64,000 nt of DNA, from positions 22,444,001 through 22,508,000 of the forward strand of contig NC_088860.1 in the NCBI RefSeq assembly GCF_963853765.1, written 5' to 3'. Positions within the stretch are counted from its first letter, which is position 1; each line of letters starts with the position of its first letter. Source of the stretch: Magallana gigas (lineage: Eukaryota). Position numbers and translations under genes: made by a program. The notes under the pieces were generated by a model, which was given only the letters and a program-made list of their open reading frames with translations, was not told the origin of the DNA and did not search any database. Below are positions 1 through 64,000 of this stretch, piece after piece.

Positions 1-342
1 AATTAGAATCTACACTACCTGAGGATGCTTCCACACAAGTTTCAGCTTTCCTGGTCTTATGGTTCATGAGAAGAAGATTTTAAAAGATTTACTCTGTATA
101 TTCCTATGTAAAACTTTGACCCCCCATTGTGGCCCCACCCTACCCACGGGGGTCATGAATTTCACAAATTAGAATCTACACTACCTGAGGATGCTTCCAC
201 ACAAGTTTCAGCTTTCCTGGTCTTATGGTTCATGAGAAGAAGATTTTTGAAAATTTCTCGAAAATTTTCATAAATTCCTAATTATCTCCCTTTGCAAAAG
301 GGCGTGGTCCTTAATTTTCACAACTTTAAATCCCCTTAGGCT

Positions 343-388
<46 letters not shown>

Positions 389-530
389 TGAGAAGATGTT
401 GAAAATGTGAAAAGTTTACAGACAGACGGACGGACAGACGGACGGACAGACAGACAGACAGACAGACGGACGACAGACAAAATGTGATCAGAATAGCTCA
501 CATGAGCTTTCAGCTCAGGTGAGCTAAAAA
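1..530 (-). mobile_element. Non-autonomous Helentron (HINE-type) carrying Cg170-like 166-bp satellite monomers; truncated by window edge
   Basis: Sequence at 1 recurs at 167 (period 166). (GACG/GACA)n microsatellite at ~420-478. Reverse-complement terminus TTTTTAGCTCACCTGAGCTGAAAGCTC matches the element starting at ~56273. Confidence 0.85.
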
Positions 531-745
531 ACGAGATTGATGATAAAAGAGCAACTGTAAAACTCTAATTTTGACCAAATATTATGTGATTCATATTTGT
601 TTAAGATTGACAATAAAGAACATTTTTTATCTAAGTGAACGTTTGCTGTCTAGGTAAACAACTAATTTTGAATGTATCACACGGCACTTGAATGAAATGA
701 TTCAAAGCGGTTGTACGGTGTGTTATGTATTACTTCATTTAACAG

Positions 746-3144
746 GATGTCTTAACGAAGGCAGCGAGATTCTGAGGTTACAATGCCTGTATGAGAAGGC
801 TGGATACTTTGACATGTCTCGTTCATGCATCTCGTGCGTGTCATTGACCGGATTTGACTACGGAACTCTTCTAAAAAACTGCTTTGTCAAAAAAACTAGA
901 AGCAATCTTCCTGGTCTACTAGTTTTGAGCAAGAGAAAACTCATTGGACCAAGTCTGACATATTTTGATCCTGAAAAAACCGTATTCAACAGAGCTTACA
1001 TTTCTTTCGAGGTACACGTTTTTCGAAAATCAACTTATTTACATTATAAATCACTGACATAAAGGAAAACACACGACTTTTTGATTCATTCTATCGCATG
1101 GTTTGTAAATGTCAAATCAATTTTGATGATGAAGTAGTATTCTCACATTAATATCGACATAAGTAAATACTAGAAATTTCTGTAATGTTTTCAAACTGCT
1201 TAAAATTCCATGTTTTTACTCACGCTTTCGCCGACGTAGGATGAGTCTGTAGGAGACATCAGATGTACTCACCAATCCTCACCGACACTAGCGACGACGG
1301 GGGATGCATACTTTGAAAGTTAGTGCACTGCATTTATCGAGTCCAAGATCATGTCATGGTTTAAAAAATACCACTACAAAAGCCTCAAACAAAACAAAAA
1401 CACACACACAAAATAAAACAAGCACACAAATTCAAATTATAAAATCCTGGTTAAAAAGTAACGGCCAATGATTTTTAAAATGCCCAAATTTCAAAGGGAT
1501 TTTGTTACAGATACAAGTATATGTAATTAATATACGAACAGACCGTGGACTTTCCAAAAATGCATTTTTTTTTTACAATATATCTCCAACGATCTTTCTG
1601 TAATGAGTCTGTGGAACAGCATACATGTACTTCTAGTATCAAGATTCTATAAGTACAAACATGCATTGAGTACAGCTGTTTCACACACGTAAAAAAGGTA
1701 ATTAATGTTGGTCATTTAAGACGGCTGGATAGTCAACAAATTAACCATCTGATCTGTGTACATTTTAAGATATGTTGTGTTAAGCTATTAACTATTATTA
1801 AGCAAAGAAAAAATCGATATGTTTTACATTTTAAATTTGGTTATTCTCCTATATTTATATAAAGATGAAGTCTAAAAATAGAGTCTAAAAATAGTTACGA
1901 TCATCGAACACTTTTAAAATCTTGAGTTTGATGCCTCTCTTGTTTAGGAAAAAAACAATGCATTTCTTTTTCCATTATTACAACCTATCTGCTCTGATTA
2001 CCAAACAATAGAAACAGAAAAGCTTCAAAATATTTTTTTTTCAGAGAATCTTGTGGAAAAATATGGAAGTTGGGAAAAGCAAAATTTGGATGAAACGAAG
2101 AAGCTAGCCAACAGTTTTCCAAACAATGGAGGTCGTGCAATAATCATGGGAGATCTAAACGCAGGGCCTTTTACTCCTATCCAAGGGGACGAGGGATATC
2201 ATATGGGTAAGTTCCTTTTTCGTTTTGAGAATAGTTACGCCCATCTTTCCTTTGTAGTATACAACATTGAAATATTTAACACACACACACACACATATGA
2301 TAACGCATGATACATAAATGAAGGAGCTCATTTATTTTAGTTTATCGCTTTATTACTGCTGGTGATACTAATATAAAAGTCGCATTTATTTTTACAGATT
2401 CATACAAATACTACCTTGATCAGGGATTTCTGCCTTCTTTGGACTCCGAATGCACCTATTGTATAGAAAATCCACTTAGTATAGATGACGTCAATTCTAT
2501 CATCGACCATATTCTTGTTCGACCTCCAGCCAACGAAAACAAGAAATACAGTGCAGAGGTATGATTCGGGCTTCTGAAGCAAAATAGCAAGAGTTTTTAA
2601 GTATCCTTTATATCACATTATTGCAAATTGTCGACATGTTACCTACTTTGTAAATTGCTGATTTACAACATGCTAAGACAATGCACCGCGTGGTTATACC
2701 ATGGATTATGTAGTACAACTTATATCTAAAACATGCTATATAGGACGATGTACCGCGTGATTATACAATTCATTCCGTAGCACAATGCAAATTTACACCA
2801 TGCTAAGACAATGCACCGCATGATTATACCTTGTATTACGTAGTACTAGGTATATTTACATTATGTTTATTAACAATTGCATTTTCACAACATGCTAACA
2901 AACAATGTTTCACGTGGATAAGCCATGCAATACGACTAGTTCAATGCATATTTTCATAATGCTTAAACGATGCGTACGTGGTTATTTAGTGCACATGTTC
3001 AAAATCAAATAGTAAGGCTATGTACATTTAATCGTATGATATGTATCACTTTTTTTTCAGAGAGTGTTTCGAAACTCTATCCCAGGAGAAAAATTTCCGC
3101 CCTCGGACCATTATGGTGTTCAGCTGAATATAGAGGAACAGTAA
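746..3144 (+). CDS. Exonuclease-endonuclease-phosphatase (EEP) domain protein, 3' five exons; 5' exons lie outside the window
   Basis: Exons 746-1011, 1240-1318, 2045-2206, 2398-2558, 3061-3144, all AG/GT and phase-compatible, no internal stops. EEP motifs in order: IRCTH, IIMGDLNAGP, CTYCIENPL..IIDHILV, PPSDHYGV, then TAA at 3142-3144. AATAAA at ~3170. Confidence 0.9.
2660..2940. repeat. Degenerate ~65-bp intronic minisatellite, about 4 units
   Basis: CATGCTA core (mostly followed by ACAATG(C/T)ACCGC..G.TTATAC) at 2669, 2732, 2799 and 2891. Confidence 0.55.
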
Positions 3145-3215
3145 AACGCAGACTTTATTTGCTGTTTAAATAAAATAAACGATAAAATGGTTTTCATCTG
3201 ATATTTTCCTTTTCC

Positions 3216-3358
3216 NNNNNNNNNNNNNNNNNNNNNNNNNNNNNNNNNNNNNNNNNNNNNNNNNNNNNNNNNNNNNNNNNNNNNNNNNNNNNNNNNNNNN
3301 NNNNNNNNNNNNNNNNNNNNNNNNNNNNNNNNNNNNNNNNNNNNNNNNNNNNNNNNNN
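3216..3358. other. Assembly gap (N run)
   Basis: 143 N. Confidence 1.
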
Positions 3359-3599
3359 ATCCAACGCAAATCTAAAATCCAGCAAATTATTACTCATTCC
3401 AATCACGTTTAATAACTTAAGTGTAGGCATACCGTTGTTTTACTCAAGAGAGCTGGATGGTCGCGACTATTTAAGAACATATTAACCCTCTTTAGACTCT
3501 GAAGCAAAGCATATAATCAGTTATTTGAAAATTCAAATTTTAGAGCTAAATTTTTTGGATTTATTATACTAATTTATGGCGCCATAAATCATGTGTTTT

Positions 3600-3880
3600 A
3601 AGTTTGATATGATGGGTAATTATTGACCATAATGAGCGATATCTATTAGTCTATGGTCCACAGTAAATAGTACTACACGTGCTTCGGCTATGGACTCCAT
3701 ATGTGGTTGAAATTCCAAAAAAATCTTTACCGAAGCCATTACGCTAAGATTTTGTACATGGGACAACCACCGCCAAAAATCGATCAGAATTTTGCACGGC
3801 AAGATAAAACGATCAGATAATGGAAGGTTCAGACCAGAATATTATCTAAGCTTAAGATCAGGTTCTTTGAATTATTGAAA
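3600..3880 (+). pseudogene. Decayed coding-like segment, diverged paralogue of 5340-5600
   Basis: Collinear nucleotide similarity, e.g. GATATCTAT..TCTAT.GT..ACAG, CC.CCGCCA..ATCGA, AAGCTTAAGATC.GGTTCTTTGAAT. Both copies contain stops and frameshifts. Confidence 0.4.
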
Positions 3881-3899
3881 TAACACCACTTTTGAAGTA

Positions 3900-4825
3900 A
3901 ACTATTTCAATATTGGTTTGGGATGTATTTCATTAGAAGAATCACTTTATATCCACTATTGAAATAAAACCTCTATTTAAATAAATTATATCAACAGTGG
4001 TTGGAAATGTATTTTATTAGAAGAATTGCTTTGCAACCACTATTTAAATACAACTACTATTGAAATTATTTTTTCAGTCATAGTTAGGAATGAATTTCTT
4101 TATAAATATTACATTGTTTTCACATTTGAAACACATTTAGGAAGAAAAAAGTTATATATTATGTTTGCAAACTATTTTTAAATGCAAGAAACACTTTATC
4201 TAACGAACAATTTCAAAAACACAATTTAGAATTAATGAATGAATTGCATATTATACGGTAATAATAATCGAGACTATGAAATTAATGTACTATGTTAGGA
4301 TTTTTACTGCTGTGCAGAAATGAATAAAAAATTGTCGCAGATTAATTTAGATGTACATATTTTCATATTTTTTCTTTACTGTTCTCTTTCATTAGATATA
4401 TCATGTTTTATGAAAATTGTTAAATTATTAGTTCAAGGGTGAACACCTTGTAATTTGCAAAACGTCGATCAAACTCCCCCTGTATATCAAATATACAATA
4501 AAATATGTTTAATCCAATTAAACAGAAATACTATAGAAATAAATATTATCGTTTACTTTTAATCAGAGTGGAGGATATAAAATTGGGTTTGATCATCCAT
4601 CTTATCGTCTTCCGTCTATTAATTATTTTGTTTGTGTGTAACAATTTCATTGATCATTACAGAAACAAATTATTTTAATAGAAGTTGGGTGTATTGAAAC
4701 AATTTATTTCAACATGTTTGCACTTCAATAGTGGTTGCAAAGTGATTCTCATAATGAAATACATCCCCAACAACTATTGAGATAATTCATTTCAATAGTG
4801 GTTTTATTTCAATAGTGGTTGCAAC
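3900..4825. repeat. Old foldback-like structure: subrepeats at 3900-4090 inverted relative to 4715-4825
   Basis: GGGATGTATTTCATTAGAAGAATCACTTT (~3920) versus the reverse complement of AAAGTGATTCTCATAATGAAATACATCCCC (~4740). Confidence 0.5.
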
Positions 4826-4881
4826 AGGGCTACCAGTGCGCTAGGTTCCGTTCGTCATTGAAAGCAAGTTTTTTTTGTCTT

Positions 4882-5035
4882 GCCTAGATAGCTAGATAGC
4901 CGAGTGGTTAGCGCGATGGCAGCTCATTGCTACGAGAGTGGGTTCCAGAGGTCGTCAGTTCAAGCCCCGGATGGGGGTGAAGGTGGAGCTCCAATACAAT
5001 GAATTTCTCCTGTGCTTTATATATATCTATATCTT
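4882..5035 (+). mobile_element. tRNA-derived SINE with (TA)-rich tail
   Basis: A box TAGCCGAGTGG at 4897-4907 and B box GTTCAAGCC at 4958-4966. Body GGTGGAGCTCCAATA is shared with copies at ~11.5, 11.7 and 16.2 kb. Confidence 0.75.
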
Positions 5036-5339
5036 TCATAATGTGCAGGTATTTGTGCTTAATTTGCAATGCGATTTGAACCTAAGAGTTTCTGCATTCA
5101 TTTGACATCTTTCTGATTAGAAACTAAGTATTTGAATAAGACAGTATGGCGTTTTTGTTTTACAAATCTACAATTTAAAGATTTGCATAGATTTAAGATA
5201 TCACCAACCAGTTCGATACTGATCAAGAGATTTGAGATATCATTGTGTTTTTATTCGGTCAACAGTAAGTTGGACTTGCGGCAAAGCTGTTGCTTCTGCA
5301 TGATAGTGTCCCAGTGATCCTTCATGATTGTCTATTCCT

Positions 5340-5600
5340 TTTATAATACGTGATATCTATCATTCTATAGTTTACAGAAAATACTACGACACGTGAATGG
5401 GCGGTGGACGCCCTATATGATTAACATTCTAAATAATCTTCAACGAAACCTTGACTTTGCGATTTCGTAAAAACAAAAAGGCTTACAGCCGCCGCCAGCC
5501 ATCGAACGGAGACTGCATGGCAAGGTAAATACGTTCAGTTTAAAGAAGATCTAGACCAAACTATTGCCGAAGCTTAAGATCGGGTTCTTTGAATAACTCT
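5340..5600 (+). pseudogene. Decayed coding-like segment, diverged paralogue of 3600-3880
   Basis: Stop-interrupted frame ...TENTTTREWAVDALYD*...AWQGKYVQFKEDLDQTIAEA*DRVL*, whose C-terminal part aligns by eye with the 3.7-kb copy. Confidence 0.4.
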
Positions 5601-6288
5601 GAGGTTTCTTTCGGACTCTATCGAAACCATGCATTCATATAATTATAATTGTCAATAAGCAATAACCCCCACCTCCCTAAAAAGCGTTCTCTGTGTTTAC
5701 TGGTTGAATGATGGATAACACATATATCATAAAACAAATGTAAAAAATCAAACAATTGAAAAACCAAATACATAACTACTGTGAAAAGTACAGATAGATG
5801 TTTTCCTTTGTTGTTGTACATATTCGGAACACTTCCGGTCCTTGTATTTATCATTAGTTTTAAAACAATTCAATATAGACCCAATCTCCATACTATGTTT
5901 TAAGTATTCTCAAAAGGAAGTGGAAATAGTCCTTATTTCCATTCTTAAGAGAAAATTTAAGAAAAGTATACCGTATATCGACTAACAAGACAAAAAGGTT
6001 TGTTTATCATAAATTTAATAAATTCAGCAAATAAAACACGAAGAAAAAATCAAATATAAAATTGAAAGACCATTCCAGTAAAACACAATTTTGGGCAATT
6101 ATTGGAAATAATTGGATAAGACAATTATGATAATCAGTGGAAAACCCACATCCTTAATCCGATATTATTTACAAGCACATGCAAATTTTTCCAATTATAA
6201 AAATTCGTCCACTGCATGATAATTTCTCTACTTGTTCATTAGCGGGACGAATAGATAAAATTCATTGAAAACAATAGACTTCATTTAA

Positions 6289-6780
6289 AGGGACCTAGAC
6301 AGGGTTTGAGTTCTTATTTAATTTTTTTTTTTTACTTTTTATGAGTTAAATTGTTTTCTTGTGCATTTTGAATGAATAACCGAAATTTGAATGTAAGACG
6401 TCAAGTTACAAGCAAAGTACAGATATAAGATAATTAATTAAAGAATCCCTTTCTTTGACAAAATGACTCCTGGTAAACAAGATAAACTAATCCAATGTGT
6501 TTATGAATAATGTATTCAAGGAAAGAAAGCAACTGTTACATTTGAATGTAACTTATATTTACCAATTAAGCACACATGTAAACATCAACAAAACGCGGGC
6601 GTTGTTTAAAAGTTTAAGAATAACGAAGAATTTTTTACTTTGTATTTTGCTTTGTAACTCGATAATTAACGTTTAATATTTGATAAGGCATAAAACAATT
6701 CTTTTTAACTTTTCTAGATATTAAAAATGAAAAAAAAACAAATTTCGAAAATTTTGAGCTCAAATCGTGTCTAGGTCCTT
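6289..6780. mobile_element. MITE with TTAA target duplication (Kolobok-type termini)
   Basis: TTAA|AGGGACCTAGACAGGGTTTGAGTTC ... GAGCTCAAATCGTGTCTAGGTCCTT|TTAA. Confidence 0.85.
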
Positions 6781-7437
6781 TTAAATTTACTTTCATAAGT
6801 ACTTATTAGTGATTATTAAACCATTTAGTTCATACATAAAAGAGAGAAGTTTTTTACGTACTGAATAACCACTATATGTGCAAAAAATATTATGATATAT
6901 ACATGTGTGTGTTCTATGAGGGGAAAAAGTATTTGAGAACATTGAATACTATCATAGAAATGAAATCTATAAAATATAAAAAAAAATATAGAGAAAAAGA
7001 CAAAAGATGGTTCTTTCACAAACCCGATTGATGTTTATAACGATACTGCTATGTTATGAATTTTGAATTTAGCGGACGGCAGCTGTAAATATAATATTTA
7101 ATTTACAACATGACAGTACTAGTAATACAGCATGTTCCCAGTATGAAAAGGAGTAAAACTTTGCAAAACTTGTTACTTTTTTTTTCAGAGTATGGCTTCC
7201 CTTGACCAACTAACTTGGTCTTACTATAGCCAAAAACTTTTTATAAGATCATCTGCTAAGAACAATGCAATTTTAATAATGTGAAAAAATGTATAGAGGT
7301 AAAAAAAAATAATCAACAGCCCAATCTAAAAATTTATTAGACGTGACCAAAAAAAGGAAAGGCGTATGAAAACACAGTTTCGGGGAGAACCCCCTCCCCA
7401 ATGAACAATAATGATCCAAAAGTAATGTGCGATTTGT

Positions 7438-8913
7438 CTACAACAAATGCCTAACTGCTAATATCTCAACTTCACAGAAATGAATGAGACAGGCGGCATT
7501 ATTATTTATCTGAAAATGGACAAACCGTCCTACAATACATTGCTGACATTCAATTTCCTGTGATAGATTTTGGTTCCCTGTATTGCAGAATATCATCTCG
7601 CTTGTGTTTTTGGTCAAACCAATTCTGACGTCATAGAACGCACATGCATTTACATGGCAACCTGAAAATAAAACAAGAGCAATTCAGAACGAAAACGAAA
7701 CATATAATAGCAACATTATGTTTTTCAGTGACTTTATTACGTATGTGCATTGTAATGTGCTAAAAGAACAAGTTGTACTTTGTGAGGTTTTCTTTCAACG
7801 CGATTTTTAAAATCAAAGGATATAAGCAAAAGAGCCAACAACTTAATGGGGCATGGTCACGATTTTTTTTTAGATAACAAATAATTGTAAGCTCTGTATT
7901 ATGCTTATATCTCTACGTCTGACACTAAAATATTGGTTGATCATTAGATATGCATCTCTTAAACATTGTGAACAATAAAATAAAAAAATTATGTTTTGAC
8001 CAAAATTTTGAGCATGCATTCATTAAGACCAATTTGATGCATAAAAATGATCATTATTTATTACCTATCAAATGTTTTAACTTTAAAACTTATAAAGTTT
8101 ATAAATAAGACATGAAGCACAAACTCTTTGATACGAAAGTTTAGGAATTAAATTATCAGCTTTGAGTTTCATACCATGAGACTACATATAATAAAAACTT
8201 TCTGGTAATATTTTCTTTATAAACGCACCGATGTACCATTTATAATAAGATTGCAAGATTAATTCTTAATTTCAATTTGAATTGGAATGCATGCATGAAT
8301 TCAATGCATGCATTTGAACTCAAGACAGTGAAACTCTTTGTACCTACAATTATAGAAAAAGACTTTCAATTTTCTGATTTGGTAAGCTTGACCAAGATCA
8401 ATCAGGATCCAAGGTTTTATTTCTAGATGTGTTGCTCCGCAAACTCCGAATGCACTCCCCAAATTACCATCGACAATGTATGTTACATTATGATTAACAT
8501 AATTTCCATTGTAGACAGAAGAAGAGTAAACAGTTTTGCCTAAATCAACGTTCTCAGGGGCAACTGAAAGCAAAAAGATGTTAAATATTAACAAGGACTT
8601 AACTAGTATTTCGTGGTTGATGATTCGATCTCAAGCTGTAATGTTATTTTGTCCCAGACTTATATTCTCAACAAAGAAGAACAAAAGAGAGAGAAAGAAA
8701 GAGAGATAAAGAAAAGTTGTATACTTATTAATAGATCACTGTTGGTGAAAGCCTACCTATTTCAGATGAGGATCTTATGCATCTCCTCTCACCCGTATGC
8801 AAAGTTACGCATTCAACATTCTGAACACTGCACTTTTTCATTGGAATAAAGATAATATGAAATTAATAAAATTTTACATGATAAAGTGTAAATTCCAATG
8901 TTACGAAATTTCG

Positions 8914-8968
<55 letters not shown>

Positions 8969-9187
8969 ACTGTAAATTCCTTATTTTACGCGATTACTTA
9001 ATTCGACGATTCAAAGGTTTTCCATCAAATCGCGAGAACCTAAAATCTCGAATGTCTAAATATTATCATAGTTCCATGGTGTTTACATATGTCCGAAAAT
9101 AAATAGCGAGTTTTTAAAATTTGCGAGACGGGCCTCTCGCGATTTTACGCGAATATTAATTCCTCGCGTTTAATTAGGAATTTACAA

Positions 9188-9230
<43 letters not shown>

Positions 9231-9640
9231 TAATGTTTCATATATTTTATCGATTTAAATACGGAATATAAAAGAATCAATGTCAATCTCAATTTTAATT
9301 TTTTCTCTTTCTTAAAGCTTACATTTCCTGCGTAGTGTTCGGTGTTAATATGGTGATAATCAAATTCCTCCGCAGATCGTAAAATAGATGGGTGAACACC
9401 ATCGTCCACAAAATTCAGCTCGCACGCCAAAGACTTGGAATTATAGTTCACTGACCGACATCCAGAGTTTTGGAGACATTTGTCTATGCACATGCGTATA
9501 CCACAATATGGAACAATCTTGAAGGTAGCATTTAGTCGTTTGCCTTCTTCTATCTTCAAAATATACTCGAATTGGTTCGAAAGAATTAGAACTGGATAAA
9601 TTGTTATGATAAATCCGCAACATAGATTCATTTTCCACAT
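7438..9640 (-). CDS. Secreted PAN/Apple + F-type-lectin-fold (FTP/F5-8C-like) protein, copy A, 277 aa, intact
   Basis: Exons 9640-9323, 8832-8757, 8563-8348, 7661-7438 (834 nt, phases 0/1/1, GT-AG). Hydrophobic N-terminus; PAN motif CxxxCxxxxxCxSVNY..CELN; lectin-fold motifs VDGN, PWILIDLG, VGRFVHF, FCEVEI. Confidence 0.88.
8968..9189. mobile_element. Small MITE inserted in a (CTAT)n microsatellite
   Basis: TACTGTAAATTCCTTATTTTACGCGA ... TCGCGTTTAATTAGGAATTTACAATA, with (CTAT)n on both sides (~8916-8967 and ~9189-9227). Confidence 0.7.
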
Positions 9641-11101
9641 TTGTTGATGAATGGTGCATGTATATATTCCACCGGTATGCTAATGTTGAAACTACAGTAC
9701 TTTAAGCAATCGGAATAACTAACAGATTGTGATCTACAACCACGGAAAAGATACCGGGTATTTCATATCAATAACTAGATATTAGCATAATTGATTTTTA
9801 GATAAAAAAAAAAAGCATTGATAGAGACTAAGTGCTACTTTATACCATATGATTTCGAATTTCAGATTTGTGATTCCTTTCTAACACTTTTGCTAAATTA
9901 TTAATCACGTGCATCTCTCCGATAGAACTTTCGTCCGGATTTCATATTAAAGAGCATAATAAATGAACGTTTCAAAGAGCGTTAGTTTGTTATCCTAGAA
10001 TCAAAGCATTATTATATCTAGCTGTGACGAGACTCTTTCTTTGTCATGTTTTGTCTGTGTTGATTTGTTGGGGTTTTTTTGGAGGGAGGGTGTAATATAT
10101 TTTTTTTTTAAATCTTGTTATTGGAATTATATATCCATATGATGTCCAGTTGTAAAACACGAAATTTAATGTTTAACGGTGGGTTTTTTTAAAATCATAA
10201 TAATAAAGCTGCATATTGCATCACTTAGTTTTGAAAATTAATTTAAATAATTATTTACATTTACAAAGCTATATTGCTTCACATAATTCCGACTCTTGTG
10301 TAGTGAGGTAATAATAAATTCAACTATATTATCATTACACTTTAATGTATTAACGAGTCAAAACTTTTATTAAACATTTTCCATAAGTGTATTATATCAT
10401 TTTAATTAAAGCATATAGAATTTATTTTTAAACAAAATGACATTTTGAGGTTCTCTGATCATTCACTCTTACTGAAACCAGATCGCGAAAAGAAGATTCC
10501 GTACTTTTTTGGGTGATACAATTATCTTAATAATCGGCATATACAAGAATATACAAAACTAAAATGTAATGTATGATTGTAATTTGAACTTTCTTTAACC
10601 ATACTTTTTAAAAATTTTCCTTGATAATTTTAGTTCTATACCACATCGCATCTCACACTAAAGCGAATTACTACGCCAACGCCACGCTTACAAAAACGAC
10701 GTCAAAATGTCAACAAATAAACACATTTGTAATTCTGATAAAACACTTCAATTGTTTGCAATAAGTTTGCTTCGATTGAATTTGAATGATCGCAAGATTT
10801 CAAATATCCTAGATATTTACTTTTTTATGTGTCTGGCAACAGGTTTTGGTCTTTTATTACTTCACATAATTTTTATGAATATTTTACATATCCGGTACTA
10901 GACACTAAAATGCATTATCTATCTGAATAACAAAAGTAAGAGTTCACACATGATTTGCAGGCGATTATTTTAAAAAGATTTTTAGAAAAGATTGGACACG
11001 ACTTCCATATCATGTAAATTCGTGGGTCAGAGTAACCTAAGAAATAAATTAATATTGCTCGCCCATTAACAATGAAGATCCAAAAGTGTTTCGCGGTGGA
11101 T

Positions 11102-11399
11102 CTACAACATATGCTTTACCGCAAATATCTCAACTTCACAGAAATGAATGTGACAATTGATAGTATTATTTAACTGGAAGTGGACAAATTGGACCACAAT
11201 GCATTGTTGACATTCAACTATCTTGGATACATATTGGTTGTCTGTATTGCAGACAGTCATTTCGCTTGTGTTTGTGGTCAAACCAATTCTGATGTCATAG
11301 AACGCACATGTAGTATTTTCCACGTGATCTGAATACAGAAGAAGGGCAATTCAGTACGAAACTCATTACATGTGTATATCACTTGCTGTTTTTGACTTG

Positions 11400-11474
<75 letters not shown>

Positions 11475-11973
11475 CAGGGAAATTTACTATATTGGAGCTC
11501 CACCTCCGCCCCGGCCTGGGCTTAAACTCACAACCTCTGTAACCCAATCTCCTAGCAGTGAGCGGCCACCGCACTAACCATTCGGCCATCTTGGCATAGA
11601 TGGCAAACCTAAATGGTCGAATGATTAGCGCGGTCACAGCTCATGGCTAGGAAAGTGGGTTCCAGCAGAGGTCGTAAATTCAAGCCCCGGCCAGGGGTGG
11701 AGGTTGAGCTCCAATACTGTTGCCTACAAAATTCAGCTCGCACGCCAAAGACTTTGAATTATAGTTCACTGACCGACATCCAGAGTTTTGGAGACATTTG
11801 TCTATGCACATGCGTATCCCACAGTATTGAACAATCTTAAATGTCACATTTAGTCTTTTGCCTTCCTCTCTCTTCAAAATATACTTGAATTGGTTCGATA
11901 GAATTAGAAATGGATAAATTGATAAGATTATTCCGTAATTCCATAAATCCATTTTTAGGATTTGTTGATCCAT
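11102..11973 (-). pseudogene. PAN/F-lectin copy B, internally deleted
   Basis: Exon 1 (from 11973) stops after ...CELNFVGNS at ~11716 and is fused to a SINE. The 76-nt exon and lectin exon 3 are absent. The last exon 11328-11102 is intact. Confidence 0.85.
11403..11717. mobile_element. Head-to-head pair of tRNA-derived SINEs with (TA)n tail
   Basis: (TA)n at 11403-11468. Minus-strand SINE ~11470-11595 (GATGGCCGAATGGTTAG head). Plus-strand SINE ~11606-11717. Confidence 0.75.
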
Positions 11974-12549
11974 GGTACAGGTACATATTTCAACGACATA
12001 ATGATGTTGAAACTACAGTGTTGTAAGGTATGGGAAGGACTAATATGCTACAACCTACTGCTACAAAAAGAAATTTTCTATTAAATAATCATATTTCATC
12101 ACAATTGATTTTAAGATCGATGAAAGCAATGATAAAGACCAATCGCTAATTATTGCCATTATTTTGAATTTCAGATTTGTAATTCCTTTGACAATGGCTA
12201 ATAATTAATCACACGGTATGTCTCCTATAGAACTTCCATCTGGATTTTTTGTTAAAGAGCAAAAAAATGAAAGATCTATTAAAAGTGTGTTTCTTTGATA
12301 TCCTCGAATCAAAATATACTGTATCTATATCTAATAAGGTTCTTTCTTTGGTATATTTTGTCTGTGTTGATTTTTTAGAGGAAGGGTGTAATATGTTGGG
12401 TGTATTTAAATCTTGTTATTTGAATTGAATATCCATATGATGTCCAGTTGTAAATAACGAAATTGAATGTAAAAAAAGGTGAATTGTATTATTATGATAC
12501 AGCTGCGTATTGCTTCACTTAGTTTTGAAAATTATTTTGAATAATTATT

Positions 12550-13290
12550 TACATTTACAAAGGTATATAGCTTCAAACCATTCTGACTCTTGTGTGGTGT
12601 AGTTGAATGTTCATATTGGCCACAGACGAAGGAGATGGTAGTCGATCGGGTTCTTTTCCAGCCACGCTCACAGTTCAATGAGAAGTTGTTGATAGTCTTA
12701 TTACGTTGTGTCAGTGTCGTACGTTTAGTGCGTTTGGTAGCTTTCTTTGGTGAATTAAATTTATATTTTAACACTCAGGTTTTCCTTAAAACGTCTTTAG
12801 AATATATGATAACTTGGACTTAAATATTATTTTTCCTGCATTAGATTTTAGTTTTCCATAAAAAAAAAGTTTGTTAAAGACATAGCATTTGGCGTGGCAT
12901 CGCCTCTAAAGTTAGTCAGATATGTAGCTTTGGGCATTTCGGACTTTACTGCTTTTGATAATATGAGTAGAGCAAGTTCTATTTCCAAGAATTCCGTAAA
13001 CTATCTATGCCATTAGTTTTCGATTTGTTCTACCAAAGTTTTTCATGTTCTGACCATAATCAACCAATAGCCACCTTAGTTTATGTCAGATTACAATTTT
13101 CAGACTGTGTTATTATTTATTCGGCATTTTTGGGTGTCTAGCGTGCTACTGTAGAGCTAAAAACGTCATTTCAGTAGAGCAAGACATCTGAGGAAGAGTT
13201 TGTTGAATAATTAAAGTGATAAGTAGTCTCCAGCAAGTTCTAAATAGAAATCAATCGATCGTAAATGAAAATTCTCCTGGATATTGATAA
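12550..13290 (-). pseudogene. Decayed coding-like remnant of unknown origin (second copy at ~23500-24240)
   Basis: One long stop-riddled frame: IQENFHLRSIDFYLELAGDY..LFNKLFLRCLALLK..GGYWLIM..EFLEIELALLILSKAVKSEMPKATYLTNFRGDATPNAMSLTNF. The paralogue keeps an 81-codon stretch (23694-23939). Confidence 0.3.
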
Positions 13291-15784
13291 TTTTCACAAA
13301 TGAATTTAATAATACCGGTTTTTATTAAATCACAAATAACATTCTACATTGAAACACAGTTATATTGAAATATAATTATTACTACTTAGTTTGTTTTTGC
13401 TGGCTTTCATTTAAAAAATAAATAAATGTTATTTTTTTTCCAGGTACATCTATGAAATGAGGAACTTTCAAAACAAAGTTTTTAAAATTGGATTTTTCCC
13501 ATCAGTTATTTTCAATCGATTACAAAAAATCAGATATGTGTGTGCGTGCGCATGCATGTGCATGCGTGAGCTTGTGGTTTTTCTTCTCTGTAACTTGATT
13601 AAATTAGACGAATTTATGCTAGAAAATTAATCATAAAGAGGTGTAATGCTTTTTCCTTTTATTTCGCTTACACAGGTATTTGTAAGGAGATTACCCTTTA
13701 CTATAGATAAACACAGGTACTTGTCGTCATGTGATTTTTTAAACCTAGATACTGAATTTTAAATGATGTATCTATCAATTAATTTGTCATAAAATCAGGG
13801 AACCTGCATCAAGAACTGAATATGTTAAACCTTATGTATAAATTCAGCTGCTATTCTGAATTGTGATTACTTCCCGCAAAATGTGATGAACAAGGATTGG
13901 TTATTTGACTGTACATGTAGTATTATTCAACGTGCTCATATTCATACTCATACTTAGAATTTAACAAGAGATTTTTGAGAAAAAGAAATCCAGCATATTA
14001 GATACATATATTCTTATCATACTTTGAATAAAAATTGATATGCATATATATTGTAAGAAATATAACTGAGACACCTGGTTATTGTGTTTAAGGGGATATG
14101 CGGCCATCTTGTATATTTGAGGATAAGTATGTCAACATTAATTTTTTTTTTTAACTGGCTTGTTTTTTACCGCAACTGACAAAACTGTTGTCAAAAGATT
14201 TAAAAGCAAAACATATGAGATTCTACATGTTGTTTTGTATGCAAATTATGCATTAATATCAGGACAATGTCTTTTTAATCAATTAAAGCAACTGTCGAAC
14301 TGCGCATCTACAGACTCATTTTGAAGATCTAAAAATATAAAGGGGGTTCATTGTCCTCTCTACAACAAAGAACTCTGTGGAGTTTATGAATAGCAAAAAA
14401 TTACGACAGTGTGCTAGATAAACATCTCTACCAGGTAATGGAAATATTTATATTATATAACACTGTTTCAATGGGAATTTCTCTTTAAAATATGAAAAAT
14501 TCATCAAGATTATTGAAAGCTTTAAAACTTTTGTTTATTATTGACTTTACAATTACAACATAAAGACAAAGATAGAACAAGATTTATAGGATGAGTTAAA
14601 TGTATTTGAAATCTGTGCATACTGTCATAGTAGGGAATACAAACGATGGAGCAATTTTCATCGAATAATATACTTATGTATATGCTACAAAAAAAGTAAT
14701 GAAAGAGACATCGAATGTGTCATTAGCCTCTCTTTCCTAACTCTCTTACATTTGTCATTAATAAAAGTGCATGTACAAACACAAATACAAAAAAACAAAA
14801 CCAAACAAAATACCGTATATAACTAGTTTAATCAAAGATTAAAAAAGTAATTTACTTGTGTATGATTACAACAAATCAATTACCAACTTATTATTATATT
14901 ATAATCTATAGTCATAGTTCTGAAAAAAAACACCCATAAAACAAACATAGGAAAGGTATAGATTTGTGTATCAAATTCAACACGGATTGTTTTGAATTGA
15001 CATTACTTTTTTCTATAAAATATAACGTCGATACAGGTGTTCTAAGTATAGACTGGATTTTTCTTGTTCTTAAAATAGATCCCATGCCGACTGATAAAAA
15101 TGGGCACTCAATTTTGAGGCAAAGTCACAATATAAATGTGCAATATTCAAACTTTTCCTGAACAGAGGACACCAATGAACCCCCTACAGATTTTATTTTA
15201 GATTTTTAAATCTTCAAAATAAGTTTGTAGCTGCCCAGTTCTGAATAGGGAAATTGCTGTATTCATTTAATCCATTGATAAATATTTTCTACAAATTTAC
15301 AATGTTTTCTTCTTCGAATAATATAATTGTCCAGATTCACCATTCGATGATCGCAACGTTCGGTGATTAACCGGTTAACCGAGTACTCACTAAAAATACC
15401 TATATATTCAATGTGTAGAAAGATTAAAAACAAGAAATGAACGTGTTTACAGATCATTATTTTAAGATTATATAAAAAATGAAGATGGTTGCGATCACAA
15501 AAAAGTTAACACATAACTTACATGAGTAAGTGGGTTTTTTTAAAACCTAATAAATAAAAAAAACGCCATTTGATGTTTCAAGGTTACTTTTTAATGTTTA
15601 AACAACTTAGTCTTATATTAAATCTAGGGGTTTTGACATGTTCTTCTGATAGAGACTATTATTTCAAGCAAAATAAGAAATATTTGGAAACACGTTTGTT
15701 GAAATGTAAATTTGTGGGTCAGAATAATCTAAGAAATTATTTAAGATTGATCTCCCACAAACAATGATGTGATTCGCGATGTGT

Positions 15785-16065
15785 CTACAACATATGCTTT
15801 ACTGCAAATATCTCAACTTCACAGAAATGAAGGTGGCAGTTGACATTATTATTTAGCTGAAAGTGGACAAATTGTCCAACGATGCATTGTTGACATTCAA
15901 CTATCTTGGATACATATTGGCTGTCTGTATTGCAGAGAGTCATTTCGCTTGTGTTTGTTGTCAAACCAATTCTGATGTCATAGAACGCACATGTAGTGTC
16001 CGGGTAACCTGAAATCAGAAGAAGAGCAATTCAGTACGAAACTCATTAAATCACTTGTTGTTTTT

Positions 16066-16120
<55 letters not shown>

Positions 16121-16939
16121 CATAGTGAATGATATACATATAGCACAGGGAAATTCCCTATATTAGAGCTCCACCTCCGCCCCGGCTGGGGCTTGAACTC
16201 GTGACCTCTGGAACCCACTCTCATAGCAATGAGTGGCCACTGCGCTAACCATTCGGCCATCTAGGCACAGATGGCTAGCCTAGATGGATGAATGGTTAAC
16301 GTGGTGGCCGCTCGTGGCCGCTAACCATTCGGCCATCTAGACATATATGGCAAGCCTAAATGGCCGAATGGTTAGCGCGGTGACCGCTCATTGCTAGGGG
16401 AGTGGCCTCCAGAGTTCATTTGTGACGCGCCAAGCAAAAACCTCCCTTAACTGAAAATATTGACAATTTCAGCATCTTATTGATTCTAATAAAGCTTTTT
16501 CTTCTTCTTCCAATGTTATACAGCATTACATATATTTCTCATTGTTAGGGTGTTGCAAGAACGCATTCAAATGAAGAAGTATATGCTTTGACGTCGATCG
16601 CACAAATAAAGGCTACATAATTGTTGCTATATTATTAACTACAGATATTTTAATAACAGTCCCTTAATCTTATTTTGCTTCAGTGTATTTCAAACAATGA
16701 ATAATAGTTTTTGACATATGGAATGGTACAAATGATTCAAATTCATAAAATATATAATGAATTGAATCTCTGTATAGGAACATATTTTTCTTTCTTATAA
16801 AACATATTATTTCTACACAATGTTGCAGAATGAAAGGCAGAATATAGCTGAGATCATCATTTAGAAAACGGTTCACATTTTATAACCTTGCGATTGAAAC
16901 AATTATACTGTCTCAAAAAGAATACAATAGTATATCTTG

Positions 16940-16987
<48 letters not shown>

Positions 16988-19782
16988 ATTTGATATTTTT
17001 CCGTTAATATTTTTTTAAATGTTGGATAACAAATTAACAATGACAGAAATACCTGGAAATTGCAAAAAAAAAAAAAAAGAAACAAAAGACTTTTTATTAT
17101 AAAAATGCATTTAGTTTATCTCCTACACTGTGAAATTACTGAACATATTACACAATTTTAAAGTCAATTGTTATTTAATTTTCATGGGTTTCATTGGCAT
17201 GTGAAACAGGAGAATGAAAATGGCGGAGATATAAAGGTATAATACAATGTATTTTCCTGTGTGAAAGGAATGCACAATCGTTTGAATGAATATCGATGAA
17301 ACATTAATCAAATCAATGAGAATATAAATGAATTAAAATTGTTTTATTTGCATGTGGATAGACATTAGTTTCAACGAAAAATCTAAACAATGGGAGTAGA
17401 AATAATTTAGAGTAGTTTCTTTCTGCATGTGCATCTGCCAAGCGGAAGGACAGAACAATTTGTTCTTAAAGAAATATATGTTTTATTATTTTCATTGGGG
17501 GGGGGGGGGGGGGCAATAATACAAAATAACAAAAGTATTTCTATAAAGAATCTGACCATAAAATAAACAATTTAATATTGTCACAATAGGATAAAAAAGG
17601 AGTTACATTTTCCATACCATGAAAACATGTATTTTTTCTAAAAATCAAAAATTTGGGATTTAGTCTTGAAACGCAATCTTTTGGGTGTTATAAATGCAAA
17701 TATATTGAATATTTCAGAAAAGATTTCTCATAGATTATGATTAGCTTTTGTACACTGCAACACATGTATCTCGCGATGATTTTTTTCTGTTTTGTTGAGC
17801 GACGCCATAAACTACCATACGCGAATTGAAGTTGAAAGTTATTTCTAGAAATGCGTGTATTGCCTTTAGGTGCCTAGTTCAGTGCTTGAATTCAGTTTAT
17901 CAATAGTGTATACGTGCAGCATGCATGTATCTTCATATGTTAACATTAATTAGATTAATTAAAAGTTTAAAGTAAATCTGAAAATCGATATTTTAAATCA
18001 AAAGGTGTTAAATTACATCGTGTTTTCAGATCACAGAAAAAAAATGAGACTTGAAAGCGCCCGACATTTACATTCGATCGTCAGTTCAGCATCGCGTCTG
18101 CTTAGAAACCAAAGATGATTGGAATTATGGTAATTTATTAATTTATCATCAAATATTTTTGGTATTTCAGTAAATTCCTTTATATTTTATTGAGGTCAAA
18201 TAAATGAAAATAACGTATCGTTTTAAATTTAGCTTGGAAGCCTCGATATTTTTCTTGTTCCGCAAAACTAAGAACGACATTCTTTTTTATCTATTTAAAA
18301 AGGACAAATATTTCAACACTTGTTTAGCCTTAATCTATTTATTACTAAATTACGCTATTTTCTAATAAAGAAAATCATTGATGATGCAAAACTTTTTTGA
18401 GGCATAGCAGAATTTCCTTCATAACTATGTAATTGATTCTTAAAACACAGAACTGAAACACATATGGCAGATAAGAATACTTAATATACAGCGTTTACGA
18501 TGTTGTGATACATAGACACGTATTTTAACGTTACGTCATAATTAAGATAAGGCCCTTATCTTACCTCATCATAACGGTGGTTTTTGCTTGGTGCGTCACA
18601 TTTGTAAAAAAACAAAACCTTTAGACCATACTGTAATCTAAATACGTAATTTTCATATTTATATATTTGAATTCAAGTCAGAAGGTATATTTGTACCTAA
18701 ATTATAGACAACGACGTTCAACTGTCTGATTTGGTAAACTTGACCTAGATCGATCAGTATCCATGGTTTCATCTCGATATATGTTGATCCACAAATTCCA
18801 AACGCTCTCCCAGAATTCCCATCAACGATGTACTTTACATCATGATCTGCATAATTTTCTTCGTAGACGGAAGAAGAGTGAACAGTTTTACTCAATGCAA
18901 CGTTCTCAGGGGCAACTGAAGACAAAAAAATGCTCGGGAATAAACAAAAAGCAAAGACATATCATTCTAATGGTTGGTGTTGCAATGCCACTTTAGATCN
19001 NNNNNNNNNNNNNNNNNNNNNNNNNNNNNNNNNNNNNNNNNNNNNNNNNNNNNNNNNNNNNNNNNNNNNNNNNNNNNNNNNNNNNNNNNNNNNNNNNNNN
19101 NNNNNNNNNNNNNNNNNNNNNNNNNNNNNNNNNNCACCGTTGGTAAAGCCTACCCATTTTAGATGAGGATCGGATGCATTTTTTCTCACTTGTATGCAAA
19201 GCTATGCATTCAACATTCTGAACACTGCACTTTGTTACACATGAAAAAAAGAAATAACCATATCAACTAAAAGTTACAGTTGATAGAATTAGAACAAGAT
19301 ATTACAATGAAATTCTCTCTCTCTCTCTCTCTCTCATTATATTTAGTTTTTATATTTTCGGAGTTATTGAAAAACATTTAGAGAGACAATCCTTCTATCT
19401 CGGATTCTCTTTTTCACTTCTCTTTGATAATGCTTACATTTTCTTCCAAGTGCTCCGTGGCAATATCGAGATATTCAAATTCAACTGCGGACTGTAACAG
19501 AGATGGATAAGAACTGTGGCCCACAAAATTCAGCTCGCACGCCAAAGACTTCGAATTATAGTTCACTGACCGACATCCAGTGTTTTGGAGACATTTGTCT
19601 ATGCACATGCGTATCCCACAGTATGGAACTATCTTGAATGTCGCATTCAGCCTTTTGCCTTCTTCTCTTTTCAAAATATACTCAAATTGGTTCGATAGAA
19701 TTAGAAGTGGATAAATTGTTATGATAAATCCGCAACATAAATTCATTCTGTATATATGTTGGTACATAGTACATATTTTCAT
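15785..19782 (-). CDS. Secreted PAN/Apple + F-type-lectin-fold protein, copy C, intact
   Basis: Exons 19782 (or a downstream ATG)-19438, 19229-19154, 18915-18697, 16008-15785. Phases 0/1/1, GT-AG, no stops. N-gap only in an intron. Confidence 0.88.
16069..16416. mobile_element. tRNA-SINE cluster: (TA)n tail, minus-strand SINE, and internally duplicated head-to-head heads
   Basis: CATTCGGCCATCTAGGC-ACAGATGGCTA-GCCTAGATGGATGAATGG at ~16250-16295, with a near-repeat of the same arrangement at ~16325-16375. Confidence 0.75.
19000..19134. other. Assembly gap (N run); the equivalent position in copy D holds a (GA)n tract
   Basis: 135 N. Flanks match ~33260 and ~33345, which enclose (GA)n. Confidence 0.95.
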
Positions 19783-20051
19783 TGCACTAACATGATGATG
19801 TTGAAACTACGTCACTCTGCAAATGCCAATCGATGTTTCATGTGCTCTTGGTATATAGATGTACTGCCACAAGAAAAACTTGATATAAAAATCTATCTGA
19901 GATCAATGAAATAAATGTCAAACGCAAATGCTACAGTATGTTACATAATTCATTTCTGTGTTTCATTTTACTGCAATGTCATAATTTTGCTGATTAATTA
20001 AAACTTCATTACGTACGTCTGGGTTGGCAAGCCTCGCGAATATATACATTA

Positions 20052-21440
20052 AGGACATATCGCATGTTTTTCAATTTTCGGATTTTTTTTAAATAAAATC
20101 ATTCTATACTCATTATAAATGAAGTTTATTATCGTTTTCATAAAATAATCTGGCTATTTCGTGAGTTTGAAAGCGATGGAATTCAAATGTCGCGATATGC
20201 ATATTTTCTCTCTCGGTCTATCCGCTATGATGTGTGACGTCATATGCGACCTCGAGCGAGAAGGTGCTGTTAGCCATCTTTGTAATTGGATTAGATTTAA
20301 ACGACAATTAAACTAATTATCACCTATTAAATTGTCGATAACGGGACATGATGGTTTTTTGTGCCCCCTATGGATGTTCTAGCCGTCAAAAATAGGGATT
20401 TTGACTGTTGTTTTTTTAAGTTTCCCTTACCATACAAAAGTATGCAGAAATCTTGCGACAAATAGGGGTCTATCTGTCGGCGAGAGGATTTATAAATAAA
20501 CATTCAATACATATATTATTAATTATATGGTATATTTTTAGTTTCATAAATAAATCGTATTTATTTTTCAAAGAGAAAAAATAGAAGTTTATGCACAGGG
20601 GGCTGTGTACAAAAGGCAAGTTCATCGGAGAAAAATAACAAGAGAGGACGCCATTTTGGATACCACCTTGCCTCATTAGACATGTTAGATGTTTTCTTAC
20701 TATACGTTCATGTATGCGTCGGTTTAGTATAAATGATTTCTTAATTCATAGCTCACCTCTGCAGAACCATAATATAAGTACGGTAGGTGAGATTTCTATG
20801 AGTTTTATTTTTTTGTGGGAGAAGTCAAGGATCGAGTTGTCCATATTGAATGTTTACGCGAGAAATAGAAAAAGTTTGTTGATATACATATATACGTAAA
20901 TGGATAAAAAAAATACGGAGATGGGATCTTACAGAGAAAACAACAATTAAGGAAAACGTTCTTGCCTGCTTTTATAATATATATTTATACAGTGTAATAT
21001 GGAGTAAACTGCTTACACGTCGATCAATTTGATCGTAAGGGGTTGCTGACTTCATCGTCGCTTCTATGGCAATATTATCTTTTTTTATCCGTACTAGTGG
21101 CTCAAACATGTACGACTGAATAATAAGATTCTTTTAATTTAGTCAACATGTATAAAACAACGTACATGGTGAATAAATGTCAAAATTTAAAGAAGATAAT
21201 GCTAATCCTATACAATTTATTTACAATCAGCTGTTCGAAGAAGGTCGCTTGTGACGTCACTGTACCACGTGACACGCTATCTAATTAAGGAGTTTATAAA
21301 CGATCGGGGCTATAATTTAAATTGACAATATGGCTAATTACCGTTTTTATACCGTTAAACTGTTAAAAGTAATTATGAGATACACAAGGAAGCCAAAAAA
21401 TGTAAAAGGTCCCATACTTTAGAAACATGCGATATGTCCT
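20052..21440. mobile_element. Non-autonomous TIR DNA transposon, ~1.39 kb, TTA flanks (PIF/Harbinger- or Kolobok-like)
   Basis: TTA|AGGACATATCGCATGTTT ... AAACATGCGATATGTCCT|TTA. Absent at the equivalent site in unit 2 (~34281). Confidence 0.85.
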
Positions 21441-22217
21441 TTATTTCAACTCGTTGGATAAAGCAAATATATAATCACCCAATTATAGATATCCTCTATA
21501 TATAATCAGCTCTTCGTTATCCCTCGGGATATTTTGTCTATGCGGATTTTTCTTTTCTATTTTTTTTTTCGCTAGACAATACCATATCATTACGTTGGAC
21601 ATTTTAATTACCAATATTTGAACACATTTTTGAATAACAAATGCAATTTGATTTGACACACGTATGTTTTTTTAAACTATAAATGGAATAGATATCTAAT
21701 CCTCTCCGATATGCTTATTTAAATATACAGTATTTTCTACTATTTTAATTACTAAAATGATGCTTACCAATAAGGTTTCTATATTATAAGAACAAATTTG
21801 AATTAGTAACATTTAGTACTTTATGTTCGGAATATGAATCTTATGTCTGAAAATGTGAAAAAGATTTGTTGTTCGTACTTTATATTTCTAATTATTCAGC
21901 CATGTATTTACTAAGTAAGAAAAAGTCAAGTCATGGCTTTGAATATATGATTCAAAATGTTCTACATAAAGTGGAGAATTTTTATTGTGCTGCGAAATAA
22001 TTCATATACATCATATGTATGCTGGCATTTTAACATTTATTGTAATGGAGTTTTCGCCTTGGCAAGATTCACGTTGCTGAATAAAAAGTGTTCATTTACT
22101 GGAACAGCAATTCCGTTTATTGTGCATGCCTAATCCCGGTTTCCTCTTTGTAAGTATCTTCTTTACGAGATTTGCGCTTGACTTCAACCTTGGTAAACAT
22201 AACGGTATATACCTTAA

Positions 22218-22547
22218 GCCCCTTTCACAATTGGCGCACGAGCAGAAGCGACCAAATATTCGTGCTATCGAAAAAATCAAATATGAATAGTTAATTGTTG
22301 CCGAAATACTTGCATATGAAGAATTTCGCACGATCTAAGCGAGCGTTGTGCGATGTAAACGCATTGAATCTTGCGATATATCTTGCGTCTGTATGCGACT
22401 GTTGTACAATGAAAGCAACTGTTGAAAGATAATACGATAGGAACGCGCGAGAGACTAGGTGATCGAACAATTGAACGTGCGCCAAAGTGATTGGACGTGC
22501 GATTATGCGTTCCATGGTACGAATGATCGTGCGAGTTAGAGAGGGGG
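22218..22547. mobile_element. Probable MITE with imperfect TIRs at the end of unit 1
   Basis: GCCCCTTTCACAATTGGCGCACGA ... TCGTGCGAGTTAGAGAGGGGG; CpG-rich interior. Confidence 0.45.
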
Positions 22548-22954
22548 TATATATACACCGCCCATATTCAGTAGACATAATTGAAAGCGAGAAAATATGC
22601 CGCCCAAGAAGATACAGGTATGCAGCAGCACTTATTATTATACCTCAATATGATTATTCTATTATATCTGATTGGTCTAGAAAGTCACGTGACAGGGCGA
22701 TGTCATAGGAATGAAAAAGCCGATATGAGCATACGATAAAAAAATATTTAATCATTATGATTCTCTTTATATTCCAGAACCAACTTAGCTATCTATGATT
22801 TGTAAAAGAAAAGTGAGACAGTTACATGAGAAATCAAACAATCACGACGTTAATGTTGCGACTGTTCAAAAGTCAAACATAATTAAAAATCAACGTATTT
22901 TGTGTAATCATATGTTGCTTGGTATAATAAAACGTTTATTGCATTAATGTTCAG

Positions 22955-23060
22955 GGAATATGAAGATTTATTCCCTCGAAAAAAAAACAACCAAATTTCT
23001 CTCGGGCGAAGCCCTCGGAATATATGATTTTTCTTGTGGGAATAATTTTTTATAAAAGTA
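22955..23060. repeat. Degenerate palindrome centred on GGGC-GAA-GCCC
   Basis: TTATTCCC...GGGC GAA GCCC...GGGAATAA; loop at 23008-23010. Confidence 0.6.
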
Positions 23061-25534
23061 TTTCTCTCACTATCATGCAATTAATGTATATTGTAAATTT
23101 TGTTCTGAAACAGAGATACTTATACAAGGTATATAAACAATCATTCTGAGAGTATTGCATAAGCAATACACGTCCCCTACCTATATGGAGTTCTGAAGAG
23201 AATATTTTATCTTTTTTGTAAATTAGATGTGCTGTAAATTCCTTATTAAACGCAATGAATTTATATCCGCGTAAAATCGCACACATCGCAGATTCTAAAA
23301 CTTCGCCATTATTTTCTGAGAGTTGAGAACTATAAGAAATATGGATAAATCATCCGTGTTCGCGATATTATATTCTCGCGATTTGATACAAAACAGCAGG
23401 ATCGCGGAAGTAAGTACTCGTGTAATATATGTAATTTACAGTATGACTCGTGTGATCCCCCCTTTTGCAGCTGTTCAATGAGATAGCAATCTGATCACCC
23501 TTCTCCCCTAACCAGTTTAAAGCTCAATGGCAGTCGTTCTCTGTTGGTCGTTATCGACTTGCAGTTCAATGAGAAGTTGTTGATAGTCTTCTAATGTTGT
23601 GTCAGTTGTTGTCTCCAGTTTTGTACATTTGGGTCTACAGTTAATCTGTCGTAAGTTTAATGCGTTTGGCAGCTTTCTTTGGTGAATTAGCACTCAGGTT
23701 TTCCTTAAAACGTCTTTAGATTTTATGTTCAGTGTTTGAAAATAATATTTTGATTCAAATAACTTGGACTTTATTATTATTTTTCCTGCATTAGATTCTG
23801 GTCTTTCCATAAAAAAAAAGTTTGTTAAAGACATAGCATTTGGCGTGACATCGCCTCTAAGGTTAGTCAGACATGTAGCTTTGGGCAATTCGGACTTTAC
23901 TGATTTTGATAATGTGAGTAGGGCAAGTTCTATTTCCAAGAATTCCTCTATGCCGTTAGTTTTCGATCTGTTCTACTGAAGTTTTTCATGTTCTGGCCAT
24001 AATCAACCAATAGCCACCTTAGTTTATGTCAGATTTAGAATTTTCAGACTGTGTTATTATTCACTCGGCATTTTTGGATGTCTGGTGTGTTTTTGTAAAG
24101 CTAAAAACGTCATTTCGGTAGAGCAAGATGTCTGATAAGGAGTTTGTTGAATAATTAAAGTGGAAAGTAGTCTCCAGCAAGTTCTAAATAGGATTCAATC
24201 GATCGTAAATGAAAATTCTCCTGGATATTGATTTTCACAAATGAATTTAATAATACCGGTTTTTATTAAAATCACAAATAACATTATACATGGAAACACA
24301 GTAATATTGAAAAAAATTTATTACTTCTTAGTATGTTTTTGCTGGCTTTCATTTAAGAAATGAATGTTATTTTTTTCCAGGTACATCTATGAAATGAGGA
24401 ACTTTCATAACAAAGTTTTAAAAAAATTGGATTTTTTTCCATCAGTTATCTTCAATCGATTACAAAAAAAATCAGATATACGTGTGCATGTTGTTTTTCT
24501 TTTCTGTAACTTGATTAATTATAAATCAGACGAATTTATGCTAGAAAATTAATCATAAAAAGGTGTAATGCATTTTTTTTATTTCGCTTACACGGGTATT
24601 TGTAAGGAAAGTACCTTTCACTATAAATAAACACAGGTACTTGTCTTCATATGATTTTCTAAACCTAGGTACTGAATTCATAATATCAAGTAACTTGTCA
24701 TAGAATCAGGAAACCTGTATCGAAAAATGAATATGTAAAACCGTATATGTATAAATTCAGCTGATATTCGGAATTGTGATTACCTGTACTTCCCGCAAAA
24801 TGTGATGAACAAGTGTTGGTTTATTGACTTTACATGTAGTATTATTCGACGTGCTCATATTCATACTCATACTCAGAAAGATATTTTTGAGAGAAAGAAA
24901 TCCAGCATATTAGATACATATATTCTTATCATACTTTGAATAAAAATGCGTATATTGTAAAAAAGAAAACTGAGACACCTGGTTATTGTGTTTAAGGGGG
25001 TGTGCGGCCATTTTGTATGTTTGAGGATAAGTATGTCAACATTATTTTTTTTTTGAACTGGCTTGTTTTTGACCGAAACTGACCAAAAACTGTTGTCAAC
25101 AGATTTAAAAGCAATACATATGAGATTCTACATGTTGTTTTGTATGCAAACTATGCAAACAAGAACAGGACAATGCCTTATTAATCAACTAAAGCAACTG
25201 TCGAACTGCGTACCTACAGACTCATTTTAAAGATCTAAAAATATGAAGGGGTTCATTGGTGTCCTCTCTACAACAAAGAAATCTGTGGAGTTTATGAATA
25301 GCAAAAAATTACGATAATGTGCTAAATAAACATCTCTACCAGGTAATGGAAATAGTTATATCACACTGTTTCAAAGGTAATCTCTTTATAATATGACAAA
25401 TTCGTCAAGATTATTGAAAGCTTTAAAACTTTTGTTTATTTTTGACTTTACAATCACAACATAAATACAAAGATCGAACGAGATTTACAGTTAAATGTTT
25501 TTGAAATCTGTGCATACTGTCATAGTAGGGAAAT

Positions 25535-26520
25535 CAGTATTTGCGCTTAACTTTTTTTACTACAAGCCCATAGGGCAAGTGAGGTTACAAAATCTGGTAG
25601 CCCAAACAAAATTTTATTAGCCCTAATCAAGAACAATAAAAACAACTTGACAAAAAATGACTTATCATATTAAATTATATGATAATAATATTTAGTTATC
25701 CTTTTTATTCAAAAAATTACCTTTCACAATTCATGATTTTTTTTATCTTTGATATGTTGTAGCCAGTGATGATAAGAAATTTCTATACTTATCAATTATT
25801 TCAAATTCTGCATGTTAAAAGCAGAAATGGGTCAATAAATATCTGATTCCTGATTATCAACTCATCTCAGTACTTTGATTCAACACGTTGTCAATGATAG
25901 ACTGGCAATGCCTGCCAGACTGGCAATGCATGATATCGTAGGATAGAGACAAAGGACCAATATGTTTCAATGACGAAGAAATAAGAGCTATTTGCATTAT
26001 ATCGCCCATTATCAATTCACGTTTGTACTCAAAATCCACTCCAAGAGATCCGATGATAGAAAGGGTCTTCTCGCTTTGCGAGCTGGGTTTTTCTAAAAAT
26101 AGATTTTATGCTTAACATGGAACAAGGTTTTCCCCGTGTAAGTTGTCGAATTCATGGGCGGCGATTGAACAAAAACTACTTTGATTTGTTTTATTTTGTA
26201 AATATCAAGAAAAACTTTAGAAATATATGTGTAAAAAATTGTTTAACCATTTCAAATTGACAATCACGCAAACAAAAGAGGTTAATGCATGCACTATTTT
26301 CATTAGCGCATGAATAATGTAGTGCAAAATATTCGCAGAAACAGCTATGATAACAAGGACTCGCTCGCGAAGCGAGCCGACTCAAAAATGGTATCATAAT
26401 TTCAATTACCGCCGGAAACAACGTACTAGCCCATCGGGCATGCGCGAATATAATATTTGGTAGCCTGATCCTGATTTTACTAGCCTCGGTCATCGGGCTA
26501 CCGCTTAATTTCGAAGACTG
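25535..26520. mobile_element. Non-autonomous DNA transposon, CAGT...ACTG ends, 6-bp TSD GGAAAT
   Basis: Absent at ~14635 in unit 1. GGAAAT on both sides. Subterminal TAGCCC/GGGCTA motifs. Confidence 0.8.
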
Positions 26521-26708
26521 GGAAATACAAGCGATGGAGCAATTTTCATAGAATAATATACATATGTATATGCTATAAAAAATAGTAAGGAAAGAGACAT
26601 CGTATGTGCCATTAGCTCCTCTTTCCTTACTCTCTTACATTTTTCATTAATAATAGTACATGTACAAACATAAATACAAAAATACAAAACCAAACAAAAT
26701 ACTGTATA

Positions 26709-27528
26709 TCTATACTACTATATTAAGATAATAGACTCAAATTTTTGGGCTTTAATACCGATAAATCGGAAGAGAACCGTCTTTTGTTTTATGTATTTTA
26801 AACATCATTGGTACGTGAAGATTACCAATTTGATTTTATTTTTTCTCAATCAAGCTTCGCTAATTATTAATCAACGAAACTTCATTAAGTAATTCCGGAA
26901 ATCATCTGATTTTTGGGGATTTTACAATCTTGCGCATGCGCATTACATTCACGCTAAATCAAAGGAGGCTCTTTATTTTATGTTTCCACAATATCATATT
27001 TGAAAAACTCAGAAACAATAAAACAAATGCGTATAAATTTTCATTGGATATTTTTTTCTGTTCATCAAAAAATACGGGAGATAACTCGTACACAGTGCAT
27101 TTACAATAAAAAAAAAAACGAGAGTTTCGAATGTCAACATGGTGTATAAAAAACGTTGTTGAATAAATGTTGAATTCTGCAATTACAGAATTAAACTTTT
27201 CGAAGAAAGGTATTTACAGCTTCAAAGTGGTTTGTTAAGAACATTTTGACTGTTATTTTCAATGAAACTTTATTTATGTTCTCCAAAATCGTTTTGGAGC
27301 GATTCTGCAATTTTCTGCTACATTATTAATATGGGAGGCATTTTATCTGTGGTGAAGGCCTTTCCCGATACACAGTTAGATTATTTCAACGCAGCAGAGT
27401 GTAGTGAAATTAATAGCATTATTGTAGGCTTAAAGCTTGGTTATACAAAATGTCAACAATATACGGATTGCCGATGTATCTATTCCGATATGCAATGTCA
27501 ACCCGTACACACACGGGTCAAAGTCTAG
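26709..27528 (+). mobile_element. Non-autonomous Helitron, 820 bp
   Basis: A|TCTATACTACTATATT ... ACCCGT-ACACAC-ACGGGT hairpin ... CTAG|T. No TSD. Absent at ~14818 in unit 1. Confidence 0.9.
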
Positions 27529-29793
27529 TATGTATAACTAGTTTAATGAAAGATTAAAAAAAGTAATTGACTTGCGTATGATTACAACAAATCAATTACC
27601 AACTTAGAAAGAATCTTCTAAAATATTTTCACGGCTGTAAGGGGAATGTGCGGCCATCTTGTACATTTAGGGATAAGAATTTAAACAATTCTTGAACTGG
27701 ATTGTTTTTGTCCGAAACTGGCCAAAAATATGAAGTCCTACATGTCATTCTGTTTGAAAAGTAAGCATGAAAAGACAAGACAATGCTACACACTTATTTG
27801 AAGGTTTAAAATATGAAGGGGGTTCATTGGTGTCCTCTCTAAAACCATTTATATATATTTGTCTGTGTCTATGGAGGTACATTGTAGGTATGGGGGTATA
27901 TTTTTATTGTAATATATTTACACAATGTATACTTTTTTAATTTAAGACAATCACTTTTTGGACCCCTACCCCACTTCTAAAAAGAATTTATGATAACCTA
28001 TAATTATCATTCTGAAAAAAAAACACCATAAAACAAACATAGGACAGGTATAGATTTGTGTATCAAATTCAACACGAATTGTTTTGAATTGACATTACTT
28101 TTTTCTATAAAAATATAACGTCAATGTGTCTCTATAGACACAGGTGTTCTAAGTATAGACTGGATTTTTTTTGTTCTAAAGATAGATCCCATGCCGACTG
28201 ATAAAAATGGGTACCCTATTTTGAGGCAAAGTCCCAATATAAATGTGCAATATTCAAACTTTTCCTGACCAGAGGACACCAATGAACCCCCTACAGATTT
28301 GTTCAGATTTTAAAATCTTCAAATAAGTCTGTAGCTGCACAGTTCTGATGAGGGAAATTGTTGTATTCATTTAATGCCATTGGTAAATATTTTACAAATT
28401 TACCATGGTTTTTTTTCTTCGATTAAGATAATTGTGCAGATTCACTATTCGATAATCGCATCGTTCGGTGGTTAACCGGTTAACCGAATACTCACTAAAA
28501 ATACCTATGAATAATGTGTAGTAAGATTAAAAACAAGAAATGAACGTGTTTACAGATCATTATTTTAAGTTTATATAAAAAATGAAGATGGTTGCGATCA
28601 CAAAAAAGTAAACACATAACTTACATGAGTAAGTGGGTTGTTTTTTAAATCTAATAGATAAAAGAAAATTCCATTTGATGTTTCAAGGTCACTTCTTAAT
28701 GTTTAAACAACTTAGTCTTGAATTTAGGAGTTCTGACATTTTTCTCCTGATAGAGACTATTATTTCAAGCAAAATAAGAAATATTTGGAAACACGTTTGT
28801 TGAAATGTAAATTCGTGGGTCAGAATAACCTAAGAAATTAATTAACATTGATCTCCCACGAACAATGATGTGATTCGCGATGTGTCTACAACATATGCTT
28901 TACTGCAAATATCTCAACTTCACAGATATGAAGGTGACAGTTGACATTATTATTTAACTGAAAGTGGACAAATTGTCCCACGATGCATTGTTGACATTCA
29001 ACTATCTTGGATACATATTGGCTGTCTGTATTGCAGAGAGTCATTTCGCTTGTGTTTGTTGTCAAACCAATTCTGATGTCATAGAACGCACATGTAGTTT
29101 CCGTCTGAATACAGGAGAAGAGCAATTCAGTTGGCTTGCCTATATGGCCGCTCATTGCTAGGGGAGTGGCCTCCAGAGTTCAAGGCCAGAGATCTCGTAA
29201 GATCATTTGTGACGCGCCAAGCAAAAACCTCCCTTAACTGAAAATGTTGACAATTTTAGTATTTTATTGATTCTAATAAAGCTGTTTTTTCTTCTTCCAA
29301 GGATATACAGCATTACATATATTTCTCATTGTTAGGGTGTTGCAAAAACGCATTCAAATGAAGAAGTATATGCTTTGACGTCGATCGCACAAAAAAAGGA
29401 TAGTACATAATTGTTGCTAAATTATTAACTACAGATATTTCAATAACAGTCCCTTAATCTTATTTTGATTTAGTGTATTTCAAACAATGAATAATAATTT
29501 TTGGCATATGGAATAGTACAAATGATTCAAATTCCTAAAATATATAACAAATTAAATCTCTGTATAGAAACATATTTTTTTCTTTTTTATAAAACATATT
29601 ATTTCTACACAATGTTGCAGAATGAAAGGCAGAATATAAATGAGATCATCATTTAGAAAACGGTTCACATTTTATAACCTTGCGATTAAAACAATCATAC
29701 TGTCTCAAAAAGAATACAATAGTTTATCTTGAGTAATTTTAAAAACGATTTGCTTTCTTTAATATTGTACATACATTTACTTATGTTGTATAT

Positions 29794-29796
<3 letters not shown>

Positions 29797-29853
<57 letters not shown>
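29797..29853. repeat. (CT)n microsatellite (paralogous tract at ~16941-16987)
   Basis: Direct reading. Confidence 0.95.
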
Positions 29854-29858
<5 letters not shown>

Positions 29859-31108
29859 GATATTTTTCTGTTAATATTTTTTTAAATGTTGGATAACAAA
29901 TTAACAATGACAGAAATACCTGGAAACTGCATTTTTTCAAATTGATTTTAAAAATAAAAATTGATAGGAAAAAAAGAAACAAAAGACTTTTTATTTTAAT
30001 AATGCATTTAGTTTATCTCCTACACCGTGAAATTACTGAACATATTACACAATTTTAAAGTCAATTGTCATTTAATTTTCATGGATTCCATTGGCATGTG
30101 AAACAGGAGAATGAAAATGGCAGAGATATAAAGGTATAATACAATGTATTTTCCTGTGTGAAAGGAATGCACAATCGTTTGAATGAATATCGATGAAACA
30201 TTAATCAAATCAATGAGAATATAAATGAATTAAAATTGTTTTATTTGCATGTGGATAGACATTAGTTTCAACGAAAAATCTAAACAATGGGAGTAGAAAT
30301 AATTTAGAGTAGTTTCTTTTTGCATGTGCATCTCCCAAGCGGAAGGACAGAACAATTTGTTCTCAAAGAAATATATGTTTTATTTTCATTGGGGGGGGGG
30401 GGGGGATAATACAAAATAACCAAAGTATTTTTTTTTTATAAAGAATCTGACCATTAAAAAAAACAATTTAACATTGTCACAATAGGATAAAAAAGGAGTT
30501 TCATTTTCCATACCATGAATACATGTATTTTGTCTAAAAATCGAAATTTGGGATTTAGTCTTGAAACGCATTCTTTTGGGTGTTATAAATGCAAATATAT
30601 TGAATATTTCAGAAAAGATGACTCATCGATTATGATTAGCTTCTATCCACTGCAACACCTGTATCTCGCGATGATTTTATTCAGTTTTGTTGAGCGACGC
30701 CATAAACTACCATGCGCGAATTGAAGTTGAAAGTTATTTCTAGAAATGCGTGTATTGGCTTTAGATGCCTAATTCAGTGCTTGAATTCAGTTTATCAATA
30801 GTGTATAAATGCAGCATGCATGTATCTTCATCTGTTTACATTAGTTAGATACTATCATATAAAAGTTTCTTTTTTGTTCTATTTATTGCTTCAGTTATAG
30901 CTAAAGTACAGAACATTCGACATGCTTACTACAACACAACTATCTAGTCAATAAAATACAGGAACTAAAAATGTTTTTCATCTGAAAATATATTTGTTTG
31001 TTGGTTTAAAGTAAAACTGTAAATTGATATTTTAAATCAAAAGGTCTTAAATCACATCGTGTTTTCAGATCACAGAAAAAAATGAGACTTGAAAGCGCCC
31101 GACATTTA

Positions 31109-31581
31109 TAGTCTGTCCCAAGATATTTATGCTGCATATTTGAACGATTTTTAATAAAAATACACATACCTGTGACTGAAGTGCAATTAAAATCGACGAA
31201 AGGGAAAATTCCCAAGATAACTTCATTCACACATTATCATTTTTCCCTCGTAAAAATTCACATGAACGAAAACAGATTTCCTACGGAGATTTATAATGGG
31301 GAATGTTGACATCTTTTCTCCATTCGGAAATACTCGGGACCCCTCGCGCAATTTTTCAACGTTATCATCCGGGCGTCTTCATCTCCTTGGCAATGGAAAA
31401 ACCTCGTAGACTTTTTATTTTTAGCCCTGTACTGATACCCGACGAGCGAGAGGGGGCGTTTCAAAGGGGAAATCTTGGGATTTTTTCATACTATTGAATG
31501 AACATCGTCTGAACCAAGAGGTATTTATAAATATTGAATAATTTAAGAAAATATGCGGCAAAAATATCTTGGGACAGACTA
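31109..31581. mobile_element. MITE with TA TSD (Tc1/mariner-type)
   Basis: TA|TAGTCTGTCCCAAGATATTT ... AAATATCTTGGGACAGACTA|TA. Empty TA site in unit 1 at ~18069. Confidence 0.9.
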
Positions 31582-31790
31582 TAGATTGGATCGTCAGTTC
31601 AGCATCGCGTCTTCTTAGAAACCAAACATGATTGGAATTATGATAATTTATCATCAAATATTTTTGGTATTTTTGTAAATTCCTTTATATTTTATTTAGG
31701 TCAAATAAATGAAAATGACGCATTGTTTTAATATTTAAATTTAGCTAGGAAGCCTCGATATTTTTCTTGTTCCGCACAACCAAGATCGAC

Positions 31791-31823
31791 TTTATTACTT
31801 ATTAGGTTAGTTACTGACTCACT

Positions 31824-31856
<33 letters not shown>

Positions 31857-31877
31857 CGGCTCGGCGAAGCCGAGCCG

Positions 31878-31910
<33 letters not shown>

Positions 31911-32473
31911 AGTGAGTCAGTAACTAACCTAATAAGTGTTTTGTTTTCCCGAGGACTAACAAGCGACATATATATTCACAAATAGCGATGAAGCCACGTA
32001 CAAGATGCCTAACATCTTGTCAAATTTAACTCATTCAAGCTCTTCAAAATTTTCAATCTCACCTTTCAAATACTCTTTAAAAATCCTTGCTTCACCCATG
32101 TTTACTTACAATGTTTTGTTGATAATCAATTTTAAATGTTTTCTCCCTTTCCTCTGCAGAGATTTGAGCAAATTTCGACGCTGCCATTTTGTTCTGCTCC
32201 AGACAAAACAATGTGACGTCAATATTCAAAGGGCAACTACTCTAATTTTAAAGAATTTCAAAGGGCAACTACTCCAAATACTTTAAAAACTTACGGCATG
32301 CGGTTTATGTATTAAATACTATGAAATGTCGAAATGAGTAAGCGAAGCGTCGACCAATGACGGCCATATTGCCTAATATTATTTCTCACAGAACAAATAT
32401 AGAGATATATGAGGCAATCAGGTGCTATGTTTAAACCAATGAAAATGTGACATTTCAGTCCAAGGGAAAACAA
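31791..32473. mobile_element. TSD-less insertion beginning with a perfect 141-bp palindrome
   Basis: Absent at ~18275 in unit 1. Arms 31797-31865 and 31869-31937, loop GAA. Internal TTGTTTTCCCGAGGACT is an imperfect inverted copy of the terminal AGTCCAAGGGAAAACAA. Confidence 0.85.
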
Positions 32474-32882
32474 TCTTTTTTATCTATTTAAAAAGGACAA
32501 ATATGTCAACACTTGTCTAGTCTTAATCTAATTATTACTAAATTACGCTATTTTCTAATAAAGAAAATCATTGATGATGCAAAACTTTTTTAAGGCATAG
32601 CAGAATTTCCTTCATAACTATGTAATTGATTCTTAAAACACGGAAGTGAAACACGCATGGCAGATAATAATACTTAATATGCAGCGTTTACGATGTTGTG
32701 ATAATTAGACACGTATTTTAACGTTAGGTCATAATTAAGATAAGGCCCTTATCTTACCTCATCATAACGGTGGTTTTTGCTTGGCGCGTCACATTTGTAA
32801 AAAAAAAACAACAAAAAACCTTTAGACCATATTGGAATCTAAATACGTAATTTTCATATTTAAATATATGAATTCAAGTCAG

Positions 32883-32886
<4 letters not shown>

Positions 32887-32928
<42 letters not shown>
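32887..32928. repeat. (TA)n tract between two copies of a ~25-bp duplication near the copy D exon 3 donor
   Basis: TGAATTCAAGTCAGAAGGTA(TA)n TTGAATTTAAGTTAGAAAGTCTAT; the motif is single-copy in copy C (~18670). Confidence 0.85.
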
Positions 32929-32931
<3 letters not shown>

Positions 32932-33276
32932 AATTTAAGTTAGAAAGTCTATTTGTACCTACTATTAAAGACAACGACGTTCAATTTTCTGATTTGGTAA
33001 ACTTGACCTAGATCGATCAGTATCCATGGTTTCATCTCGATATATGTTGATCCACAAATTCCAAACGCTCTCCCAGAATTCCCATCAACAATGTACTTAA
33101 CATCATGATCTGCATAATTTTCTTCATAGACGGAAGAAGAGTAAACAATTTTACCCAATGCAACGTTCTCAGGGGCAACTGAAAACAAAAAAATGCTCGG
33201 GAATAAACAAAAAGCAAAGACATGTCATTCTTATGGTTGGTGTTAGAATGCCACTTTAGATCAGACGTATTCAAGG

Positions 33277-33331
<55 letters not shown>

Positions 33332-35482
33332 GTAATTATCAATTGGTCACCGTTGGTTAAAGCCTACCCATTTTAGATGAGGATCGGATGCATTTTTTCT
33401 CACTTGTATGCAAAGCTACGCATTCAACATTCTGAACACTGCACTTTGTTACACATGAAAAAAAGAAATAACCATATCAACTAAAAGTTACACTTGATAG
33501 AATTAGAACAAGATATTACAATGAAATTCGTTCTCTCTCTCCCTCTCTCTCTCTCATTATATTTAGTTTTCATATTTTCTGAGATATTGAAAAACATTTA
33601 GAGAGACAATCCTTCTATCTCGGATTCTCTTTCTCACTTCTCTTTGATACTGCTTACATTTTCTTCCAAGTGCTCGGTGGCAATATGGAGATATTCAAAT
33701 TCAACTGCGGACTGTAACAGAGATGGATAAGAACTGTGGCCCACAAAATTCAGCTCGCACGCCAAAGACTTCGAATTATAGTTCACTGACCGACATCCAG
33801 AGTTTTGGAGACATTTGTCTATGCACATGCGTATTCCACAGTATGGAACTATCTTGAATGTCGCATTCAGCCTTTTGCCTTCTTCTCTCTTCAAAATATA
33901 CTCAAATTGGTTCGATAGAATTAGAAGTGGATAAGTTGTTATGATAAATCCGCAACATAAATTCATTTTGTATATATGTTGGTACATAGTACATATTTTT
34001 ATTGCACTAACATGATGTTGTTGAAACTACGTCACTCTACAAATGCTTATCGATGTTTCATGTGCTCTTAGTAGATATACTGCCACAAGAAAAACTTGAT
34101 ATAAAAATCTATCTGAGATCAATGAAATAAATGTCAAACGCAAATGCTACAGTATGTTACATATTTCATTTCTGTTTTTCATTTTACTAAAATGTCATAG
34201 TTTTGCTGAATTAATAATTCCCTTTTTCCATTAAAACTTAATTACTTACGTCTTGGTTGGCAAGCCTCGCGAATATATACACCATTTCAACTCGTTGGAT
34301 AAAGCAAATATAAAATCACACAATTATAGATATCCTCTATATATAATCAGCTCTTCAATATCCCTCGGGATATTTTGTCTATGTGGATTTTCTTTTTCTT
34401 TTTTTCTTTTTTTTGGGGGGTTGTTGGAAGGATGTGAGTAACGTGATTTTAAAACCCCGACTGTCATTTTAATCAAAACATAAATAAATATAATTAGTTT
34501 GATAAATACCCCGATGATGTCAACGTTAAATTATAAATATTGATTTATGTTCGTTTATATCTGGCTTCAAAAATTCTTAAATCGCTAGACAATATCATAT
34601 CATTACGTTAGACATTTTAATTACCAATATTTGAACACATTTTTGAATAATAAAATTAATGCAATTTGATTTGACACACGTATGTTTTTTAAAACTATAA
34701 ATGGAATAGATATCTAATCCTCTCCGATATGCTTATTTAAATATACAGTATTTTCTACCATTTTAATTACTAAAATGATGCTTACCAATAAGGTTTCTAT
34801 ATTATAAAAACAAATTTAAATTAGTAACATGTAGTACTTTAAGTTCGGAATATGAATCTTATGTCTGAAAATGTGAAAAAGATTTGTTGTTCGTACTTTC
34901 TGTTTCTTATTATTCAGACATTTACTAAGTAAGTAAAAGTCAAGTCACGACTTTGAATATATGATTCAAAATGTTCTACATAAAGTGGAGATATTTTTTG
35001 TGCTGCGAAATAATTCATATACATCATATGTATGCTGGCAAAACATTTATTGTTATGGAGTCTTCGCCTTGGCAAGATTCACGTTGTTGAATAGAAAGTG
35101 TTCATTTACTGGAACAGCAATTCCGTTTATTGCGCATGCCTAATCACGGTTTCCTCTTTGTAGGTATCTTCTTTAGGAGATTTGCGCTTGACTTCAACCT
35201 TGGTGGGAATAAACATAACGGTATATACCTTAGTAATCAAGCATGGACTCATTAATTATTAAAAATTGTTAATTATAAAAAGACACACCGGTAAGCTTAA
35301 GTTGCACATTTATATGCAAAATTCATGAAATTAAATTATGATTTCACAGTTCTCAGAAATGAAGTCCATTAAAACATACTTTTGATACGTGGTTGTTGAG
35401 AATATTTAAGTATGTTTCCGAGGCCCAGACTGGCATAAATATCTTCAAAAGAAAAATGTGAATCGTTTAAATCAAATAATAA

Positions 35483-35981
35483 AGGGACATGGTCACGATT
35501 TTGGTCAAATTGAATTTTACTATTTTTATTATTTACAATGCTTTAGGAATGTAATCTATTTCTAATGATCAAGAGAAATTTGAGAGTCGGTCGTAAAGTT
35601 ACATGTATGAGCAAGATACGAGTCTCACAACTCTTTGTCATGTAAACAAGAGCCCTGTTTTTGTTTACATAGGTTGATTATACCAATAAAAAAAAGTTTT
35701 TTAAGCTCATTTGTTGATCTTTTTATTCATTTTAAGCACAATTAAACAGTTTCTAACGTTTAACGCATTCATTTTAGGTCTAAAACTTGAATTTGTCCCC
35801 AACATGTAAAATGTAAACAAAAGATTTGTTTACATAGCAACGAATTGTTAGCTCTGTAACTCACTTCAAACTCAACAAATGATACTCAAATTGCTGTTGC
35901 CTATTAAAAATGCCTTACTAAAGCATTGTAAACATTAGAATCGGAAAAATAATTTTTGACCAAAATCGTGACCATGGGCCT
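35483..35981. mobile_element. MITE of the same general type as 6289-6780 (Kolobok-type)
   Basis: ATAA|AGGGACATGGTCACGATTTTGGTCAAA ... TTTGACCAAAATCGTGACCATGGGCCT|TTAA. Confidence 0.85.
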
Positions 35982-36090
35982 TTAAAACTTCATTTTAAAA
36001 AAATCAGATCCTCGATCTGCTCCTTAAGAGAGTTTCGAGTTCTACTATATACTGTCACTACACGAGTAGCGACAAAGTTAGGTAAGGTAA

Positions 36091-36388
36091 AGGTGCTTGA
36101 GGACAGGATCGACCCCTCCCCCACTTCCACCCCCACCCCCAGTATATAGACCCCCGGGACTTTATTTTTTTTATATTAAATTATCCTTTTATGACATATT
36201 TCTAATCTAATTTATACATTCATTGCCCAAAATTACCTAAAACAAACATTTTTTTTTAGAAATAGATTAGAAATATGTCATAAAAGGATAATTTAATTTT
36301 AAAAAAGAGTGAAGTCCCGGGTGTCTTTATAATTTGGGGGGGGGGGGGTGAAAGGGGGGGGGGGGGTCGGTCCTGTCCTTAAGCACCT
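36091..36388. mobile_element. Foldback MITE (~125-bp arms with C/G tracts)
   Basis: AGGTGCTTGAGGACAGGATCGACCC ... GGGTCGGTCCTGTCCTTAAGCACCT; inner arms TTATCCTTTTATGACATATTTCTAATCTA / TAGATTAGAAATATGTCATAAAAGGATAA. Confidence 0.8.
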
Positions 36389-36663
36389 ATGAAGTAAAGG
36401 TGTAAAGTAAGGTGCGGATTGAGGATTGAGGATCAAATTGACTCTCTATGTATCTTTGTTTCATTCTATATCTTTTTGTGAGACATACTTGACACATGGT
36501 TTACTTGCCTCGCAGTCTTCATTTGCAAATTCTGTCTTAATTTTCATTATCCTCTCCACTGTCTCCAGAACGATCGACTGGAAAAACAATATTTCTATAT
36601 GCAACTAGAGTTGTAGGTTACGTACATTTCAGTAATATATGTCAGGGGAAGTAACTAGGGGAG

Positions 36664-36875
36664 TACTGTATCAAGGGTTATTTTCGCCCCGTGTTATTTT
36701 CGCCCAGTTTTACTTGCAAACGGTTTCGCCCCGTCTTGAATTCGCCCAGACAAAGTTTTGAATATAGAATATCGTTTGAAACATAAGAATTTGTCCTGTT
36801 TTAAATTCGCCCACTGTCAACGAAGGCGAGAGGGACGAAAATAAAACGGGGGCGAACATTTCCCTGTATTCAGTA
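36664..36875. mobile_element. Small MITE with TTCGCCC subrepeats
   Basis: TACTGTATCAAGGGTTATTTTCGCCC ... GGGCGAACATTTCCCTGTATTCAGTA. Confidence 0.7.
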
Positions 36876-37911
36876 TATCTTGCTTACCCTGTCGTCATTT
36901 TGTTCCGAAATGTTGGTAGTAGGATTTAATTTGTGATGTTCAGTCATTCTCTCATGCAAAGGGGCCCTGTAGATGATTTATTGTTGTATTTAAAATAAAC
37001 CGACTTTTTAAATTCAGTTGATGAAGCAGTATTCCTCCCGTAAATTTTCAGACATCTGTTATGGCGTCATAATCTGACGTCGACGCGTTAATAACGCACT
37101 GCAATTATCGCGCGTTTAAGACGCCTTCATAATTATGATACCATAATATCATGGCTATTCATCTGCCCCCGAGTCAAAATTTGTACCAAAAAAGTTATAC
37201 GCTTTTTGAAATGTATCTCTATATAATGTTGTTAGTTACAAATTAATCTTAAGCGTAATTTTATGACATGTTATAATTTTTATGAATGATTTCAAACTAA
37301 AATTGATTCACGTAATTCATTAAAATGCTTATATTAATATCGATTTTATAATTTCATTTCTTTAAGGTGGCAAATGATGATATATCCAATAACATATAGC
37401 AGCAGCCCTTTTTTAACAATGTGTTATAGAAAATCTGACATGATTTTTTTTTAATTCAAAAATAAGAGTGAATAAAAATCGCATGTGTTGACTAGTGTTG
37501 ATAGCCGCCCCAGAGGATGGTATATACATACATGTATATACATACATGTATTATGAGTTGATTTATGCACATGCAATATGATAAATCAGGCCAGCAATTA
37601 TCAATCTTGATCTGCCACTGATGGCATACATGTACGTATTTATAAACAACGTGCGTGCTTTCAAACCTATGGTATTAAAAATTGCTGTTTCAGCAAAAAT
37701 AGATCAACAAGTAATAAAAGTACATGTTATCATTTATTCCACCATATTAATAATGCATACATGTACATAGAAGCTAACAATCATGATACAGTCTTTTTAA
37801 TTAGTTATTCATTCCTACATGTTTGGGGTCGGGTTGAAAATATGTTACTGTAACATGCATGCCAAGAGAAGAGTTCCTATCAAAATCTTTATTTTCCCGC
37901 TCATGTCGCAT

Positions 37912-50800: not shown

Positions 50801-53330
50801 AACACAATATTTATTAAATATTCTCCTTTATTGAGTACCTTTACAATCTTAGATTATATATTTTAATGAAAACCCTGAAAAAATTCACAGAATCATCAGG
50901 AACAGAGACATATTTTCTTCTCCAAAATTTAAAAGAGGAATAAAATTCTTAAAAATTAGATAATTGAAGGACACTATATTAATCTTGTTCAAAATATATG
51001 GCCTATCTACAAACTATCAATCTTCTTAAAACCAAATACAAAATGTACCGGTAAAAGTATGTAAAATATGTGTAGCAATTTTGAACTTAATTGAATTCAA
51101 ATTGTTGGATAAGTCATTGTAAAATACTCCCCCCCCCCCACCACCAAAAAAAATATGTGTCAATTTTTTAAGAGATTGTATATTTCACTTTTAAAATACT
51201 TTGGTTTCATTATAATTATAACAATTTTCAGGAATTAAGTGAAAATCACAGTTTCAAGAACAAAACAGTGTATTACTAAATGAGTATTAGAATTTCACTT
51301 TAATGAACATATAATTTTATGGATTATTAAAAAAAAAAAAGACTCAACAATGAAATTTGGTATTCAACAAATATTGATGAATGCTCAGTATGAGAAAAGC
51401 TCTCTTATATATTTATGTTGTTTTGAAAATGCTCCATATTAGGGACTCGACCTTCTTGTTTTTTTGCTCGTCAGGAATACGCGCACCCCATGCACTCTTT
51501 CAGATTTATTTCATTGGGCCTGCTTGAAAGCTACTGATACAATTGTTATTATACCCCATGCATTGATTTCCCTGAAATTTTGTAGGTATGAAGGACACAA
51601 TGTGTAGATGTGCTTATTACCAGGAAATTCCTATTCCATTGTTTTTCTGAGAATTTTCGCCCTTAAATTTGGATCTTAGAATATTTTTCCTTATTTGAAT
51701 GTAGTATTGAACAGTTGTGAGTGCAACTCCTCTTAAATTAGGTACTGCACAGAATTGTATGAAACTTTGTAGGTATTTAGGACAAAAATGTAAATGCATG
51801 TGCATATTACTAAGAAATTCCAATTTCTTAATTTTTCTGGGAATTTTGGCCATTTTTTAAATTCAAATATTGGCCCTTTATTGAACATGGTAATGAAAAG
51901 TTTATAAGCGTAACTCCTTTTAATTAAACTACTGCACAGAATTACAAGAAACTTTATAGGTATTAAGGACACAATGTGACAATGTGCTTGGCACCAGAAA
52001 ATTCTGATTTCTTAATTTTTCTGGGAATTTTTGCCCTTTTGAAAATTAGAATTTTGGTCCTAAATTGAACATACATGTACACATGTAGTAATGAACAATT
52101 TGTAGTAACTATATAACTAAGTGCAACTCCTCTTAAACTTCTGCACAGAATTACTGAAAAAACTTTGTAAGTATTTAGGACACAAAGTATAGATGTGCAT
52201 ATCTCCAAGAAATTCTGATTCCATAACTTTTCTGTGAATTTTGGCCCTTTTGAACTCACAATTTTGGTCCTATTTTGATCATTCATGTAGTAATGAACAA
52301 ATTGTTAGCGTGACTCCTCTTAAACCGCTGCAAGGAATTTTATAAAACTTTGTTGGTATTTATAAAATTATTTTTTGTATCAAATTGTTGCCTGTCATTT
52401 ATTACGTGTAGCATTGTCAAGTAATAAGGGGCATGGGGTATGTGAGCTTGCTCATTTTTTATTTTATTATTGATTTATTTTGTTTGCAGGGTGGCGATTT
52501 ATCCCTGATCTACACGATAGGCTGTGTGGAGATGTTCCTGTCCCTGGCAGAGACCGAGCTACCCATTGTAGGGGGCATTGTGATAGGTTTCGCAGTACCT
52601 CTGGTGAGTACCTACCTCACTGGTCAACAAAGTGGCATCGGTCATCTGTGTATTACTATATAGTAGTAGTCTCAGTGGTCGTCCAGACCTCACCATTACC
52701 AGCATTTTTTTTTTATTACTCAGCTCAGTTCTCAACTTAAATTCATAAAAGAGTGCCTTGATATGAGTTGAAACCTCTGAACTAAAGGATGAACTTTGAA
52801 GGGGCATGGTTACGGTTTTGGTCAAAATTTATTTTTCCGATTTTATTGTTTACATTGCTCTAGTAAGGTATTTTTAACAAGATTTTTTACTGGTATATTG
52901 AACCTATGTAAACAAAAACAGGACACGAGTCTTGGAGATCGTTAAGGTGAGGAATGTTGGTGATGGTCTGTCAAGGGTTGATAAAGGTGATATACAATAT
53001 CTAGCCATATTACTTCATGTAAAATAGTGATGATACCAGTAAAACCTATTTACACTTGAAGTTTTGTTTTTGTGGTGGGTATGTTGTGGAAGGAATTATG
53101 GCCAGGTGCTGTAGGTCCACCCAACCAATTTTGTTTTGTTTTGTTGGGTCTATACATGTAAAACTTTGTTTGGCTCAGACTGCGAAACTTTTGAGAGAAA
53201 AAATATTGATAATTGAATTTAATAAGGTTACAATAATATCTTTTCTCTGTTTTAGTTGATTGCCATATGCCTGTCAAGGTTGTTAGAAGGTCAAATCTTG
53301 GATCAGCAAAGACATATCCAATACCGATAA
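41878..53330 (+). CDS. TSPAN33: Tetraspanin, TspanC8 subfamily (TSPAN33-like), 273 aa, complete
   Basis: Exons 41878-41958, 46146-46346, 46621-46794, 49615-49746, 50185-50229, 52490-52603, 53256-53330 (822 nt). Motifs VSPCVKYTLFFFN, GCIGALREN, CCG, PYSCC; eight cysteines in the large extracellular loop. Subfamily is secure; exact orthology is by recalled similarity. Confidence 0.93.
45537..45685. repeat. Near-perfect ~149-bp palindrome centred on GCCC-TTC-GGGC (GAA loop on minus strand), probably part of a TE
   Basis: AATAAGGAATCATTCTTTGAATATTATGAG... / ...CTCATAATACTCAAAGAATGATTCCTTATT. Confidence 0.9.
46831..47220 (+). mobile_element. Degenerate Helentron/HINE-type fragment
   Basis: TTTTTAAGGTCACCTGAG..TCAGGT.GACC terminal hairpin followed by GTCCGTCGTCGT microsatellite. 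3' end uncertain. Confidence 0.5.
48003..48075 (+). mobile_element. Degenerate tRNA-derived SINE head or tRNA pseudogene
   Basis: TAGTTCAGTGGTAGAGC (A box-like) and GGTTTGATTCC (B box-like); acceptor and anticodon stems do not pair. Confidence 0.55.
48646..49317. mobile_element. Second, older copy of the 31791-32473 element with a decayed left palindrome arm
   Basis: Collinear from GAGATTGATCAACC through to CAGTCCTGGGGAAAACAA. Confidence 0.8.
51459..52455. mobile_element. Helentron/HINE-like element with internal ~190-210-bp tandem array
   Basis: Recurring GTGCAACTCCTCTTAAA / CTGCACAGAATT..GAAACTTTGTAGGTATTTAGGACA units at ~51720, 51910, 52120 and 52310. Confidence 0.55.
52800..52880 (+). 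mobile_element. Truncated left end of the 35483-type MITE
   Basis: AGGGGCATGGTTACGGTTTTGGTCAAAATTTATTTTTCCGATT. Confidence 0.5.
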
Positions 53331-56272
53331 AGTTCAGAGGTCACTCACTCATGATTGGGTCAAAGGTCAACAGCAAAACCAATGGCCCTCAGGATGCATA
53401 ATGACTTAGCAATATTTTACACATTGTACCCCAGACTTTATCATAAATCCAATGTATCCTTCATTAAATGATTTTACTTCTTAATATTTTAATATGCAGG
53501 GATATTCAAAATACAGTAAGGAGAGCTATATTATACATTGCATCAATTTTTCAAATGAATTATTTTTTTTTTGTTAATATATAAAAAACCATATGTAATT
53601 ATGTATTGGTCATTTATGTCTTTCTTATTTTTGTTTAAAAAAAATGTGCCTATTTACTTGTTTGTTAATCTCAATCTTTTGTTCGCTGGACGATGTACAA
53701 GTTGTATCTTATATTTTGCTGGCAAAAGTTCTCGTTTTTTTAATTCAATGTCAAATTAATTGGTCTCTTTTTTGTAATTTAATTGATCTCTAATTTATGT
53801 TAAATTTTTGTGATTTTGGTTAGATATTTTTTAATGCTAATTCAATACAACCTAATGGTTTGTACATATTTGAATGGTCAATGTTATTTTACAACAACAG
53901 AAGAATGATACATGAGATTTATTGACTGATAAAATGCAGCTGAGAAGCGCATTCATTTTTGAGATTTTTTAAGTTAGCATTAATGGCTTCACTTTACACG
54001 TAATTATTGTGAAGTACTTTGGGGGATGTTCTGTGAATTAGCTTTCTGTTATTTAGATTTTTTTAATTACTGCTAAATGTTTGATCAATTTGATTATAAA
54101 CTCTTAATTATTCAAATTAATATCTAAGAAGTTGATTGTGAACAAAATTCATTGTTGTAGTTGAGTTTCTTTCCTCAAAAATTAGAAAATCTACATCAGA
54201 GGCGAGTTCAAAAGTGTGAGTGCTCGCGATCACTTGCCATAATTTGTGTTGCGGGTATAGGGAATTTTGGCAGGTGCTTGCATGGGAGGTGCTTGCTCTG
54301 TTGAACTTGCCTTAGGTATAGGACCATTTTTCAATGTGCAGTCACATGATGACTATACATCATGTTCATTAGATTTGAACATTCTGACCAGAACAATTTA
54401 CCATGATACATAAAGCATAATATGGCGGTTTTATCATTTGTGCCTTAATTTTTTTTTTCCTTTCCCTTTTCAAACAGACCAATTAATTATGAGTTCTATA
54501 ACACTGTGTGATAGTTGCAACAGAAACTGAGCTCATGTTTGAAAAAAAATTTTTAACAGTACTGTATTTCATTAGTTGTAGACTGACTTGATACTGTGAA
54601 AATTAGCTGCAAGATCAAACATTTAGATGTTCATGTAATGAAAATGAGGAAAGTCATCCATTTATGTTAAACTTTCGAAGGGCCAACAAATCTGTACATG
54701 TTATATATATTATAAATGGGACCTTGGTTGAATTAATGCTTACACCAGTTAACCACTATGTCTTCATCAATCAAGATGTAGATTACCGGCATCTAGAAAA
54801 TAAACTACATGAGACATTTGATGACTAGTTTGCGATGAGAAATGTTTGTGCAACGAGGCTCTCACGAAAATTTTTTGTGTACACACTTAAAAGTTTTTGG
54901 TTTACAATATATATTCGACTGCATTAATTCTCACTCATTTTTTCAATTTCTTGCATTGACTTGCCACTCAAAAAGGTTACTCATGCATCTTTGATGGTTT
55001 GTTTGATTTAACATTTTGTATGAACAATCTGTTCCTTGTTTCAGAGATTTGTTGATTTTTGTTTATCCTAGACATTCCTTTAGTCCTTATACATGTAGAA
55101 TAGCTGGAAAAATCAACCATGCATATTTATTTCTTCTTATTGCTTCTCTTTAATATGTTTTCATCCTGGACGATAGAGTAAGTCCCTGAATTTATGTTTA
55201 TTTTGTCAATAATTGCCTACATATGGAAACGCAAAGTCAGTAATTTTATGCTCAAAGCCATTTTCTCTGAATTTCAAAAATTTTGAAACTCACTTTGTTG
55301 TTTAATCCTTTGCTCACAAACACATTCAGTGAAGATTGATGGAATTATACTTTTCATTTATATCTATGATAATGTTCATACTTTTAATTTCCATATCAAT
55401 TTATTCTTGATAACTTTAAAAGATTCAAAAGTAAAGCCAGTAATTTTATTGTGCTTCATAATGGTTGAAAAATAAGTCTTAATATATGTATAAAAAATGT
55501 TGTCAGCCATATCCCTGATATTCATCATTTTTTTTTAAAATAGAGCTTATTCCAATTTCAAATGAAGTGTGCAATCTACAAATGTGTATGTACAGTATAT
55601 AAATCTGTACTGTTATATTGTGTTACAATAAATTTATTATTTGTACTACATATATGCTTGTTCTAACAGGCCTAAATATATGTACATAATCATGATTTAA
55701 ATGAGAGAAAAAATTGTGCAGGAAAACAATTTTTATTTTATAAAGTTATATATATATACTGAGTATATATGTATTAATTATCAGGACGAATTAAAATTTG
55801 TTTTTTCTACTTACTGGTATATCATAGAAATATATATTTAAATCAATTTGATAGTTATACATGTATTATTGTGTGAGATAATTTGACCACAGGAAAATAG
55901 GTGAAAGTCTATTTCCCTCCGTAATAAAGCGTGTATATTTATTAGATACATGTTGTTTTCTTGTTTTGATATTGTCATACAAAATCTTTACTCATTTGGG
56001 TTTAATTCGGAAAAGTTAAGTGGAAATGTGTATTTTCGAACCCAACATTCTGCAATGAAATGTTGCTATAGAGATTTATGAGTATTTTTATTACAAGAGT
56101 ATGTTATAAGAAATTTCTATATGGTAATATTTATCTAGTACCGGTAGATGGATTCATTTATTGTTCATATCATTTTTTTTTCAGGAAGCATAAATGTATT
56201 GTTCATGCTATGTTTATCATATTGAATATTTATATAAATATTACGGAAACATACTGTTGCCAGTTTGTTTTA

Positions 56273-56308
<36 letters not shown>

Positions 56309-56380
56309 ATTCTGATCACATTTTGTCTGCCGTCCGTCTGTCCGTAAACTTTTCACATTTTCAACATCTTCTCAAGAACT

Positions 56381-56412
<32 letters not shown>

Positions 56413-57393
56413 TCATCCTTAGGCAAAGGGGATTCAAAATTGTGAAAATTATGGGCCACACCCGTTTTCAAGGGGAGATAATTAGAAATTAATGAAAAAT
56501 TTCGAGTAATTTTCAAAAATCTTCTTCTCAAGAACCATAAAGCCAGGAAAGCTGAAACTTGTGTGGAAGCATCCTCAGGTAGTGTAGATTCCAAGTTGTG
56601 AAATCCATGACCCCTTTAAAAATCTTCTTCCCAGAAGCTGATCAGCCCTGAAAGCTGAAACTTCACAATGGGGGCTCGAAGTTTTACATAGGAATATATA
56701 GAGTAAATCTTTAAAATTCTTCTTCCCAGAAACTAATCAGCTAGGAAAGCTGAAACTTGTGTGGAAGCATCCTCAGGTAGTGTAGATTCCAAGTTGTGAA
56801 AATCATGATCACTGAGGGTAGGGTGGGGCACAATGGGGGCTTGAAGTTTTACATAGGAATATATAGAGTAAATATTTAAAAATTTTCTTCTCAGAAACTA
56901 ATCAGCCAGAAAAGCTGAAACTTGTGTGGAAGTATCCTCAGGTAGTGTAGATTCAAAGATGTGAAAATCATGATCCCTTGGGATAGGGTGGGGCCACATT
57001 TTGGGGCGGGGTTAAAGTTTTACATAGGAATATATAGAGAAAATCTTTTAAAATCTTCTCAGAAACTAATCAGCCAGATGATTCTTTATAATTGTTAAGA
57101 CTTTGGCTCCAGGGCAATTCTTCGGCCTCACAAGAAGGTTCAGAGTTTGATGTAGCTTTATATTACATATATAAACAATTGTTAAGGATCTGTTTGAGAA
57201 CTGCAATACTCAACATGTGTTATGACCATAAAATCATCCTGTTAGAAAAGGGACTAATGATTATAAACATAAGAATATCCAGGGGGAAAATGGATTTTAT
57301 TTATACAGGATCTACGTGTATTATTGTACATTGTCCAGATTGTTTTTTATATGACTCCATTAAGCTGATTTTATCATACCTATTGTTCCTCAT

Positions 57394-57424
<31 letters not shown>
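56273..57424 (+). mobile_element. Full-length non-autonomous Helentron (HINE) with Cg170-like satellite array
   Basis: 5' TTTTTAGCTCACCTGAGCTGAAAGCTCAAGTGAGC; GTCC microsatellite; ~165-bp monomers (AAGCTGAAACTTGTGTGGAAG at ~56550, 56747 and 56912); 3' GTGAGCGATGT-GGCCCATGGGCC-TCTTGTT. Confidence 0.9.
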
Positions 57425-57425
<1 letters not shown>

Positions 57426-57441
57426 CTTACTCTGTGAATAA

Positions 57442-57583
57442 NNNNNNNNNNNNNNNNNNNNNNNNNNNNNNNNNNNNNNNNNNNNNNNNNNNNNNNNNNN
57501 NNNNNNNNNNNNNNNNNNNNNNNNNNNNNNNNNNNNNNNNNNNNNNNNNNNNNNNNNNNNNNNNNNNNNNNNNNNNNNNNNNN
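57442..57583. other. Assembly gap (N run)
   Basis: 142 N. Confidence 1.
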
Positions 57584-57597
57584 CATATTGTACAATG

Positions 57598-57667
57598 TAT
57601 TACAAATCTAAATAGTATGTTGTTCTAACGAGACACTAAATGGATGATATAAACGACGTAAGTAATA
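57598..57667 (+). repeat. 70-bp direct repeat, left copy (right copy 63401-63470)
   Basis: TATTACAAATCTAAATAGTATGTTGTTCT(A/T)ACGAGACACTAAATGGATGATATAAACGACGTAAGTAATA; one mismatch between copies. Confidence 0.95.
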
Positions 57668-60600
57668 TTATGTAATATTGTTGATCTGGCTAGGTTTGAT
57701 TGAAAAACATAAAACATGGTTGTGTGTATATACTGCCATTTATTTTTGCTAATAAGAAAAATTAGGCAATAAGGGGAGGTCTTCAAACAGTCATAATATC
57801 AATTACCAGACATTGAATGTAAGTTATAAAAGGTGAGCAAATGACCTCCCCCATATTAAACAAAGATGTATACAATATCAACATGTACCAAATATACATA
57901 CAACAAACATATTGTTGAACAAAAACAGCATTGTACATATCAACAGCAACATACATGTGTAATACAGTGCAAAATAAATCCCCAACTATAAAGGTGATGA
58001 AGGGGAAGGAGGGTGGGTTGATTGCGGTATTTACAAACTTGTTGACAGCTGACAGTTAAAATGACGTAGTCAAAACATCGCGCGACTAAACGCCGCACTC
58101 TGATTGGTTAATTTAGACAATTAAAGAAGATCAGCTAAATACTCAAAAATACTCAAATATTAGAATTACAATTATATCATGACTAGACTATTATTTTTGG
58201 TACTGGCATAAAAATAACATATCACAATTTACATAAATGCTATTATTTACAATAATGCTGTATTATGTAATATTGTTGATCTGGCTAGGATTGATTGAAA
58301 AACATAAAACATGGTTGTGTGTATATACTGCCATTTATTTTTGCTAATAAGAAAAATTAGGCAATAAGGGGAGGTCTTCAAACAGTCATAATATCAATTA
58401 CCAGACATTGAATGTTAGTTATAAAAGGTGAGCAGAAGACCTCCCCCATATTAAACAAAGATGTATACAATATCAACATGTACCAAATATACATACAACA
58501 AACATATTGTTGAACAAAAACAGCCACCAAAAGCAAACAGCAGGTTTGCACAAAAAGACCCCACACAAGGTGGACTAGCCAGATCATGGTAGTCAACAAT
58601 ATGAAAGATGGCAGTACATACAACACATATGGCAATGACTAACCTCTGCCTTATATGGAGATTTAAATATTAATTAACATATCATGAAGGCACAGATTAT
58701 CTATACATGTATAACCAAACCAGTTAAAAATTTGCATACCACTATGGACATCTTATTTTTAACGTTGCAAGCATTAACACATCAGTTGACTTCTGCCCTG
58801 TGTTAATATGACAGTATAATATACATGTTAACAGTTTTTATACTATCAAACATGTTTTAAAATACAGATAGACATGTAATCAAACATTTTCAGATGAACC
58901 AGTAGGCACATGTTACTAAAATGACAAAATCAAACAACAGAAGCAATGGTTAAAAAACTATACAGCAGGCATAAACACATCAGTTTACTTCTGACCTGTG
59001 TAAAATTATGTTAGGTGTAACCACATCATGCACATAGTATAGATAAATGTTATACATGAATCACACTGAATAATGTCCAATGTAAGACAAATGATAGGGA
59101 ATTGTGATGATAATTGAATTTTGACATACAACTAATCTATACATTGAATTAACAACACAAACAATGCATATCAGATACAATTATTTAACACAGCAGTTAA
59201 CTTCTGAACTGTGAAAACCTTCCAGAAAAATATACATACATAGCATTTGCTATATGTATTTAAAATGTAAAGCTTGACAAACGTATGTATCTACGAATAG
59301 CATCAGATTTCCATCTTCCCATTTTTTGAATGCAGTTTTCAGAATAACCCAAATGTGCTGCATGAGTGGCTGCCCCTATCTTAAAGCTGTGACCTTTGTA
59401 TAAAGCAGGTTTCAAACCAACAAAATCAATAATATTAGTAAGATTTTTCACTACAAATGCATAAGTACGGAAGCCCTGGGAGGACATCGACTTACTTCTT
59501 AATTGTTATGAGCCCAGGAAGGACATTTTGACTTACTTCCTAATCAGTATTAATTTTTATTTATTTGTTACGTTTTAGGTACAGTAGACGAAATTTTAAA
59601 TTTAAACATATTTTATTTAATAAATTCAATAGGATTGGACAACAGGCATAGCCTATGTATACCCTCTTCTTGTATAATAGGTCATGTTACATAAATTTTT
59701 AGAATTATATAGGACACTATACTTATATAACTGTAATCATGTATTTAAATAATAACATATTACGTATATTATTTGTGAATTACAGAGCTATAATAATATA
59801 TGAGGATATACATTATAATACAGTAATACAGTATACGAATTATGTAGTTAGAATTAAGCTGCATTTACCAATAACAGTCCGGCTGTTATTGTCAAATTTT
59901 ATCTTTATTGTATACATCATGTAAAATTTGTTCCAAGAGTTTTACAGGTTGATAGGGGAACAAAAAATAAAAGTGTTAGTTGCTTGCAACCTCTTTTTTA
60001 ATTCCATTCAAATGATTCTATTGCTGCATGGTGTTAAACGTTTTATGCATGGAAAAAGTACGTTCGACCAAAGAATAGAGGCGTGGTGTGGAGTTCTTAA
60101 GAAGCTTGGGATTCAATGGTGGATTAATTTATTTGAAGATATCGTGGATACTGAGATGTTCGACTTAGACAATCCAGTTGTGAAAGAGTGCCTGCAATTT
60201 ACGTCATGGACGTCTTGCAAACTGATTTGGAGAGAATAGCGAACCACAGGAATTATCATGGTCAAGACATCATCTACACATTCTAAAGTTTAACCTCAAG
60301 AGTACATCTCAGATGATAAAAAAAGATAATAATCTAAAAAATAAAAAATGAAATGAAGTAATTAAAATATCAGGAAATTATATTAAAAATAAAAATAATT
60401 GTACTACACTTTGATGACGAATAGCAAAAGCTGTATTCAATTCGGAGCAAACAAATCAAATGAAATTGAGCTGTTTCATGCCAAAAATTATACATCTTGT
60501 CATAGCTCTCATAATGGCGCAAATTTGAATTAACCAAGCGATATATCTTGATTTATTCATTGTTCTGTGATATTTATGAAAAAATTGTTATCAGATTCCT

Positions 60601-63400
60601 CTTTCTGAAAATAATAAAGAACTAATACAGTAATTGTCAAAATAAATTAAATGGATGTTATATCAAATTTATTTAAAGTCAATCAGGACTCAAGCTATAT
60701 CCTTCTTGTTTCTTGCTTGTACTTATTACTTACTTGTTGTTTTTTAATACTTACTAGTTATTTATTAATTCTTAATACTTACTACCTATTACTTAATACT
60801 TGCTTGTTAATTGTTAAATTTTATTTCTTAATTGTTATTACTTATTATTTACTGGTTATTTATTAATTCTTAATACTTATTTGTTTTACTTGTTATTTTC
60901 TAGTTATTTCTAATTTCATTTTAATTTTTCATCTCTACGACAATCAGCTCCAATATCAGGATTAGAAATCCAAATATTTAATTAAGACTTGCTTTGCCAG
61001 TTTACTATTAACTGATATATAAGCATGTGTTTCAACTTGAACCTAGATACTCCTGGTATAGAAGGTCTTTATACCTAAACGTGTGATGACAGTCCAAGTT
61101 AATAAGCATTTCAATTTAATTGAATGGCTGTCTGAAAAGTTAGAGATATTGGCATATGTATTTTGTATCTTAGAATAAAAATGTTTAAGTAATAATGCAT
61201 GTATTATTGTGGTTTTTTATGTTTAGAATCAATTTTCAAATACATCTCATTTGGATAAAAAAAGCATCTTTCCTGTACGAGCCAACTAGTAAATGTATGC
61301 ATAGTAAAAGTATATATTTTTTGAAAGTACAGCCCATTACAGTTTTACCCAAAATTATGCCTGGAACAATTTTTTACTGGAGGTTGGCTTGGAGTCTAAT
61401 ATCTTTTTAGTTAATTTACTATGCAAATTTGATATTTTAAATTTTTCAAAAGGGAGGGTAACTTATAATCTTAAACTGTTTTCTGGATCTTCAACCTTCT
61501 AGATACATGCATGCAAAGTTTAAAAATAACGCTTAAAAAATATTCATGTATGATAACCCCTTTTCTTGGGTATAAAATGTTCTGGGTTTTTTTTATCTTT
61601 TGACTTTCTAATATGTTTTATCCTTGTTTAAGAACTTTTCAAAATATTCAAATGAATAACTGTTAGTCAGTGTAAATTATTATTCAAGATTTTGTAAAAT
61701 AAATGCATATACAAGTAAAAAGAATTATCCTAATACATCATGAGCAGTTGTTTTTTTACATATCAGCTGATTTATAAGCTAGATAAGATCCTGAATGTAG
61801 AGCAGTTACTGCTTTTTTACCCTCAGAAAGTCAGCAAATTCAGATTTTTAACCATTTGAAAGAATAATATTAAGATGAATTTGAATTTAACAAAGTGTCC
61901 CAGAAAGAAGCCATCTATATATATAAACAAGTCAATACCAAAGACAATACTAGACTGTATTCACATATGTACGGCAATACCAATCCCGAGGTTAAAGTTT
62001 AATAAAAAAAAATTGAATTTTACCCATATAAATCTATGTACGCGTAGAGAATATTTTTTTGCCCTCAAAATGAGCAAAAATGAAGACCGGTGTAGTATAA
62101 AAAATATTTCAGTTCTCATACAAAATTTTACTGTATTTATTCTAAAATAAAGGTAAAGTTTGTTGGCACATGACAGTGACAGAATTACGGATTGAAATAT
62201 CAAAACCATATATGTCCCCCTATAAAATTACTTCGATCTCGGGTGCATTTATAAAAAAAAATATTCTTTATATCAATAAAAAGTAATCTTCTTTGCTGGA
62301 ACTAGTGTTGGTATCAGTGTCCATGTTGAGCGGTACACCACCGCCACGTGTTATTCATTGCTCGAAATTCAATTTTTTTTTTATCAAATAATAGTTACAT
62401 GTTTGTCATAAAAAAATAAGTCATAACAATTAAGAAATAAGTCAATATGTCCTTCCAGGGCTCATAACAATTAAGAAGTAAGTCAATGTCCTCCCAGGGC
62501 TTCCGTACATAAGTTACTAAATTGAAACAATGGACCTGACTTGTGGCCAAATGTATGCAAGTAATTATATAATGCTTGAACGGGGCACATTTCCTTATTA
62601 TTTGATGCTTTAAGATGGATTTGAAAAATGTCATGTGTTTTATTTGTTTTGAAATTTTTTAACACAATTTCAACAGCCACAGGTGTTGTTTGAAGCATTT
62701 CAAAAGTAGCATCATTTTTTTGAATTACTTTACACTGATCAGTTTTGGATTTTACCACAATCTCACCTAATTTAAACGCAAGAAAGCATTGAAAGCTAAC
62801 AAAAAATGGATTTCAGAAGAATCCTAGTGTACAAATTTTTAACAGAAAGATCCATTGATTTTAACATGTTTGACAAAATGGGACCTGTAATCGGTAACCT
62901 GGAATCTTTACTAGGTGCAGATCGAATGATGGCATCGGCCTGTATGATTTTCCTAACTAAGAATGTTTCAGATGGATCTTGAAGGCTAAGAAATTTGTGT
63001 ACATAGCTTATGGCTGAAACATGAGAAGATATACTATTTGGGGAATAGCCAAGAGAAAACAGACAGGCAATAAAATTGCATAATATTGCAGGTGAAAGAG
63101 GAATGGAAGTTTTATTTGGAAAGTGTTGAATAAAGAGCTTCCATGTTCTTTTGTAGACATTTTTTGTGTTGTCACATAATGCCGCACCTAAAAGCTGCTG
63201 AGCTTGCAAAGTTAAAGTTCCAACAGGGGTTCTGGAATGAGTGTTGGGTTGGGTTCCAATTGAGGCATGTATTGAAAGGCTGCCTGAAACTGGAAACGAG
63301 ACAATTTGTCAGCTGCGATATTGTATTTGCCAGGTATATGTTTTGCTCGAAAATGAATATTCCATTTCAGGGTTGCTAACACTAGGCGGCGTACTAATTT
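57666..63400 (-). mobile_element. 5'-truncated tyrosine-recombinase retrotransposon (DIRS order, Ngaro-like split direct repeats), defective
   Basis: RNase H C-terminus (LVRRLVLATLKWNIHFRAKHIPGKYNIAADKLSR, 63400-63212) followed by YR (63209-62514 and 59465-59260) with FLRLGE, CPV.AL, GHSFKIGAAT, GRWKSDA, RYIR, disrupted by frameshifts. A ~265-bp direct repeat at 57666-57930 and 58261-58523 flanks a promoter-like spacer. Confidence 0.87.
59466..62507 (+). mobile_element. IS3EU-type DNA transposon (3042 bp) inserted in the YR gene, degraded transposase
   Basis: TACGGAAGCCCTGGGAGGACA ... TGTCCTCCCAGGGCTTCCGTA with ~80-bp TIRs; exact 6-bp TSD CATAAG; TAY..RTA ends. Integrase-core remnant HGKSTFDQRIEAWCGVLKKLGIQWWINLF..ECLQF at ~60040-60290. 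Confidence 0.85.
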
Positions 63401-63470
63401 TATTACAAATCTAAATAGTATGTTGTTCTTACGAGACACTAAATGGATGATATAAACGACGTAAGTAATA
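63401..63470 (+). repeat. 70-bp direct repeat, right copy
   Basis: Matches 57598-57667 and abuts the truncation point of RNase H. Confidence 0.95.
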
Positions 63471-64000
63471 ACAATTTAAAACTGGTACAAAATTGATATA
63501 ACTATACAAAGTGTTATATTATGACAAGTAAGTCTTTATATAACTAGATATTATAAAAGTCATAATTGCATAGATACTTTGTGGTATGAAATAGTTGCAT
63601 AGTCATGAGACTGGGTTACTTAAACACCATAATAATTCATATTGCATAAACTATTTTGCCCGGGGGTGGGGGTCAGAATAAGTATGTGACGTTATTGCAA
63701 AATTATAAGTTATATAAAAGACATAAACAGTCAAATTAATTAGTCATTATAACAAGAGGAAAAGTAATAATTACGAAACTCAAAGTCACAAGGTGAACAT
63801 GCATGATATGATTTTATAGTTATGAGACACTGTATCATTTTGTCTAGCTAAAATGTAAAATGGTATAAAGTGTGAGACATAACATCAATTGTCAAAATAT
63901 TGTTACACATACAAGTATTTAAATTATTTGATTATTAAATATAATCTGACATAAGGCTGGTGCATATATAATTTTAGAAACATCAATCATACAAGCCCGA

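Follow-up and report, generated by a model that had tools for sequence, protein, structure and literature searches.

A tandem cluster of oyster genes predicted to encode secreted PAN/Apple–F-type lectin proteins without the fucose-binding triad

What might an F-type lectin domain recognise once the residues that hold fucose have been replaced? This question is raised by the window analysed here, 64,000 nucleotides of Magallana gigas DNA (GCF_963853765.1 NC_088860.1:22444001-22508000), in which a first-pass annotation had described a tandem gene family. Four minus-strand copies, A to D, are indeed present within 7438-33987, and a genome-wide search found no other close copies across the 564-Mb genome, but B is only a remnant and D has no open frame with homologous splice sites. 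Two copies are intact, A with 277 aa and C with 287 aa, and they are 73% identical to each other. The genes have four exons, encoding a signal-like N-terminus plus a PAN/Apple module, a 25-codon exon with three cysteines, and an F-type lectin domain (FTLD) extending across the last two exons. Taken as a whole, our explanation, which we regard as likely, is that the region holds tandem genes found only in oysters of the family Ostreidae, every one of which specifies a secreted protein of ~29 kDa with a putative ligand and role; secretion is predicted solely from the N-terminal hydrophobic segment. RefSeq and UniProt already carry these genes, as uncharacterised, and no literature was found for six LOC identifiers. 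The cluster is a modest variation on a lectin family that is already known, rather than a system of a new type.

Exon 1 of copy A (9323..9640, minus strand, as for all exons below) is an open reading frame that starts at 9640, or at 9631 (MNLCC...), and ends at a GTAAGC donor. It contains a hydrophobic signal-like segment and a PAN/Apple core with five cysteines (Pfam PAN_1, E 6e-9); none of the four runs gave it any RNA coverage. The 25-codon exon 2 (8757..8832), entered in phase 0 and left in phase 1, is defined by translation and by a contig of run X1 that spans 8833-8757 and then joins 8563, with GT..AG ends. This junction confirms the short three-cysteine spacer exon described at first pass, and it rules out a first model of that exon with a GTGAG donor at 8793. 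Exon 3 in its short form (8348..8563) encodes the first half of the FTLD and on its own matches Pfam F5_F8_type_C_2 (E 1e-5). Exon 4 (7438..7661) encodes the second half and the stop codon. The 8348|7661 junction in an X1 contig, which skips 7662-8347 with GT..AG ends and encodes YN-C-CHVNAC, joins the two, giving an open 277-aa spliced model that is 97.8% identical to P0152 of C. angulata and in which the entire domain can be aligned over its full length with FTLD repeats. The RNA support for copy A consists of two contigs of depth 2-3 from one run (X1), which we guess to be an RNA run. P0152, a RefSeq model from C. angulata, uses an alternative exon 3 donor that lies 21 nt further downstream, so that the exon ends at 8327 and gains seven residues; the donor region is identical in C. 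angulata, and the donor of A's RefSeq model may not be the one seen in the RNA-derived contig.

The C-type splicing is backed by two full-length cDNA contigs, L008 and L009, from other oysters. Exon 1 of copy C (19438..19782), an open reading frame with the signal-like segment and PAN/Apple core, lies in a region matched by L009 from 19865 to 19438 at 98.4%; the three-cysteine exon 2 (19154..19229) is delimited by junctions in both contigs, and exon 3 (18697..18915), the first half of the FTLD, matches L009 at 98.6%. The coding part of exon 4 (15785..16008) completes a 287-aa model that is open and shares 98.3% identity with P0170, and the 3′ UTR continues to about 14782 by cDNA (L009 match 16013-14782). 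Intron 2 holds an assembly gap, a run of N at 19000-19134 situated at a (TC)n microsatellite, which extends from 19 nt past the exon 2 donor to ~85 nt short of the exon 3 acceptor. Both flanks are collinear with copy D, in which the counterpart of the gap measures about 85 nt and consists largely of (TC)n. Since the flanks are collinear and L009 splices across the gap, it is intronic and leaves the reading frame of copy C unaffected.

Copy B retains an exon 1 remnant without its 3′ end (11716..11973), which in tblastn and alignment corresponds only to C 19513-19810, and an exon 4 (11102..11328), in a segment (11012-11647) that aligns with C 15704-16318. Nothing in B matches C 16412-19513, and no match to a B exon 3 was found in the genome. 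Relative to C, B thus has an internal deletion of ~3.1 kb; because exons 2 and 3 are gone, it is a pseudogene in this assembly. Copy D has an open exon 1 (33658..33987; PAN_1, E 9e-8), a three-cysteine exon 2 (33368..33443) recognised by homology and translation, and an exon 3 (32959..33178) located by genome search, whose end is set by the choice of donor, at either 32963 or 32959. Its exon 4 (28886..29104) carries a 5-bp deletion directly after the acceptor in comparison with both copy C of the window and the D-type gene of C. angulata. Enumeration of donors and acceptors, together with alignment, yielded no open frame with homologous splice sites. A D product that stays in frame requires either cryptic acceptors, which bring in 11-17 residues from the intron, or internal donors farther upstream, at the cost of part of exon 3; both were rejected as unsupported. 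The frameshift could be an assembly error. Since D has no open frame with homologous sites, the Ser that had been read in it at the first Arg position of the fucose motif lies outside any demonstrable product. We supply corrected gene models and flag the loss of copies B and D in this assembly. Upstream of D, the 5′ end of L009 matches three short non-coding exons (36888-36961, 36509-36578 and 35376-35444; blastn, 90-96%); these (35376..36961) lie outside the span originally assigned to the family.

In copies A, C, and D and their orthologues, Pfam PAN_1 scores 28-36 bits against a cut-off of 21.4 (E 6e-9 to 9e-8), and the translations show the core pattern C-x3-C-x5-C-x11-C with an outer cysteine pair. 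Exons 1 and 2 together encode eight cysteines in Crassostrea and Saccostrea alike. The outer PAN/Apple disulfide is probably completed by the three-cysteine exon, a pairing that we take to follow the Apple-domain pattern. An AlphaFold2 model, made for P0170:31-287 of C. angulata (98.3% identical to copy C) and not for the window's own spliced protein, arranges the PAN part as strand-strand-helix-strand-strand, with a pLDDT of only about 50-60. In the fold and search tools, the 98%-identical orthologues P0170 and P0152 stood in for the window's own spliced proteins. A search of a 5.8-billion-protein set with the PAN exon, restricted by a length window, returned one near-identical fragment only, and the F-lectin reviews do not name PAN or Apple among FTLD partner domains. 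If the proteins do bind something, the PAN–FTLD combination would extend the range of mosaics known in this family (CTLD, pentraxin, CCP, FA58C).

The FTLD of the same model has a pLDDT of 80-93, and its best Foldseek matches are F-type lectins: the eel agglutinin AAA (1K12; E 2e-11, TM 0.78), MsaFBP32 (3CQO), SpX-1 of S. pneumoniae (2J1T), and lectinolysin (3LE0), with E values from 2e-11 to 6e-9. The best PDB matches by sequence are likewise F-lectins only, 3CQO and 1K12, aligned end to end at E about 5e-6. Pfam F5_F8_type_C_2 and F5_F8_type_C give 21.7-22.8 bits to the C, B, and D types, below the cut-off of 27.8, and 28.7 to the long isoform of the A type; the name given automatically to one UniRef fragment is “Fucolectin tachylectin-4 pentraxin-1 domain-containing”. 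Exon 4 alone has no Pfam match, and its sole PDB match, an aspartic protease at E 0.88, is spurious. The oyster domain shares with the canonical lectins the jelly-roll fold, the NVA..G..SS start at the N-terminus, the h2DGx cation motif (retained as IVDGN in A, C, and D), the PW..DL core, the C-terminal CEVE strand, and equivalents of Cys50 and Cys146. The F-type lectin fold asserted at first pass thus stands, as does the order signal-like N-terminus, PAN, spacer exon, F-type lectin.

The fucose motif, H-X24-R-X-D-X4-(R/K), comprises His52, Arg79, and Arg86 of AAA (PMC5712786, from which our definitions of both the fucose and the cation motif are taken), and we mapped these residues with HMMER and MAFFT against AAA and canonical FTLDs. 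The position of His52 is occupied by Ala in A and by Ser in C and D, that of Arg79 by Cys or Leu, that of Asp81 by Tyr in C, and that of Arg86 by Ala in A and Thr in C. The loop is one to two residues shorter than in eel agglutinin, and no Arg or Lys occurs in the stretch expected to carry RxDxxxxR. The proposed loss of the triad is therefore correct, but two of its details need revision: the His of A and the Tyr of C and D, previously assigned to the motif, align with Ser54, two residues past His52, and the Cys reported opposite the second Arg in all copies is a conserved residue one position later, opposite Ile87. Alternative splicing does not restore RxDxxxx(R/K) in the RefSeq long isoform of A (P0152), which places one Arg and one Lys in the loop.

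Cysteines of the oyster FTLD align at AAA positions 50, 146, 108, and 124. A CC pair occurs only in A, and the vicinal Cys82-Cys83 of AAA-type lectins is absent from C and D; unlike those lectins, the cluster has three extra, family-specific cysteines and the PAN/Apple fusion. The count is odd throughout, with seven in C, nine in A, and five in Saccostrea, which, as read from the sequence, would point as much to a free or intermolecular cysteine as to a disulfide-closed pocket.

Triad-less FTLDs have precedents. Isoforms of the C. gigas sperm bindin FTLD and Drosophila CG9095/furrowed also lack the triad (Vasta et al. 2017, PMC5712786), and they resemble the cluster in having replaced the basic residues while keeping the fold; since triad-less bindin was already described, the idea is less new than the first-pass annotation implied. 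However, bindins contain one to five tandem FTLDs and no PAN domain, their diversity arises within one gene rather than among tandem single-FTLD genes, and, unlike bindin, the cluster copies show purifying rather than positive selection in pairwise comparisons. Within the genome, the closest other FTLD exon, 48% identical to the cluster's, belongs to a chromosome-4 paralogue (P0017, P0155; LOC109618795 in C. gigas, LOC128161303 in C. angulata). This 272-aa protein also combines a Cys-rich N-terminal region with a single FTLD, and its FTLD intron interrupts the same loop, six codons further on. In contrast to the cluster, it retains His52, Arg79, and Asp81 and carries a basic residue displaced by one from the Arg86 position; no homology was detectable between its N-terminal region and the PAN module. 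The cnidarian “PAN + F5/8 type C” proteins of the ESM Atlas (“lactadherin-like”, 230-283 aa) have the same two-domain composition and size but carry ordinary F5/8C signatures, and their clusters, at a language-model similarity of 0.95 with 183-191 shared features, are no more than a lead.

The FTLD retains the jelly-roll fold, the IVDGN motif, and the Cys50/Cys146 pair but has lost the three basic residues that contact sugar, and we propose that its variable top loops would bind a ligand other than canonical α-L-fucose. The Apple module could then provide a second binding or oligomerisation surface, and the proteins would act as extracellular recognition or adhesion molecules; that the ligand is not fucose, and that the role lies in immunity, shell, or gametes, is conjecture. 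Selection bears on this proposal. For A against C or D, dN/dS is 0.28-0.30 (0.25-0.30 overall, about 0.28; dS about 0.45), and orthologues are annotated (P0152, P0170-P0172, P0176); intact ones occur in three species, C. angulata and C. gigas among them. A Saccostrea homologue (P0169), 39-46% identical and of the same architecture, also lacks the triad. Therefore, the loss of the triad is old, and together with dN/dS this indicates that the genes are constrained. These observations support, at the level of sequence, genes that are maintained rather than decaying, and they fit a re-purposed binding face. If the proteins bind something, this is an F-lectin scaffold re-used without its defining triad, under selection since the Crassostrea–Saccostrea split.

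That the cluster is a decaying set of pseudogenes, or an artefact of annotation that yields no functional product, is very improbable: B is deleted and D frameshifted in this assembly, expression was very low in the four runs, which were examined over A and B, and truncated isoforms (P0173 and P0174) are annotated in relatives, yet A and C have open frames and canonical splice sites, dN/dS is as given above, full-length cDNAs exist, and orthologues are intact. An ordinary lectin with a variant site, in which substitute residues bind fucose or another simple sugar, is unlikely. In its favour, the domain keeps its fold, the cation motif, and the architecture of the top loops, the differences between copies cluster in the loops round the canonical site, as expected of a binding face still in use, and the long A isoform brings Arg and Lys to the loop. 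However, that isoform does not recreate the motif, none of the three basic residues that hold the 4-OH of fucose is left, the loop is shortened, and the review (PMC5712786) judges that bindin isoforms without the triad cannot bind fucose at this site.

The FTLD might instead be an inert scaffold, a pseudo-lectin, with function residing in the Apple/PAN module or in covalent oligomerisation through the odd cysteine. We regard this as rather unlikely, while noting that the N-terminal module is the best conserved part (dN 0.09-0.10, with long identical stretches between A, C, and D), that all family members have the odd cysteine count, and that the Saccostrea homologue lacks the DGN cation motif and has lost Cys50 and Cys146 together. 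Against it, purifying selection acts on the FTLD exons as well (omega 0.25-0.42), and the domain was retained across the Crassostrea–Saccostrea split. For the reading that we prefer, a scaffold re-used for another ligand, the A/C pair offers a small, tractable system for asking what a triad-less FTLD recognises.

The loop that once held the Arg residues is encoded exactly at the junction of exons 3 and 4, the most variable spot among the copies. Where exon 4 begins, small indels make the copies differ by 0, +3, and -5 nt, and where exon 3 ends, by +1 nt; copy A has two usable donors 21 nt apart, of which the RNA contigs use the short form and the RefSeq model the long. From these features one may propose, doubtfully, that variation at this junction, arising from alternative 5′ splice sites and from indels, diversifies the family's binding loop; if true, this would parallel, by way of splice sites, the intron-mediated diversification of oyster bindin.

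The PAN-FTLD cluster (FTLD, F-type lectin domain) is real: its genes form a lineage-specific family that is under constraint and is a variant of the F-type lectins. The first-pass annotation had placed a tandem family at 7438-33987, and a tblastn search of the window, with the spliced A protein as query, places exactly four copies there, A to D, all on the minus strand, and none in the rest of the window. Searches of the 564-Mb assembly with the FTLD and PAN exons found no other close copies; the former returned one exon, 48% identical, on a different chromosome, and the latter about 65 distant PAN exons. The window DNA is AT-rich (GC about 31%), and the nearest annotated sequence, chromosome CM046779.1 of C. 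angulata (Crassostrea/Magallana), is collinear with it at 94-97% identity. RefSeq names the family genes "uncharacterized protein LOC...", UniRef fragments carry the names "Apple domain-containing" and "Fucolectin tachylectin-4 pentraxin-1 domain-containing", and no mention of the loci was found in the literature.

Two copies are open, with canonical splice sites in both models. Copy A (minus strand) encodes 277 aa in exons 9640-9323, 8832-8757, 8563-8348 and 7661-7438, and its model is 97.8% identical to P0152, the C. angulata RefSeq orthologue. Contigs of sequencing run X1 contain the junctions 8757->8563 and 8348->7661 with GT..AG ends, at a depth of 2-3 and in a single run whose RNA nature is a guess. 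Thin as this support is, the first of these confirms the 25-codon, three-cysteine exon that had been read from the sequence, and the second the predicted YN-C-CHVNAC junction. An unspliced contig is also present among the read data, and coverage of exon 1 is zero. In the RefSeq model of A, exon 3 runs to a donor 21 nt downstream (exon end 8327 instead of 8348), which adds seven residues (CRYKEFH). Since the DNA of the donor region is identical in the window species and C. angulata, both donors are available.

Copy C (minus strand) encodes 287 aa in exons 19782-19438, 19229-19154, 18915-18697 and 16008-15785. Its splicing is backed independently by full-length cDNA contigs from other oysters, L008 (283-aa ORF) and L009 (348-aa ORF), and its model is 98.3% identical to the RefSeq orthologue P0170. 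A run of Ns at 19000-19134 begins 19 nt past the exon 2 donor and stops some 85 nt short of the exon 3 acceptor. On both sides it is flanked by sequence collinear with copy D, where the counterpart of the run is about 85 nt, chiefly a (TC)n microsatellite, and the exon 2 to exon 3 splice of L009 spans the gap. The gap is intronic, and the coding continuity of C does not depend on it.

The other two copies are incomplete or disrupted. Copy B retains just exon 4 and most of exon 1. The stretch of about 3.1 kb that it lacks by comparison with C takes in the 3' end of exon 1, all of exons 2 and 3, and the intervening introns; intact B-type genes occur in C. gigas (P0176 and P0179). In copy D, 5 bp directly behind the exon 4 acceptor are deleted by comparison with both copy C and the C. 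angulata D-type gene, and no combination of homologous donors and acceptor yields an in-frame product. Barring an assembly error at that site, this haplotype probably carries copy D as a pseudogene. At the C. angulata D-type locus, intron 3 contains about 9 kb that the window lacks (L020:5118-14132), and the RefSeq protein (FNMGYPDTT) is not simply derivable from the end of exon 3 in that DNA.

The PAN_1 score exceeds the Pfam cut-off in all copies, and FTLD-type Pfam models score weakly (22-29 bits; cut-off 27.8). Over its whole length the FTLD can be aligned with FTLD repeats from many proteins, and its significant PDB sequence matches are exclusively F-type lectins, with full-length alignment to 3CQO (E 5e-6) and to Anguilla anguilla agglutinin (AAA), 1K12 (E 6.7e-6; residues 3-141 against 8-151). 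In an AlphaFold2 model of P0170:31-287, built from a 76-row alignment, pLDDT is 80-93 in the FTLD, drops to 61 in the altered loop, and is about 50-60 in the PAN part and 31-51 in the spacer. The top Foldseek match of this model is 1K12 (E 2e-11, TM 0.78 on target), followed by 3CQO, 2J1T and 3LE0, with CBM32 and discoidin domains later. A fold other than FTP, which had been named at the outset as a refuting outcome, is thus contradicted by structure and sequence matches alike, and the fold assignment stands.

The sugar-binding residues are another matter. The 1K12 chain numbering agrees with the published His52, Arg79 and Arg86, and the stretch from the conserved Cys50 to the PW motif aligns without an indel. 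His52 of AAA is Ala in copy A and Ser in C and D; Arg79 is Cys in A and Leu in C; Asp81 is Tyr in C; and Arg86 is Ala in A and Thr in C. The Asn78-Gly95 loop is shorter than that of AAA by one residue in C and two in A, and in neither does it contain Arg or Lys. With His52, Arg79 and Arg86 all substituted and no basic residue in the loop, the triad is wholly absent. The first-pass annotation was therefore right about its loss, which is more complete than it had stated, and wrong in two placements: the His (A) or Tyr (C, D) assigned to the His52 position aligns with Ser54, and the family-wide Cys assigned to Arg86 lies one position later, opposite Ile87. It had also allowed for splicing that restores RxDxxxxR; neither A donor form recreates RxDxxxx(R/K). 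By the motif definitions of Vasta et al. 2017 (PMC5712786), the FTLD retains the h2DGx cation motif (IVDGN), together with Cys50/Cys146, Cys108/Cys124 and the CEVE strand.

FTLDs that lack the triad are already known from bindin isoforms of C. gigas and from Drosophila CG9095 (PMC5712786). PAN and Apple are not among the partner domains named in F-type lectin reviews; cnidarian ESM Atlas clusters of similar size and PAN plus F5/8C composition offer a lead only. Since the defining sugar motif was looked for and is absent, the family should not be classed with the fucolectins. We propose that its members may be extracellular two-module binders in which the FTLD face would have been re-purposed.

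Values of dN/dS are 0.28-0.30 for A against C or D (dS about 0.45) and 0.25 for C against D (dS 0.06), and remain below 0.45 in all four exons. A 279-aa homologue from Saccostrea cucullata, P0169, is 39-46% identical to the family, retains the PAN, 3-Cys, FTLD layout and likewise lacks the triad; Cys50 and Cys146 are both lost. Together, the low dN/dS and this homologue indicate that the family is old within Ostreidae and constrained. Copy number is variable, with at least six annotated loci in C. angulata against two intact copies in this genome. N-module cysteines always number eight, and FTLD cysteines are odd in number (9, 7 and 5).

The duplicated unit reaches far past the coding exons (window 12851-15295 against 23799-28393). 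The 3' flanks of C and D are 86-90% identical, and their upstream flanks match too (19.8-22.2 kb at C), so that the repeat unit is about 14 kb. On the plus strand, about 525-5722 is collinear with the next C. angulata gene beyond copy A, which carries an Exo_endo_phos annotation (368-aa product), and a Cys-rich ORF of 88 aa lies between C and D (27262-27528, plus strand).

In intron 1 of copy A (8907-9236), two (GATA)n arrays flank an insert of about 200 bp that has inverted ends, TGTAAATTCC...GGAATTTACA, and is missing from C and D. Depth over its segment 9135-9181 reaches about 10,000 and is very high in all four runs, and the reads run off into unlike sequence; the pattern resembles that of an abundant MITE-like repeat rather than expression of copy A. 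A SINE-like element, composed of a tRNA-like GGCCGAATGGTTAGTG... segment and then a (TA)n run, lies in intron 3 of B and C just upstream of exon 4 (11480-11650; 16051-16330), and the endpoint of the copy B deletion falls inside it. By eye only, sequence adjoining D exon 4 (29110-29200) resembles the same element. GA and CT microsatellites have been reported to adjoin FTLD exons in oyster bindin genes (PMC5712786), and the tracts at 33270-33335, 8660-8720 and 19310-19335 / 33530-33555 are reminiscent of them.

Follow-up and report, generated by a model that had tools for sequence, protein, structure and literature searches.

A 681-bp non-coding element in the genome of Magallana gigas is one recent copy of a high-copy oyster transposon family, and the enzyme that moves this family in trans is probably a tyrosine recombinase of Crypton type, which would recognise a folded junction hairpin. 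The element lies in a 64-kb stretch of DNA that was analysed as a whole and is referred to here as the window. The window is AT-rich, with about 32% G+C, and the genome searched is a 564-Mb assembly of 29 contigs. A preliminary description of the window had proposed a non-autonomous element without target site duplication (TSD), moved by a Crypton-like tyrosine recombinase or by a hairpin or single-stranded DNA mechanism rather than by a DDE transposase. The non-autonomous and TSD-less character stands, DDE cut-and-paste is unlikely, and the Crypton-like option is now the best supported, because the target has two arms around a 6-bp spacer, the joined ends of the element are built alike, and one copy abuts a Crypton exactly. 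The mechanism itself is what we infer from these features.

The boundaries of the element were set by aligning 30 genomic copies, in which similarity begins and stops at the same bases. They agree with a second source of evidence inside the window, a paralogous unit located ~13-14 kb upstream (unit 1), which is roughly 87-94% identical across blocks to the unit carrying the element (unit 2) and is without the whole insertion. In the alignment, unit 2 blocks 31582-31790 and 32470-32891 correspond to 18069-18278 and 18277-18690 of unit 1. The insertion of ~683 bp relative to unit 1 that had been described before is borne out by both the alignment and the empty site, with 31793-32473 as its best extent. 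The features of the locus, in window positions, are as follows.

31793-32473, minus strand: whole element, 681 bp, reading 5' TTGTTTTCCC ... AAGTAATA 3' on the minus strand, with ends base-exact across the 30 genomic copies.
31791-31792, unstranded: dinucleotide at the junction, its origin uncertain; plus-strand reading TT (filled allele), AT (unit 1) or AA (empty allele).
18275-18284, unstranded: paralogous empty site in the duplicated unit 1, GACAT/TCTTTT, with the break at 18279/18280.
32474-32483, minus strand: left side of the host target, consisting of the half-site ATAA (32480-32483) and the spacer AAAAGA (32474-32479).
32457-32473, minus strand: 5' terminal inverted repeat, core TTGTTTTCCCTTGGACT, with weaker similarity out to 32438.
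31941-31957, minus strand: 3' subterminal inverted repeat, core AGTCCTCGGGAAAACAA (minus strand), extending to 31976.
32226-32274, unstranded: two direct repeats TTCAAAGGGCAACTACTC of 18 nt each, 31 nt apart, inside the element, read from the sequence.
32095-32187, minus strand: 31-codon frame starting MAASKF, which ends GTAAGT-like and is preceded by CCAAT-like and TGACGTCA motifs.
48693-49317, minus strand: second copy, old, 82-83% identical to the family and cut just past the hairpin loop.

The paralogous units belong to a segmental duplication (about 14800-22200 and 27500-35200) with blocks ~87-97% identical, mostly 91-94%. The two units differ by several transposon insertions and by microsatellite lengths, which makes the duplication a useful source of empty sites. 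A second insertion private to unit 2, of 473 bp (31109-31581) and absent from unit 1, starts with TAGTCTGTCCC, has 38-nt terminal inverted repeats (92%), is flanked by a TA duplication (31107-31108 and 31582-31583) and resembles a Tc1/mariner-type MITE.

The element is non-autonomous: a long open reading frame (ORF) is absent, and its family is one of high copy number. Its 31-codon frame may be the relic of a first exon. A full protein search with this frame returned five short look-alike ORFs and one unrelated repeat protein, there was no Pfam match, and most family copies have a stop codon within the frame. The same genome contains 1,520 candidate copies. The 40 copies that were scored are near full length, each with the palindrome described below, and are 84-98% identical to the element, nearly all at 94% or above. 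When one mismatch was allowed, the 27-nt 5' end TTGTTTTCCCTTGGACTGAAATGTCAC had 457 genome matches and the 28-nt 3' end had 474. A metagenome scan for the 27-nt end gave 0 matches. The second copy in the window had been placed at 48646 and described as lacking the left arm; the outer (terminal) arm is indeed missing, and the placement is corrected to 48693-49317. This copy was also considered as a separate subfamily, which was rejected as it has no relatives closer than the main family.

Contigs from oyster sequencing runs contain the insertion site in both states. In a contig of run X2, from another oyster, position 31788 is followed directly by 32470; this is an empty allele, which has 2 nt in common with either side. 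Contigs of runs X1 and X17 cross from the flank over 31790/31791 into the element and represent filled junctions, and a contig of run X15 ends at 31790. The empty allele may represent the ancestral state, or it may have arisen by excision or by a microhomology deletion. Because the insertion is both present and absent in oyster contigs, the family was probably active recently.

The 3' part of the element (minus strand) is dominated by a palindrome, and its features are as follows.

31869-31937, unstranded: inner arm of the 141-nt palindrome, 69 nt.
31866-31868, plus strand: loop GAA, closed by C-G (GC-GAA-GC).
31797-31865, unstranded: outer (terminal) arm, in which bases 31857, 31861 and 31862 deviate from the family and give a perfectly paired tip.
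31793-31796, minus strand: final 4 nt (minus strand AATA), separating the palindrome from the terminus; an internal loop in the joined form.

The arms (69 + 3 + 69 nt) are 100% complementary, so the mismatch-free 141-bp palindrome with a GAA triloop reported in the preliminary description is real in the window copy. As single-stranded DNA, either strand folds with about -84 kcal/mol, z near -27 compared with shuffled sequences. The emphasis formerly placed on perfection is misplaced, since the perfect tip is a single-copy oddity and all 29 other examined copies are mismatched near the tip. Stem pairs 65 and 66 are mismatched in 29/29 of these copies, and pair 61 in 28/29 (the exception is L005). 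The usual family tip on the plus strand, as in copy L007, is GA-GGC-GAA-GCC-GA, with a T.G (or T.T) pair and tandem G.A/A.G pairs. On the opposite strand, the same positions are pyrimidine-pyrimidine clashes, and the cap is therefore strand-specific.

Within the palindrome, the window copy differs from the family majority at three positions only, 31857, 31861 and 31862 (element positions 617, 613 and 612). All three lie in the outer arm, and with each deviant base a Watson-Crick pair is regained. In the 564-Mb genome, the perfect 27-mer tip has a single occurrence. Judging from this pattern, three coordinated changes within 6 nt represent a conversion rather than independent mutations: the three outer-arm bases took on the sequence that pairs with the inner arm, for which mismatch correction or repair, or template switching, within the folded hairpin is the most likely cause. 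It is also conceivable that the perfect tip is an assembly or polishing error and that the true locus has the usual GA/AG mismatches, which would leave the family itself real. The uniqueness of the 27-mer is consistent with an error, and short-read contigs over the region cannot resolve the tip. However, the changes are confined to one arm with pairing restored at each, the remaining palindrome equals the family majority, and an inverted repeat of 141 nt is presumably short relative to long reads. We consider an error highly unlikely.

The loop and its closing pairs are exactly the motif of the d(GCGAAGC) mini-hairpin, on the window plus strand, the stability of which has been described (PMC13037366). 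Here the motif caps a 69-bp stem, and unlike in the mini-hairpin its own stability matters little for folding; its role is likely that of a recognisable tip. Several hairpin pieces break at this tip. Solo or rearranged pieces in L026 (~1425-1501) and L028 (~1386-1470) are outer arms that end at the GAA cap or just past it, the old window copy at 48693 likewise stops just past the loop, and the genomic copy at C5:3204707 has an internal deletion ending in the hairpin tip. Breakage or template switching seems to be concentrated at the cap.

Genome searches based on the cap gave 7 matches with one pattern and 28 with another. About 24 of these 28 tips (e.g. C1:75247094) read A-GGC-GA-GGC-GAA-GCC-GA-GCC-T, with an A-T pair in place of the T.G or T.T of the studied family. 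Going by the tips, they may represent a related family with a compensatory stem change. None of the cap-search matches lies beside a listed recombinase gene. The window contains two further hairpins of related appearance. A long palindrome at 45521-45701 has 77-nt arms that are 90% complementary with 27 nt between them; on the minus strand its tip is GCC-C(GAA)G-GGC and its base contains AAGTAATAAGG, resembling the AAGTAATA end. No ORF of 70 aa or more with the look of a recombinase was found near it. A small isolated hairpin at 22996-23022, CTCGGGC-GAA-GCCCTCGG, has a GGCGAAGCC core, which is the only other match to this core in the window (0.05 expected by chance).

The palindrome is directly followed, inwards, by an imperfect inverted copy of the far terminus, as had been described: 31941-31976 and 32438-32473 are 72% identical over 36 nt, with a core of 15/17. 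The inverted repeats of the element are thus asymmetric, one being at the 5' terminus (base 1) and the other 149 nt inside the 3' end. Two known classes were tried and rejected on the structure of the ends. DDE-type MITE or foldback elements have symmetric terminal inverted repeats and a TSD, and here one repeat is internal and there is no TSD. Canonical Helitrons have 5' TC and 3' CTRR and insert between A and T, and the ends here are TTGTTTT... and ...GTAATA.

To examine the target, we aligned the flanks of 28 independent sites, 22 of them outside AT microsatellites. Target duplication of any length is absent at all of them, so the lack of an obvious TSD first remarked on at the window locus extends to 28 other sites, and consistent TSDs across copies were not seen. 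Upstream of the TTG end, the logo of the 28 sites is A25 T24 A27 at -10 to -8, with W at -7 and -1. Past the GTAATA end, it is R25 T26 R28 T19 at +1 to +4. Contigs from four other oysters give the flank consensus ATA-Y before TATTAC (plus strand), in agreement with the logo. The target therefore has the form ATAT-N6-ATAT (ATAW-N6-RTAT), with two palindromic arms and a 6-bp spacer, and insertion takes place at one edge of the spacer. The left-side target sequence of the window copy is also present in the empty paralogue. In the paralogous empty sites of the window copy and of L063, both flanks are contiguous host DNA, and the base past the 3' end belongs to the host. Flanks of L006, L016, L022, L023, L025, L030, L063 and L066 consist of the same AT-rich repeat, with motifs like GATATTGTATAATATGATAC, entered at differing positions; the family favours this repeat for insertion, and paralogous empty sites were obtained from it.

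Core sites of tyrosine recombinases consist of two inverted arms around a spacer (PMC3212892). What is found here agrees with a Crypton in two respects: there is no TSD and the insertion position is fixed relative to a two-arm target, and two inverted arms around a spacer within the 6-8-bp range are present in element and target alike. The joined element ends, ATAA-GTAATA-TTGT, fit the target logo at every informative position, for which the chance in AT-rich DNA is about 1 in 1,000 by a rough estimate. One feature of the junctions counts against the Crypton reading: the variable spacer is always on one side, whereas a simple two-strand exchange with heterologous spacers predicts either side.

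The right junction of a resident copy, ATAA-GTAATA-RTAT, is itself a consensus target, and exact head-to-tail dimers are therefore predicted. Six exact head-to-tail junctions (GTAATA/TTGTTTT) were found in the genome, at the predicted position. Similar head-to-tail joints are present in contigs of other oysters and may be genomic dimers. The dimer junction L004 folds as one continuous hairpin of -87.9 kcal/mol. This begins with a terminal-repeat stem, in which the 5' terminal repeat pairs with the 3' subterminal repeat; a 4x3 internal loop follows at the precise position of the junction, then come the 69-bp stem and the GA/AG loop, and the GAA tip closes the structure.

Once joined head to tail, the two ends thus lie side by side, and the terminal repeat, subterminal repeat and palindrome fold into one hairpin. 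The junction point is at the small internal loop at the base of this hairpin, and its tip is the strand-specific cap, with tandem G.A pairs and the GAA triloop on the window plus strand. These observations suggest how the family may move. The enzyme would be a tyrosine recombinase, the intermediate would be circular or folded, and strand exchange would occur at a single position.

Another TSD-less route was weighed, namely a serine-recombinase-type 2-bp crossover, host repair acting on hairpins, or a DDE-type foldback or MITE with a missed TSD. Filled allele, empty allele and paralogue each have their own junction dinucleotide, a possible sign of a 2-bp crossover, and the several rearranged copies that break at the hairpin tip are also compatible with such a route. 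However, a TSD of any length is missing at the 28 sites and the inverted repeats are asymmetric, and we know of no serine-recombinase-type or like enzyme family linked to such elements in molluscs. A route of this kind is very improbable.

The family was first taken to consist of non-autonomous Helentrons (HINEs). A Rep/helicase (HUH) enzyme would then move it by way of a rolling-circle intermediate of single-stranded DNA, and the palindrome would be an overgrown 3' terminator hairpin. Non-autonomous Helentrons are the commonest DNA transposons in the Pacific oyster (PMC7492417, PMC4067079), and the architecture is like that of HINEs and Helitron2: 5' terminal and 3' subterminal inverted repeats followed by a 3' palindrome or hairpin, no TSD, tandem copies and high copy number (PMC4067079, PMC7492417). 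This shared layout also counts against the Crypton reading. In agreement with HINEs, a TSD is absent (28 sites and two sets of paralogous empty sites), and the 3' repeat, with a 17-nt core matching at 15/17, lies upstream of the palindrome, as does the 3' one of the 11-15-bp subterminal inverted repeats of HINEs. A Pfam search for Helitron_like_N gave >150 genome matches, with open frames up to 3,224 aa.

Other features differ from HINEs. Insertion is not at a TT dinucleotide: the junction is not T^T but W^R (T/A before, A/G after), and the R is host according to the paralogous empty sites. A two-arm palindromic target 10 bp wide is unlike known HUH enzyme usage. The 5' repeat starts at base 1, compared with 2-4 nt in for HINEs, and a 69-bp stem ending 4 nt from the terminus takes the place of a short stem-loop ~8-35 bp from the 3' terminus; stems are 5-10 bp in mite HINEs (PMC4067079). 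When 30 Rep loci were clustered and compared with the element by blastn, 0/30 shared sequence with it. Among the Rep places listed, there is no enrichment near copies, and none lies beside a listed element end. The exact abutment of one copy on a Crypton end, described below, is also at odds with a HINE. Because of the target logo, the empty sites and this abutment, the HINE reading was demoted, and we now regard it as unlikely. We note that the window also contains three tandem copies of a 165-nt unit (56466-56993; 65-92% identical), and that this unit size equals that of the satellite-like central repeats of oyster HINEs.

If the family is moved in trans by a Crypton-type recombinase, as we think probable, an autonomous partner with the same ends may be looked for, as the preliminary description had advised. 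No recombinase-encoding partner with the family's ends was found by position matching among listed ends or by pattern searches, which counts against the Crypton reading. For position matching, ~240 listed Phage_integrase/DUF3504 places were compared by hand with the element ends listed (the first 100 of ~460), and no pairing was seen except two or three neighbours. Recombinase-gene neighbours among the listed ends are at C1:12.61 Mb, C5:22.31 Mb (copy L014) and C3:53.70 Mb; in the two copies other than L014, the recombinase genes are on the same strand and start 2.5-4 kb past the end with the palindrome. Such neighbours are expected ~0.2 times among ~200 copies of known position, a post hoc estimate from partial lists. 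Negative-IUPAC patterns, which combine a shared anchor with divergent sequence beside it, gave nothing recurrent save a 1-nt deletion variant in many copies, and a few one-off rearrangements; two of these patterns used bases private to the window copy and were weaker.

The neighbour of L014 provides a direct link to a Crypton. The 3' end of this copy (GTAATA) is joined without any intervening base to the 5' end of another element, of which seven genomic copies start at exactly that base. The neighbour contains QRICH1-type and DUF3504 domains, with Phage_integrase matches just downstream, which makes it a CryptonA-type transposon. The right arm of the target is formed by its first four bases, GTAT. 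The CryptonA 5' part covers L014 560-1493 (C5:22314902-22315835) on the minus strand and includes a short first exon, with GTAAGT after it, as well as a QRICH1-type N-terminal domain and DUF3504; at least 7 copies of this Crypton, 90-99% identical and sharing the first base, are present in the genome. Against the Crypton reading of the family, the terminal sequence of this adjacent Crypton is unrelated to that of the family, and no strong inverted copy of its own 5' end was found (none at 18/20 or more matching bases).

Among known systems, the closest are the non-autonomous Cryptons CryptonI-1N1_RPro and medaka CryptonA-1N1_OL and -1N2_OL (Kojima and Jurka 2011, PMC3212892), which are likewise non-coding and without TSD. 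They far outnumber their coding partners and are presumed to move by a circle and site-specific recombination (PMC3212892). Unlike the oyster family, they are plain deletion derivatives, and published animal Cryptons are said to be without terminal repeats of any kind, which is a further point against the Crypton reading (PMC3212892). The oyster family differs from them in its terminal and subterminal inverted repeats, its 141-nt palindrome with a structured cap and its ATAT-N6-ATAT target, and no parent element was found for it. Cg_HINE and DINE-1-type HINEs (PMC7492417, PMC4067079) have in common with the family the host species group, subterminal inverted repeats with a 3' palindrome, the lack of TSD, AT-rich targets and tandem copies. 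They differ in TT insertion, short palindromes, Rep/helicase partners and, often, a microsatellite and central tandem repeats of 150-180 bp; the oyster family does not follow the TT rule, has a 69-bp stem and lacks both a microsatellite and a satellite array.

A wider comparison may be made with bacteria. Integron attC sites and the attP(+) hairpin of CTX phage are folded single-strand substrates of tyrosine recombinases. The possible likeness is that imperfect inverted repeats would fold within one strand to form the site, with unpaired bases marking the strand, and that a single strand exchange would give insertion at one spacer edge. These sites, unlike the oyster element, are bacterial and have short hairpins. 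By this analogy, the family may represent a eukaryotic tyrosine-recombinase system in which the folded joined-end hairpin is the recombination site, with a strand-specific tandem-G.A/GAA cap and exchange at one edge of the 6-bp spacer. We put this forward tentatively, as a possibility that is somewhat doubtful.

Of all classes of eukaryotic DNA transposons, Cryptons are the least understood, and their DNA recognition sites are poorly known. The Crypton literature gives no defined ends beyond a few bases of microhomology. Relative to this literature, the hairpin end, the pairing of the ends and the two-arm target are new for Cryptons. Were the family a Helentron passenger instead, its deviating target rule and its 141-nt terminator would make it unusual, and it would still be worth an entry in the oyster repeat library. 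If the family is driven by a Crypton, it provides hundreds of precisely bounded insertions, a two-arm target, a joined-end sequence and a folded crossover structure, and the recombination site could be tested directly, both in vitro and with population data. If the hairpin is in addition the recombination site, this would explain a passenger family that has reached about a thousand copies and is still mobile in living oysters, and the window copy, with its cap mismatches erased, would be a natural mutant of the recognition signal.
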